A stretch of DNA of 64,000 nt from NCBI GenBank assembly GCA_047495785.1, contig JBLDXI010000085.1:186001-250000 (forward strand). Direction: 5' to 3'. How positions within the stretch are numbered: position 1 is the first letter of the stretch; every line of letters begins with the position of its first letter. Positions 1-64,000 of this stretch are shown here, one piece after another. The notes beneath the pieces were generated by a model. It was given only the letters and a program-made list of their open reading frames with translations. It did no database searches and had not been told where the DNA came from. Both the position numbers and the translations under genes were made by a program. Source of the stretch: Lepidodermella squamata (lineage: Eukaryota; Animalia; Gastrotricha).

Positions 1-3000
1 GCAATGAGGTTCAAAATATTTATTGATAAATTGATTGCTTCATGTATTTTCTCAGGTTTTGCACCGACAGCGTTTCAAATGGCCGAGTGTACTCAACTGA
101 TGACAATCAAGCTATAGTCACATTCGGAACGCAGGGCATCCCAAGTACCAGCACCGGGTTCAATTTGACTGTCTACACAACTTGCCCGGGTACAACGGCC
201 AGCTCGCTCACTAAGGAGTGTCGAATTACCGATAGTGGTCGCGATTATGAAGGCCTGAACGTTACTACGTCGTCCAGGGGTAACGCATGCTTGAAATGGT
301 CAGACAGGGCAACTGTGTACGATTTGGGACTGCCAATGGGTGATGTTGCCGCGTCGGCAAATGCCTGCCGTGCCTATTTCACCAACGACGATGACCTTGT
401 ATGCTTCGTCGGCAAAAACGTTTATGGCACTTGTCCTCTAGTCGATAAGTGCCCAACAAGTAAGTAACGTGCTTAATTGAAAAGGGCCGATAAATAATTA
501 AGGAGGAATTTTTCAATTTTTTTCATTTGAACTCTAGCTTTTTGTCCCAATCCGTGTCAAAACGGGGGAACTTGTGTTGGCGTAGAAATTTGCAGCTGCC
601 AGCCTGGTTGGACCGGATCAACCTGCTCATCTCGTGAGTTCTATAGTTTCCAATAAGTTCCAAAATATTACGCTGACACTTTTCAGGAATCCCACCAAAA
701 TATGAAAGATGCTTCCTGAAGAGTACTGGCGATTTATCTATATGTCGATTGGCACCTCCGCTGTCTTTGGGCTGCCATGAGTTTGAGTACCCGGTAAGGC
801 TAACCAGTCATAGAAATTCCAGGGTTATTACCTAATTCAAGGGCGGTCGAACTTTTCCAAGCTACCAATCTTGCGAGAGAGGCGTAAGTGAATGAAAATG
901 TCTTCAAATATGATGATGCTCGGTTGATAAAATAGCCTGTGAGCTACTGCTTTTTACCCGCAACTGCCGACTTCAATTGTCGCTTTGGTGAATGCAATAT
1001 CGACGAGAAACGGGTAAAATCGATATTTCATACTTGAACACCTAGAATATTCCGAGAAATTTAAGGTCAAAATCTTCTCAAGCTCCAGATTTTTCGCCGG
1101 TGAGAATTTAATGGAATGCCGTAATCTGGCTACACCGGTAACACGATTTCCCTTTTAATTTGATTTCCACAAGCTTTTCGTTCCCTCCAGATGGAATATT
1201 ATCGTTGGTCCAGTTCGAACTTCACGAAAATCTCCTGCCGACCAACAAGGGGCTTCAAGCCCGGAGATGTTTGCTTGAATTCGATCATAAATTTCCTTGA
1301 TCAAAATCCCTTTGCAGCTTCTCAACGGCATTTACTCAGATCGGGCTAGTTGCCTTAACAGTATGCAATGATATAAATTTTCCATATCCGAATGACTTCT
1401 TTTCTTCATCAGACACAATCGCCGAGCAGCCGAGCAACTGCTCAAAGTGTCTATGCCCGGAGGGTCTGGGTGGCGATTTCTGCGAGACCTACGCTCCGCA
1501 CAAAGGTCCAGTTCATTGCGGCGGTTACATTGATGTAAAAGCTTGCAGCTACACTTCGATCACTTCACCTGGCTACCCGAATACCTTCGACGAGACAACG
1601 ACTTGCAATTGGTGGATTCGAGCGGTAAAATTTAACCATTTCTTTCAAATCAGAACTTGGAAGATTGTCGTTTCAGCCGGCTGGTTCTGGACTAGTTTTC
1701 GCCTTCGGAAAAACTCCTGATCTACCCAGCGAATATTTATGTAACACCCTGAAGCTAATTACCTGAAGTATTGATGGTTTTTCAATTAATTTTAGATTAC
1801 ACGAGTTGCGGGGATTATGTTTCAATTAAAGATTTCAGCAGTATTGAAAAATCAGCAATGAGGTTCAAAATATTTATTGATAAATTGATTGCTTCATGTA
1901 TTTTCTCAGGTTTTGCACCGACAGCGTTTCAAATGGCCGAGTGTACTCAACTGATGACAATCAAGCTATAGTCACATTCGGAACGCAGGGCATCCCAAGT
2001 ACCAGCACCGGGTTCAATTTGACTGTCTACACAACTTGCCCGGGTACAACGGCCAGCTCGCTCACTAAGGAGTGTCGAATTACCGATAGTGGTCGCGATT
2101 ATGAAGGCCTGAACGTTACTACGTCGTCCAGGGGTAACGCATGCTTGAAATGGTCAGACAGGGCAACTGTGTACGATTTGGGACTGCCAATGGGTGATGT
2201 TGCCGCGTCGGCAAATGCCTGCCGTGCCTATTTCACCAACGACGATGACCTTGTATGCTTCGTCGGCAAAAACGTTTATGGCACTTGTCCTCTAGTCGAT
2301 AAGTGCCCAACAAGTAAGTAACGTGCTTAATTGAAAAGGGCCGATAAATAATTAAGGAGGAATTTTTCAATTTTTTTCATTTGAACTCTAGCTTTTTGTC
2401 CCAATCCGTGTCAAAACGGGGGAACTTGTGTTGGCGTAGAAATTTGCAGCTGCCAGCCTGGTTGGACCGGATCAACCTGCTCATCTCGTGAGTTCTATAG
2501 TTTCCAATAAGTTCCAAAATATTACGCTGACACTTTTCAGGAATCCCACCAAAATATGAAAGATGCTTCCTGAAGAGTACTGGCGATTTATCTATATGTC
2601 GATTGGCACCTCCGCTGTCTTTGGGCTGCCATGAGTTTGAGTACCCGGTAAGGCTAACCAGTCATAGAAATTCCAGGGTTATTACCTAATTCAAGGGCGG
2701 TCGAACTTTTCCAAGCTACCAATCTTGCGAGAGAGGCGTAAGTGAATGAAAATGTCTTCAAATATGATGATGCTCGGTTGATAAAATAGCCTGTGAGCTA
2801 CTGCTTTTTACCCGCAACTGCCGACTTCAATTGTCGCTTTGGTGAATGCAATATCGACGAGAAACGGGTAAAATCGATATTTCATACTTGAACACCTAGA
2901 ATATTCCGAGAAATTTAAGGTCAAAATCTTCTCAAGCTCCAGATTTTTCGCCGGTGAGAATTTAATGGAATGCCGTAATCTGGCTACACCGGTAACACGA

Positions 3001-3285
3001 TTTCCCTTTTAATTTGATTTCCACAAGCTTTTCGTTCCCTCCAGATGGAATATTATCGTTGGTCCAGTTCGAACTTCACGAAAATCTCCTGCCGACCAAC
3101 AAGGGGCTTCAAGCCCGGAGATGTTTGCTTGAATTCGATCATAAATTTCCTTGATCAAAATCCCTTTGCAGCTTCTCAACGGCATTTACTCAGATCGGGC
3201 TAGTTGCCTTAACAGTATGCAATGATATAAATTTTCCATATCCGAATGACTTCTTTTCTTCATCAGACACAATCGCCGAGCAGCC
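1..3285 (+). repeat. Tandem duplication, period 1854 bp (1-1431 = 1855-3285)
   Basis: ORFs 42..467 and 1896..2321 are identical. I saw no differences by eye, including in introns, up to 1431/3285. Confidence 0.95.
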
Positions 3286-3709
3286 TGTCGTACGTTGTTA
3301 CAAGAAATCGAATAAAAACTTCGAAACATGTCGACCCTTGTGCCAAAATGATGAGTTCCAGGTAAAACACGTGTCTCTAATTTTTCCAAAATACTTGGGA
3401 TTTGATTATGATTCCAGAATGGCCCGACGTATTACTTCAAAAATCTGGCTGGTTGCCTCAAAGGGGTTGGGACTTTCGCGCTAATTGGTTTCAATTGCTA
3501 ATGTTTTTCTAATATTTAAGGGTGCTAGGCTATGTAAACGTAATCTCCAGCAGAATTATTGCACAGGGACGAACAGATCCTGCAAGAAACAGGTATTCCT
3601 TATCTAATGTTCTGAAATTTTGGTCTTTTTACTGGAATAGATCCGAATTTTCGGCGCATCGGACCTTTTCGCCGACAATCTGGCAGCGTGCAAAGCAGCT
3701 AACAAATGA
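1..3709 (+). CDS. Astacin-family gene A1, 3' part only (5' end outside window): CUB-kringle-EGF-repeats 1-3, an in-frame duplicated partial EGF-CUB-kringle-EGF-repeats 1-3, then repeats 4-5
   Basis: Manual splicing gives an open frame. Exon 56-459 encodes the CUB end and kringle (ECRITDSGRDYEG..ACLKW..ACRAY..VCFV..TCPLVDKC), exon 538-633 an EGF (CPNPCQNGGTCVGVEICSCQPGWTGSTC), followed by short repeat exons ending IRIFGASDLFADNLAACKAANK-stop at 3707-3709. Exon structure matches A3, A4 and A5. Confidence 0.85.
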
Positions 3710-4406
3710 GTCTGACTACAAACTACAAAATATAGAGACTATTGAATTGTGATTAATGACTTATTAATGATTGCGATCCAAGCTTATTAGCTGATCAATA
3801 AACTGCCTATAGAATTCTGGCACATTGCCGCGTCCACTGATACTCGCCTTTGGCATTTGAGAATCGGTGCGAGCTGAGCTTTATTTTTATGTGAAACACG
3901 ATTTTTCGACCGAATTTGTTATTAACAAATTATACTCGAACTGATGAGTTTCTATCGAATAACTTTACCAAAACGATTCAAGATTCAACCGAAATTGTCA
4001 ATGGATTTCACAAAGTTTTCCGCCTGTATCAGTCTTTTCCGTTCAATCAATTTATAATATATGGAGCTTAATATGTTTTAGCTAAGGGCGCTCAAAACGC
4101 CCTCACTGTTGCTGATAATTCAATCGGTCCGTTTCAGAATTGCCGCCAGCCGCCATAGATTGGTCCGGTTTGGACATTTGCCCTGTTTTCGTCTAAATAG
4201 AATTTGAGAAGAATATTTCATTCGATTCTGGCAGTACATGTGTCCGACTCCAGTATTAGCGGAAACAACCGTAACGCACTTGCTCTGTGTCGGACTCGCT
4301 ATGTATTCAGCTTTACCAGGTGACTGCCAGACACAGGATTTGCTTTTCTTTTTTTTTCTGCGCGATCATTTTTATTTCATTATTTTATTTTATTTTATTT
4401 GAAAAA

Positions 4407-4952
4407 ATGAAGCAGTTACTTGCTGTCACACTATTTTTAAGTATCGTAGCCATATCCCGTGGAATAGTAAGTGGCTTCTATTTTATTAACTCATTCCCAT
4501 CTAATAGCATACACAATTGAAGGACCCGGAGCTTGAAGATGTCCTCTGGCAATTGAACGATGCGATTCTTGCGAATCAAGGTCTCCCTCCAGTAAGTTTT
4601 CGAGAAATATCGCCATTAAATGTGTAATACCCCTTGTTTTCTAGGCCGACCGCAGTGTCCCACTGAAGCTATGCGGCGTTCCGGATCTGGAAACCGCGAA
4701 AGCAAAACTGAGGCGACAACTGGCAATCGCGGATGGCGATGAGCCATTTGTGGCCGGTGTGAAATTGGATGCCCAACGCTGGGAATTTCCTATCAAATAC
4801 AAAATCAGTGCCGCATACAGTTAGTTGCACGTTTGTCTACCGCGCTCCTTCTAGGCTAATTTTTTCAACATGAATTTCAACATGAATTTCAACATGGATC
4901 ATCGGACAATTTCGCTGACAGTCTTGCAGCATGCAAAGCAGCCAACATATGA
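4407..4952 (+). pseudogene. Astacin gene A2, internally deleted (exons 1-3 plus a remnant of the last exon)
   Basis: MKQLLAVTLFLSIVAISRGI | DPELEDVLWQLNDAILANQGLPP | ADRSVPLKLCGVPD...WEFPIKY. Intron 3 then runs into GGATCATCGGA...GCAGCATGCAAAGCAGCCAACATATGA, the terminal exon of the paralogues. Catalytic and all middle exons are absent. Confidence 0.85.
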
Positions 4953-6169
4953 CATTGATCTTGCAGTTATGATAAAACAACAAATCGAGTGACTATTTCC
5001 CTCATTTCCTCATTCTTTATTGACAAATAGCTGCCGATATTGATCAGTGATTAATAATGCTTCCTGAGCTTCGCTTATTATTGTGATTCGCTTATTCAAA
5101 TTATTTGGATTCGCTCAGAAAAATATATTTTTGCTTGTATAAATAGTAACACCTATTTTCTCAGGTATGAAGTAAATCATCGCTTAAGCCTAAAATTTAA
5201 ACCTTTCGATCATTTTTGTTCTGAGAGCTAACAGTTAAGAGAACTTGAAAGGGCTCTTTTACGATCCAACGGTCTTTTTGGTATTTTTGGTCAACAGCCT
5301 CTCATGCAAAAGGGCATCTTACCAGTCAAAAGATATGTGTAGACCTGGGATGCACCAAGCAACGACATACAACTATTCATCTTTTGTTTAGCCTAGATTT
5401 CAAGACCATGGCTAGCATCTGTGCGTAAAGCAGTGGATGGTGAAGAAGATGCAGCAGCGTCCCAAAACAACCAAGCTAAGATTAATTTTACGTTTGCTTT
5501 GAGTTGAAATGATGCAAAGACTGAGTACTCCCAGAAGAGATCCATTTGAGACCAGCCAAGAGCCAAGAAAATAGGAAGACTGTAGGGATACGCGGCTGAG
5601 TCTGAGTCAAGGAGCTGTGTGAAAATGCATCAGGCAGTTTTTCAAATCCCGCAGCCTGTACAGATTTTTTTATTCTTATAGATTTTACCGCAAAGCACCA
5701 ACATACCCGAACAACACCGAACAAAAATTCAGACCAAACTTTTGGCGTTGTTCCGGTGTTAAAACATGGAAGCGGAAAACCTTCGGACAAACCGATTTCA
5801 CCCCTTTGTTCGGCATAGCAAAAATGCCGGTCTGGGTAGCGATGAATCATTTTTACGTCGCCAAATGTTAGTTGCCAGGGCGACGTTGGTTAGCCACGTT
5901 GTTAGGGCGTCACTATGAATAAAAATATGGAAAATTCACCAGAATGTGCAGCTCAAGAAGTTAATAAATGATATTTTCTGATTACGTCGTGAATTCACAG
6001 AAAAATTTATCAGACTCAAGAATGCTGTTCTAGAAAAAACTCCAAAAAACTGGATGTTGCAAAATTACCTTGGGTACAGGAAAATTACCTTAGATGCTTG
6101 TTTTCCGACTCGCATGTATGCGACTCGATTGGCGCTGAAAATACCGTCGCAATGATGTAGCGTGGGTTT

Positions 6170-6538
6170 TAGCTTTAATAATTTTGCAGCTTCAGGAGAG
6201 GTTGATTGTCATATTCCGTCCTGTTTCTAGTCATTTCAACATGAATGAAGGTCCAATTGATACTGGGATACTGGGATCAAGCTAAAAGCCTCAGCAGTTC
6301 CTTCTTTGCTTTCCAAGCTCAGGATGATAATTTATTTTCAGACACTATAACTGATCAACCCGTTGTTCGATGCTACAAGACATCGAATGGTAACTTCAAA
6401 ACGTTAGATTCCGTTTGCCGCAATGACGAATTCCAGGTACAGAAAACCTCCAAATTTGTCAATATTATAAAAAAATAATTGTGATTTCAGAATGGCCCAA
6501 CGTATTTCTTCAAAAATCTGGCTGTTTTTTTTAAATGA
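6170..6538 (+). pseudogene. Orphan degenerate astacin-tail exons (repeats 3-4)
   Basis: TITDQPVVRCYKTSNGNFKTLDSVCRNDEFQ | NGPTYFFKNLAVFFK-stop is homologous to the repeat 4 exons, with Cys losses and a premature stop. Confidence 0.75.
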
Positions 6539-7267
6539 GTAGCACATTCCACGATAATTAATGGCATGTTCCACAGATTTTTTCTAATTTCAAATAAACA
6601 TCGAGAAAACATTAACGCGTTAAAACTGAAAAAGGTCTTGAATAGTCGACAAATTTTCGTTCAGGCTTTGATACGCTGTGGTTTTGGAATCAAACTGATG
6701 CCGAAGTGATAATGAACAAATTGTCAGGAAACCAGGACATTTTTCGGTTCGATAAATACAGATGAATAATATAAATTATGGTGGAAGAGCTTTGATGCAT
6801 TGAATAAGCGGGAAATGATGAAATCAATTTTTAAAATTGAGCGTATTCATTACCAGCTAGGGGACCCTTTAAATGCCCTGCCCTTACTATTATCCTTTTT
6901 TCATGACGTTGACCTAATAATCGGTCCGTTTTAGTTATCCTTAAACCGGTCTGGTTTGGACAACTTAAACTGTTTTCAACAAAAAGGAATTAGAAAATTG
7001 TTTCAGATGAACCAGTCGTTACACGTGGCTGACTTGTCCGTTATGGTTTGATCGCCAACCTTCAGGATCTAGTAACGTATGTCGGACGCACATAACGTTA
7101 GTAAACCACAAGGGTTGACGAAAAACCATAACGGACTTGCACTGTGTAATCGGACTCGTTGATTGATGGCTTCATCAGGTGACTGCAAAGCACGCGCTTT
7201 TTTACGTGAAGCATACCAAAAGCCTGCGCTTTTTTTTATTCAATTTAATTTAATTTTATTTGTAGAA

Positions 7268-10200
7268 ATGAAGCAGTTGATTGTTGCCACCCTGCTTTTC
7301 AGTTTTATAACAAATTCGCAAGGAATTGTGAGTGGCTATATTATCTATTAATTCTTCTCAATTTATAAGCGCATGTTTTGCAGGATCCGGAGCTTGAAGA
7401 TGTTCTATGGCAATTGAACGATGCGATTCTTGCAAATCATGGGCTTCCACCGGTAAATTTACGTAGTATCGCTGTTAAATGTTAAATGACTATTATATTC
7501 TAGGATGATCGTAGTGTCCCACTGAAGCTATGCGGTGTTCCGGATCTGGAAACTGCGCAAGCAAAACTGAGGCGACAACTGGCAATCGCAGATGGCGAAC
7601 CATTTGTGGCCGGGGTGAAAACAAATGCCAAACTATGGGAATTCCCTATCTACTATAAAATCAATGAATCTCCGCCATACAGTTAGTTGAACGGTTGTTT
7701 AATGGCCTCGGTTTTTCTAGGTTTAGGTTTGAGGTTAATGTTAAGGTTGTGAGTTCGGGCATTGAGGAAGGCGATCGAAAAGTCACCCGCCCCTCAACTG
7801 AATCTTGCTTTATTTATCTGAACCAAATATTAGAGACCGATTTACAAGATTTAAAACAATGAAATATATTTCTCTATGAATCAACGAAGTTTTTTGGACT
7901 AACAAATTCGACATTTTCGCTTTTCGAGACATTTCGAATCGAATTGGCTGAAATGGCTTCATTTTTTGGTCTTCAATATTCAAATTTACGACCTCTAACC
8001 ACTGATATTTATTCGGAGTAGATAGCTTTTTCGGGCAGTACGGTACCTTTTAACAAATTATCCACGTTGAAATGTCGGTTTTTTTCATTGCAGCCGCCGA
8101 TGAGCAAGTAATCATCCGTGCAGGTATGGATCGTTGGGAGGAGCTAACATGTGCCCGATTTATCGAAATTCCCAATCTTGCGGCGGATCAGAGCGGTTTA
8201 AATATCGTTAAAGGATCAGGGTGAGCAATTTTCTTAAATTATTCATAGAATTATGTCTCGCGGCCGTTTTGAAGGTGCTTGTCGTTTATTGGGAGAATCG
8301 GGGAATCGGGGAAACGACAAGACTTGACTCTGGGAGGCGGTTGCATGGCGGTATCTATCAATTTCTTGCAAATTTGCTCTTTCAATGAACGCAACGATCT
8401 TTCAGGTATTCATTGTAGCTCACGAAATCGGCCACGCTTTGGGAATGGTTTGATTTATTGATTATTCAAATACCAAGGTCTTATCCTGTATGTTTTACAG
8501 GAACACGAGCATTCAAGGGCGGATCGAGATGACTACATCCGCGTCAATTACGAGAACATTATGGCGTAAATTCTTTTGAAAATTCAAATTTTCAGTCATA
8601 ATTGATATATTTTTGCATTTTAGTGGCAACGCTTACGCATTTGATATCGAACTGAACGATGAGAATTACAATGTGTCGTACAATTATGATTCTGTCATGC
8701 ACTACGGATGGGACGCTTTTGCAAAGTCGAACGTGCGAACCATAGAAACAATTGATAAGCGATACATGTACACGATTAATCAGATGAATTACATCTCTTT
8801 CGGAGATGCGAAAAGAATTAATATTCGATATAATTGTGGTAAGTTAAATTGCACCAAAAAATGCATAAAAATATTTGATCATTTGGCTGTTAAGTTCAAA
8901 CCCCCAAATTGAATATTTTTCCCTTTAAATGAAGAAATCTGAGGAAAAGGTATTTATTTTCTAATTTTCATCTTAAATTCAGTAACTATTTGTTTCTTAA
9001 ATTTTTTAAATAATGTTGGAACTTCCCAAAATTTGCTATTGATAATTTCGAATTTTTAAATTGAGGATAATTCTCTTATTCGATTTCGTTCACGTTAACT
9101 TCCGAAATCTCCGTTTTTAGTCGAAACTTCATGCAACAGCAAGCCTTTACCTCAGCCATGCCAAAATGGTGGCTATCAGAGCCCGAATAACTGCTCGAAG
9201 TGCCTCTGCCCAGATGGTCTAGGTGGCGATTTCTGTGAGTCCTACGCTCCATACAAAGGCCCAGTTCCATGCGGCGGCTACGTCGATGTAAAAGCTTGCA
9301 GCTACACTTTGATCACCTCGCCTGGCCACCCAAACATCTACGACAAGAATACGGCTTGTAATTGGTGGATAAGAGCGGTAATTGTTGCATCAGAGTTTAA
9401 TCAATTAATCTACGCCATCATTTTACCCAGCCCGTTGGAACTGGATTAGTTTTCGCCATCGAGAAGACACCCAATCTTCCTAACGATAATTACTGTAAGA
9501 TACTGTTGGGCACTTGCCGGCATATTCTGACTGTTTTTCTATTCTAGATCAGACGAGTTGCGGAGATTACGTTTCGATTCGTGATTACAGCAGTATTGAA
9601 AAATCAGCAATGAGGTTCTTAAATCAGTCATTGGTTAGTTTAATTCATCAATTTTTTCCAGGTTTTGCAGTGACAGCATTTCCAATGGTCGAGTGTATTC
9701 AACTGACGACAATCAAGCAATAGTCACATTCGCAACTCAAGGCTTCTCGAGTACCAGCACAGGGTTCAATTTGACCATTTACGCTACGTGCCCGGGTACA
9801 ACAGCCACTACGCTCACAAAGGAGTGTCGAATTACCGAGAGCGGTCGCGATTATGAAGGAACGAACGTTACTGCGTCTTCGTTGGGGGAAGCTTGCACTT
9901 CATGGTCCAGCAAGTCAAACGTGAAAGATTTGCAACTTCCAATGGGTGATGTCAACGCGTCGGCGAGTGCATGCCGTGCGTTCAACAGTGGGGATAAGCC
10001 TGTTTGCTATGTCGCCGATGGTTCTTATAAGCCATGCGCACTAGTCGATAAATGCCCAGCAAGTGAGTTCATAGCTTTCAAGAGCGCCTTATGTATACTA
10101 ATAGTAGTACGAATTCTTTTCTTATCCCTACTGAACATTTTGGCGATTTTGAAAGGTTTGGCCAACAACATTACAGAGGTGCCTCAGAGGGCCTATTGGC

Positions 10201-13200
10201 AAAACAAAAATCTGATTTAAAAAATGGCTTTCCAAACTTAAATTCCAACCAGCCTCTTGTGATTGGAGACTGGTTTCCAGTTATTTTGCAGCAGTAATTC
10301 TCAAAAGCCTTACTACTTAGTTTTCTGATTTTTATTTCTGTGGAATCGTTTTTCGAACTATTACTTTGTTTCTTTCCGGAAAAAGTTTCGTGTACGAGTG
10401 CGTGCCAGAACGGTGGAACATGTGTTGGTATAGAAGTTTGCAACTGCCCAGCTGGTTGGACCGACATAAGCTGCACAACTCGTAGGTTTTCAATCAACTT
10501 TTCAATTAGCCTTCCTAGTATTGGAATTTTCCTTTTAAATTTACAGCTATTGCAAATGATCCAGATGATGATGGGGGCACAGAAATTCCAACGAAATATG
10601 CCCGATGCTTCTTGAGGAGCACGGACGATTACTCTACTTGCCGTGTTGCAACGGCTAATGGCTGCCGAGAGTTCGAGTACCCAGTAAAAAACCATGCTAG
10701 GACATTAATTTGGTTCGTTTCGGCAGCTTTGCGCTGAGCATGAATGGTTAAGTCGGTTGAAATCACTACCCCTTGAAATTCCCCTCCTAGTCATCTTGGA
10801 GGGGAATTTTTTCCCCCCTCCCCAATATTCTCTCAACAATGGCAGCAACCGGGATCGATGTCCCAATAACTCTATCTACGTCGTCTGACTTGATTAACTG
10901 GCTATCTGGGCTAACCGCGGCGGCGCACACTTTAATTACCCTCATTTCATTATTCGCAAGTAATAACTTGATGTGAGCTAAAATCGGGGGAACAGGCTCA
11001 TAACTAAATTTGAAACATGGTGAAAAATCAAAAAAATTAGTTTTCAAAATAAACATGAGCAAAAATTACGGGCGCCTGATCGGCGGGAAATCGAATGTCA
11101 AATATCAGTTTTTGGTCAATTGCGGCGTCAAACTTTATTGTTTTGACAAATAAACACTCGAATGAAAGCCTGAATAACACAGGCTATCGAATGATATGCG
11201 ATACTTGAGTGAAACTTGATTTTATGCAAGCGCGGCCCCGTTCAAATTTTGACCTTAGCAAAGGGTGTGCTGTCAAATGGGTGCGCCTTGTCAACATGAG
11301 ACATTTACCGTTCGATAGAGCTCCTCGAATTACCCATTTCTCATGAAAATTCGCCACTGAACTCGCATTTGAATATGACCCAGAACTGCAGAAGCGATAT
11401 TTCGAAATTGATAGGGCTTGTTTTTTATCTCAAATTTTACCGCGAGGCTTACAGGCAAAAAACGGCAGCTGATATCGGCTTGCGGTTTTCACCCGTGTAT
11501 AGCCCGTGAAATGTTGTACTAGAAATGGCTAATAGATTACGCCCGGTCGCTTCTACACCGTCGCGGAAAAATTCACAAAAACGTCGAAATCTCGAAATAT
11601 TAAGTTTTAAGCTGGATCAAAACAAAGGTTCTACCGCGCCTCCTATAGGCAAACAACTACGAGGGCTACGAAGATGGGCTTAGTCTTGTTCGGTTCGTCT
11701 TGAAATTCTACGTCGGCCTGTGTAACGTGTTTGTGCGCACAGAACTGCTGCATGTGTTTCAAATTTGACAGAAAGTGCGTGTGAGTGCGTGTGTGAGCGC
11801 CGCCGCGCGCTAAAAATAGGCTGAAAAACGCGATTTGCCGCGCTTCTTATTCCTCGACAACCACGAGGGCTGCAAAGACGAGCTTGGTCTCTAAAAATTC
11901 AGCGGAACATTTGCTACATTCTAAGTGCATTAAAACACGAGCGCTACCAGGATGAGGTGTCAAAAAAATTGACGATACTCCAAAAAATTGAAATTTTAAT
12001 TTTCACTGAAAATCAATCGCGCGCAAATCGCTATAGTCAAAGGAAATCTTGCGAAACTTACCTGGAACTATTACCTGGAATTAAGCTAAAACCAGGTGAA
12101 CGGACTTGGGCTTGAAGTTGAGCTGAACCGTGATCGAAAAATATAAAAATTATTTTCTAATGTCAAATTTCCAGCAAAATTTCACGGCGTCACATTACAA
12201 GTCATTTTCAAGTCAAAAAATCATTTTTTTGTCAATTTTTTTGTCTAAATTTGACAAATAACCGCTTCAAAGGTGCAGCAAGTATTTCAAGCTATTGAAT
12301 GATATACGATACGTACATGAATCTCATTTGCATGTAGGCGCAGCTCCGATAAAATTTGACCTTAACAAAGGGTGTGCTGCCCACATTGTGCGGCCCATGA
12401 ACATGGGGCATATTCCATTCGATAGGCCGCCTCGAGTTACCTATTTGTCATAAAAATTCGTCACTACAATTTCAGATAAAAATGACCCGGAATTGGTAAA
12501 GCAAAATTTCAAAATTTACTTGGTCTGTTTTTTATCTCAAATTATACCGCGTGCGTTATTGGCAAAAAGCCATGAGGGGTATTGACATGCGGTTTTCACC
12601 ATAAAATAGCCCGCAAAATGTTGTAGTAGATATGGCTATTATATTACGCCGAGACGCTTCTACACCGTCGCGGAAAAATTCACAAAAATTTCGAAATTCT
12701 CAAGTTTTAAGGTGGGTCGAAACAAATTATACCGCGCTTCATAGGCAGAAAACTATGAGGGCTACGACGATGGGCGTAGTTTCGTTCGATTCCTCGCATT
12801 TTTCTGCACATGATGGTTGCAACTAACTTTTGCGCACAAATATTGCATACCAGTCAAAAATGCAAGTGAGAAAGCCTAACTGCGTGAGTGTGCACACTAA
12901 AAATATGGACAACCAAGTTTTACCGCGCAGCGAATAACACCATAACTACGGCGGCTACAACGACCAGCCTGGTCTCAAAATTCTTAGCTAAACATGCTCT
13001 ACGCGTTAGAATCATTAATATATCAGCGCAAATTCGGTGAATGAAAAAATGCGAGTGCAAAGTTGGTCAACAAAATTATGAAAATTGGACTTGACAAAGG
13101 GTGTGGCGTCAAATGGGTGCGTCCTGTGAATGTGGGGCTTGGACCAGTTCAAGGCGCGCCTTGAGTTACCTATTTCTCATGAATATTCGAAATTGAAGTC

Positions 13201-16200
13201 GCAGTTAAATTACACCTAGAATTAAATAATCGTAATTTGAAAATTTACTCGCTTTGGTTTTTATCTCATATTATACCGCGTGGCCTATTGGCAAAAAACT
13301 GTGATAGGTGTTGGCATGCGGTTTTCACCTCTCGAAAGCCCGTCATATTCTGTACCTGACATGGTTATTTTATTAAACCGGGACTATTCCTAATCGTCGT
13401 GAAATGATTCTCAAAAACGTCGAAATTTCGAAATTTTAAGGTGGATCGGCCGCGCCTCCTATAGACAAAAAACTATGAGGGCTACGACGATGATCTTAGG
13501 CTTGTTCGACTCGTCTTGAAATTTTACGTCGACAAGTGTTATTTTGATATGCGCACAGAACTGCTGCATGTGTCCAAAATTTGACAGAAACCGACTCTGA
13601 GTGAGTGTGTGAGCGCCGCCGCGCGCTAAAAATAGGCTGAAAAACGCGATTTACCGCGCCTCCTATAGCTCCAAAACCATAAGGGCTACGATAGCGCGGT
13701 TGGTCTCTAAAAATTCAGCGCAAAATTTGCTACATTCTACGTGCATTCAAATATGAGCGCTACCAGGTTGAGCTGTCAAAAAAATTGACGAAAGTCGAAA
13801 AAATTGAAATTTTAATTTTCACTAAAAATCAATCGCGCGCCAAACGCTATATTCAGATGAAATCTTGCGAATCTCGCGGCGGTTTTGGTACCAAAAAATC
13901 GGCCGTCTTTTTTAGTATCTAAAAATCCGACTTTGTCACGACAAATTCCGCACCTATCTGGGTGTCATCCGCGCACTGAACATTTCACACACCGTCAGTG
14001 AGGGCCATTTTTTCATGTACGCGCAACTTGTAAATTCGATATAAAATCAACCGTTTATCGCCTAGCACCAAAATTTAGACTGTTCGATGCAGAATTTTTC
14101 GTAGAATGTCACTGATGCAGCCCTCCCCCCAGGGAGGGCCGCCAAACTGGTTTTATATTGACATTTCGAAAAGGCGCATCGCAACGACCCGGCTCTCGCG
14201 TGTGAGGTAATTAACCTCGGTCATGAGGGTGCCGGTAACCGTGACCCAGACGGCGGCGTAAGCAGCTCATGAATATTAATGAGCAGTGGAGCAGTTTTTT
14301 ATGAATAAAAAATCGTCAAAAATCAGCCGATCGATGAAACTTGCTAAAAAGACTTTTCCCAAAACTTCAAAACAAAATCTTTCTACGACTTATTTTTCCG
14401 TATTTTTATCGTTAAAATTCGTTTCCCTAGCTTCGTTTTTCGTCCAGCGCAAAACGCCTCTACCATTGTCGCCTCGACCGGCGAAGCTGAGAGAGAGGCG
14501 CTGGACCTCCGGTTCAGGCTGCGGCTCCGCCGCTAGGGGAACCCTATCGGGTTGGTTCGCGCAATCATCTAGAAAAACGGGGCACCAGCTGCCGGTTGCC
14601 GCAAAAATTTTCAAAATCGGATTATTTTTGGTGAAGTTATTGATGAAATAGGATCGGCATTTATTTATTTCCCCCACCCTCCAAACCGGAGTTAAATATC
14701 TTGTTTTTTAAGAAAGATAACTGATGCCTCCCTCCCCCGGGGGAGGGAGGCAGCCGGTAATTCATAAAAAGTTTTTAACGGCATATAAAAAGTTTCGAGC
14801 GCCACTACCAGTTGCGCTATTAGCGCTGCCACGGAGCGCGTGAGTTAACAATAGAGCGCCGGTGATTACGCAAGAGGTTTCGTGTGCGCGCGCGAGAGCG
14901 CGCGGCAGTGGCGACCGGCTCCGGTGACCTAGCGCCGTTAGGTCAAGGTAGTTACGCAATTGCGTAATAAATAATGCGATTTTTTCGTTTTTAATTTTTA
15001 AAAAATCAGCAATTGATGCGGCAAAAATGGAAAGTTTCTACCCGCCACTTGAAAGCCTGCCCGATTTTTCGGTATTTTTAGATTTTCTACATGTATCACA
15101 GGAATTTCCCTAGCAAGGTATTCCAAAGCGGCCATAACCCCTTCTGCATCAGCAGTCGCTGATGCGCCGTACTCTGTCGCTTATTGGGGACTTCGTCCCT
15201 GTGGGACCTTTGGTGCGCAACCATCAAGTAGGACTAACCATTTTGGAATTTCTTGAATATAAAAAAAAAACATTTAAAAAATAAAGAGTCGGACTTTTTC
15301 AAGCTATCAGTCTTGCGAGAGAGGCGTAAGTCATTGCTTTGAATGCTACTACATATGAGTAACAGCTGTGCTAACTACATAGGCTGTGAGTTACTGCTAC
15401 TCGCTCGAAACTGCCGATTTCACTTGCCGTCTTGGTGACTGCAAAAGCGGCGAACAAAGGGTAGAGTTTCATTGCTAAATACTTCTTAAATAATTCGATT
15501 GATTTTAGATCAAAATCTTCTCCAGCTCGCGATTTTTCGCAGCTCAGAATTTAATGGAATGCCGTAATCTGGCTTCACCGGTACCAAATGGTTTCTTATA
15601 TAATTTTATAACCCAAGAATTTTTCCAGATGAAACACTACCGCTGCTTCAACTCGAATATCACGAAAATGACTTGCCGACTAACAAAGACCTGCATGCCA
15701 GGAGAGGTTGGTTTGAATAGTCTTAGTCTATATTTGATTTCTTTGGAATAGAAACGACGCGGTTGGTTTATGGATCGAGCTAGTTGCCTAAACAGTGAGC
15801 AAAAGATTGCTTCCCAAGCATAGAAATAGCAAAATTCAATTTCAGATACATTCGCCGACCAGCCTGTTGTTCGCTGCTACAAGAAAACGAATGGAAAATT
15901 CGAAACATGCCGAGCTGTATGCCAAGAAGATGAGTCCCAGGTAAAAATAATTTCTACAACTTTTCGAAATTACCAACATTTTTTATGATTTCAGAATGGC
16001 CCGGCGTATTTTTTCAAAAATCTGGCTGTTTGTCTTAAAGGGGTACGAATAATTTGCTGCATACGTTTCCATTAACCGTTTCGAAATGTTGAAATATCAG
16101 GGTGCCAGGCTGTGTGAGCGTAACCGCCACCAAAAGTACTGCGCTGGTTCGAATAGATCTTGCAAGAAACAGGTAAGCGTTATGATTCAACCATGTTCTT

Positions 16201-16300
16201 TGCAAGCTTAGCCGTGTTTTCACTCTTATAGATCAAGATTTTCGGATCATCGGAGCTATATTCCGACAATCTTGCAGCTTGCAAAGCAGCCAACCCATGA
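7268..16300 (+). CDS. Astacin metalloprotease A3 (23 exons): signal, pro, astacin, EGF, CUB, kringle, EGF, five 4-Cys repeats
   Basis: Signal MKQLIVATLLFSFITNSQG; zinc motif HEIGHALGM|EHEHSRADRD starting at 8421 and split by an intron; Met-turn YDSVMHY; NAS-type EGF [26 protein letters not shown]; CUB; kringle. Frame is open through all exons. Intron 14 (10684-15286) holds a 4.5-kb insertion, and its acceptor (AATAAAG) is weak. Confidence 0.85.
10687..15226. mobile_element. Unclassified 4.5-kb non-coding insertion in intron 14 of A3, with internal long imperfect tandem repeats and terminal hairpins (possibly Helitron/Helentron-like)
   Basis: Paralogous introns are about 50-60 nt. AGTA flanks both sides (10683-10686 and 15227-15230), and a normal 59-nt intron remains at 15228-15286. 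Three related units begin near 11190, 12295 and 13085. Hairpins lie at 15146-15165 (GCATCAGC-agtc-GCTGATGC) and about 15187-15223. No TIR or transposase ORF seen. Confidence 0.6.
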
Positions 16301-16896
16301 AATTAATTGGCGAATTTACAAAAAAGCAAATACAATCAAATGAACCTATTCCTGATATATGGCTGATAATTGCTAATTACTCACTTTAATGTTTTCTTAA
16401 GCTGCCAGTTTTTTGGTTAGCTTACGAATCTCTTCATGTCGCAGAAATACTGTTATATTTTCTTTGTCATGTACTAAATAATAAATAAAATATAAGGGAT
16501 TCAGATCGGTTAGGACTCGGTTAGTATCAGAACGCTCTTAAAGCTGATGAGTCGCTTCAAATCTCTGAAATTAATGTTTCATGAAATTCTAAATTGTGAT
16601 ACGTGAATCTACCGTACATTTCACGCAAAGTGAGATCAGCCATTTTTGCTTCCAAGTAGAAAAGGTTTGAAGTATAATGCCGGTAAATTTCAAGAGATTT
16701 TCTGGCCGGGAAAAAGCTAAAAAATGAAAAATCAGGGCAATTCAGATGGGCCTATTACTATTAGGTGATCAGCAATTGACCTGAGGTAAAATCTGCAAAT
16801 CAAGAAGTTAGAAGATTGACGGGCATTTTTATAGTTATTAACATAGTTATGGAAAAGTTTAACTAAAAAAACAAGACGACTCGCAGCACGACTTGA

Positions 16897-19800
16897 GGGT
16901 GTGTTGGTACTTCCGCGCGGCTAAATCCGCACGGTAAACATCCGCACAAAAATTTTCCACACAAGGTATTTGCACACATGGTGTTTCCGCGCACTCTGTT
17001 TATTTATTAGATTACGGTTAACATGCACGAAAAAAATCAGTCAAAATCAGTCAAAATTAAATCAATCGTCGAGCTCAATCGGCAAATAGAAATTGACCTC
17101 GTCATTATCACCGGCATCAGTCTCGTGGTGGCCGTTGTAGAACTCAGCAACTTTCACCTCCTGAGGAAAGACTAAGGCTATGTCGGTCATGTTGGCGGCG
17201 CACGCGTCCAGGAAGTCCATGAATCCGATCTTGCCCGCATCGAGATCCTCCCAGAGCCGTTGCATTGAGGCGTTGAGTCGCTGGAATTTTTTGCTTGACC
17301 TGGTTTTGTACGTTCTCGCATCGACTCGAGCCCAGTCGCGACGGGTGATGGCTTCTTCCCGGATTAGCAAAGCTGAAAATCGCCAAATATTGAGGTGGAC
17401 TTTCTTCGCAATTTTGCTGATACGGGAGTTCCACCCTAGAGTGACAAAGTGGAAATAAATAAGCATTAATTATACACAAAATACTCACCTTCTACAATGT
17501 TATTCGTTCTGATGTCCCGGCGATGCACATTCCAAATAGCAAGATCAAGCGTATTAAGCCAAAAGTTTTCGAAATAAGTAAGGAATTCGACTAGCTTAAC
17601 ATTATCCGGCGTAGCCTTAACTTCAGAGAAAATGGCAGCAAATGCCGGGCGAACCATGTCGACAGGTAGCAGAGGTAAACACATAACACGTCTCACCGTC
17701 TTACGCACAAAGCCGCTCGGGTTTAGATAGGCAATTTTCAACCCATGAGCGCAAACCCATTTGAATAGGGCCTGTTTAAAGTGAAATAGACAACCAATGA
17801 TTGCAACATGATGGAAAACAATCCTAATAGCCCGCAATAGTCCACTTTCGAAATCACAGGTTATTTCACGCAAGCGAGGAGGATGGCCAAGAATAGAGGT
17901 AATTTCCCTCTTCAAATATAGCAAGACGTTTTCATAAAGGCGCGAATACTTATTAGACATGAGAACATAAGCACAGGGTAAAATAGCGCCATTTATCAAG
18001 GCATGAATAGTAAACAATTGATAAAATAAATCATTTGGCACAATTGAGAAGGTCCCATCAACGAACCAGCTCGAGCTCGACCCGTCGTCGCATTTCAGCC
18101 CGCGTGACTTCAGCAGCAACAACCTCATAGTTCGGCAGATCTGTGTGGTAATTCTTGACGCCAGCAAAGTTGCCATCGCAATCGAGAAGGAGGAGGGCCG
18201 AGCAGTGCGCTTGGGACTAATACTGTATGGACTCGACACTAGCCACTTTTCTGCTGGACAGGAAAAAAATCAATAATTTTGATGCGAGAAAATCACATGA
18301 AAAAATGTGTTTTTTTACGCATTAAAGGCACCATTTTTACGCATCCGCCAGTTACAAAGCCAAAAACAGGACAAGTTTCACGAGAGTACCGTATGGGCAA
18401 GTCATGCCGATGGATACAGACTGAATTTTTATGAATATCGATAGCTCAAGTCACGATCTTTGCAACAGTGCCAAATTCAAAATTTTATGACTTTGCTGTG
18501 ATTTTACTTTGAATTTTACACACAAATTGCCATTTTTGAGGAAATAAAAAAATGGCAAAAAATTATTCAATGAGTCATGAATATTCTCTCGCATTTTTTT
18601 CTGAATAAATAAATAAATAATTCGGTTCTATTTTTAAAAATTTTTGCTCATTCTGGTAGAAACATCAATTTAGCTAAGTAAATTCATCAGCCAGTAGGTC
18701 ATGGTTTATAACGTTACAAAGGTCCTCTCATGTAGAATTCGGCTATGTAAAATTAATTGCAATCCGAAATAAAGGTAAGGTGTGATACGGTACCGACGGG
18801 ACGAGACTTCGATTCTTCCCAATGTGATGGGTGCATGCGTAAAAAAGGTTCTCATAAAACGTCATTTTGCGATTTTTTTCTCGCGATTTTTGAACGACTT
18901 TACGATCACGATTCTTCGGACGGTTTTTTGCGTCCAGCAGGATTTTAATGGAGAGATACTAGCAGTGTCGAGTCCATACAGTATTAGTCCCAAGGCAGTG
19001 CGAGCATCGCCACGCGTTACGGCCGAGTACGAAACGGTAGACATAACCACGGCATCCAATAGAAGGCGTGCCCTTCGTATTCGCGAAGCGGTAGACGTTT
19101 CGATCGAAAGGCAACTCTTTCCTTTTCTGCTGAAAATGCATAAGAAAGGATATATAAAATTCCCAAAAAAATAATTGAAATTTAAATTTAAAATTCAGAT
19201 TGGATTTAATGATTAAAATTATCAATTTTCAATTTCTAAAATCAAGGTAAAAATTCTGAAAAATCTTATTACATCTAAATTCTGGTCGGCTGCTGTAGCG
19301 TTTGCTTTCTGCTCGGTAACTTGGGGTAAGTTTTCGTAGGGAGTAGCTGGCAACTTCTCGGATCGCAACGTTTGTGGACGAGGAGGTAAAGGCGGCGGTC
19401 TCGCGGGTAACAGTGGCGGGCTTTGATCTTCTAACTGAGGCGGGGGTGTTTCCGGCTCACGAGGCGGCGGCGTGGGCGGTAACGAAACAGTCGTCATGTC
19501 TCGCAAAACCGGTTGAACGGGATCAGTCATTTTTGGACCTAGATAATGAGAACAAGAATTTGGGAAAAAACCCATTTTCACGTTTTTACACACCATTTTC
19601 CGCGGTCTTCCTCGGCCGCGCTCGATTGGAGGTGATAGCTCAGGTTGAAAAATCAGGCAATATCTCAGTTGTAGCTGCCGTTATTGGTTCGGCTATCGCT
19701 ATTACTACAAAAAGTTCAGTAAATAAAAAATCACATGTTTTATTTGTCTATTTTTCTCGCTAGAATGTACGATTTTACTACTTATCAGATTCAAAAAAGA

Positions 19801-20652
19801 ATAGACAATACAGTTTCATTTACCAATTTTTTTCGGTCGACCTCGGCCTCTCTTCATTTGGCTACCTGCCCCATCGATGACTGGTTGAATTTCAGCCACT
19901 GGCTCGATAACGGCTTGATCAACTCCGCCTTCTCGGTAGCGGGCGCGAGTAAGCCGGACCGGTTCCATCGTAGGCTGTATTGACACAGGATTAGCCATCG
20001 GCGAAGGAGGCTTAGGCGCACCTTTGATCAAAATCTTGAACTAACATACAAAAACATTTTTAAATCATCTATAAATTAGTTCAAACGTTACTTTGGTTGG
20101 ATTTTTCGGAGGATTTTTCGGCGTTCCAGGTATTAACACCGGTTCAGCGAGTTTCGGGCACTAAATCTCCTCGACCTCTCGCACCCGCTCTTCAAAGCAG
20201 GATTGGCACCGTTTCATGTCCACACAATCCCCTCTGGGATTTTTGCAATTAATGCAATTCTCGACGTTGAAGCGACCCATGCATTTGTCGAGCTCCGCCG
20301 CCAGCTCGTTAACTCGGTCCAAGTTGTCCGACTTTTTACCGGTTTTTTTCATGGTGAAAGTACGACAATAATTATTATTTATGACAAAAGTTGCTAAATA
20401 ATGCTCTGATATTATGAACTGCTTTATTTCTCTTTTTATATGCTTTTTCTGCTCTCTGATCGGCTCATCCAAAGTTTTTTTTTCAATCTGTCTTTCTTTC
20501 TTGAAGTTCCCTCATTTCCTAAAAATTCAGTGAAACTTGAATCCGAGTGAGAACAGTTGTCGGATAATTAAAGTCACATTTTAGGATGTCGGATGAAATA
20601 AGACATTTGTCTGATAAAAGAAGACATATGTCTGATGAAAAAAGTCACACCC
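16897..20652 (-). mobile_element. Decayed Mutator/MULE DNA transposon with a multi-exon AT-hook + FLYWCH-like + MULE transposase gene
   Basis: MULE DDE motifs WFVDGTF..FYQLFTIH..PCAYVLM..ITCDFE..GCLFHFKQA..RTNNIVE|GWNSR (17062-18075, one intron). FLYWCH-like KG..GYVY..WRCSHC..H. Two RGRGRP[KR]K AT-hooks near 19610 and 19835. Contains a stop, a frameshift, an internal deletion and a MITE insertion. The ends are tentative: GGGTGTG at 16897 and CACACCC at 20646-20652, each with subterminal short repeats, no TSD. Confidence 0.8.
18210..18994. mobile_element. MITE / non-autonomous DNA transposon with 31-bp perfect TIR and 8-bp TSD, inserted in the MULE gene
   Basis: TIR CTTGGGACTAATACTGTATGGACTCGACACT at 18210, inverse ending at 18994. 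TSD GCAGTGCG at 18202-18209 and 18995-19002. Confidence 0.92.
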
Positions 20653-21031
20653 ATATAAATATATGTGGCGAGAAGGCTTGATAGGATTTTTCGTCATTGC
20701 AGCAAGCTCACGATCTGTCGAAATCAATAGAGCGATCTAATTCCGATTACAATTATTGGCGATCGGGTCGCGATTTTAAAAGTTCAGGTATAAAGTATGG
20801 TGTATTCGGAAAGGAAAAAAGAAACATCAATATGATGAACTCAAAGAAAAAATTTCGTTGATTTATTAGAATCTGTCTATGATGCAATAGCGGCCTGTTC
20901 AGTTTGTTTATTCTTGATTAATTATGTTTGTTGATTTTCGACGATGGGCAGAGCCGAAAGTCTTAGCACGGCTGAAAAACACGCATTTATCAGTTGGCTA
21001 TGAAGGATGAGGTTGAAGTCTTACTAGTCTG

Positions 21032-21314
21032 CTATTCTGTGTGCTGATTGTCATGCGACATCGCCACTTCGTGCGTCTCTTCCATCGCTTTCCTGTCCGG
21101 GAAACAATAGTATATCGAGCCGGTCTGCCTGCATGTGCTATTGATTACAATGATGGCTTGATTTTAGGGAATGTTCAAAATTAGAAACTCACTATCCAGC
21201 GCAGCAAGGCAGACTTATGCCACACTCCCCAATCGCGCACCTCGACTTACTCGGCATCGCAGTAACTGCTGCGAAAACAGCGAAAATGGCAATAATACAG
21301 AAGGCAGCTTTCAT
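21032..21314 (-). CDS. Secreted inhibitor-cystine-knot (knottin)-like peptide precursor, 75 aa, 2 exons (21314-21193, 21137-21032)
   Basis: MKAAFCIIAIFAVFAAVTA-MPSKSR-CAIGECGISLPCCAGYTCRQTGSIYYCFPD-RK-AMEETHEVAMSHDNQHTE. The 55-nt phase-2 intron has a GTGAGT donor and TAG acceptor. C-C-CC-C-C framework. AATAAA lies about 120 nt downstream (20907-20912 on the minus strand). Confidence 0.85.
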
Positions 21315-22363
21315 TTCGAGAGAATTTGCTATTGGTTTAAAACGTGATGGCTTTAAATGTCTTTTCCTGGCGTTATGTAGGCTTTAATAGGCCTTATCAC
21401 TTTCTCACGCGCACCAATTTTAAGGGCTATCTGTCCTAAATAGGTCATAAGCCCCCCCAAAAATGATTAATTTCAGACATTTGTTGCCTTTATCTTTGAT
21501 AAAAATGTATTTTTGGGCGTCACCCTGGTAAGTCAAAAAAGACGAAAGACGAAAGAAGCAGCTTTCATTGTTAGGTGAGATAAGTTATCAATAACTAAAG
21601 AAAGGGTACCGTAAAAGGGTACGTTTAAAAGTAATCGCTTTGTTCATTCCTCGAGAGTGCGTTTTATTAAATACCTTATCTTACCAGGTCAAATGGCAAT
21701 TTTTTGTTACCCATGATCATAAAATCACCAGAAACTAAGCTTTCAGTGCAGCGTTCAGTGTGCGAAGTACCGAGAGCGGGGAGTACGGGTGGTACCTTAT
21801 ACCCTGGTCCTGCATCCTGGGATGAAAACCTGTAAAAAACCACAGGGGACCCACTGGTCAGATAAATTCGGGGGTGAAAATACGAAAATACCCACATAGT
21901 GACGCCGAAATTGCGTCGCAAGATAAAAATCTAACAATAGAGCAGCCTGCAGGAATAGGTCTTACAAGCTGAATTTTTGTATTCGAGGGTGGTTTGGTAA
22001 ATGAGGACAGTAGGCGAAAAATGAGAGCCGGTTTTGCTGCAGGAATGGCAAGTTCTGATATTCAGATTTTTCTTGAGACGCAATTTCGGCGTCACAATGC
22101 TCCACATCGAGGTTCCTACTTCATCGACTGGCAGCGTCCACTCAGCGAGCCTCGTTGATCAATCAGAACAACCCTTGCCCAACCGTGTCCTATAGTACAC
22201 GCTCTACCAAGTAAGCCGAAGATCGAAGGTTCGATGCGCCCTTGTTCGACGTTTTGCGATCAGTTGTAATTGTTTTGATTTTGAACAAAATTTTCCCTGA
22301 CCAAGGGATCTTTAGATCTCGTGAGATCTTCAGCCTGACGCTCTCCCAACTGAGCTTTCTGAC

Positions 22364-22506
22364 CAGGGCGCGAAGTACGAGGGGGAATGAGGGGTATCGT
22401 GCCCCCAGTTCGGCAGGCCAAGATGGAAGACACCGAAAAGATCACAGGGTCATAAAATTTGGGACAGGACATACCCAGTAGTTCGATGATCCTACTTCGC
22501 GCACTG
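22364..22506. mobile_element. About 143-bp hAT-like MITE; related partial copies at 34354-34447, 50027-50158 and 57151-57297
   Basis: TIR CAGGGCGCGAAGTA / TACTTCGCGCACTG; degenerate 8-bp flanks TTTCTGAC / TATCTGAG. Core segments (GGGGTATCGT..CCCCAGTTCGGCAGGCCAAG, GGATCCTACTTCGCG) recur in the other copies. Confidence 0.7.
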
Positions 22507-22661
22507 TATCTGAGCTTGATGGTTTATATTCTACAAAAGGACGTTGCATTCTAAGTCATCAGCGCCATATTACTCTAGGCGAAGCTCACATAGTAATTTT
22601 GCATAGTTACTCCGATGTTTACTATGTTTACTATGTAGCTTCCTCTAGAGTACTATGTAAA

Positions 22662-23636
22662 ATAGAGCCCATGATACGGCTAGTTTCTCGGAAAAATCAC
22701 ATAATAAGCCCCGCTTCGCCTCGTCTTATTATGTGAGTTTTTCCTCGAAACTGGCCTCCTCTAGGGCTCTATCTATACACAATAACATAATAAAAATGAT
22801 AAGCATAATAAGAAACAGCTTATTTAAGGGGGATTTTTTAATTTTTACAGTGAGCACCGAAGGTGCGAAAACCTTGCCCCGCCGTGAAACGCGAGCGCAG
22901 CGAGCATCACGGGGCAAGTTTTTCGTCCGAGCGAAGCGAGGAGACGCTGATTTGATCGAGCCAAGCGAGAAAAAGCACTTAAAACTTCCAGCGAAGCGAG
23001 ATCACTTTTCTTGAAGGTTTTCAGCGTAAAGGTTGATTTTTAAGGTATTTTTAAGGTTGATTTTTAAATACGAGTGAAGTTTGTTGAATGCCAGAAATCC
23101 AGAATCGAACCAGTCATTTTTCTGCGGAATTGAATCGAAATCGAAAACTGAGGAATCGCAAATCCACGTTTTACGGCGGATCTTTTGATTGACCATTCGG
23201 ACTACACAGAAACGTTGAAGATTGCTAACCAGTAGACGAGCCATTAGTCGCATCAGTTCTTCATTAGTTCTTCATTAGTCGCATCTAACTGATTCCGGCC
23301 TTGAGACCGGTTCCAAGCAGAGGCTTCTGTGTAGTTTCTGTGTACTCCGAATGGTCAATCAAAAGATCCACCATAAAACGTGGATTTCCGATTCTTCAGT
23401 TTTCAATTTTGATTTTTAAAAGTCGCATTTCACTCCGAAAATCACCTATTATGTCACATTTTTCCATTTATATTGCAGTTTTATCGGGAACGGTTACCGC
23501 TTCGCCTTGAGTATAATGTCTGATAAGGCCCATGGTACGGCTAGTTCCTCGGAAAAATCGCATAAATCGCATAATACTTCGCCTCGCCTTATTATGCGAG
23601 TTTTTCCATCGAAACTAGCCTTCCCTATGGCCTTAT
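22662..23636. repeat. Two direct copies of a ~110-bp imperfect palindrome (22662-22772, 23523-23636) flanking GAGCGAAGCGAG-type motifs
   Basis: Stems ATAGAGCCC..GGGCTCTAT and ATAAGGCC..GGCCTTAT; both loops contain CTTCGCCTCG. Confidence 0.75.
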
Positions 23637-24384
23637 AAATACATAACCTAAATAAAAAAATCAGACAATGATGGGGTAATCCCTGTTACCATGGGGCGCC
23701 TTCGGTCGTTAGGTCGAGATTGTTCCATCATTTTTAATGAATTCGAAGTACAAACAGCGCCGAACAAAAGCCTTTGGCCATTCAAGGTTGAGGTCTGAAA
23801 TACCAGCATTTGTTCGTCAGTGTATAAACTCTGAAAATAACTCAAACTCAAACTAGAATTTGCTTTCAAGGAATTCTGATGAAGAAGCCGAACGATTTCG
23901 TTTGCGTGGACTTTGGACATGTTTTGTTTTATTATTAACCGGGTAAAAAACATATAATCAAACTCAGGCAACGTTTAACGTGTTGAATTGATCTGAAAAA
24001 CGATCGCAATCTAATTTCGATGAAAGGTCGCGATTTTATGGTGTAAAGTTAGTAATAAACCGAATAATTGACACGATCCACAATCTGAATAATCAGATCT
24101 TCAGGAATTGTATGTAAATTTTCAATCACGTCGACGAATCAGCAACAATTTTCAGTTGTTAATTCCTTAGTTAGATTTTCACGCTAATTTTTGGTAGATT
24201 AGAAAATGGATAAATTGCACTTTTTAGCCTTAAATCAGACTCATTTATCGTGCCCCTTAATTTAACTTCATTGATCGGTCTCATGAGCAGGTCACTGGCG
24301 GCACGCGTTTGGTTCCACGTTAAAAACCGAAAAAATGACCTTACACATTTATTTCATTGAATTTATTTTATTTTTTCATCATCA

Positions 24385-27300
24385 ATGAAACGGATACTAG
24401 CCCTCGTACTACTTGTTAGCTTCATAGCAAATTCCCTAGGGATAGTAAGTACTCTCTACTTGCTGTTACCTATCAACAACCATTTGGTTTCCAGGACCCG
24501 GAGCTTGAAGATGTACTCAGGCAATTGAGTGATGCGATTCGTGCCAATAACGGTCTGCCACCGGTAATTTCTCGAGAAAAATTCAAAATTGAAATGGCTT
24601 TCATTTTATTTTCAAGGCTGGCCATAGCGTCCCACTTAAGCTGTGCGGCATTCCAGATCTGAAAACCGCGAAAGCAAAGCTGAGGCGACAGCGAGGCGAT
24701 GCTGATGCTGAACCATTTCTGGCCGGTGTGAACTCGAAAGCCAATTTATGGACTTTTCCCATCCGATACAAACTCGAAAATACATACAGTCAGTTTAACA
24801 GTCATCTTCACTTTTTTCCATCTTGTCCTTATATAAGACTATTACAGCGGTTTTCAATTTTTTAGGTCCTATTTTGAGCTTAATTATCCTTTCATCGAAT
24901 ATTTTTCCATATTTTTCCGAATTTTTTGTTTATTTACTTTATTTACTATCATCGGTGAGGCAGCAAAAGTCAAATTTGTTATCATTTTATTTTCCACTTT
25001 AATCCGGATTTTTAAATAAATAAAAAAATAGGTGCCGATCAAAAAGCAATCATCCGCGCCGGTCTTGATCGCTGGGAACAGCTTACATGTGCCCGCTTTG
25101 TCGAAGATCCCAATCTGTCGAAAAATAAGACTGGCCTCAATGTCTTCAAAGGATCTGGGTGCGTCAATTTCTCATATTATTTTCTTGACCGAATAAACAT
25201 CTTGACTAATTCTTAGGTGCTGGTCTTGGATTGGGATGGTGAACGATGGACAACTGCAAGATGTGTCTCTGAGTGACAGCTGCATGGAGGTATCTATCGC
25301 TTCCTTCTTGAGCTGTGTTTCCATTTGAAAGCATCAACCATATAGGAAATCACTGTAGCTCATGAATTCGGCCACGCTCTGGGAATGGTTTAGTTTCTTT
25401 GCTATTAAAATACCAAGGTCCTAACCTCAATGTTTTCAGGAACACGAGCAATCGAGAACAGATCGCGATAACTATGTCCGAATTAACTATAAAAATATTA
25501 TTCCGTAAGTTTTGATAAAAGCTATGTTAAAAACCGGCGTAATGACTAACATCTGGTGTTTCATTTCAGTGGCTATGAATACAACTTCGACATTGCCCTG
25601 AACGATGAGAATTACAATGTGCCTTATACCTACGATTCAATCATGCACTATGCATGGGACAGTTTCGCCAGCACCCAAGGCGTGCGAACCATCGAGCCGT
25701 ATGATAAGCGATTCCTATTCACTCTTCATCAGCATAACTACATCGCTTTCGGAGATGCGAAAAGGATTAACATACGGTATAATTGCGGTAAGTGTATTTC
25801 ATTTTCCGGCTTCATTTTACGAATATTTATTATTATTTTTCAATTATTTTTTTTAGTTAATTTTTTTATTAATTTTTTAATCGTAAGTAATTAATTCGTC
25901 ACACTTTATTTTGTTCGAACTTCCAACAAATTTGATGATTGTTATTTCGAATTTTTTTAAATTGATGATAATTCTTAGCTTTGGTATTCTTCCAAGTTAA
26001 CTTCCCAATTAACTGCTTTCAGTCGAAACGTCATGCGATGGCAAGCCTCTACCGCAACCTTGTCAGAACGGAGGCTATCAGAATCCGAATGACTGTTCCA
26101 AGTGCCTATGCCCAGATGGTCTAGGTGGCGATTACTGTCAGACCTACGGCCCATACAAAGGCCCCGTTCGATGCGGCGGTTACATCGATATAAAACCTTG
26201 CGGCTACAATTCGATCACCTCACCTGGTTACCCGAAACAGTACAACAAAGATTCGGCTTGCAACTGGTGGATTAGAGCGGTAAATTCTCTATACATTGTG
26301 TCGACCTCTTAACCTATAAGTTTATACTTTCAGCCTGCTGGATCTGGTTTGGTCTTCGCCTATGAAAAAACACCCGAGCTTCCGATCGATAGATTCAGTA
26401 AGAAGAAGATAGGAAAATATTCTTATATTATCTGAGTGTTTCCAGATGGGAAAAGTTGCGGAGATTACGTTTCAATACGTGACTTGAGCAATGTCGATAG
26501 ATCAGCAATGAGGTTTTTGATTTTTTCTCGGGTTTGTTGGTGCGATGTCGCTTTATTTTCCACAGATTTTGCACCGCGAGCGTTTCCAATGGTCGCATGT
26601 ACTCAACCAACGACAATCAAGCCATTGTCACATTCGGAACTCAAGGCTCCTCGCGAGGCAATATCGGGTTCAATTTGACCATCTACGCAACTTGCCCGGG
26701 TACAACGGCCAGCTCGCTAACCAAGGAGTGCCGGATAACGGAGAGCGGCCGTGACTATGAAGGCCTGGGTGTTACTGTGTCTTTGACGGGTCAATCCTGC
26801 ATGCCGTGGTCTAGCAGATCGAATGTGAAAGACCTGCGACTTCCAATGGGCGATGTTGCTGCGTCCGGGAAAGCTTGCCGTGCTTTCAATAACGAGGACA
26901 GGCCTGTGTGTTATGTTGCCTCAAACGCATATAGCCCCTGCCGACTCGTCCCCAAATGCCCAACTAGTAAGTGTTTTACAGCCGCAATTTAGGGCTTATT
27001 TTCCTAATCACAATTCTCGGAAAATCAGCTTGCTCGTGAAAGCTAGTAGGGTGCCCAAAAGCTTAACTTGATATAGAAAAGGGTGGTTTTTCTAGTTTGG
27101 TTACACAGCCTACATTGATTGGACACCGATCCTACAAAGAAACCTCTTTCCATCCCTGGCAGCTCAAAGAATCACACCCTTGGTTTAAGGTTCTCCAACC
27201 TATCTCATATATTTCTTGGTTGCCTTGGGTACAAACCAGCAATAGACTAGCGTTATCGGTTCTCCCTGTCTCTCATGCCAAACTTAGCAACTCCTTTTTT

Positions 27301-28601
27301 CATCAAGCTTTCTGTAGCAATGCGTGCCAGAACGGTGGGAAATGTGTTGGCGTGGAGGTTTGCAGTTGTCCAACTGGATGGACCGGCAAAACCTGCACAA
27401 CTCGTTCGATTGCACTCTTCGATTTTCCAATCTCAACGCCGTATGCCAGATGCTTTCTGAAAAGCACTGGCGATCTATCGACTTGTCGGTTGGCCGAGAG
27501 CTGCCGAGAGTTCGAGTACTCGGTTGCGTAACTTCAAAAATTGTGATATTATCGATTTGAAAAATGTGAATTTTCATTCAAGGACGGTCGAATTTTTTCA
27601 AGTTACCAATCTTGCGAGAGAGGCGTGAGTAATTGGTTGTTGTTTCTTATATAATAATTGCCTGCTTTTTACAACAGGCTGTAAGCTACTGCTTTTCACC
27701 CGGAACTGCCGAGTTCAACTGCCGATTTGGAGATTGCAAAAATGATGAAAAACGGGTAAAATCCTAGTTTTATTTCAGAATTTGATGTAATTCGGGCCTC
27801 TTTGTATTTCAGATAAAAATCTTCTCCAACTCTCGATTTTTCGTTGCTGAGAATTTGATGGAATGCCGCAATCTGGCTTTCCCGGTAAAATATTTCCCGA
27901 TTTAATGAAACTCGTCGAACCCTTTTTATCACCAGATGAAATACTATCGGTGGTCCAGCTCGAATTTCACGAAAATCGCATGCCGACCCACGAGAGGCCA
28001 TAAACATGGAGAGGTTGGTTCCGATTCAAGTTCAATGTTCTTGCTCACGTTTCCCTTGCAGGTCCTAAACGGCGTTTACTCAGATCGGGCTGGTTGCCTC
28101 GCCAGTATGCAAGGATCCAGATTTTCCAGATCTGAATGACTTTTTATTTTCAGATACGATCGCTGACCAGCCTGTGGTTCGTTGCTACAAGAAATCGAAT
28201 GGCAACTTCGAAACATGCCGACCTGTTTGCTCGAATGACGAATTCCCGGTAAAATTTCGCTAAATTTCCCGCAGTTTAATTAAAGTTGATGCAAATTTTA
28301 GAACGAGCCAAAGTATATCTTCAAAAACTTGGCTATTTGTCTGAGAGGGGTAAGATTTTCGTGCAGTATTATCTGTTAACCTCCCGAATTTTCGATTTAT
28401 AGGGGGCCCGGCTGTGTAGTCGTAATCGCAACCAGAAATATTGCACGGGGTCGAACAGATCGTGCAAGAAACAAGTAAATCCAAAATAATTCTATGATAT
28501 TCTCATATTTTGCATTTATTTATGTGTGATAGATCAAGATTTTCGGATCATCGGAGCTGTTTGCCGACAATCTTGCAGCATGCAAAGCAGCCAATAATTG
28601 A
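24385..28601 (+). CDS. Astacin metalloprotease A4 (22 exons; exons 13 and 14 fused)
   Basis: Signal MKRILALVLLVSFIANSLG; LCGIPD; HEFGHALGM|EHEQSRTDRD; YDSIMHY; EGF-CUB-kringle-EGF-five repeats; frame open to TGA at 28599-28601. Confidence 0.88.
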
Positions 28602-29464
28602 AGATGAAAGAGCGCATCAAAATGTACATGACCTTATTATTGAGTTTTGAGCTGATTTTTTTGTGGTTTCCTTATAAACAATGCTAAGTACTATGGTTGT
28701 ACTGCTAATAGAAAAATTATATTTATTTTTCGATTATTTAATGAATCATCTCTGATCTCATTGCGGAGATTTGTGATTTGTGTTTGGAGAGTTGAATAAT
28801 AAAGAGAAATTGCTTCCAGCTTGTAAGAGTTTAACATCTGTCGGAATAAAATAAATATTTGAAATTAAAAATTAAAACAGTGCCCCGCTCCCAATATGCA
28901 AAAGGGGAGAACCATCAAATTTGAGGTTTTCACATCCAATTTGGGACTTTCACCAACAAACCGGAAAATTCAACATCAACTCCAGGGTTTCTACTATGTA
29001 TAGAGCTTTCACCAACGAAACAAAATACCGCCAGCAATTAGGGTTTTCGCAATGGTCAGAATCGATAAGTCTGGGAATAGGAAGCAATCTATTTTAATTT
29101 CCTAGATGACGTCGCTGACCACGAAAATCCAATATATCCCAGATTTTTCGATTCTGACCATCCGTGGTTTCCGTGCCAAAATGTGTAAAAATTGGCTGGC
29201 CGCTTGTGGCCAGAAAATCGGGGTTTGAGGGTCACATCAATTCATAGGCTTTGTAGGAGTTGTATATGAGCTCGCTAGAAGTTGATTGATTCAAGTCTGA
29301 GTATAATTATAACTTATTTTATTTTGAAAGATAAACGCTCTGAGACTACAGCTTTTCTACACGATAATCCTTATTAACAACCGCAATTGAAACTTTCCAT
29401 CTCATTTCTAATATCACTACTTCTTCACATACTTCAAGCTTCATCTTTTAGTATTACTATATTC

Positions 29465-31731
29465 TCATAGCGTTTTCTGGCAAATGACATTATTCATGGG
29501 ATCAGCACAATTTTTCGTGACAAAGTAAAAGTCAGTTTTCGGGTAGCCATTTTCTGCAAAGAAAACCTGCATTACAACGCAAGTTTCGTAGGCTGCTTCC
29601 TTCGACCATTGAACAGCGACATAAGGTACAGTCGAACCATCGTCCGCTATCAAAATGCCATTCTGATAGTGGAGACCGACCCAGGGCGAGGCTGCACGTC
29701 CCACAGCCAGCGCTTGCCTCACCTCATCCAGATCTGCGTCCGACTTGACCAGGGCAATTGTGGCACCAAAATTACCACAGGCCGCATTGGCTTTGGATTT
29801 GACGCCGAATGCGTCGATTGTGAAGTACTGCCGTCTCGGAGCCATGCAGCTGGTTTCGTCCGGATAAATGACATCAGGCGGCAGTCGACCTTCCCAGGTA
29901 TTTTCGCATTTGCCTAAAGCGGTATTCACGCATCGAGCCGTAATGTTACTGAAGCGAACACAACGGATAAAACCAGGCTGTAAAAAAATCGAAACTTCAT
30001 CGATAGTAATTCAGGTCTGTAAAACAACGAAAATAAATTAGATTTATTGGCCAAATTTGAGTTGTCGATCTCTTAAATTCGATTGTTTGAATCGATAATT
30101 GCAAAATAACAGAAAACTCCGATTAGACTTTAGACCTAAAGAGCTTTCAGATTAAGATTTTAGATCAAAATTTCGGCCTGCTAAAATAGAATGGCTCTAC
30201 GCCATGGAAGGAAAATCGGATATTTTGCTCGCACGCTATAGAGCGGTTTCTCATTCATCGATTGATAGCTTTATCGATATTGGCAAAAATAATTACTTTA
30301 TTTTATGTAAGTTCGTTTTGCTGGCCTGAAAAGGCGAGCGTAAATAAAACTCTTAAAACTTTGATATAAATACACTGTGAAAAACATTATAGGTAATTAT
30401 GGATGCGAACTCACCGCTAGGGTTGGCGGTAGATTCGCACGGCATTCGTCGTGGTTCTGTTGGAAGGTCGGCTTTTCGATGTACGATTGACCCTAAAATT
30501 GGCAGAATAATAATTAGAGAAAAAATCGAGGCCGCTGGCTGAGAGTTACCTCAGTTAGATCATTAGGACAATCTGCGTAGCAGGATTCCAAAAACGACTT
30601 GGCCACGCATGAATGGGCATCCTGTTCAAAATGTATGATAACGGCGAGAAGTGCAATTTTTTAATAACTTACTCCTACGAGGCAAGTTTCCTTATCGGCA
30701 AATGGGGTGCTCGAAAACATCTGGGTTTCCGTGCCAGCGTTGCAGCCAGGGCTCTGTGGTCGGCAGGCGTTGAATTTGCCGGTTGTCGAATCGAAGCATC
30801 GAACGTGAGGCGTTTTGACTGGAACTGTGACTGGGAAAAGCATGAAACGAAGATTCAGAAAGTGTTGGTGCATGGGGAAATTTACAAACCCGTTGCATTG
30901 ATACAAGACGCAAGATTTTGAAACAGAGTTGTTCCATTTGCCTAGAAATAACCAAGAATTAGATTTGAAGAAGCGAACAAGTTTTAAACATCTAACCAAG
31001 TTGTTCGGGCAGCCGAACGGAACTGGCACACAGGTCTCCGTGCTGTTGCTAGTTGTGCATTGCCTGAATTGCAAATTCTAAAAAAAACATGAAATATAAC
31101 ATGAATTTTTTTTAATTTTTCCGAATTATTACATTGAAGGCAGCTCTCTTCTTCTCGCAGTCGTTGAGGTTGGGTCGCAAGTTCATAACGGGGTTGGGAT
31201 TACCAAACCAGAACAACTGAAAATTATGGAAAAAAATGATTAGGGGGCAACAATTTTCCTATAATTTCAAGGTTTCAAATTGTCATAGTTTTTTAGAAAG
31301 TAGATAATTCGGAAATTAAAACAACTCACAGCCATTTCGTTAGGTTTGTTACAACCGATGTTTGCGGGCACGCAATATGGGGTCCGCGTCTTGTAATTGT
31401 AGCACATGAGACCATTCTATTAGAAAAAAATTAGAGCACGATAGATAATAGCTGAAAAAACTCACCCCACGGTGGCAAACGCCTACTCTAAGGAACGACC
31501 GGCCCAACTATTGATCGATAGATTACCAAGGTGTTTGAAAAACGTGAATTCGACGAAAACCTGATAATCGGTGCGGTTATTGCAGCCGTCGGCGGCTCCA
31601 ACGCAGTCAGTGAATTTGTTTGTGGATTGGGAGAAGCATCGAACCCAGTTCACCGGCTTCTTCTTACAAGCCACTTCGCTACATGCCAGTATCAAAGCCA
31701 ACAACAATACGGCGTTGAAATAACCAATCAT
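29465..31731 (-). CDS. Secreted six-repeat + C-type-lectin-like protein L1 (10 exons, divergent paralogue)
   Basis: Signal MIGYFNAVLLLALILACSEVAC; repeats such as WVRCFSQSTNKFTDCVGAADGCNNRTDYQ|LGRSFLRVGVCHRG; CTLD ANAACGNFGATIA..PWVGL..DDGS..TCVVM..KNCADPMNNVICQK. Same 10-exon structure as L2, L3 and L6. Confidence 0.85.
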
Positions 31732-33919
31732 TTTATTATTCAAACTTCAACTACAAATAAATTGAATGAAAAAACAGACCTTATAAAACATGAATGGCGA
31801 TGCTAGTCCTTTTTTTACAGGCCGCTGCCTATCGCTGTGTTTGAGCACACTTTCTAAATTCACGCGTTGAAAATGTTTGAAAAACATTACTTAAAGCGGT
31901 CTGTTGTAACCTTGAAACTAGGGCGTTCAAAGGTTGCTTGAAGCTAATGCCAAAATTTGGCTCGAAAGTGCAACGGGTGAATTCTCATCAATGGCGATCT
32001 ATTTTTGTCCGCTGTTTTTCTACTACGCACTTTTTGGCTCATCAGCCAGGAGAAAATCGCGTATCCGTTGTTGATGACTGAAAAAGCAGAGAAATGAAAT
32101 AATGAGGTTATGAGGTTAAATCTCATTCATTTTTTTTCTAAATTCCACTACTTTTATACTGAAAGTAGGATGAAGCGTTCGGTCCTATTGCATGATCCTG
32201 GGCGCCCTGACGAAGGCGGAAGGATAACAGATTATCTTTTAGGTTATTAGGCTATTGCGGATCCATAATTAACTGTATCTGAACCAAATCGGCAGCAATC
32301 GCTAGCAAGAGGCGTATTTTCGAAATATTCCTTTAGCTATAGGTATGGACTTTGTCGTGTTCCGAAAAAAGAGGACTTGGCCTTGTACTGCATATCACGG
32401 CAAATCATGGCATTATCAAAGAAGTTTTTCCAATAATTGAAGACATTTCAGAATAATTTCGGAAGGTTGGTTTTAGGCAAATTTATGAAGATATTTATTC
32501 GATTTTTGTTTTATTTATTGGTGAAATTTCAGAACATTTGTCATACGCGGTTTCAGTGACTGCTTTTGCTCCAATAGGACCCCAAGGCTGAGAACCCAAT
32601 TCGAGTCGTTAGAAAACTGTAAACAGTAAAACTCCCGTTAAAAAAGTTAATAATTACCGAATTTTTCATAATTTTCAAGTTGAAATTTTAGGGCTGCCGT
32701 AGGAAAATAGTATGTGGTTTTTGAAAAATGCTTTTGAATCTTGGCGACTCGGCCCAAGTCGCATAACAGCCAAAACCAGCCAAAGTTCCACAGTATCACA
32801 GCTCGAATTGTTTTGGCCAAAATGGCTCGGCAAACATTAGAATTAAGACGAATCTTCCAATTTGTAATCTCGCCAGAAACTGGAATCTTTGCGATTTCTG
32901 AGTTCTGCTCCAACTGTTAGCTATGATATGATTGTTCTCTCATTCTTATCACGTTTTGAATTTTAAAACAACGGCAAATGAGCTGTCATAGCTTTTTGAA
33001 AATCCTCATGCGAAAGGCGAGGCTTGAAGTGCCGTCGCCAATTTATTATGACGATCACAAACAAGTTTTATTTCGAAATCGAGGCTTTTTTATATGTGAT
33101 AAAAGTTGTACTGGCTTACTACCGTTACACTTTCAAAATCACATTTTTTGTGACAGAAATCACGTATTTGTAGCGCCAATCTGACTGCGTATTATCTTTT
33201 GAATGAACGATTGTGGCACACGTTTGGCCTCACGTTTAAAACGTTGAAAATAAGATTAAATGTGATTTTATCTACACTGTACCGTAATCCAGTACAACTT
33301 TGAACATTTCACTGAAACCATGGGGATCTAACCTTGGAATTTTCACTGATTCTTTTAGATCTCGTTGACATTTTGCCAAAAGTTTCATCAACACAGCCCC
33401 AACAGTCTCTGCCTTCAAAATTGCCGAAAAACCAACGTTTTGGTCTACTTTGAAGTGTTGTCCTGCGATAACCGCAGCAGATATCCGCGCGCTCGAACTT
33501 GGCGAATTCAAGCTTATACTTTTCTGAAGAAGTAGCCAAAAAGGCTTGAATTCGAAGTACTTCTGTTCTCCATGGTTCTCTATGAAGCAAACCAGTGAGG
33601 TGAAAATTGCAAATTTCACGCAAAATTCTCTGCGCCCGAATAAAGGTGGATTTTTTATTTCACGAAATCTTGATGTTCAAAGTTGTACTCCGCTGTTCTG
33701 TGTGTGTTGTGTTGTACTTTTGGAGTACCCCTTGCCAAATCCATACGCTTGCGAATTTTCGAGAATAAAAAATATCAGGATATTTCGGTGGGCGGCCCCA
33801 GTCGAACCACGTTGATAACCCGACCAAAATCGCATCTGTTGAATTTACACAGCACATTGAATTTTGCATGGACGCAGGTGTTCAAAGTTGTACCAGATTA
33901 CGGTATTTGTTTAGATGCG

Positions 33920-36900
33920 ATGAAACCCTTGTTTGTTATCACACTGTTGATCAGCTTCGCGGTAATTTCTCAAGGAATTGTAAGACATTTCACCCATTGA
34001 TAGTATAACACTACTTATGTGTATCTTACTAGAGCCCGGAGCATGAAGAAGTTCTTTGGGAGTTGACTGATGCGATTCGTGCGAAACATGGTCTGCCACC
34101 GGTTAATTATCGAAAAATATCTTGGATTCAAATATTTGATCAATCTCAATTACCAGGCTGATCGTAGTGTGCCATTGAGTCTATGCGGTATCCCAGATCT
34201 GGATACAGCGAAAGCACTACTCAGGCGAGAACTGGCAATCGACGATGACGAGCCGTTTGTTGCCGGAGTGAGGTCGACGGCTAACTTGTGGACTTTCCCT
34301 GTTCGATTCAAATTCGATCCAGATGCTTATAGTGAGTTGAGCAACTTTGCCAAGAGGGGTATCGTACCCCCAGTAGGGGGGCCAAGGTGGAAAATATCAA
34401 ATATGGGCCTGAAAAACCCTAGTTGGAGGATCCTACTTCGCGCACCGGAAGACTAAAGACTTTTATAGAATTTAATTCAATTATTTTCGGAATTTAAAAT
34501 GTGAAATTCGACGAATTTCATACTCAATGGTCTTGATCATCAACTGCGACTTTCTTCTGAAATAATGAGAATTTTATAAAATTATTGCTAGTTGTTACCT
34601 ATAACGTCATCTCGTTATTTCCTAGTATAATTGTCGGACCAAAATAACTATTTGTTTCTAGGGAATGAATCGATGGCGACCATCCGCTTGGGTATCAAAC
34701 TATGGGAAGAACTCACATGTGCTCGGTTTGTCGAAGATCCTTCTCTGCCGGAGAACGAAACGGGCATCTATATCAGAAATTCGGGCGAGTGCGTCGATTT
34801 TTGTCTGATTTTAATTCGACACATTTCAAGCCCTTCAAATCTCTTAGTTGCTCGTCATTGATTGGTAGGTTTCCCGACGGACGGCAGGACATTTCTCTCG
34901 GTCTTGGGTGCGTTGAGGTGAGCATTAGTCGAACCATTAGGTTCTACAACTCATCGATAACTTCCTCTGTACTGCTGTCAACCTAGCCGGGAATTATAGC
35001 TCACGAAATCGGCCACGCTTTGGGACTTGTCAGTTTTTTTTATTGCGAATTGCTTCGATGAATCTTTGAATTTCTTTAGAACCACGAGCATTCTAGAATC
35101 GATCGTGACGAATACGTTCGAGTTATTTACGAAAACATATATGAGTGAGTTTTTTGAAAGCATTATGTAGTAATTTGGTGGGAACATTTTCGTTTGCATT
35201 TAGGAGCTATGCTATCCAATATGAAAAGGACCTGGCAGACGAAAATTACAATATATCGTATGTTTATGATTCTGTCATGCATTACTCTTCGGGCGCGGCC
35301 GCCAAAACATTCGGGTTGCGAACCGTCGAGCCGAAAGATAAACGGTTCTTGTACAACTTGGGGCAGCGGCAGAACATCGCCTTTGGTGACGCAAAGCGAA
35401 TCAACATCCGGTATCAATGCGGTAAGCAGATATTTGTTGAGACTGGACTTTTCTAGTTCTAAAGTACAGCAAAACAGTTGAGTAGTTCTCTAAGGGCCTG
35501 AAATTGAAGGAATACCGTAACGAGGAGAATCTGTATACGAAAGGTTTTTCTCGAACAAGGAAAATTAGCATTTGCCCAAATTTCCACCGAAAAAAGGGCA
35601 AGGTGATTCTTGAATATATTCTAAAATTTCATCCGGCTGGCTAGGAAAAACCTAAAAAGCGGCAGAAATTAGAGCGGGGTGCTCTATAAAGTCCAAAATG
35701 ACCCGATTTGACACGGAACGCCCTGTGGAAACCAATCGTTGATTTTTCACTTTCTTCTCGTATTTTTTATTGCTAATTTCTTTTCTAAAAATGCGACATT
35801 TTTTCTCAGTGGAAAAATCATGCGCCGGAAATCCGCCACCTCAACCATGTCAGAATGGAGGCTATCAGAACCCGAATAATTGTGCCATGTGTCTATGCCC
35901 ACCTGGTCTTGGTGGCGATTTCTGTGAGACCTACGCTCCACACAAAGGCCAAGTGCCTTGCGGGGGTTACGTTGATGTAAACCCGTGCAACTACACTTCG
36001 ATCACATCGCCTGGTTATCCGAACCCCTTTGCTCACAACACGGCCTGCAACTGGTGGATCAGAGCTGTAATTATTTTTACGGCATCCATTTTTTTATTGT
36101 TTTATTTACTCCTTTTCTCTCAGCCTGGTGCAACTGGATTGGTTTTCGCCTTCGAAAAGAAACCCGATATTCCAAAGCCAGAATTTAGTAAGGATCATGC
36201 AATTACTTGAACATTTTACATTCCTATGATGTTTCAGCTGAAGAGCTTTGCGACGATTTCGTTTCGATACGTGATTTTAGAAATATTGATAAATCTGCAA
36301 TGAGGTAAGTAGGGATATTTGTCAATTTAGATCGCACTGATAATACCCCTTTTCACAGAATTTGCTCTCCCGCTATTTCAAACGGTCGGATTTATTCAAC
36401 TGACGACACTCAAGCAATAGTCGTATTTAGAGGCGACGGCGAGTCGCTTAACGCTAAGGGCTTTAAATTGGTCATCTACGCAACGTGCCCGGGTACGACG
36501 GCCAGCTCGTTAACCAAGGAATGTCGAATTACCGAGAGTGGTCGCGACTACGAAGGCCTGGGTGTTACTGTGTCTTTGACGGGTCAATCCTGCAGGCCGT
36601 GGTCTAGCAAGGCGAACGTGAGCGATTTGCAGCTTCCAATGGGTGATGTCAACGCGTCTGCGAATGCTTGCCGTGCGTACACTGGCGGTGATAGGCCTTC
36701 ATGCTACGTCGCCCCAACCGTTTATAGCTCATGCAGCCTGGTTCCTAAATGCCCCACAGGTAAGATTCTGCATGTGCACTGCTCGCCGCTCCTCTTGTGT
36801 TGTGAGGGCTGTCTCAAGCCCAATTCGGCCTGTTTCGGCTATATTGCAAGGGTTGTGGAAAAAAATCAGTCTCAATTTGGGTGCCTTCCAAGCTTAGTAG

Positions 36901-38487
36901 ATTGAGAATTTCCTTACATGGTGACGGGTCATGTATTTTGGAGGTCACTCTAAGAAATATCCTGCGAGTTCAAATCCCGAATCCCATTTTTTCCATTTTC
37001 ACCAATTTCGAAATCCCGAAATTCCAATTTCGAGCTTTTTTCACAGAGTTCGCGAATTAGAAGAGAATCCTCGAACTAGGAGCCCAAATTGTATGACCAA
37101 AGTTTCCCCCAGTCTTTGATGTTCCGGATTTTGCCAATTCTGAAGTTCAATCTGAATGTATTGAACATTTTGTTATAATTTTCAGAAACGAATTACACGG
37201 TTCCAGTGCCACCTCCGGACACAAATTCAACTGTACCAAATCCACCCAATAACACCAATTCCAGTGTACCAAATCCACCTACGGACACAAATTCCACGGT
37301 GCCAATCTCAAACCTATCATACCAAAGGTGTTTCCTGAAGAGCACGGACGACTTCTCTAAATGCCGCGTGGCAATCTCATCTTCCCAAGTCTGTCGGGAG
37401 TTTGAGTACTTGGTAAGGCTATTCATTCATAATCTATGTTGCTGTTGCAATCGCGATTTGTACGATTTCAGGGTGGAAACTTCTCAAGCTTTGATTCTTG
37501 TCAGATGGGTGTAAGTATTGTTAAATGCTAAAACCTCACGAACTATGATAGGTTTTTTGTGTTTCAAACAGCCTGTGAGCTACTGCTTTTCAAACGCAAC
37601 TGCAGACTTCAAATGTCGCCTCGGTGATTGCGAAATGAACGAAACAAGAGTGGGATCAAAATTTAATAAAAAATCAGACGGATATATATTTTATTTCAGA
37701 TCAAAATCTTCTCCAGATCTCGATTTTTCGCCGGCGAAAATTTAATGGACTGCCGCAACTTGGCTTCACCGGTACTTTGGGATAAATTTAATTTCCAAAT
37801 TAGGGAACTTTTTGTAATCTCCAGATGGAACACCTCCGTTGCTTCAACCCTAATTCCGAGAAAATTGCCTGCCGACCTTTTGATGGCTGCATGCCTAGAG
37901 AGGTTAATTGAATTATTTGCTGTCCTATTCTTAGAAATGTTGTTTAGGATCAACTCGGCGGGTACAACGATCGGGCTAGTTGTTTGAACGGTGAGGATTA
38001 TACTACATTATCTGCCCAGGACTGAATAAAATCATTATTTTTAGATACTATGGCTGATGAGCCTGTCGTTCGCTGCTACAAAAAGTTGGGTGGAAGGTTC
38101 GAAACGTGCCGACCTGTTTGTCAAACTGACGAATTCCAGGTGAAAAATGCGTATATAAGTTTCAAGAATTACTAACGGCTGATAATGATTTCAGAATGGC
38201 CCGGTCTATGTCTTCAAAAATCTTGCGGTTTGCCTGAAAGGAGTTTCGTTTATCCAACTTATGTTTCGATGTTATAAATTATTCATGATTTTTCAGGGCG
38301 CCAGGCTGTGTAAGCGTCGAAGCCAGAATTACTGCTCTGGTTCAAACAGATTCTGTAAAAAACAGGTGAATTTGAATAATTTTGCCCCAATTCAACCATG
38401 CTAATCGTTCGATAATAGATCAAGATCTTCGGATCATCGGAGCTATTTGCCGACAATCTCGCAGCATGCAAAGCAGCCAGCATTTGA
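33920..38487 (+). CDS. Astacin metalloprotease A5 (second EGF replaced by a Pro/Thr/Asn-rich linker)
   Basis: Signal MKPLFVITLLISFAVISQG; LCGIPD; HEIGHALGL|NHEHSRIDRD; YDSVMHY; EGF, CUB, kringle, linker, five repeats; frame open to TGA at 38485-38487. Confidence 0.88.
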
Positions 38488-41400
38488 AATCAACTTGGTG
38501 AATTGCTTGAACCCAAGGAATTGGAGATAAACCGATCGTAATCCCAATTCCTAACTATACCGAATAGTGAAGATTATTTATTTTCGAACTGCCATTTATT
38601 GGATTTCTTTTCTTTTTCCTAATGTATTTTGCTTTGTGGAGTGACTTATAAAAAATAAATTGCATGCACTTCAAAAACATAAAAATCTAACGAGTCTCGT
38701 GATTGGTTGGACAGAGATCCTGGGTTTTTGCAGCCCTAAAACGTTCATTTTTCAGTTTCATTATCATTTTTTCACCACCGGTCAGCCGTTCCCTATTTCA
38801 TCATTTTTCGTAATTCATGTTTCATATGGCGCTTTTTGTCGGTGAATCAGCAGGGATCGTACAAGAAAGGAAGCCGCCGCAGAACGCAGAACCCATGATA
38901 CTGGTTGAGCGCTGTCAGATTTCATAATCCTGAGAGTAAATCAAATCGAATCAAGTCCAAAGCCTTGGTTAAATGACGGTTTCAAAGCTTCATAGGTTTG
39001 TTTCTAAATTTGTCTATAATGGAAGGCTGAAGGCTCCCGAATTTCCTGATGTCTAGTCAAGCCGAAGTTTTACAATAGATCGTAGTTGGGTCTAAAGTCT
39101 CGAAGGCAAATATCTGTCCAAAATGGCTTTTTTCATTACCTATTGTCCGTCTAATAGGCTGGATCGATGATCATCGATCCTGCGTAGGTACTAAAATTAT
39201 CACGCGTTCTACTAAAATATACTGTACGTAGGGTCGAATTCAAACGACACAGTGTCAAATTTAGATCCAAAGTCTAGTTTTTCACGATCTATTTACGCGA
39301 CCCTTTGTCAGCTTTGTTTTGGATTTTGATCCTTTTTCATTCGATGGATGGATAAGGAAAGGAGGGGGGTCATCATCAAAATGTGAATTTATCCCACTGT
39401 TTCGTTTATTTAAGAGGTTTTTGAGCGTGTTTTAGTGGAAAATCTTCAAATTCTCCCGCTCCACTCGCGTTTCCATCCCTGGCAGCGCCGGGATCTAAGA
39501 CCGCGCCCTGATTGTCGAAGATCTTAACTAAAATCAATGATGATCAATTACTGAAATCAGTAAAATTATCCTCGGATTCGACTTCGCACAATGACTGTGA
39601 TTATTTTTTATTTTATTATCAAATGCGCAAAATTTTGCTGTGAACTTGAAATCATGCCCTATTTACTCAAAGTTATCAAACAATCTGAACGGTTGGCGAT
39701 TCTTCAGGTGACAAAACTTCGAAGGACAGGAAATGAAAGAATCCTAGCAATTTTTCGCATTCCGCAGCCTTTATGTTGCGACTTATATTGAAGTATTTAT
39801 TTATATTTATTTATTTCTATGCTTTTAATGCTTAGATATTCTCAACTGCCAAGTTGGAGCATATCTCATAGCATTGGCCACAAGCTGGATGCATAAGCTG
39901 GGCTCACAGAAACACGAAAACTGACGACTAAACAAAACTTTTTTCGTGTGGATAGGTTTGAGCGATTGTAGCGATTGTTACTCCACCAAAACGGGTTTTC
40001 AGGTTTTCGCGTCTATCGTTTTCTCACCTGGATCTCTCCCGATTCCCCTTTCATTTCGCACACTGACTGTTGCTTTTCCCAAGCCTTATTTTCGCCTCTC
40101 AGCGAGCGATCCGCGGTCAAAGCGACAAGGAAGTCCTTTAGTACGCTGATAACGTACTTTTTCGTCTTTAAGACATAAAAAATCGTGATTTTTCATCGGG
40201 AGTGAAATTTCATCCTCGCCTACAAATATAATTCTGCTGTTTATACTGGACACGTTTAGCAACGCCCATCCGCTAAGAAAGCGACGCCCGCAGATATGTG
40301 CTGCAAGCCAAAAAATTCTCAGACACTGGGTGTATTCTTAGCTAGGTGTTTACGCATCTGAGTCCTGGCATTGCTTAGCACTAGCACTAGCAGCATAGTA
40401 CCTAGTAGTAGTTGATGTTTATAGCAGTGGGGGAGCAAAATAATCGATGCTTCGTTGCGGGCGCTTACAACTTCATTGCTGTATGCACATCTCACTTTTT
40501 CATCATGGTATTTACCCCAGAAATGTTGGACATCGTGCTATCATTTTCGAGCTTAACTCATCATATAACAGAGGCTTAATAGCATTCAATTAAGAGTTGT
40601 AGAAAATAAATTGAGGCCAAAAATGGCAGCGTTTTTTCGACTCAAAACCCGCAGCTTCATCTTTGCGAGTCCTTCTTAAAAGTTCTACTTTAATTAAACA
40701 AATCAAATTAATTAGAACATCATAACTGTGACATGTCATTCTTAAGCTAGAGATTCCCTTTAATAATTATATTTGAGATTTGAGAGAAGATTAGTTTCTT
40801 GGAAAATTCATCTTAAATATTCTGGCTTTAGCTTGAAGTCCGTTATGCACTAATTCATTGTTTCTGGGTCAACCGGACATGTTTGAATTTTTTTTATTTT
40901 TATAGATTTATTACCAAATCTAGACATTATATTCTATGAAGAAAGCTCCACTGAGGCCAACGGCGGTTTATCCTTCGAATTTCGCAAAATCAGCATGCGG
41001 TGTCTCGTCAAACATTGTCAATCATCACGTCAATATCGGCATAGCTCTGCGAACGTTTTTCTCATGCTACAAAAATCACCTCGCCGATCTGATGAAACAA
41101 GCTGAGGCGAGGGAAAAAGAGGAATCGGTAAATTGTTTTTTCCTGAATTTTTTTTTATTTTTTTATTTTTTTTTACAGGTAGCAAACATCGGGAATAGTC
41201 TTTTCTCAGCCTTTCACCGACCTGAAGGCAAGGCCGAAGAACTGAGGCGATTTAGATTGCGACTACGACCTGCCGCTGGCGTGCGATTTGTGTAGCTAAA
41301 TTACATGCGTCATCTCACTTATGTCATATCGTCATTCTACTGTTTAACCTGCTTCTCTTTCACTGCAGAGCCTGCGAGCAACATAATGAAAATAAATTTC

Positions 41401-42204
41401 TATATAACCTTGGTGAAATTATTATCAATATTTCGGCCAAATCAGAGAATGGTCTTTTTCCAGGTCATCCCGATTGGGCGCACGCCCTACTTTTGCGGGT
41501 TGCTTTATTGGGGCAACAGTGCCGCTGCGCGCAATCGATATATTTATATTGATTGTGATATATATGGTTTCGCAGACGGTCCGGTGCGTAAACATCAGCG
41601 CGAATTTCTAGGATCTAGGACATGTCGTTGAGAAGTACGGATGCCTTCGCGTCCATTTGACACCATGTCATTCGCTCAGTATTCAATGAGTCATTTAAAG
41701 CCATACAGAGCACTCAATTCTGGCACATGAAACATCTGCTGAGTATCCATAGTGACAATCCAAACCGTGGACACTGCTTCAACTAACAACTTCGAAAACC
41801 GACATTCGAATGGAAAAAAATGAAAATATGAAATAAGACCATCCCTGTTCCTTTTTTAAAGTGGATACACCGACTTTCATTCGCAAAACTTTGAATTTTC
41901 CTGGAAATTTGTATGGCTTGAATATATTTGAAAATACCATAGAGCAAGGTTAAACCTATGCTGATTCATACTTCTCAGTTTATTTGTGAAGTTTGGCTTC
42001 ATCTCAGACGACATTCAGTGCCTAAATTGTGACTTCAATAGATTTTAGATCCTGTCCAAAAATGGCTAATTTTATTATGACTTGTTGCGATCAAATAGAC
42101 TGGAACTATGGACGTCGATCATGCCTAGTTTGCATACGGCACGCGGCCTCAAAATTACTAAAATTTTCCGACTATGCGTTTTGCGCCAAGTCCACGACAG
42201 AAGT

Positions 42205-43153
42205 AAATGTGTTGGTAGAGAGATCGATTGCGAAATTCTTCGCCGACGATACGAAGCTATACCGGGCGATCCGTTCTTTAAGCGATTGCATCGAACTGCA
42301 GAAAGACTTGGATGAAATCATCAACTGGTTTGACGCTAACGGCCTGTCTGTGAATTCGAAAAAATGCGTCGTGCTTATACTCGGGCAAAACAAATTTATG
42401 TTCAAATTCAAAATTAAAGATGTCGAGCTTGATGTTGTGGACTCAGTGAAAGACCTCGGAATAATTATTGATAAAAATCTCACCTTCTCTGAGCACTGTA
42501 ACGCATTGGCAACTAAATGCCACAGAATTAACGGTGTTATTTGTAAATCGTTCGCCTCTAAATCCTTACGTCTCAAAGCCTATAAAACGTATACTTTATC
42601 TCGTCTTGACTTTTGCCCGTCTGTTTACTCGCCTTACCTAATAACAGATATTGAAAAGGTCGAATCTATTCAAATCCGCTTCACAAAACGTTTGCTATAT
42701 CGTAGTACCTACTACTCATCGATCGAAGGCTCCTCCTATGAAGAACGACTAAAAAAGCTTGGGTTGTGTTCACTCGAATTAAGACGCTACCAACACGATC
42801 TTGCGTTATGTCATAAAATGTACCAGCGTGCTGTGGACTTAAATTTCTCTGACTTCTTTAATATTTCCACTAATCCGCGCTTACCGCATCATTCTGTTAC
42901 GATGGAAAGCTACAGTCATGCCAGCTCTCAGTTTTCATTTGTGAGGCGAGTGCGTCCAGCTTGGAACCGGCTACCATCTTCCGTCGTTAATAATTCGTAT
43001 TCTTCATTCTTGAAATATCTTAAATGTACTGACTTGGAAAAATTCACAATTTCTGTGGTGAGGCGCCATAACTTAACGTTTTGTTAATTCCTAATTGCTA
43101 AATGTCGAAAGACAAATTGCAAAATAAAACAGTATCAGTATCAGTATCAGTAT
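42205..43153 (+). mobile_element. 5'-truncated non-LTR retrotransposon (CR1/L2-like LINE ORF2 C-terminus)
   Basis: RT motif FFADDTKLY..LQKDLD..W..N.L.VN.KKC..KDLGIIID..LTFSEH; C-terminal IEKVESIQIRFTK..SYEERLKKLGLCSLELRR..WNRLP. The 3' end has AATAAA then (CAGTAT)4 at 43130-43153. The 5' boundary is approximate. Confidence 0.9.
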
Positions 43154-43366
43154 CCACTTTTACTCTCCGAATGGACGGAACTAGTATGGGCCCGGAATTG
43201 AGCTACTATTGCCACTCCCTTTTGGCCTATTTTAACTTTTTCTCCGACTTATTATCAGCTCTATGGAGTTCTCATGCAGTTATCAGCATGTCTCCGCCAT
43301 GTCTTATCTCGAACCTCTTATATAAAGCAATGAAAACCCATCGAGGTCGGGAGAAAGTTTAAAAAT

Positions 43367-44782
43367 ATGCTTCGAATTGCTGTAGTGATTTTCTTTCTTT
43401 CTGCTGGGGCCGATGCGATCGGTTATCGCTACTCAAAACCTCGTCTCAGTCCAGACGGCGAGGCTAGACAGCTCGAAGATATCGACCCAGGCGAGCCGCT
43501 ATTCCTAACACCATACATCAAATCAAACCAAAGCATGTACGCCCAAAAGCTGGCAGCAGTCGTGCCATTAGCTCCATTCGCTCCTCGAAGCTACTCCGGC
43601 TTCATCACCGTGGACAACGCGACCAATACGAACCTTTTCTTTTGGGTTGTTCGGTCGTCCCACAATGACGGCTGGACCCCATTGATTCTGTGGCTGCCAG
43701 ACGGCCCTGGAACCTCTGGAATGTTCAGTTTCCTCAACGAGCATGGCCCGCTACAAATCGACAAAAACCTGAAACCGTCCAAGCGATTGAACTCTTGGAC
43801 AGATCGTTACAGTGTGCTCTACGTCGACAGCCCAGTTGGGAGCGGGTTCTCCTTCACAGATTCGAAGGACGGGTATCGGCTGAATGATACAGCTGTAGTA
43901 GACCATCTTTACGAATTCCTACTTCAAATCTACACGCTACTCAAGCCTATGCGAGATTTCCCGTTTTACATAGCTGGTGAAGGTTATGCTGGCAAATATG
44001 CGTCTCTTCTTGCTAAGAAAATGTTCGACATGGAAAGCATAAATAGCGGCCTCCTACCTAAATTGCAAGGAATTTTACTTGGAAACTCGTTTACAGACCC
44101 AGCTTCAATATTGAAAAGCTACCCTGATTTTTTATTAAGCCGGGGATTGCTGACCCAAGGTCAGAAAACTCATTTCAAACAACAGACTGACCTTGCGATC
44201 GATTATGTTAACACCGGTAGCTTCAGTTCAGCTTTTTCGATCTACGACTCTTTGATCAATGGCGATTTATTTGAATATGGCTCGTATTTCACGAATTCTA
44301 CCGGTTGTTCTGGGTATTTCAACATGTTGAACTGCCAGGATTCGCCTGATTTAGGCTATTGGGCGCCATTCTTGGACCTTAATTCAACTAGAAAGGCTCT
44401 CCACGTTGGATCGACCCCTTTCAATCCTCATTCGAAGCTCGTCGAGCAGTTATTGGTTGGCGATATCATGAAATCGGTCAAGAATGAGGTCGAATACCTC
44501 TTGAACCACGTTCCAATCATGTTTTACACCGGGAATCTCGACATTATTGTCCCAACACCCGGTATCGATGCTTTTTTGAGGTCGTTAACTTGGACTGGGT
44601 CGAACAACTGGCGATTTTCTAACAGGACTATTTGGACTGACCCTGATGATGAAGCTTGGGTCTATGCGAGTAATCATGACACATTGACTTATGCTGTGAT
44701 AAGAAATGCCGGGCATTTAGTAGCCTATGATCAGGCAAAGACTTTCTATTTGTTGGCCAGTCAGTTTATTGGCGATTGGTGA
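43367..44782 (+). CDS. Secreted serine carboxypeptidase S10 family protein (CPVL-like), intronless, catalytic Ser replaced by Gly
   Basis: 471-aa ORF with a signal peptide and motifs GEPLFLTPYI, SYSGFITV, NLFFW, PLILWLPDGPG, YVDSPVGSGFSF, FYIAGEGYAGKY, GNLDIIV, RNAGHLV. TATATAAA at 43319; AATAAA just after the stop. Confidence 0.93.
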   Translation: MLRIAVVIFFLSAGADAIGYRYSKPRLSPDGEARQLEDIDPGEPLFLTPYIKSNQSMYAQKLAAVVPLAPFAPRSYSGFITVDNATNTNLFFWVVRSSHNDGWTPLILWLPDGPGTSGMFSFLNEHGPLQIDKNLKPSKRLNSWTDRYSVLYVDSPVGSGFSFTDSKDGYRLNDTAVVDHLYEFLLQIYTLLKPMRDFPFYIAGEGYAGKYASLLAKKMFDMESINSGLLPKLQGILLGNSFTDPASILKSYPDFLLSRGLLTQGQKTHFKQQTDLAIDYVNTGSFSSAFSIYDSLINGDLFEYGSYFTNSTGCSGYFNMLNCQDSPDLGYWAPFLDLNSTRKALHVGSTPFNPHSKLVEQLLVGDIMKSVKNEVEYLLNHVPIMFYTGNLDIIVPTPGIDAFLRSLTWTGSNNWRFSNRTIWTDPDDEAWVYASNHDTLTYAVIRNAGHLVAYDQAKTFYLLASQFIGDW

Positions 44783-44995
44783 TAAATAAATCAGGTTAAA
44801 CATGACCCACTTGTTTTTCTGTATTTCTTGGCGGTTATTAAGGAGGCTCGTATTTATTTGATTCCATAAATAGAAATACGTGACTCCTGAAAAAGGTCAT
44901 TTTTAATTCGGACGCAACGATCGCGTGCCATTTTAGTTCCGTTCGGATATTTTTTAAAAGCCTTCATTCGAGTTTTTTTCAACATCATATTAAAC

Positions 44996-47114
44996 ATGAT
45001 GAAGGCTTCAGGTCTTTTCTTTTTATTTTGCCTTTTTGGGGGTGTTTCTTGCCAATGGAAGCGCTGCATGTCACTGCTAGACAACTCATTCGTGGACTGT
45101 TCGATGTCTTGTGATTTATTGAATGAATATCAGGTTTTTTTTATGATTTTTCCACCTTTTCATTATCATTGGCAACCAATTTTTCTATTTGTAGTCCGGC
45201 TCCAGCATTTCCACTTATGATTTGTGTCGAAGTGGGGTGAGCAATCATGAAACTCTAATTCCAAATCAGATTTCATTTCCCCGAACAGAATGGCCGCATG
45301 TGTTACAAATTCGCCACCTTAACCCCTAGTTGCCGCCCTGGAATTGTTCCGTGCAAAGCTCCGGATGAAATATCGGTGCGTTATTGTGTAAATTTATTCT
45401 AGCCTATAATATTTTTCTCGATCAGTTTCAGCCTTTCTACAGCCGATCGATACTTCGCTCAAGTTTGCAATTCTGCGAAGCCGACAGAAATAATTTTGCG
45501 GTATTTTGCGATTTGAATTAATCAAATTAATAATAACTTGTATTTGTTCCAGAATCAAAATTTCAAGCAGTGCTCATTGAATGGCACTCTGATCACTTGC
45601 GTTCCAATCAATCAAACGTGCCCTAACATCACTGTAAGGCTTGTTTGAAAGCGTTTGAGAATTAACAGTGATGTCTGTGAACTATTAGGAAAAATAAATT
45701 AATTCATGAAACCTCTATAATAAAAAATTATTTTATTTTGAAAAATCAATTCCCGTATCCGGAATGTATTTTCCGAAATTCCTAAATTTAGGACGATGGG
45801 GGAATAATGTTGTAAATATTTTCTTTTTGGGAATTGTCTTATACATGCCGTTTCATTTTTGTTCACAAGGCTACTGGCGCTCGAACATATTCCAACCTGG
45901 CAACTTGCGTCGATGGAAAAAGTGACTGTCTTAATTAATTAATTTCGCTCTTGTAACTCAATTTGTTTTCAGTTCAAGTGCCAGACAGTGAGAAGCCGCA
46001 TGTTCGCTGTTTCAGCAACCCTGGGCGGATTTTCAATGGCTGTCGCCTCAGCTCAACCGGCTGCTCCGCTATCAACGAGACCCAAGAAGCAGCTCCAAAG
46101 CCGTACATCAACCGAGATAACTGCCTTCGAGGGGTAAGTTCAATTTCGAACTCAATCCTCTCAGTCAGAGCCCGTCTGCTGATTCCAGGCTGCAGCTCAG
46201 TGCGACTCAAACGGAACGAAGCTTTGTGTTGGAAGAGAATGCCCTGCGGGATCGACCCAGGTAACAACTCGAGAAAGTCAAAATTGGAAGACAAATTAAA
46301 ATTAGTAGCCTTGTCCTTTTTATCGCCTTATTTTCGTGCAGTCCGATAGGGCTCCTAGAAGTGAAGCCAAATTCATTTTGAGTTTCTTTAATCCCACTGG
46401 AATTTACAAATTGCCTTGCAATTAGGTTAAAATCCTCATCCAGAAATAAAATCGTAGAAAATGTGACCATCAAGTAGTTTTTTGGAATTTTTGCTATACC
46501 TATTTTTATCTTTCAGTCGAAGCTCTACTTTAATACGACAACCTTCCAAATGAATTACGAGACTTGTTTAGCAGATATTAAGCCGGTACGTTTGAAGCGA
46601 TTTGTTGACTTTTTGTGGCCGTGAAATTGCGTTTCTTTCACAGCCAGTCTTTTTTCGGTGTCTCGGACCAAACGGCGTTGTTACATGCCGACCATCTGTT
46701 TGCAACGTTGACGAGCAGAAATATCCAAAGAAAAGTTACACCAGCCAATCAGCTTGTCAAAACGCAGTGAAAACCGTGCAATTTCACGGTGGAGCCTATA
46801 CTCGCTCTGCAGGAGACGGAAATTGCAAGTTGTTCGGTGGGCTGTTGGTGACTATCAAAACGCAGGCGGAGCTTGACAGAGCCTTGGCAGATCTTATCGC
46901 CACAACTTTTGGCCACATTGGCTTGTCCAATAAGTCTGGAAATTGGACGTGGGACGACGGCACGCCGTATACCAACTTCCCGCCCTGGGATTCCAACGCT
47001 GGCGAGCCAAATTTCGGCGCTGAGGCCTGTGCCATGCTATACGATGCTGGAGTCATCCAAGACTCGGGCTGTAACGATAAAGCGAGCGGTTTCTTTTGTG
47101 AAACCTTCGCTTGA
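44996..47114 (+). CDS. Secreted six-repeat + C-type lectin L2 (10 exons, EPN motif)
   Basis: Signal MMKASGLFFLFCLFGGVSC; spliced frame open; CTLD CKLFGGLLVTI..HIGL..WTWDDGT..WDSNAGEPN..EACAML..IQDSGC..FFCE. Confidence 0.9.
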
Positions 47115-48904
47115 TACTGAAAAATCTTACCGATCTTACGAGCCGATTTGACATTTGACATTTGACTGTTAACTCTCTTCGTGTTGAATATTGCTGCAAT
47201 GTATTAACAATTTATTTTGAGAAATTCTATGCCTTGAACTCAAATACTTACGATATTAATTGTGAAAATAAAATATTATGTTTGGTCCGACGCCTTTCAA
47301 TCCTCTCTCTAAGCTCTTCGCCCCTCATTTTTGGCCACGGAGAAAATAAAACTTGTGAACAGTGGCGTTTATATGACCTTCTAAACTGCTTTTAGACCTC
47401 ATCATCGTAGATTTTGACGCCTTAGGAATACCCCAGACGCTACTGCATATTTACCTGCTACAGTTTCCGTTGGATAAAAACTCCGTGTTGAAACAGGGAC
47501 TCTATACCCGGCATTCTAACGTTGATAGTGGTTAAGGTTTAGTGCTCTGGCTAAAAATCAGATGCGATATTCGTGCGTCGGTTCAATTTCTACTGGCTAC
47601 TTTCAAAGAACAATTTTGCAGAGACTCAATGATGCCAGGTTCAGCAACCAGAAAATTCATCCATTCCAGCAGGCGTCAGTCGTGTAACGGTTTGGCATGG
47701 TTGATGGTTGCCTTCCAAGAAGAATCATCTGGCTCACGACGTAGACCCGACTAGTAAAATTAACGCTGATATTCCCCAAATCAGACTTCGAGAGGTCCCA
47801 TGATTCACCTCAACGCGGTCAAAACTCAAAAGACAACTAATGCACCTCGCAAAGCATCTAAAGCTTCGCAAAAGAAGCAGAGAAAGGTCGAGGTTGCTGA
47901 GGGACGGTAGTTTCACATTTTCGCTATTTCAACAATTGCTTGAATTTCGAAAGCCCCAGATTTTTGGAAATTTTTGGAAATTTCATGATTTACCGGTGTC
48001 AATTATGATTGATTTGATTGATTGATTGATTGATTGATTTGGTTCCGTGAAAATAGGTCATTGGTTGATTTTGATTGATTGAAGGAGGTCCGTGATTTAA
48101 GTGGCAACGCAAATACAATCAAATCCAAAGCTCTGACCCTCAGCAGGACTGAAACCGACGCGCAGATCCCGCACTAAACCTTATTCACTAATAATAATTG
48201 CCCAATGATTGCTCAGTATACGAAAATAATAGTACTCAAATAGCACAACTACGGGGCAGCTATGGTAGCGCTACGGCGACTGCTATTTCAGCGCTACCAC
48301 AGTGCTACGTAGCATTTTCGCGTGCTACGGCCAGCTCAAAACATGATAACCGTAATGGGATTTTCACGAATTTTCGCATACACCGTCGATATGAGGTAGG
48401 CTACCTGAAAACAAGTCGAAAACTGAAAAACACAGTTAGGATACGAATTTTCGAAAAGTCAGCATGTAGCCAGCTGAATGGCTTGGGCTGAATGTATATC
48501 CGTAGCGAAATCGTCATTCTCGTTTCCGCCTTGTTACTGTCGACCTCCAGGTGGTGATTGAATACATCGTTTCACGGTTATACATGCTTTCAAACCTTTT
48601 CAAGAGCGGGACTGTAATCTGAAGCCTTTGCCTGATTTTTCATTAATGTTAATGTTTACCTTTTATCACCGGTTCATATTAATCTTATTGGCCAATCCGT
48701 ATCCCTAATTGGTGATATGATTTTTTGTTAGATTTCATGAATTTGAAGTCAAGGGGAATTTTCTATAAGTTACGGAATCGCTACGGCGCCGTAGATGACC
48801 GGCCGTACCGGCACCGTAGTTGCGCCGTAGTTGACCGTGCCGGCAGTAAGGTGCGAGTGCTATTATTTTCGCCGACAAGCTTGAAAGGTCTGAACAACAC
48901 GTTA

Positions 48905-49038
48905 CTGTAAACGTAGTTATTTTCGCGTTATTTTTGAATTCGCGGCCGATCGATTTCGGCGGCAAATTTGACTTTGAACTGTTGTCAAACCGCGAAATCC
49001 GCGAAAATTAATCCACACGAAAATTACTACGTTTACAT
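48905..49038. mobile_element. TA-flanked MITE (Tc1/mariner-type)
   Basis: TA-CTGTAAACGTAGTTATTTTCG ... CGAAAATTACTACGTTTACAT-TA inverted termini. Confidence 0.75.
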
Positions 49039-49194
49039 TATTTATTATCGTAATTTATTATTATTGTCTGACGTAGGTGAAGGAATTGATATTCTTAAAA
49101 TAGAATGTTACATTGCATTATTTCAATTTTCAACACAAAGAGAGTTTAAAGTCAAATGTCAACTCGTAATATAGTCCGATAAGTTTCTTTCGCT

Positions 49195-52100
49195 TCAAGC
49201 GTAGGTTTCACAAAAAGAACCGCTCGCGCGAACGTTACAGTCCGAGTCTTTAAGGACCCCGCCTTGGTAAAGATAGGCGCAGGCATTTGTGCCGAAGTTG
49301 GGCTCGCCAGAATCCCAGGGCGGAAAGTTGGCATAAGGCGTGCCGTCGTCCCACGCCCAATTTCCAGACTTATTTGTCAAGCCAATGTGGGCGAAAGCAG
49401 AGAAGCCAAGATCTGCCAAGGCTTTGTCAAGCTCCGCCTGCGTTTGGATAGTCGCCAATAGCCCACCGGACCGCTTGCAACTTGTGTCGGCTGAAGGGCG
49501 AAAAAAGGCTCCAGGGAGATATTCCACGGTTTTGACGGCGTTTTGACAAGCTGATTGGCTTGTGAAGTTTTTCGTCGGGAATTTCCTCTCATCAACGTTG
49601 CACTCGGTTGATCGGCACGTAACAACGCCGTTTGGTCCGATACACCTATAATAGACGGCCTGAAGAAGAATTCACAAAATTCCACATCAACGGAAATGTA
49701 AAAAATGGCTGAAAACTTACCGGATTAAGGTCTGCTAAACAAGTCTCGTAATTTAATTGGAAGGATGTCGTATTAATGTAGAGCTTCATCTGAAAAGATA
49801 GCATCAAACACTAATTTCAACAATTTGTAGGATAGTAAAATTGTCCTTGATTTTATCTAGAATGGTGAGGATTTTTGAAAACGCAAGTACGAAGGAAAAT
49901 GTCCTGGCTTTCAGAATTCGACTTCGAAACGGCCCCTTACGGATAGCAAATGGGCGAAGAGCCCTTGTTATTTACGGCTAATTTACGGCTCCTTGCAATT
50001 AAAATTAACAACGGTGCGATTACATTCAGCGCGCGAAGTATGATCCTCGAACTAGGGAATATTTTCATACCCGAATGACCAAAGGGTCCCCCTGGGTTCC
50101 TTTCGATGTTTTCCACCTTGGCCTGCCGAACTGGGGGTACGATGTACGATACCCCTCACTTTTTTTAAGGAGTTCATAGATCATTCGAACTAGCCTCCAT
50201 TTATCGTTTCGAGTGGAATTCTTATATCTCCTAATTTCTAATGTACAAGAGGAAGAATTTAGTTGATTTTAAATGGTTTTTTCGAATTTCTAGTCTTCTA
50301 GTCTTCACGTATTGGCGCTATGATCGGTCAGTTTACGAATTGTACTACATCTTGTATAGCCGATGTCGCTTCTAAGAAGTATCGAATTTTGAGATCAGTG
50401 ATTTTCCCAATATCAACCGTCTTGGAACTCAACAGCGAAAATATTTATACGTAGCTCCGGGCACCATGTAGCTCGTAAAAATCCTAGGATCAGGGAGGGC
50501 ATTAGTATCGATCAAAAATCGAAACTCGCCGAAATCGTAAATAATCTGAAAAATATAATCTAGCGCCAGGACCCTTAAATTAAGTGCTGGAACCTCAATA
50601 TTAGTGGAGGAAATATTTGGACCAACAAATGTAACCTAGAGATAAAGGAATAATTACTGGGCAATTCCAGTGGGTTTAAAAAAACTCAAAATGAAGTTGT
50701 TTCACTTTTAAAAATCCTTAACGAGCGGGTTCTATGCCAATTGAGCAAACGAAAATTGAGCAACGAAAATTGAGCAACGAAAATTGAGCAAGGGCTTTTG
50801 AGCAACGATATTAGAGCAAACGAAATTAGAGCAAAATGACTTTTGAGCAAAACGACACTAGAGCAAATTTTATTTACAATAAATAACAGCTGCAATTAAT
50901 TATTAAATTTGCTCTAGTGTCGTTTTGCTCTAATTTCGTTTTGCTCAAAAGTCGTTGGCATAGAACCAACGAGCGCGGGCAACGAGCGCGCGCGCAAAAA
51001 TAAGCGGAAAATATGGGTCAATCTAAATCTTTCGTAAAAGGCAATTTCACTTATTCGCCTGTTTTTTTCAATTTTGAGTTTCTCAAGAGATTATATGGGT
51101 GAATACTATCAAAAACGGGTGCTACCTGGGTCGATCCGGCAGGACATTCTCTTCCAACGCAAAGCTTCGTTCCGCTTGAGTCACACTGAGCGGCAGCCTG
51201 GAATGAATCAACGGTCCTTCATCTGCCTTGGAGAATTTAGCTCGAAATTAAGCTTACCCCTCGCAGGCAGTTTTCCCGGTTGATGTACGGCTTTGGGGCT
51301 GCTTCCTGGGTCTCGTTGCCAGCCGAGCAGCCGACTGCACTGAGACGACAGCCATTGAAGATTCTCCCAGGGTTACTGAAACAGCGAACATGAGGCCTCT
51401 CACTATCTTGAACTTGAACTGAAAATAAATTCAGCTACACTAGGACACAAATAATTTATTGAATCACTTTTCCCATCGACGCAAGTTGCAAGGTTGGAAA
51501 ATGTTTGGACACCGGTAACCTGGTGAGAAAACAAAAAAAAGCCAATTTAATGCTAGAGATTTTTTTAGGCGACAATCAGACAAGACAATTGGAGCGGAAT
51601 TCTCAAAAATGTAACATTTATGAAAATATTCTCCAAATATTTATAATTTTATATTTTATATTACCCGGGTTATGAAATTCCTGAAATTTAAGAATTTTGG
51701 TAAATACCTGTTACCTTCAATTCAAAATTTGTGGTTTCATAGACTGATGTATTCTTTCATTTTTGGAACTCGATAATCTAAACGAAGCTATTTTAAAAAA
51801 TTTCGGAGCTACGTAGTTCATAATAGTTCGCGAAAATCATTATAAGGTTCGAATAAATAAAGGATATACCGTGCTGTTAGGGCACGTTTGGTTGATTGGG
51901 ATGCACGTGACAGGCAAGCCATTCAATGAGCACTGCTTGAATTTTTGATTCTGAAAAATACAGATTCTAATTTCAGCGATCAATTCATAAAAATCGAAAC
52001 GTACCGCAAAATTATTTCTATCAGCTTCACAGAATTGCAAACTCGAGCGAAGTAGTGATCGGCTGTAGAAAGGCTGGAACTGATCAAGAAAACAGTTATA

Positions 52101-52506
52101 GGCTGGAAAAATGTTTCAAAATATCGTACCGATATTTCATCCGGAGCTTTGCACGGAACAATTCCTGGGCGGCAACTAGGGGTTAGGGCAGCGAATTTGT
52201 AACACATGCGACCATTCTGTTCAGGAAATTAAAATCAGATCTGAAATGAAAGTTAGAGGATTACTCACCCCACTTCGACACAAATCAAAAGTGGAAATGC
52301 TGGCACCAGACTAAATATAGAAAAATTGTTGCTAAAATTGGGAAATGATCAAAAAATGTCAAAATAACCTGATATTCCTTCAATAAATCACAAGACGTCG
52401 AACAGTCAATGAATGAGTTGTCGAGAAGTGACATACAGCGCTTCCATTGGCACGAAACACCTCCAAATAGACAAAATATGAAGAAAAGACCTACAGCCCT
52501 CGTCAT
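49195..52506 (-). CDS. Secreted six-repeat + C-type lectin L3 (10 exons, EPN motif)
   Basis: MTRAVGLFFIFCLFGGVSCQWKRC..; all 10 exons found in frame; CTLD ends WDSGEPNFGTNAC..LKDSDC..SFCETYA. Intron 8 is enlarged by MITEs. Confidence 0.9.
50728..50967. mobile_element. 240-bp MITE (MULE-like) with 8-bp TSD in intron 8 of L3
   Basis: TIR GGTTCTATGCCAA / TTGGCATAGAACC; TSD AACGAGCG at 50720-50727 and 50968-50975; internal 14-15 bp GAGCAA-containing tandem repeats in both orientations. Confidence 0.9.
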
Positions 52507-54220
52507 GTTAAGAAGAATGCTAAAACTAATTCGAATGAACGCTTTTTAAAAAATACTCCACCAAATTTAATATCTCGTAGGAGCACGCGAAATCTGCGTC
52601 CGAATTCAATATGGTCTGTTTACAGGAATCACGTATTTTTTCTATTAACAGAAATAGAATAAACACGTGGCCGCCAAACAACTGCTGATAATACGAACAA
52701 AATTGCGAACAAAACAACAGTGGAAATGCTGAAAACAGACTACTGTACTCCCTCGATAAAAACACCCTGTTTAGTAGTTTAGAGGTACTTATTAAGTAGG
52801 ACTGTTTACGATCGAAAAGGATTAGCGCCCAAGATGATGCCAATTTTTTGCTTTTTCAAAATAAATGTACGGCGACCTTGATAAAAGCACCCCTCGTTAA
52901 AAGAAAGAGTCTGGCGCCGGACCCCGTTTTTACACCAGACTTGCATTTTTTATTGAAACCACGGTGTGCTTGAAACTAATTACACTTTGACTGCCAACTG
53001 TAGACTGCGAGATCGATATTTGGATCCAAATCCTGTGCGTGTTAAAATCTATTTCGTTTTGCCATGCGACGCATTCGTTGCCGGGTTGAGACGTATGATT
53101 ATACGAGTTTACGCGTTGTGGTAAATGGGGTGCTTATTTCAATGATTTATCAATTGATATCTGGACCTTAAACACCTTAACAGCAGCCCCTTTTTATTTG
53201 ACAACAAAAAAGCTAATTTTCTTTGCCTTTTTCTGTTCCTATTGAACCGATCCAGTTTGCAGCAATAAATAAAATATGATCGGGAAGCATGAATCATGAA
53301 TCGAAGCATGAATCGCAGGTGATGACGAACTCGTGCATTTCGCGTCGATTTTTTTCATCGCCCAGAAGTAGGCCGTGTACAATTTCAGCTAAGTCCGTAA
53401 AAGGGCAATTGTCTGGCATAGATCACCTTCAAGACAATTGTCTCACAAAAATTCTACAATGCCAGCATTTTCAAAAATGATCATTCATAAACGAAAAATC
53501 AAAATTTTTGCGAATTTGTAATGTTTCAAATCGGAAGTGACTTTTCAAGTCCCAAAAATTCTTCGCAAAACTTTTAAACTTTAAATTTGCGAGATCAAAC
53601 TCGATAATTTATTATTTTTTATGATTTTATGTTAGAGGTCAGTAAAAATGGTACTGCGATGATGTTTGATTGGTCGACGAGTTCATAAATCGGCAGCAAT
53701 TTTATTGGCGATCAAGGCGGGAGAAAGCCGTCGGTATCGCAATGTATCACGTGACTGATGCTGAAATCTAATCAGGAAAATCGACTGCGCTCGATAAGCT
53801 ACTTCACTAAATGCGTGCTTTTTATAGCCATATCGTATGATTATTAATTTGGTATTAACAACATCAGCACTTGGGCGTCAGCATCTACCTACTTCTTCCT
53901 ACTTTATCTGTTAGATGAGCCAGCAGAAATAAAAAGAAGAGTAGATTTTAAAAAAATTTGGTTCTATTTGCCAGTAGTGATTTTCAAGCAAGCTTTTATA
54001 CCGAAGTTTTACCGGCAAAGTCTGCCCCGTATTATGCACGGACCTAAATTTATTGCCCACAGCTCAATTCTGTAATTACGAGGCTGTCACTGCGAACAGT
54101 AAAACGAAGCGCCTAATAAATCATTGGAATGCTAATGATCTCAAGGCACGCGAGAATCCATAAGAGAAATCAATTTCCGATTTTCAAACCATTCTATAAA
54201 TTTTCATTTTTTCACAAACC

Positions 54221-54582
54221 ATGGTATTGCTGATTTCAATAACCATCGTCTTTGTGGGTTTGTCTTATTATATCTAACATGATCTATCTAAAACTAACGG
54301 CTTCCTTTTCGATTAGGCATCGCCTTCTCCGAAGCAGGGCGACAGCCCAAGCACAGAGCATGGCGACGTATCGCCCTCGGTGACGATGCTAACACTAACT
54401 CGAATGTGAATCGACTCGAGAGTTCGCCGTTTTTTTATTATGCGATCGATGACGGCAGCGACGAGGCCACGCCGCTGCTGCCATGGTGGATCTACTACTA
54501 TCACCCAGAACCTACGACGCCGACTACAACATCGACAACGACAACAACAACTACGACAACAACAACTGCTGCCCCGGTATAA
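54221..54582 (+). CDS. Small secreted Thr-rich peptide, 100 aa, 2 exons (54221-54257, 54317-54582)
   Basis: MVLLISITIVFV|GIAFSEAGRQPKHRAWRRIALGDDANTNSNVNRLESSPFFYYAIDDGSDEATPLLPWWIYYYHPEPTTPTTTS-polyT-AAPV-stop. 59-nt GT-AG intron; TATAAA about 25 nt upstream. Confidence 0.7.
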
Positions 54583-54643
54583 GGCTTATTATCATTTTAA
54601 TCCATCTTATCGGGATGATAATCAAGGGGTTAATTTCTAAATA

Positions 54644-55075
54644 CTGTATATCTACTAATTTTCGGTGGTCACTAATTTTCGGTTTCGGAGATTTCGGACC
54701 TGTACTTTTTATTTCGGTGGATTTGAATTCGGTTTGAGAGTTGATCCTGAGAAAAAAATTCGAAATTAGTCACTTTAAAATTGATTTCAGTGCTTCGATT
54801 TCGTGTTTTTACACGCTATCAGGAGATAATCCCTGCTTTAGCAGCATCAATGTCTGTTGCTTCCAATATCCTTACTACCTAAAATTGCAGGTAACACAAT
54901 TTTGGCACATTTTACCCTACTTTACCATGATGAAGCTGTATTTTAGAAAAGAACAATAAATTGGCCATTGGCCGAATTTATTTTCGGTGATTTTGAATCC
55001 GGTGTTTCCTCAAAAACACCGAATTCAAAGATCAAACCGAAAATTAGTGACCACCGAAAATTAGTAGATATACAG
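54644..55075. mobile_element. 432-bp TA-flanked MITE (Tc1/mariner-type)
   Basis: About 40-bp perfect TIR CTGTATATCTACTAATTTTCGGTGGTCACTAATTTTCGGTTT, with TA on both sides. Confidence 0.92.
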
Positions 55076-56001
55076 TACTGCATTATTTAAAAAACGATCA
55101 TTCATTATTAAAATAATCTCTTATGACGCGATTGAACAACTGATGTCTCATGGTGCAAATTTCATATTGTAATTAGTAATATAGATATAAGTTGTTAACC
55201 TAAACCAAATATTAAAATTTGACTCTCAAAGCAAACTTTTAACAATTGTCGTTTTCGAAAAATTATGTTGCATAAGGTCATGATGACCTCTAACTTCATT
55301 CTTCAAGCTTCACGAAATTGACGAAATCTGAGCGGTTACTGGGTTTTCCAAAATTCCAATATTCCAGAATTTACAAAAAATTCGAATTTGCAAACATATG
55401 ATAATTTATTTCTACTGATCTCAATCCTTGTCACTTTGAGGTTATTTATCTATCTTTTATAATGTAATTTCCATGAGGTAATTAGTAGTAGTTTTCGTCC
55501 GTGTAGTAGAACATTTTTTATGGCAGTAGAACCAACATAAAAAGGACCACGGCGCTTCTTCATAGAAGTACAGCTTTATGTCGTTAACAACGCGCCAAAA
55601 CAACCACTTAGATGACTCATTCGATCGTACTTTTACTCGCCTAACGTAATGATGAAGTACGTTAGGCCTTTTGAGCACCGATTTTTTCATTTATCGAACG
55701 TACTTTACTCATAAAATCTATAAATAGTAAAGTGGTTGTTTTGGCGCGTCGCTAACGATATCGACGTTGTTCACATTCGAGTTGGCATTTGAATTTGTCA
55801 TCGAGCAAAATTTGGCGCCATTTTTTGTATTTGTGATTCCGCCTAGCAGCAGGAATTCTTGCTTCAGCAAAAGCGATGGCTGTTAACAAAAAATCATAGA
55901 GCACTACGTTCTCTATGCAAAAAAACAACATTATTTTTCATTAAGCGTTGATTAATTTTTTTAATTTCCGTGGACGTGCAATTTTGTGAATTCTGCTTCA
56001 G

Positions 56002-56463
56002 GCCGTCTTTCGGTGTATCGGACCAAACGGCGTTGTTACGTGCCGACCAACCGATTGCAATGGCGATGAGATGAAGTTCCCGTCGAAAGCCTTCACAAGC
56101 CAATCAGCTTGTGAAAACGCAGTCAAAACCGTGGAATATCTCCCTGGAGCCTTTTTTCGCCCTACAGCCGACACAAATTGCAAGCGGTCCGGTGGGCTAT
56201 TGGCGACTATCCAAACGCAGGCGGAGCTTGACAAAGCCTTGGCAGATCTTGGCTTCTCTGCTTTCGCCCACATTGGCTTGACAAATAAGTCTGGAAATTG
56301 GGCGTGGGACGACGGCACGCCTTATGCCAACTTTCCGCCCTGGGATTCTGGCGAGCCCAACTTCGGCACAAATGCCTGCGCCTATCTTTACCAAGGCGGG
56401 GTCCTTAAAGACTCGGACTGTAACGTTCGCGCGAGCGGTTCTTTTTGTGAAACCTACGCTTGA
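56002..56463 (+). pseudogene. Orphan lectin terminal exon L4 (repeat 6 + CTLD), near-identical to L3 exon 10
   Basis: Acceptor TTCAG, then an open frame AVFRCIGPNG...GEPN...SFCETYA. No exons 1-9 found upstream on the + strand. Confidence 0.75.
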
Positions 56464-57080
56464 AGCTGAAGAAACTTATCGGACTATATTAAGAGTCGAC
56501 ATTTGACTTTAAACTCTCTTTGTGTTGAAAATTTAAATTTGTGTTGAATCGGACCTCATCTGAGTTTATTTTGATGCCTTAGTTGGGCAACCCTCGGCGC
56601 TACTGCGGATTGCCCCACAGTAAACCTGCTGCCGCTGCCAACTAGCCAGAAGTAAACTCTTTTTTCAGTCCACATGAACACCTTGTTTTGGAAGCAACCT
56701 GGCATTGCAGCAGCTCCTTCGACTTTAGTTAATAAGGTTTTGTGCGGTGTTTGCACGTCGGTTTCAGTCCTGCTTATGGCCAGAGCTTCGGATTTAATTT
56801 GATTCGACTTACTTCTTAACTCACGGAACTCATTTAATCAATCAAAATTAATCAATAACCCATTTTTACAGAAATAAATAAATCAAATCAAATCAAATCA
56901 ATCATTGACATAGATAAATCACAATAAATAATGAAATATCAAGATTTTTACATATCTTTGGAAATTCTTTGGAAATTCAAGCAATGGATAAAATAGCGAA
57001 AATTTGAAACTGCCGTCCCTCTACATATCTAATTTCTATCAAAAAGGACGGAACTACCTTAGCGGCATCCGAGATTTTCG

Positions 57081-58559
57081 AATTTCAAGCAGTGCTCATT
57101 GAATGGCTTGCTGGTCACTTGCGTACCAATCAACCAAACGTGCCCTAACAGCGAATTAGGATCCTCGAAATAGGGGGGTATTTCGGGCCCCAATTTTATG
57201 ACCAAAGGGTGTGGAAAATCCCCCTGTGGGTTTTTTGGGGATTTTCCACACCCAGCCGAACTGGATAGCCCTCATTCCCCCCGTACTTCGCGCCCTGTTA
57301 GTTAGTGTATAAATTTTATCTTCTGTTTTTTAGAATATAACTATATATATGTCGTACCGTTTTAGGCGATCCTCCCAAAAGGCAATTGGGATAACCCATG
57401 AGGCAATATGCCTAAGATGGAGATATAAGATACCGCTAAGGACAATAATTGACAACATCTAGAAACACCGAATATTTCCTCCTGTAGCCTAAAAAGGTTG
57501 CTCACTGATTAAATTTCTAACTCGGTGGGTTGATAGAGATATAAGAAAGCTTTCCCGAAGTTCAAGCGCCAAAAACCGACTAATAGGTCATAGTTGGCAG
57601 CTGGAACTTTTGCTGAACCTTCAAGGTTCAAGATAATGATCCTAGTTCCGACTGATTGATTTCGTCATCTAAAGCAATTGATCAGTCTAAAAAGTAAACC
57701 CAACCCCATAGTTCACATCAATCGAATCTCATGGAGCCTGAAAGAGTCTCTAGGATCAACTTCTGTGGAAAAAAGGAATCTAAAAATTCAAGCAAGGGGA
57801 ACCACATACTAGAACTGGGGAACCAGAAATGAACTTGCTAGGGTTGACATCCTTTAAGAAAATTTAAATTTGAGTATTATTTGAAATTTCCAGTCATTAA
57901 TGCCAAAAAATGACAATAAGTAGAGAATAAATTGAAAATACCACGATTATCGGTCATCGATGTATCGTTTTGAGAAATAATTATTTTGAGAATTATTAAT
58001 TTGCTTAAAAAGTGGATTTTTAGAGCAATTGCTCTAGAGGGTAACCCAATTGCCAATTGGGGCGGATTGCTCATAACGGTACGACATATATATCTCGTAA
58101 TCACATATATCGTTTAAGTATCTTAACTATTGATCAGATTAAATTGGCTTTTTCTTTTTGTTCACAAGGCTACCGGTAGTCGAACATATGCCAACCTAGC
58201 AACTTGCGTCGATGGGAAAAGTTATTTTCAATAAATTATTATTGTCCTCTTGTAGCTCACTTGATTTTCAGTTCTGGTGCCAGACAGTGAGAAGCCACAT
58301 GTCCGCTGTCTTAGCAACCCTGGGCGAATTTTCAATGGCTGCCGTCTCAGCTCAACCGGGTGCTGGGCTAGCAATGAGACCCAGGAGGCAGCCCCAAAGC
58401 CGTACATCAACCGTGATAACTGCCTTCGAGGCGTAAGCTCTAAGTTGAACTTGATTCCAATAGTCAGACTCTGTGTCTTTATCCCAGGCTGCAGCACAGT
58501 GTGACTCGAGCGGAACGAAGCTTTGCGTTGGGAGATCCTGTCCTGCGTGGTCTACTCAG
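57081..58559 (+). pseudogene. Lectin gene fragment L5 (exons 5-8 only)
   Basis: An exon 5 remnant is cut by a MITE. Exons 6-8 are intact (58170-58559) and are followed directly by lectin 3'UTR-like sequence. Exons 1-4 and 9-10 are missing. Confidence 0.8.
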
Positions 58560-59259
58560 GTATTGAAGATGAAGAATCTTATCGGACTATATTACGAGCC
58601 GATACATTTGACATTCGACTCTTTCTGTGTTGAATGTCTACAATTTTATTTTGAGAACCTGCAATTTTGAGTAGTGGCGACGCCTTGAAATCAAATACGA
58701 TATTAGGCGTGACAATAATAAAGACTGTTTAATTCGACTCCTTTCAACCTTTCATTCGTAGCTCGTCGAGAAATTATTCAATAATAAAACCTGTGGACCA
58801 TTGCGTTCACCGTTGAGCACCTTCCATGTGCTTGCTAACTTTCGCCTTGCTTTTAGGCCTCAGCATAGATACATTCCACTTCCAAGCAAGGTTCGATCCC
58901 GGCGGATGCACACATGTTTGGCATTTGTTTGAAAGTAGCGTAGACGCCACTATGAAGGATATAGCTGAAATTTCCCATCAGTTTTGGAGTTCGCAATATG
59001 AACTCAGAAACCAGCGGTTCGATTCGAGATTTCGATTCTCGATGAGACCTTCATATGCTTTTCAATCAAACAACAGCATGCAAGCCTTCTATGGAAGGGC
59101 CTAGGGATCGTGGTAGAGAGTATCATTCGCACTGTGAAGCTGTTGGGTTCAATTTAGGTCATTTTTCGCGTAATCTCTGGAAGATTATTTGCTATATGAA
59201 AATTTCCTTCGACTTGGCTCCCAGCCAACAATTAATTTGTTGTTTTGAATTTTGTTAGC

Positions 59260-59457
59260 ACTTGTTTTTTGTATTTTTAGCAGTTTTGGTGATGACACCT
59301 GTTTCGATTTCTATAAATAGATAAAATACGTGATTCCTGTAAACAGCTGATATTGAATTCGGACGCACAGATTTCGCGTGCTCCTACGTGATATTAAATT
59401 TGGTGGAGTATTTTTTTTAAAGCGTTCATTCGAATTAGTTTCAACATTCTTCTTAAC
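59260..59457 (+). promoter_or_regulatory. Conserved upstream block of the lectin genes (also at about 44808-44995, 62865-63067, and 52507-52660 on the minus strand)
   Basis: Shared TATAAATAG (L6, L7), AAATACGTGA and AATTCGGACGCA..TCGCGTGC motifs at similar distances from each ATG. Confidence 0.55.
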
Positions 59458-61550
59458 ATGACGAGGGCTGTAGGTCTTTTCTTCATATTTTGTCTATTTG
59501 GAGGTGTTTCGTGCCAATGGAAGCGCTGTATGTCACTGCTCGACAATTCATTCGTGGACTGTGCGACGTCTTGTGATGCATTGAAGGAATATCAAGTTAT
59601 TTTATAATTCTCCGATTTGTTTACCTTTATTTGGCTAAATATTCCACAGTCCGGCTCCAGCATTACCACTTATGATTCATGTCGAAGTGGAGTAAGAAAC
59701 CATTTAAAATGCATTTTCCGTATCTGATTTTGTCTTCCTGAAACAGAATGGTCGCATGTGTTACAAATTCGCTGCCCTAACCACAAGTTGCCGCCCTGGC
59801 AATGTTCCTTGTAAAGGTCCTGACGAAATATCAGTGCGTTAGATTATCAATCAATTTCAGCTTTGATTATTTTCTCGATCATCAGTTTCAGCCTTTCTAC
59901 AGCCGCTCGTTGCTTCGCTCGAGCTTGCAATTATGCGAAACCGATAGACTTAACTTTGCGGTACGTTGGGGATTTTAATAAATTAATAATTGAATGAAAA
60001 GCTGTTTTATTTGTTTCAGAATCAATATTTCAAGCAGTGCTCATTGAATGGTTCGCTAGTCACATGCGTCCCAATCAACCAAACTTGCCCTAGCAGCATG
60101 GTAAAGTTTTCAAGACTTGATTACAGATACTATGACCTATTAGAAGTTCCGAAAGATTTTCGCTGGCTATCGTCTTATAGGATTTTCGAGAGACATAAGA
60201 ATGGGTATTTTCAGCCCCGAATTTATCTCATCAAAAGGCCCTCTCTGTGGTTTTTCTGGGTTTTCTTGGCTGGAACTCTCGAGGTAGGGAATACGGTACA
60301 CCTCGTAATTCGCATACTTCTTCTTCTTATCATACTTTAACTCTTAAAATAATAGTATTTGTTCACAAGGCTACCGGTGGTCGAACATATGCAAACCTTG
60401 CAACTTGCGTCGATGGGAAAAGTGAATTTATTTATTTTTTTTGGATTTTTAACTCTAACAGCAGCTTATTTCAGTTCAAGTACCAGACAGTGAGAAGCTA
60501 CATGTTCGCTGTTTCAGCAACCCTGGACGAATCTTCAATGGCTGTCGTCTCAGCTCAGTCGGCTGCTCGCCTATCAACGAGACCCAAGAAGCAGCCCCCA
60601 AGCCGTACCTCAACCGGGATAACTGCCTTCGAGGCGTAATAAGTTTAATTTAATTTTTGTGTCGGATGAGCATTTGTAAATTCCAGGCTGCGGCTCAGTG
60701 TAGCTCAAGTGGAACGAAGCTTTGCTTTGGAAGAACATGTCCCGCAGGATCGACCCAGGTAGGAACCTCTTCTTTTCAGTTTCGATAATATTTGCAACTT
60801 GAATTCGTTTGCGCCCTTTTTAAAAAAATCATGAAATACAGTGATGAATGAGCTATCAATCACTACTATAACTATCTCTATATCATTCTAGCATTTGAGG
60901 AGCCTTACATGAAACCGTTACTGCCATTTCAGATCAAGCTCCACCAAAATTCGTCTTCCTTCCAAACAAATTACGACAACTGTTTAGCTGAACTTACACC
61001 GGCGGTAAGATTTATGCCGAAATTTTGCATTATCCACAGTTTCACGATCCTTATTTTAATGAAACTCCGCATTCTTCTTCATCAGGCCGTCTTTTATCGG
61101 TGTCTTGGACCAAACGGCGTCGTTACATGCCGCCCAACAGATTGCAACGGTGATGAAAAGAAATACCCATCGAAAAGCTACTCCAGCCAATCGGCCTGTG
61201 AAAACGCAGTCAAATCCGTTCAACACTATAAGCAGACCATAAATCGCCCAGGAGCCGATGAATATTGCAAGAATCTCGGCGGGCTATTGGCTACTATCAA
61301 GACGCAGGCAGAATTTGACAAAGTTAGGCAAAATCAAATCCACATGGCCCACATTGGCTTGTCGAATACGCCTGGATATTGGACGTGGGACGACGGTACG
61401 CCGTTTGCCAACTTCCCGCCCTGGGATACTCGCGCTGGCTCGCCTAATTATGGTGAAAATGCCTGTGTTGCACTAATCGATGGTGGGGTCCTCAGAGACG
61501 GCAGCTGTAACATTACCGCGTTTAGTTTTCTCTGTGAAACTTTTGCTTGA
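59458..61550 (+). CDS. Secreted six-repeat + C-type lectin L6 (10 exons, SPN in place of EPN)
   Basis: All 10 exons in frame; CTLD ADEYCKNLGGLLATI..HIGL..WDTRAGSPNYGENAC..LRDGSC..FLCETFA. Confidence 0.9.
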
Positions 61551-63067
61551 TGATGAAAAACTTGTCGGACTCGATTCGAGCCGATAAATCTATTTTGAAC
61601 ATTCGTTTGACTGCTGGACCTTTTCTGCGTATTTACGTAAAATTCTAATTAAGTGAATCGACATAAATAAAAATGGCCTCTGATTACCTCGGATTACCTC
61701 TGTTACCTCTGATATGATACTTAATGATCAATTTTCTCTATACGATTGCTTTGGTTTAGCCTTAACCCTGAGAAGTTGGTCAGTTCTGTCAATTATTTGA
61801 ATGAGATAGATCCAAAGCGAGGCCATGATGAGGAGTCTCCCTCGGGGTTTCAACGAAATACGAGTGGTATCGGCTGCAAATAGCAAGGTATGTAAACGCG
61901 TAAGGCAGATGTTAGCTATCTGGCTTTATGCGTTCGGGATTCACACCATGCGCGAAGCTCAACGGTTTCGAAATTGCTGGCAGCAGATTCTGAGCTGACC
62001 TCAGCGGCTTAATCGTTCCGCTTGAGTTGCTGCTTGTCGATAGCGTCTTACGGTAACGGTTGACCTACTAGCTTTGATATTGTCGCAATCGCTGTTTTGA
62101 CGTCCCACCGCCCCATGCTAGTCGGCATGGGTTCTAACGCATGTTCCCCATCCTCAGCGATATTTGAGTCAACGGTCCTCTTATCATCAAACTCGGTACA
62201 GCGACAAAACATCAGTTACGCAGTACAGCGAATGCAACGAAACAGCTAATTTTTCATTTCGCGACAAAACAGCATAAAACTAACTATTTAAAAGATGCAA
62301 CGTGTTTCTGCTGTTTTGTCACGTTTGCTGTTTTGAGTATTTGCTGTTATGACTCAACTTCTTCAGCGAGGTCAGAATTATATATTCAGATTCTGACCAG
62401 ACAATGATTAAAACTAAATAAGGATTGGATGATGATACCTCATCCTTTGTTGTTTCAAATCAAGTCAAGCACATTCCGACAGATTGAGCTCATGTTTCGA
62501 GGTAATAATGCAATAAAAGACTTTCCGAAGGTTTAATTCACCTTTAACCCTATTTTCGACGTTTTCGAAAATTATTACTTCGATAGAATTATATGGATCC
62601 GTATTCGGTCAAGTTGTTTTTCCCAATATAGTTGAAAAACACAAGATTCAGCCACTTGTCGCGTCAATGGTGTTTCATCCACCATCCGGACGAATTTTGC
62701 GAATTTTTTAATTTTGCTTTGAGGTCATGGTGCTCTGAAGCTTTTGCTTTGAAGCCTGTTACTAAATTTTCCCTACTTTGTAGGGGACCCATTGGGTGAA
62801 CAATAAATTAGTATCCCCTTGACTTCCAGCCAAAAATAGTTTTGTTGTTTTGAATTTTGTTTGCACTGGTTTTTTTGTATTTTTAGCAGTTGTTGTGAGG
62901 CCACCTGTGTAATCCATTTCTATAAATAGATAAAATACGTGATTTCTTTAAACAGCTTACATTGAATTCGGACGCACAGATTTCGCGTGCTCCCATTTTT
63001 GTTTCGGTTAGATATTTTTAAATAGCCTTCATTCAACGGTTTTTCAACTTCGTTTTAAACATATACG

Positions 63068-64000
63068 ATGAGGGCTTTGGCTTTATTTTGCTCTTTACTT
63101 TGCCTATTTGGAGGTGTTTCCTGCCAATGGAAACGCTGTATGTCACTGCTCGACAACTCATTCGTTGACTGTTCGACTTCTTGTGATTCATTGAAGGAAT
63201 ACCAGGTTAATTTTATAATTTTTCCGATCTTTTTCAAAATTGGCAACAATTTTTTATTAGTCCGGTTCCAGCTTTTCCGCCTATGATTTGTGTCGAAATG
63301 GGGTGAGCGAGCATAAAGCATTCATTCCAAAGCTGATTTTTTATTCGAACTTCGAACAGAATGGTCGCATGTGTTACAAATTCGCAGCTCTGACTCCGAG
63401 TTGTCGGCCCGGCATAATTCCGTGTAAAGCTCCTGATGAAATATCGGTACGTAATTATTTCTTCAGAAATTAGCTCAGTTATTTAAAGTCATGCATTGAT
63501 CAGTTCCAGCCATTCTACAGCCGATCACTACTTCGCTCGAGTTTGCAGTACTGCGAAATCGATAGGAACAATTTTACGGTAAGTCGTCACCTTAAAAAAG
63601 ATTTCGTCATAGGCAAGCCTGTTTGTTCATCACAGAATCAACATTTCAAGCAGTGTTCATCGAATAGTTTGTTGGTCACGTGCGTTCCTATTAACCAAAA
63701 CTGCCCGATTAGTACGGTTTGTAAATAATTTAGCTATGAATTTTTTAAGCGGACCTTCGCCTGTGTTCTCCTAAAATTTCGGTGAATTCTTAGTCGGTAG
63801 AAACTGGTTACTAGTTTCTTAGATCTGGGAGGAGAACATTTTAACAAAACCATATCTATTCATTCACTCTTCGAAAAAGGGACAGCTTGGCATGCAGTTA
63901 CTGATATTCTTGTATTTTTCTTAGATTAATGGTAGCCAAACATTCGCAAACCTTGCTGCATGCGTTGATGGGAAAGGTTAGGAGATTTTATTCTAAATTT
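63068..64000 (+). CDS. Six-repeat lectin gene L7, exons 1-6 (runs off the window end)
   Basis: MRALALFCSLLCLFGGVSCQWKRC..; exons 1-6 are in frame and homologous to L2, L3 and L6. Confidence 0.85.

What the first reader, a model, noticed from the sequence alone, without database searches (positions are those of the whole stretch)
1..64000. Interleaved astacin-protease and C-type-lectin families share one unrecognised Cys-repeat array: a candidate lectin-guided protease system
Seen: every intact astacin (A1, A3, A4, A5) ends in five 4-Cys repeats. Every lectin gene (L1-L3, L6, L7) begins with repeats of the same type, six in the complete copies. The families are physically interleaved, with A4 and L1 tail-to-tail and L1 and A5 head-to-head. 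Known: lectin-plus-protease assemblies exist (MBL-MASP; snake P-IIId metalloproteases with C-type lectin subunits), but I know of none built from astacins and this repeat. Inference: the shared array is a docking module or a common-ligand-binding module that couples glycan recognition to proteolysis in a secreted defence, digestion or host-attack system.
Basis: partly seen in the sequence, partly recalled or inferred. Interest (0 to 1): 0.9.

Follow-up and report, generated by a model that had tools for sequence, protein, structure and literature searches.

The report
Shared cysteine module on proteases, lectins
Neighbouring genes for secreted zinc proteases and lectin-type proteins of a microscopic invertebrate (probably a gastrotrich) share an undescribed block of small four-cysteine modules, most likely a common anchoring arm reused across this genome; nothing yet shows that it joins protease to lectin.

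Summary
Gene models give three complete astacins (signal-pro-astacin-EGF-CUB-kringle-[EGF/linker]-5 repeats) and four complete lectins (signal-6 repeats-CTLD). The repeat is one family: cross-family HMM scores beat Cys-fixed shuffles, and 8 of 9 introns match in place and phase, so one repeat block was shuffled whole. It matches no Pfam family or database protein. AlphaFold gives a small beta-beta-beta-alpha fold with no convincing structural relative. Arrays are under purifying selection (dN/dS about 0.23); lectin heads are relaxed (0.54-0.75). One RNA-like run shows spliced L1 and A4-like exons.

The docking reading is weak. Only L1 sits among the astacins, and it lacks the sugar/Ca site. 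Both arrays are basic, there is no spare cysteine for a link, and upstream motifs are not shared. The scan already noted this module on other DNA of this genome: with CBM42-like, LamG, EGF and CTLD heads, and fused to dead astacins (unchecked notes). Best reading: a lineage-specific, probably gastrotrich, anchor or assembly module (0.5). A specific protease-lectin complex: about 0.12. Side finding: a candidate MMP-like cysteine switch in these astacins.

The parts
56..3709 (+). A1, 3' part of an astacin-family gene (CUB end-kringle-EGF-5 repeats), with an exact 1854-bp direct duplication and a chimeric exon at 1413-1624; protease domain outside the window
4407..6535 (+). A2, broken astacin gene: exons 1-3 (4407-4819), a last-exon remnant near 4890 and a degenerate repeat-4 piece (6329-6535)
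7268..16300 (+). A3, complete astacin, 815 aa: signal-pro-astacin-EGF-CUB-kringle-EGF-5 repeats; 4.6-kb insertion in the intron inside repeat 1 (10684-15286)
24385..28601 (+). A4, complete astacin, 808 aa; repeat array 27436-28598; repeat 3 lacks C1 and C3
   Evidence: exon-only cover in run X1
29465..31731 (-). L1, secreted 6-repeat + C-type lectin-like protein, 445 aa; CTLD without a canonical Ca/sugar site; the only lectin between astacins
   Evidence: four introns spliced as modelled in run X1
33920..38487 (+). A5, complete astacin, 810 aa; Pro/Thr/Asn-rich linker in place of the second EGF; five complete repeats (37314-38487)
44996..47114 (+). L2, 6-repeat + CTLD, 415 aa; near-canonical mannose-type site (EPN, E, IQD)
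49195..52506 (-). L3, 6-repeat + CTLD, 413 aa; EPN kept, other Ca ligands changed
56002..58559 (+). Lectin gene fragments: L4 last exon (56002-56463), repeat-3 exon (57081-57158), L5 exons (58169-58559)
59458..61550 (+). L6, 6-repeat + CTLD, 414 aa; SPN in place of EPN
63065..63976 (+). L7, first three repeats; the rest lies beyond the window
24617..24788 (+). Astacin propeptide exon with a single unpaired Cys in LCG[VI]PD (also 4645-4819, 7504-7681, 34157-34331); no FXGDI motif

Best explanation
One lineage-specific block of about 45-aa, two-disulfide modules (types A-B-C-A-B[-C]) was attached by exon shuffling to the C-terminus of an astacin-EGF-CUB-kringle protease and to the N-terminus of a CTLD; each family then expanded by tandem duplication (shown, except the order of events). 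In both families the array has a free end and is conserved while the heads vary, so it probably binds something invariant. The most likely role (inferred) is a cationic anchoring or self-assembly arm. It would hold secreted proteins on a common extracellular layer (gut lining, mucus, cuticle or polyanionic microbial surfaces) and space the working head away from it. Proteases and lectins would then share a location without forming a dedicated complex.
For: Shown: cross-family HMM significance; 8 of 9 astacin-array introns match lectin-array introns in place and phase, including the lone phase-1 intron after repeat 3; the position-for-position match ranks 2 of 720 assignments; dN/dS 0.22-0.28 in arrays against 0.54-0.75 in CTLDs and 0.27-0.28 in catalytic domains; arrays 79-85% identical among L2/L3/L6 against 55-67% for CTLDs, and 67-71% among astacins against 52-62% for catalytic domains; arrays pI 8.0-9.2 with 2-6 N-glycan sequons; compact fold, pLDDT 87.7; paired loss of C1 and C3 implies C1-C3/C2-C4 bonds. 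The array is terminal in the astacins, where a pure spacer would serve nothing. Leads only: other notes report the module with many kinds of head.
Against: No ligand, oligomer or tissue data. Basic charge is common in small secreted disulfide domains. No conserved surface motif beyond RC, a Glu after C3 and an aromatic residue before C4. Purifying selection at this level is also expected from fold constraints alone. The repeat tree is poorly supported and does not recover cross-family position pairs.
Confidence: 0.5

Rival explanations
1. The array is only a rigid, protease-resistant spacer. The ancestor was a fused astacin-EGF-CUB-kringle-(repeats)-CTLD gene; the A genes lost the lectin end and the L genes lost the protease end, and the astacin tail persists for folding or stability.
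For: The two architectures overlap exactly in the array. Unchecked notes report fused dead-astacin-kringle-(4-Cys)n-5xCTLD genes and stalks of 6-12 modules elsewhere in the genome. Glycosylation sequons fit a stalk.
Against: A terminal spacer with nothing beyond it is kept intact in four astacins at dN/dS about 0.23, and is more conserved than the catalytic domain.
Confidence: 0.25
2. One reading: astacin tails dock on lectin N-terminal arrays to form a lectin-guided protease like MBL-MASP or snake P-IIId enzymes.
For: Homologous terminal arrays could pair. L1 lies head-to-head with A5 and tail-to-tail with A4. L1 and A4-like exons appear in one RNA-like run. Reported cis fusions elsewhere are a Rosetta-stone hint (unchecked). 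Some P-IIId complexes have no interchain disulfide (PMC4885070), so the lack of a free Cys is not fatal.
Against: Both arrays are basic. L1 lacks the sugar site, and only L2 has a near-complete one. No shared upstream motifs: L1 holds 8 of 26 astacin-shared 7-mers against a background of 4.7 +/- 2.3, at the 95th percentile. Cross-family array identity is only 25-31%. The module seems to be on many unrelated proteins. The RNA is of unknown tissue, so it does not show co-expression by cell type.
Confidence: 0.12
3. Each module is a degenerate Kunitz-like or toxin-like unit that acts on other proteins (protease inhibition, substrate exosite).
For: The model overlays on the C-terminal core of Kunitz domains (residues 19-54; Z 2.0-2.5, 32 aligned, rmsd 2.7-2.8). 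The aromatic-x5-Cys end resembles Kunitz F45-C51 (own knowledge).
Against: Z is below MbtH-like matches (4.7) and within chance range. No Kunitz Pfam match in 25 members at E up to 10. The P1 loop region (Kunitz residues 1-18) and the third disulfide are absent.
Confidence: 0.08

Closest known systems
Astacin family M12A, multidomain invertebrate members with EGF and CUB (nematode NAS type; ShKT-tailed astacins)
   Same: Signal, propeptide, HEXXHXXGXXH-E-XXRXDRD, S[IV]MHY Met-turn, four catalytic-domain Cys, EGF and CUB, and a tail of small disulfide modules. Kringle and CLEC are listed among astacin accessory domains (PMC9848320).
   Different: EGF-CUB-kringle-(EGF)-5 unrecognised modules; the propeptide lacks FXGDI and has an unpaired Cys in LCG[VI]PD. 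The review found no astacins in Gastrotricha.
Secreted stalk-and-head C-type lectins (collectins such as MBL; single-CTLD invertebrate lectins)
   Same: Conserved N-terminal arm plus a variable C-terminal CTLD (Pfam Lectin_C; fold like Mincle/CD23).
   Different: The arm is six disulfide modules, not collagen plus coiled coil. Only L2 has a near-canonical Ca/sugar site. No MASP-type serine protease.
Snake P-IIId metalloproteases (RVV-X, multactivase)
   Same: Idea of a metzincin plus C-type lectin-like partners; snaclecs also do not bind sugar (PMC4885070).
   Different: Those are M12B enzymes bound directly through the CTLD (RVV-X by a Cys389-Cys133 bond). No shared repeat; no complex shown here and no spare Cys.
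Scallop byssal '4C-repeat' proteins / Sbp5-2
   Same: Secreted Cys-spaced tandem repeats in an extracellular material (PMC9168380).
   Different: Sbp5-2 motifs have two Cys each and are acidic (PMC9117251); these have four and are basic. No hit in the profile search. Sequences not compared directly.
Kunitz/BPTI core; MbtH-like fold
   Same: Beta-hairpin, short strand and C-terminal helix (Z 2.0-2.5 and 3.0-4.7).
   Different: Scores are in the range of a common small arrangement; disulfide pattern differs; no sequence match.

Membership tests
Astacin (M12A) | HEXXHXXGXXH followed by E-XXRXDRD | tested here: met
   A3, A4 and A5 all intact (definition PMC9848320)
Astacin (M12A) | SIMHY-type Met-turn with Tyr ligand; Pfam Astacin match | tested here: met
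   SVMHY/SIMHY; PF01400 E 3.6e-13 on one exon
Astacin (M12A) | Propeptide FXGDI aspartate switch of animal orthologues | tested here: not met
   Absent in A2-A5; one unpaired Cys in LCG[VI]PD instead. Lowers 'typical animal astacin zymogen', not catalytic-domain membership
Astacin (M12A) | Zinc-dependent proteolytic activity | not testable with these tools
   needs assay
C-type lectin-like domain | CTLD fold with four Cys | tested here: met
   PF00059 above cut-off for L1, L2, L3, L6; Foldseek E 1.9e-7 to Mincle
Ca-dependent sugar-binding C-type lectin | EPN/QPD plus Glu and WND-type Ca site 2 | tested here: inconclusive
   L2 near-complete (EPN, E, IQD); L3/L4 EPN only; L6 SPN; L1 none
Lectin-protease complex (MBL-MASP / P-IIId) | Physical complex of lectin and protease chains | not testable with these tools
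   no multimer prediction or binding data
Lectin-protease complex (RVV-X type) | Spare Cys in both chains for an interchain bond | tested here: not met
   Mature Cys counts are even: lectins 28; astacins 48, 46, 42 after the propeptide
Lectin-protease complex (MBL-MASP) | Collagen stalk on the lectin; CUB-EGF-CUB serine protease | tested here: not met
   No collagen; the protease is an astacin with one EGF-CUB
Kunitz/BPTI | Six Cys, P1 loop, Pfam match | tested here: not met
   Four Cys; no Pfam hit; structural Z 2.0-2.5 over residues 19-54 only
Kringle | Six-Cys triple loop, Pfam PF00051 | tested here: inconclusive
   E 1.2e-5, 26 bits, below the 34.3 cut-off, model positions 3-74 of 79; kringle-like

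The most novel reading that the evidence does not exclude
The undescribed module is a plug-in assembly domain. Any secreted protein that carries the array (active cysteine-switch astacins, dead astacins, lectins with different heads) co-assembles with others, giving a combinatorial, lectin-targeted protease system evolved independently of MBL-MASP.
Probability: 0.12. Interest if true: 0.8.

Novelty: new variant of a known kind. Interest (0 to 1): 0.4.

Why it matters
It documents an apparently undescribed small extracellular module that has been shuffled as an ordered block between a protease and a lectin family in a phylum with almost no annotated proteins. A 2023 review found no astacins in Gastrotricha. 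Small soluble constructs (five or six modules) make the anchor-versus-docking question easy to test. If the propeptide Cys is a real switch, it would be the first in an animal astacin; the review names only bacterial myroilysin as proven. Lineage-specific Cys modules on astacins and lectins are common in invertebrates, so without binding data this is of moderate interest.

Tried and rejected
Pfam on single repeats and on 25 aligned members: nothing meaningful. PDB sequence search with the repeat profile: 0 hits. Profile search of 1.84 billion representatives: 4 hits, all low-complexity or translated DNA repeats, rejected; the same profile scores this window's own complete proteins at E 2e-52 to 6e-9, so close relatives would have shown, while remote ones may not. 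Word-indexed search with repeat 6 + CTLD: none at E 1e-8, limited to 0.55-1.75 times the query length. Two metagenome scans: none. ESM Atlas: nothing for the repeat, only Lectin_C for the last exon. Fold searches: best Z 4.7 (MbtH-like), Kunitz 2.5, not accepted. Scallop Sbp5-2 rejected on Cys number and charge. Shared promoter motifs between families: not found. Repeat phylogeny: groups by position within each family but is unresolved across families. An early guess of a nematode host was dropped. Spliced full-length proteins have no reference, so they could not be sent to remote search or folding tools: whole arrays, the zymogen and any complex were not folded.
Full report
Gene models. The window is intron-rich animal DNA, 41% GC. 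I built exon models by hand and checked every splice site. A3 (7268-16300), A4 (24385-28601) and A5 (33920-38487) are complete, 808-815 aa: signal peptide, 58-aa propeptide, astacin domain, EGF, CUB, kringle-like domain, a second EGF (A5: a Pro/Thr/Asn linker), then five repeats. A1 is cut by the window start and holds an exact 1854-bp direct duplication with a chimeric exon; A2 is broken. L1 (31731-29465, minus), L2, L3 and L6 are complete, 413-445 aa: signal peptide, six repeats, one CTLD. L7 runs off the window; L4, L5 and a piece at 57081 are fragments. Pfam confirms Astacin, EGF, CUB, Lectin_C and a sub-threshold kringle. All three complete astacins keep the full zinc motif and Met-turn.

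The repeat is real and shared. 47 copies have spacing C-x7-10-C-x3-9-C-x15-26-C. A profile from one family detects the other above shuffles that keep every Cys in place. The arrays are collinear: eight of the nine introns in the astacin array recur in the lectin array at the same place and phase, including the single phase-1 intron after repeat 3. Matching repeat n to repeat n ranks 2 of 720 assignments, and repeats 1 and 4 resemble each other, in line with an A-B-C order. So one block was shuffled whole; this is not convergent Cys spacing. A tree of these short units does not resolve cross-family pairs. In A1 and A4, repeat 3 has lost C1 and C3 together (probably one event), which implies C1-C3 and C2-C4 disulfides (inference).

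It is unrecognised. No Pfam family, PDB sequence, database protein, metagenome contig or Atlas cluster matched. AlphaFold2 models one repeat at pLDDT 87.7 as a beta-hairpin, a third strand and a C-terminal helix. Structural matches are weak: MbtH-like Z 4.7 (rmsd 2.0, 40 aligned), Kunitz core Z 2.5 (32 aligned). These neither show homology nor prove a new fold. The blank is also limited by sampling, as this organism has no near relative in the databases: its CPVL-like carboxypeptidase is at most 41% identical to anything.

Organism. Not given. The scan's size (1993 windows on 147 pieces) fits the published Lepidodermella squamata assembly (122 Mb, 157 contigs, 43% GC; PMC11660948), the best DNA run is from 2024, and earlier notes say 'probably a gastrotrich'. 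This is an inference. That assembly was made from amplified DNA, so the exact A1 duplication could be an artefact.

Expression. On 26400-32000, run X1 (RNA by guess) has contigs on exons and none in the bins of the long introns or between the genes. It shows L1 introns 4 and 9 as joints and introns 7 and 8 as loose ends that match the next exon, none of them in DNA run X2. A4 exons are covered at low depth, with fold-back joints that break at modelled exon ends. Some contigs differ by 4-5%, so close paralogues contribute, and X2 holds further copies at 90-95% identity. This supports the models and shows both families transcribed in one sample; it says nothing about tissue.

What the array does. 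It is the conserved part: 79-85% identical among L2/L3/L6 against 55-67% for their CTLDs, and 67-71% among astacins against 52-62% for catalytic domains. dN/dS is 0.22-0.28 in arrays and 0.54-0.75 in CTLDs. It has a free end in both families, so a pure spacer does not explain the astacin tails. It is basic in both (net +8 to +18 and +3 to +8) and carries N-glycan sequons. A conserved cationic arm with a variable head best fits attachment to an invariant, probably anionic, extracellular layer, or self-assembly (0.5, inferred). A spacer left from a fused ancestor is the main rival (0.25).

Against specific docking. Only L1 lies among the astacins, and its CTLD has none of the usual Ca/sugar ligands; only L2, 6.5 kb past A5, has a near-complete mannose-type site. 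Like charges, even Cys counts in the mature chains (RVV-X uses a spare Cys, though multactivase does not, PMC4885070) and unshared upstream motifs give no support. Earlier scan notes, unchecked by me, describe what seems to be the same module in many clusters: stalks of 6-12 units ending in CTLD, CBM42-like, LamG-like or EGF heads, and dead astacin-EGF-CUB-kringle-(4-Cys)n-CTLD fusions. If right, an astacin and a lectin sharing it is expected from a genome-wide building block, though the fusions hint that the two kinds of head work in one setting. I put a dedicated complex at 0.12.

Comparison. The proteases are astacins by their catalytic domain; astacins are known for very varied tails, including kringle and CLEC (PMC9848320). 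The lectins are CTLD proteins. The system fails the defining features of MBL-MASP and RVV-X that I could test, and the decisive one, a physical complex, could not be tested. One departure is worth a separate look: the propeptides lack the FXGDI aspartate switch shared by animal astacins and carry a lone Cys in LCG[VI]PD, like the MMP switch (own knowledge: PRCGVPD). The review knows a proven Cys switch only in bacterial myroilysin and found no gastrotrich astacins.

Verdict. A real, apparently undescribed lineage-specific module shuffled as a block between two known protein kinds; already noted elsewhere in this genome by the scan; the lectin-guided protease complex is unsupported. New variant of a known kind, interest 0.4.

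Noticed in passing
window 4645-4819, 7504-7681, 24617-24788, 34157-34331 (+): Astacin propeptides lack FXGDI and carry one unpaired Cys in an MMP-like LCG[VI]PD motif: candidate cysteine switch in an animal astacin.
   Followed up: partly
window 21314-21032 (-): Two-exon gene for a 75-aa secreted peptide with an inhibitor-cystine-knot-type Cys pattern (C-x4-C-x5-CC-x4-C-x8-C); no Pfam hit for exon 1.
   Followed up: partly
window 43367-44782 (+): Intronless CPVL-like S10 serine carboxypeptidase (471 aa) in an intron-rich region, just after an RT fragment (42029-43087): possible retrogene; best database identity 41%.
   Followed up: partly
window 1-3285: Exact 1854-bp direct duplication inside A1, joined at a short microhomology and making a repeat/EGF chimeric exon; recent event or amplification artefact.
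   Followed up: partly
window 49195-49659 (-) and 56002-56463 (+): L3 and L4 last exons face opposite ways and share an identical 286-nt 3' run (446 of 462 identical): recent inversion-duplication or conversion.
   Followed up: partly
upstream of 44996, 52506, 59458, 63065: Conserved upstream block (ATACGTGA, AATTCGGACGCA, CGCGTGC) in L2, L3, L6 and L7, absent from L1 and the astacins.
   Followed up: partly
window 17466-18239 (-) and about 10700-15280: MULE transposase piece (PF10551, E 2.5e-9); and a 4.6-kb repetitive insertion in an intron of A3 that leaves the frame intact.
   Followed up: no

Follow-up and report, generated by a model that had tools for sequence, protein, structure and literature searches.

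The window analysed here, a 64,000-nucleotide stretch of eukaryotic DNA with a G+C content of 41% and an abundance of short GT-AG introns of about 50-70 nt, carries a tandem array of genes predicted to encode secreted zymogens of the astacin family (M12A). A tblastn search of the window with the A3 protein identified A4 (24385 to 25787) and A5 (33920 to 35421) as complete paralogs, each with signal peptide, prosegment and catalytic domain; both share their intron positions with A3 and have intact catalytic motifs. The same search returned A2 (4407 to 4819) as a partial copy that comprises only exons 1-3, a 5' cassette. All four copies lie on the plus strand. A weak tblastn match at 47613-47839 was judged not to be an astacin remnant. 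The splice models rest on conserved GT-AG borders, exon phases and homology, and the sequencing runs that contain the stretch consist of one DNA run, probably that of the source assembly, and no RNA run. The predicted protein begins with a signal peptide and a prosegment of about 58 residues, which are followed by the catalytic domain, EGF-like, CUB and kringle-like modules and a Cys-repeat tail.

The A3 gene was modelled with eight exons, all of which have canonical borders (7268-7327, 7384-7452, 7504-7681, 8094-8220, 8275-8350, 8406-8447, 8501-8565 and 8624-8838, plus strand). Exon 1 starts with the ATG, encodes the signal peptide MKQLIVATLLFSFITNSQGI and ends at a GTGAGT donor. Exon 2, bounded by AG/GT borders in phase 0, encodes the N-terminal part of the prosegment, DPELEDVLWQLNDAILANHGLPP, and is conserved across all four copies. 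The interval singled out in the original prediction, 7504-7681, is exactly exon 3, with the AG acceptor (7502-7503) directly before it and the donor GTTAGT after it at 7682; it encodes the C-terminal part of the prosegment together with residues 1-24 of the mature enzyme as predicted. Three features follow one another within this exon: the motif L52-C53-G-V-P-D57-L58 (7528 to 7548), in which TGC at 7531-7533 encodes the Cys and the codon at 7543-7545 the Asp; L65-R66-R67 (7567 to 7575), which is invariant in the alignment and is a candidate dibasic activation site; and the predicted mature N-terminus A79-G-V...W88 (7609 to 7638), in which the Trp occupies position 10. Position 19 of the Pfam Astacin profile aligns 18 residues after W88.

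Exons 4-8 of A3 (8094 to 8838) encode the astacin catalytic domain, with cysteines at residues 122, 146, 168 and 277, an intron-split zinc motif HEIGHALGMEHEHSRADRD (8421-8530) and the Met-turn SVMHY (8691-8705). The corresponding elements are HEFGHALGMEHEQSRTDRD (25361-25469) and SIMHY (25637-25651) in A4, and HEIGHALGLNHEHSRIDRD (35002-35109) and SVMHY (35271-35285) in A5, again on the plus strand. The original assignment of these genes to the astacins was upheld by every catalytic-domain feature tested. The signature HExxHxxGxxHExxRxDRD, with the family-specific Glu that follows its third His, is found in A3, A4 and A5, as is the Met-turn with its zinc-binding Tyr; the zinc ligands, the general-base Glu, the family-specific Glu, the RxDRD segment and the Met-turn Tyr are all intact. 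Matches of PF01400 to the A3 exon pieces score 24.0 and 50.8 bits, above the cut-off of 22.5, and follow the correct profile order; in a PDB search the last catalytic exon of A3 hit chains of hatching enzyme and of meprin beta. A3, A4 and A5 are complete and probably catalytically competent. The one astacin feature that is absent, the prosegment F-x-G-D-I, is characteristic of the metazoan zymogens and not of the catalytic family; the combination of an M12A catalytic domain, a prosegment Cys and no FXGDI that typifies myroilysin is present here.

The four catalytic cysteines of A3 fall at mature positions 44, 68, 90 and 199 and have equivalents in A4 and A5. These match the positions of the canonical astacin disulfides, Cys42-Cys198 and Cys64-Cys84, and the four residues would pair accordingly; Cys53 of the prosegment is therefore probably unpaired. 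Beyond the catalytic domain, exons 9-12 of A3 (9121 to 10062, plus strand) encode the EGF-like, CUB and kringle-like modules, and the gene runs on into Cys-rich repeats. The CUB and kringle assignments are based on Pfam scores of 17.5 and 25.9 bits respectively, both under the curated cut-off. Counted by eye, the cysteines number five in the CUB region and seven in the kringle-like region, and the additional residue of each region is conserved jointly with the other in A3 and A5.

A six-frame scan of the window for CG[VI]PD yielded exactly four sites, all on the plus strand and each in exon 3 of an astacin gene: 4672-4686 in A2, 7531-7545 in A3, 24644-24658 in A4 and 34184-34198 in A5. At the DNA level the pattern TGYGGNRTNCCNGAY gives the same four sites, where 0.01 would be expected from 100 shuffles. 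The scan thereby confirmed, at the coordinates originally claimed for them, the peptides PLKLCGVPD (A2 and A3), PLKLCGIPD (A4) and PLSLCGIPD (A5). The full heptapeptide spans 4669-4689 in A2 (LCGVPDL), 24641-24661 in A4 and 34181-34201 in A5 (both LCGIPDL), and its Cys is residue 53 in every copy. Two further observations of the original prediction also hold for the gene models: each of the four copies has no other Cys from the end of the signal peptide to the predicted mature start, and none of the prosegments contains F-x-G-D. F.GD[IL] has a single match in the window, which falls on the minus strand within an intron of A2.

The resemblance of this motif to the switch of the matrix metalloproteinases (MMPs) covers C-G-[VI]-P-D-L; the P-R that precedes the Cys in MMPs is replaced by K-L or S-L. 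The residue at position 51, Lys in the other copies, is Ser in A5, so the Arg-Asp salt bridge of the MMPs is not conserved. Downstream, the AGVxxxxxxW pattern was found as predicted in all four copies, and the placement of the mature start at AGV is an extrapolation from its spacing to the conserved Trp. The LRR tripeptide, which had been placed 11-13 residues upstream, is indeed invariant, but the distance from its last Arg to AGV is 11-12 residues. The spacer between the motif and the predicted mature N-terminus amounts to 22-26 residues. The only other invariant Asp of the prosegment is D73, in I-A-D-G; it precedes the predicted N-terminus by 6 residues and is unlikely to be a zinc ligand, being too near to it when compared with Limulus pro-astacin, in which the primary activation site lies 11 residues after the zinc-binding Asp (PMC9629494).

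The partial copy A2 was listed among the motif-bearing genes in the original prediction; it does carry the motif, but it comprises exons 1-3 and is no full gene, and no catalytic exons were found between its cassette and the start of A3. Its exons are 86-87% identical to those of A3 and its introns 64-73%, and a dN/dS of 0.15 at a dS of 0.52 points to purifying selection on A2. Because the exon phases are compatible, A2 may be an alternative 5' cassette for A3, and the duplicated cassette may supply alternative prosegments.

The paralogs are old, with a dS of 1.0-1.9 across the catalytic domain (0.5-1.9 over all the paralogs). Amino-acid identity between them is 66-74% in the prosegment, compared with 54-63% in the mature domain. 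This conservation among paralogs contrasts with astacin prosegments at large, which are reported to be highly diverse (PMC9848320). In the alignment of the copies L-C-G-[VI]-P-D-L is invariant apart from the V/I exchange, and its flanks vary. Over the 12 codons around the motif dN/dS is 0.05-0.2 and 40-63% of synonymous sites differ; the codons for Gly, Val/Ile, Pro and Leu within the motif differ between copies. Synonymous divergence combined with low dN/dS argues for selection at the protein level and not simply for recent gene conversion, and by this pattern of substitution LCG[VI]PDL is a real, selected motif. A chance origin of the MMP-like hexapeptide in a single ancestral prosegment, followed by inheritance without function, is scarcely credible. 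The four copies do trace back to one ancestral event, and a scan that covers very many proteins is expected to produce some chance matches to a short motif; these points are countered by the low dN/dS of the motif at near-saturated synonymous divergence, and by residues that stay invariant between variable flanks.

With every catalytic residue intact, these enzymes would need a latency device. The three metazoan astacin zymogens of known structure all thread the prosegment through the active-site cleft in reverse, with the Asp of F-E/Q-G-D-I as zinc ligand (PMC9629494). Animal astacins are described as relying on FXGDI and aspartate latency throughout, with a cysteine switch only in the bacterial enzyme myroilysin (PMC9848320, PMC9629494). 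In the genes described here FXGDI is missing, an invariant motif occupies the place expected for it, the core of that motif is the MMP switch and its Cys has no evident partner; for these reasons we lean towards the reading that Cys53 caps the catalytic zinc. That a clade of metazoan astacins has independently evolved a true cysteine switch, with a C-G-[VI]-P-D core identical to that of MMPs, we put at about even chances.

A rather unlikely alternative is that the aspartate switch has been kept in a remodelled F-x-G-D-I, with Asp57 as the zinc ligand and Cys53 in a secondary role, in which it might make a second-shell contact, sense redox state or take part in a transient folding disulfide. 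Asp57 is as invariant as Cys53, and a pattern of hydrophobic-x-Gly...Asp-hydrophobic can be fitted to FXGDI if Leu stands for Phe, Cys takes the place of x, Val-Pro is inserted and the Asp is followed by Leu. On this reading, in which x is Cys and two residues are inserted, an Asp ligand is possible, and all three metazoan astacin zymogen structures use the motif Asp (PMC9629494, PMC9848320). Two departures from known systems also count against a cap by Cys53, namely the absence of the Pro-Arg of the MMP motif and a spacer about twice as long as those of known astacin zymogens. Set against these points, a two-residue insertion would disrupt the i to i+4 turn that positions the Asp in Limulus pro-astacin, where the hydrogen bond joins F35 O to I39 N (PMC9629494). 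In MMPs, moreover, C-G-x-P-D turns the Cys and not the Asp towards the zinc. A thiolate binds zinc more strongly than a carboxylate does, and the presence of an invariant unpaired Cys in a secreted protein calls for an explanation. The wording of the original prediction, a cysteine switch instead of the aspartate switch, is correct in that FXGDI is missing, but may overstate the case given that the motif can be read as F-x-G-D-I with an insertion.

It is less probable still, and in our view quite improbable, that the motif is functional without blocking the zinc. Cys53 might form an inter-chain disulfide, either within a dimer or with a partner such as the neighbouring lectins, or pair with a Cys of the C-terminal modules, or the motif might be a recognition site for a processing enzyme. 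Potential partners are present in the fifth Cys of the CUB region and the seventh of the kringle-like region noted by eye, and in the long Cys-repeat tail, for which Cys parity was only partly counted; A2, in addition, bears the motif without a catalytic domain of its own and is nevertheless under purifying selection. However, the two extra cysteines, both retained in A3 and in A5, can form a disulfide of their own, A2 may simply serve A3 as the alternative 5' cassette, and the motif sits where a latency motif is expected in an enzyme without any other candidate for blocking the zinc.

If Cys53 does cap the zinc, we propose the following model for the latency and activation of these enzymes. 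The F-x-G-D-I zinc-blocking motif would have been replaced by L-C-G-[VI]-P-D-L in this lineage, and the prosegment would pass backwards through the cleft like that of other astacin zymogens; the unpaired thiol of Cys53 would displace the catalytic water on the zinc in a cysteine switch such as those of MMPs and myroilysin. Activation would start at the dibasic L-R-R, which follows Cys53 at a distance of 14 residues, where cleavage would release the Cys-bearing piece; the residual 11-12 residues would then be trimmed to A79-G-V, and the new N-terminus would insert so that the amino group of A79 pairs with the family-specific Glu after the third His. Both the cleavage sites and any sensitivity of the zymogen to thiol or redox chemistry are predicted from sequence.

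To look for relatives, the four exon-3 peptides were combined into a profile and compared with 1.84 billion representative proteins. The wider protein collection includes annotated animal proteomes, among them several Diptera, and is without the proteins of the window's own genome (the neighbouring carboxypeptidase is absent from it). The only match, P0001, was rejected as a tandem-repeat artefact of 986 aa with 11 weak matches. A leave-one-out check indicated that a relative at paralog level would score 94-108 bits, with an E value of about 1e-22 at that database size. By this profile, no annotated protein among the 1.84 billion representatives carries this prosegment at the paralog level for which the search has power; relatives below roughly half of paralog-level similarity, or unrelated astacin prosegments with C-G-x-P-D, could escape it. 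A word-index search with the same exon-3 alignment, in which candidates were limited to proteins of 32-103 aa, returned nothing. The ESM Atlas gave only low-recognition fragment clusters for exon 3, and none of the 600 pattern matches from a JGI metagenome scan was confirmed. A search of Rfam gave no match. An alignment of exon 8 retrieved two TARA marine astacin fragments with about 40% identity, and no related prosegment was found on their 2-kb contigs. The best relatives of the neighbouring serine carboxypeptidase gene are 38-41% identical and spread over many phyla; the carboxypeptidase locus of Culex has no astacin neighbour.

The original prediction had left open whether the switch was convergent or borrowed. 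A loan from an MMP finds no support, because the similarity stops at the hexapeptide: Pfam has no match in the prosegment, the P-R of the MMP motif is absent, and the exon-3 profile gave only chance matches in the PDB at E<=10, without any MMP prodomain and without myroilysin (5GWD). Convergence, or a remodelling of FXGDI, is the economical reading. The earlier statement that a cysteine switch in M12A is known from bacterial myroilysin agrees with the literature searched, which has it from that enzyme only (PMC9848320, PMC9629494). Neither LCGVPD nor LCGIPD was found in any paper of that literature, and none of the 44 papers in it that name astacin together with the cysteine switch appears to describe an animal astacin that has one. 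Recent structural reviews state that animal astacin prosegments have only FXGDI in common and treat the aspartate switch as the metazoan mechanism; the latency mode of the enzymes described here is probably one undescribed for animal astacins.

If true, the assignment of Cys53 as the zinc cap would add another independent origin of a Cys-Gly cap to those within the metzincins, one without precedent in animal astacins; it would mean that Asp and Cys latency devices can be swapped within one family in animals too, and that thiol chemistry joins proteolysis in gating a whole tandem array of proteases. It would also provide a natural case of convergence on C-G-x-P-D at the sequence level, which would help to explain the fit of that sequence to the metzincin zinc site. 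For annotation, prosegment rules based on FXGD would misjudge these genes.

A3, A4 and A5 can be compared with the aspartate-switch zymogens of crayfish astacin (3LQ0), Limulus astacin (pLAST, 8A28) and human meprin beta (4GWM). They share with these proteins the M12A catalytic domain with HExxHxxGxxHE, RxDRD and SxMHY, both disulfide positions, a short N-terminal prosegment and a mature N-terminus, predicted to be buried, 9 residues before the conserved Trp. They differ in the substitution of L-C-G-[VI]-P-D-L for F-E/Q-G-D-I, in a prosegment of about 58 residues compared with 34 in astacin and LAST, and in a spacer from motif to cleavage site of 22-26 residues compared with about 10-13 in the astacin zymogens.

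A parallel in catalytic domain and prosegment Cys combined is offered by myroilysin, which likewise has an M12A domain, a Cys in the prosegment and no FXGDI. In this bacterial enzyme the prosegment has 37 residues and is trapped by a large flap, and the Cys lies in an extended stretch without C-G-x-P-D (PMC9629494); no sequence relationship between its prosegment and those of the array was detected. With the MMPs the shared elements are an identical core, C-G-[VI]-P-D, with a hydrophobic residue next to it on the C-terminal side, a single, probably unpaired prodomain Cys in a metzincin, and a basic processing site downstream, which is a prediction in the present case. Unlike the MMPs, the enzymes of the array have an astacin catalytic domain and not one of M10, lack Pro-Arg before the Cys and show no prodomain similarity beyond the hexapeptide. 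The switch of the ADAM and snake-venom metalloproteinases is PKMCGV. Mirolysin and the unicellular pappalysins present a Cys-Gly in a short prosegment that passes backwards through a metzincin cleft, an arrangement we predict here as well; these proteins, and the ADAM and snake-venom enzymes, belong to other metzincin families and differ in the residues that flank the dipeptide. The prosegments of astacins and of mirolysin traverse the cleft in the opposite sense to a substrate, and the MMPs use P-R-C-G-x-P-D where the unicellular pappalysins use a conserved Cys-Gly (PMC6949598). The Cys-Gly dipeptide is the recurrent core of the cysteine switches in MMPs and pappalysins, and it is this core that stands at the position of the latency motif in the astacins of the array.

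The partial astacin gene A2 (4407-4819) is a duplicated 5' cassette that encodes a signal peptide, a prosegment and the first 23 residues of the mature enzyme, with its splice sites intact. No catalytic exons were found in the cassette or in the interval at 4820-7267. Comparison with A3, a complete astacin gene, gives a dN/dS of 0.15 at a dS of 0.52, and the exons of the two copies are better conserved than their introns; on these grounds, the substitution pattern indicates that the A2 cassette is under selection. Exon 3 of A2 is phase-compatible with exon 4 of A3, and thus A2 may serve as an alternative set of first exons for A3. Segments at 4896-4955 and 6310-6541, 3' of A2, are similar to exons from the tails of the other astacins, in altered order.

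A search with a profile of exon 3, which carries the C-terminal part of the prosegment and the start of the predicted mature enzyme, returned a single database protein, P0001, matched through 'CGAPPSETGSAQLRR'. This protein of 986 amino acids is built of a tandem repeat of approximately 90 residues with a high content of Arg, Ala, Gly and Pro; the profile matched it 11 times, and we rejected it, judging the match to be a repeat artefact.

At the start of the window, two identical ORFs of 141 amino acids (42-467 and 1896-2321), each encoding the end of a CUB domain and a kringle-like module, are the tail of a further astacin gene (A1) that begins upstream of the window. The duplicated copies of this tail ORF are less than 2 kb apart.

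The window also holds a transposase-like ORF of 257 amino acids on the minus strand between astacin genes (17466-18239), a reverse-transcriptase-like ORF of 352 amino acids (42029-43087) and, just downstream of the latter, a single-exon gene for a CPVL-like serine carboxypeptidase of family S10 (43367-44782; 471 amino acids), whose best matches are only 38-41% identical and are spread over many animal phyla.

Each astacin carries a kringle-like module 3' of its CUB domain (9663-10061, 26534-26992 and 36468-36905). This module contains seven cysteines and the CUB domain has a fifth; the two extra cysteines are kept together and are probably each other's partners. Against the Pfam Kringle model the module scores 25.9 bits, below the cut-off of 34.3.

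Follow-up and report, generated by a model that had tools for sequence, protein, structure and literature searches.

The minus strand at positions 21032 to 21314 of the window (the whole 64,000-nucleotide stretch of DNA that was analysed) raises the question of whether a small gene for a secreted, Cys-rich peptide lies there and, if so, what kind of peptide it makes. A first-pass annotation had read the locus as a knottin-type peptide gene, with a venom-type ion-channel neurotoxin as its leading idea. Gene finders and ORF tracks routinely overlook small secreted peptides rich in disulfides, many of which are lineage-restricted. Overall, the locus is best explained, with a probability of roughly 0.55, as a predicted lineage-restricted (orphan), single-copy, two-exon gene for the 75-residue secretory precursor of a disulfide-rich peptide. 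The candidate is well formed; it is not a demonstrated toxin.

A predicted two-exon gene for a secretory precursor

The candidate gene has two coding exons on the minus strand, and its 75-residue precursor is counted across the following pieces.

21314..21193, minus strand: exon 1, an ATG ORF of 40 codons plus two bases, TA
21258..21314, minus strand: predicted signal peptide, codons 1-19, with MK as n-region, a hydrophobic core of 15 residues and V-T-A ahead of the probable cleavage point
21250..21245, minus strand: alternative GTAAGT donor, phase 1, within exon 1
21240..21257, minus strand: predicted pro-region, six codons ending in K-S-R, with putative cleavage at the Arg
21193..21239, minus strand: Cys-rich core, part 1, with Cys I-IV (C-x4-C-x5-CC), two further residues and two bases of a split Tyr codon
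21192..21187, minus strand: donor GTGAGT, overlapped by the TAG stop of the exon-1 ORF
21192..21138, minus strand: putative intron of 55 nt, phase 2, GTGAGT...AATAG, between Cys IV and Cys V
21137..21032, minus strand: exon 2, whose first base, C, completes the split Tyr codon, followed by 34 codons (21136..21035) and TAG
21095..21137, minus strand: Cys-rich core, part 2, the last Tyr base and then 14 codons with Cys V and VI (x-C-x8-C-x3)
21089..21094, minus strand: dibasic R-K, putative processing site
21032..21088, minus strand: acidic, His-rich C-terminal tail, 18 codons plus TAG
21034..21032, minus strand: TAG stop of exon 2

The first-pass annotation had proposed this two-exon, 75-aa model together with its coordinates, and all of the positions and residues are present in the sequence. 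The same is true of the pro-region ending in Arg, the RK pair and the acidic tail that it described, and of the internal GTAAGT donor that it had pointed out. Its signal peptide also stands, in that the 15-residue hydrophobic core passes the crude signal test defined below. The six-Cys framework C-x4-C-x5-CC-x4-C-x8-C is read across the two exons as had been claimed, but only under the proposed splice, which gives a core of 30 residues. This core contains one Arg, one Glu and one Asp, for a net charge of about -1, and its C-terminal half is aromatic. The signal cleavage site was placed by the -3/-1 rule.

In the ER, the signal peptide would be removed after residue 19 and the six Cys would form three disulfides, giving a compact, protease-resistant core. 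The simplest disulfide pattern would be the sequential I-IV, II-V, III-VI of knottins; the three disulfides, this pattern and the knot are all predicted from the Cys array alone. Convertase-type cuts, predicted from the sequence at K-S-R and R-K, may free the ~30-residue core, and the released peptide would then act extracellularly through binding a target. If the gene is real, the odds that its product has a knotted fold are about even.

Proposed splice sites and neighbouring introns

The proposed acceptor, which ends the intron at 21138, is the only local one with an open frame. The next two AGs on the downstream side were inspected, at 21130-21129 and 21126-21125, and neither is workable because each gives a stop codon with the carried TA. 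The acceptor itself is AATAG with a weak pyrimidine tract, and it is the least convincing element of the gene model. The introns of a neighbouring C-type-lectin gene, which were found by eye and preserve the frame, measure 55, 59 and 51 nt (59692-59746, 59961-60019, 60636-60686); the candidate intron is therefore of a length typical of its neighbours. These lectin-gene introns end in AACAG, TTTCAG and TTCCAG, as against AATAG in the candidate. One lectin-gene donor overlaps a stop codon, as the candidate donor does.

An automated short-intron finder (GT..AG pairs 40-75 nt apart, with both flanks open and coding-like) was also applied for a local splice consensus. It yielded 61 real pairs versus 69-97 decoy dinucleotide pairs, and its intron set was dropped because the decoys passed equally often.

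Putative promoter and poly(A) signals, and surrounding DNA

Three putative control motifs lie outside the coding exons.

21382..21389, minus strand: TATA-like box (TATTAAAG), 75 nt upstream of the ATG, putative promoter element
20907..20912, minus strand: AATAAA, 120 nt past the stop, putative poly(A) signal
20862..20867, minus strand: second AATAAA, 165 nt past the stop, putative poly(A) signal

The heptamer TATTAAA is also found 66 nt upstream of the ATG in two C-type-lectin genes (59392-59398 on the plus strand and 52566-52572 on the minus strand), and there are only 17 copies of it on both strands of the window. An initiator-like motif, TTCATTC or TTTCATT, lies about 30-45 nt before the ATG and is common to lectin and astacin genes. 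It was read in the 70 nt upstream of the ATGs at 59458 (plus), 52506 (minus), 63068 (plus), 31731 (minus), 24385 (plus) and 4407 (plus). In two of the lectin genes, TATTAAA lies about 34 nt further upstream of this motif. The arrangement suggests that the neighbouring genes use TATA-plus-initiator promoters with short 5' UTRs and not trans-splicing. An AATAG-like motif 14 nt upstream of the candidate ATG was considered as a trans-splice acceptor and set aside, as the neighbours show TATA-plus-initiator-like motifs and no acceptors.

The candidate locus is unique DNA. No inverted or direct repeats bracket it, and on this ground the idea that the nearby MULE transposon carries it as cargo was rejected. 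The opposite strand and the flanks contain nothing recognisable. Two palindromic MITE-like elements are found upstream of the candidate, one at 21895-22099 (arms of 33 nt, 91% complementary) and one at 23133-23414 (arms of 81 nt, also 91% complementary). Downstream there is a 103-aa ORF at 20161-20472 on the minus strand, Cys-rich in its C-terminal third and without a Pfam match. A 21-nt tandem repeat is located at 20586-20644 (2.8 copies, 81% matching), with short mirror-image ORFs on both strands.

Search for relatives

The two exons were queried separately. A tblastn check for paralogues, which the first-pass annotation had suggested, returned nothing beyond self-hits for either exon against the window. 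Neither exon matched a Pfam family at E values up to 1. Among PDB sequences, the best match of exon 1 was a plant lipid-transfer protein at E = 1.7 and exon 2 had no match, each query being part of a domain.

A word-indexed search of 5.8 billion protein clusters gave no candidate for exon 1, which was scored as residues 11-50 of a 50-residue reference (10 in-frame upstream codons were added) against proteins of at most 87 residues. Exon 2, submitted to the word-indexed search as a 43-residue reference against proteins of about 24-75 residues, gave no candidate either. With exon 1 as the query, an exhaustive HMMER search over 1.84 billion representatives found nothing at E <= 1e-3. Scans of JGI metagenome contigs and GTDB genomes with back-translated patterns of the 50-aa exon-1 reference, including the 10 upstream codons, detected no relative. 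A metagenome scan with a serine carboxypeptidase encoded elsewhere in the window was likewise blank. When public assemblies were queried for the exact products of these two ORFs, exon 1 and the carboxypeptidase, no record was returned. These blanks exclude close relatives only, because queries of 34-40 residues cannot reach distant Cys-rich kin.

Probability of a chance origin

The window contains 356 ATG ORFs that are 30 aa or longer, and only the candidate has C-C-CC in residues 16-70. A crude signal test was applied to these ORFs, requiring an uncharged 12-residue stretch near the N-terminus with at least 10 hydrophobic residues. The real window contains 9 signal-like ORFs by this test, versus a mean of 1.86 per window simulated with a Markov-1 model. 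Seven of the eight signal-like ORFs other than the candidate are first exons of Pfam-supported astacin, C-type-lectin or carboxypeptidase genes, so in this window the test mostly picks true signal exons.

Only one signal-like ORF of the window also contains C-C-CC, and 100 windows simulated with the Markov-1 model gave no such ORF. The C-C-CC pattern was present in 0.042% of simulated ORFs, and the expected number of signal-like C-C-CC ORFs is about 8e-4 per window, before a donor, an acceptor and two more Cys are demanded. About 2.7% of random AGs are followed in frame by a continuation that has two more Cys in range. The combination of features is far beyond the null model, with the caveat that the null is simple and many windows were screened.

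Codon usage was scored after training on the Pfam-supported ORFs of the window, with 1035 open frames of 35 or more codons as the reference set. At 0.167 per codon, exon 1 ranks at the 97th percentile of this set, and exon 2, at 0.107 per codon, at the 92nd; of the three frames, the proposed one scores best in both exons. Cys V and VI lie in 14 codons that reach 0.317 per codon; the C-terminal tail is about neutral (-0.04). The gene as modelled is probably real.

If there were no gene here, the locus would be a chance signal-like, Cys-rich ORF beside splice-like motifs in intergenic DNA, or the remnant of a decaying gene. It would then have to be an accident that an ORF expected about 8e-4 times per window on exon 1 alone is followed by an in-phase canonical donor, an intron of typical length and another two Cys within range. 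That codon usage is best in the proposed frame for both exons, and that TATTAAA and AATAAA stand at the expected places, would have to be accidental as well. This explanation is nonetheless consistent with the lack of any homologue, paralogue, family or structure match in the searches that were run, with the weak acceptor and with the neutral codon usage of the tail, and screening many windows means that rare chance events get selected. On the whole it is unlikely, but it deserves to be kept in view.

Possible alternative splicing of exon 1

Exon 1 could also be real and spliced differently, either from the donor at 21250 or to a distant minus-strand exon such as the ORF 20472..20161, and no six-Cys peptide would then be made. 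As a donor, GTAAGT at 21250..21245 fits the consensus better than GTGAGT does, and the 103-aa ORF with its Cys-rich C-terminus and no Pfam match is found downstream on the same strand. However, joining the 21250 donor to the 21138 acceptor would shift exon 2 to a basic frame with one Cys, and this frame scores -0.053 per codon versus 0.107 for the proposed one. It would also leave the in-frame C-C-CC behind a signal peptide as a coincidence, while the 55-nt intron of the proposed splice has the length usual nearby. Such alternative splicing therefore appears improbable, and the two-exon model with the intron at 21192..21138 is retained below.

Comparison with known C-C-CC-C-C peptides

Knottins are defined by the disulfides C1-C4, C2-C5 and C3-C6, with the third bond threading the ring made by the other two, and non-knotted sequential tri-disulfide peptides share the C-C-CC-C-C array (PMC6024828). 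The array occurs in cone-snail, spider and scorpion toxins, in plant and horseshoe-crab antimicrobials and in the mussel MgCRP-I family, which has no known function (PMC4558851). Swiss-Prot peptides with the array include insect bombyxins and one nematode insulin-like peptide, and insect viruses have been reported to carry such peptides (PMC4558851, Table 3). The array alone does not make a toxin, because it is common to insulin-like peptides and to lineage-restricted peptides of unknown function (PMC4558851). In the candidate, the C-C-CC-C-C array falls within the ~30-50 residues expected of a knottin, as a 30-residue core under the proposed splice only, and it is preceded by an N-terminal signal peptide according to the crude test (15-residue hydrophobic core).

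The ICK peptides of arachnids and cone snails resemble the candidate in having six Cys in the same order with adjacent III and IV, a core of about 30 residues, and a signal-pro-mature layout with a pro-region that ends in a basic residue (PMC6024828, PMC3694633, PMC4558851). They differ in that the candidate shows no sequence or profile similarity to them on either exon and is single-copy. The signal and pro-region of the conotoxin O-superfamily (framework VI/VII) were not recognised in the candidate, exon 1 being without a relative at E <= 1e-3, a word candidate or a Pfam match. Scorpion ICK peptides (lambda-KTx and calcines) follow the consensus CX6CX4DCCX2-4K/RCX3GX4-6CK/R, and the introns of their genes fall within the propeptide and where the mature peptide begins (PMC3694633). 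In contrast, the candidate has loops of 4 and 5 residues, no DCC, and an intron between Cys IV and V.

These comparisons bear directly on the venom-type ion-channel neurotoxin favoured in the first-pass annotation. Only the Cys framework and the pre-pro-mature layout speak for such a toxin, and both are common to cone-snail and arachnid toxins (PMC4558851, PMC3694633). Pfam and PDB-sequence searches with each exon revealed no similarity to a toxin family or a solved toxin, and the window contains a single copy and not an expanded family. The intron splits the Cys framework, unlike the scorpion ICK introns in the propeptide and at the mature-peptide start (PMC3694633), and nothing indicates that the source animal is venomous. 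A neurotoxin is thus very improbable, and an orphan precursor of a disulfide-rich peptide remains the preferred reading.

Knottin-type antimicrobials of insects and plants, such as MaK of Monochamus alternatus, share with the candidate a short secretory precursor and six Cys. In the antimicrobials, the six Cys are said to pair C1-C4, C2-C5 and C3-C6, and the peptides have a defence role in a non-venomous setting (PMC10743862). MaK has a theoretical pI of 8.29 and neither a pro-region nor a C-terminal tail (PMC10743862). The candidate, by contrast, has a core net charge of about -1 followed by R-K and the acidic tail, and no similarity to MaK was detected.

The nearest analogy in kind is MgCRP-I of Mytilus, which comprises taxonomically restricted, secreted C-C-CC-C-C peptides with a basic pro-site and a short C-terminal extension (PMC4558851). 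The pre-pro region is conserved across MgCRP-I, a multigene family with four exons, the last of which contains the whole Cys-rich region (PMC4558851). The candidate differs in being present in one copy and in having its Cys-rich region split by the intron.

Invertebrate insulin-like peptides have an A-chain with CCx[4]Cx[8]C and a B-chain with Cx[11]C (PMC8698791). An insulin-superfamily or other disulfide-bonded peptide hormone, with an A-chain-like second half and basic convertase sites, is the least credible of the alternatives: the CC-x4-C-x8-C read across the exon junction matches the A-chain framework exactly (PMC8698791), bombyxins and a nematode insulin-like peptide have C-C-CC-C-C (PMC4558851) and the precursor contains basic processing motifs, but the B-chain Cx[11]C (PMC8698791) is absent (4 residues lie between the first two Cys, and 5 between the second and CC), there is no space for a B-chain helix or connecting peptide, and neither exon matched a Pfam insulin family at E up to 1.

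Possible role of the peptide

Antimicrobial peptides are usually cationic. With its core net charge of about -1, the candidate is not of this usual type. Assigning any one named activity from the sequence would be doubtful at best, and the first-pass suggestions of an ion-channel toxin, an antimicrobial or a protease inhibitor are guesswork. The likeliest role, also a guess, is in defence or interaction, as a binder or inhibitor outside the cell, given the secreted astacins and C-type lectins nearby and the near-neutral, aromatic core. On the same footing, a membrane-disrupting cationic antimicrobial and a venom neurotoxin are both disfavoured.

A more specific reading is that a young or fast-evolving single-copy gene independently reached a knottin-type scaffold in a non-venomous, short-intron invertebrate whose lineage is poorly sampled, with the intron placed inside the knot. 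In this placement it would differ from arachnid and cone-snail toxin genes. The scenario is rather unlikely; if true, it would mean that the ICK fold arose anew here or that this is a very deep, divergent branch of it, and the neighbouring secreted proteins may be co-regulated with the candidate. If the candidate is expressed, the cluster of secreted proteases and lectins would gain an unannotated secreted peptide. The candidate would then also place the C-C-CC-C-C scaffold outside the best-known venomous groups, which bears on how often the scaffold arises or persists.

Genomic neighbourhood

The window is metazoan DNA of about 40% G+C, and the candidate lies between tandem arrays of astacin and C-type-lectin genes. 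No tRNA or Rfam matches were found in it. Arrays of genes with astacin, CUB, kringle-like and EGF domains occupy about 1-16000, 24000-28600 and 34000-38500. This family is present as several diverged copies with 72-80% DNA identity, and its kringle-like matches, at E about 2e-5, fall under the Pfam cut-off, which makes this domain assignment tentative. Within one astacin/kringle-like array, a stretch of 1431 nt is present twice, at 1-1431 and 1855-3285, with 100% identity and in direct orientation. The two copies are 1854 nt apart, and they reflect either a tandem duplication of very recent date or an artefact of the assembly.

C-type-lectin genes are located at 29465-29929 on the minus strand and in an array at about 44800-63700, in both orientations and with 76-95% mutual identity. 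Among the lectin copies, 44945-45636 matches 52559-51867 in inverted orientation, and 49120-49705 matches 56538-55957 at 95%. A MULE transposase is encoded at 17062-18239 on the minus strand in two adjacent ORFs. A perfect 31-nt inverted repeat (18210-18240 and 18964-18994) starts at the 5' end of the MULE transposase ORF.

The only well-conserved protein of the window is a CPVL-type serine carboxypeptidase at 43367-44782 on the plus strand. It is full-length and intronless, has its own signal peptide (Pfam S10, E = 2e-74), and is 36-41% identical to homologues in mites and insects, vertebrates, molluscs and rotifers. The first-pass annotation had called the genome nematode-like. The window gives no support for this: the carboxypeptidase homologues span many phyla, with no nematode among the 120 matches listed, and the neighbouring genes have TATA-plus-initiator-like promoters and no obvious trans-splice acceptor. 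The intronless carboxypeptidase gene stands among genes with many short introns, and directly upstream of it an ORF at 42029-43087 on the plus strand has a weak reverse-transcriptase match. The carboxypeptidase may be a retrogene.
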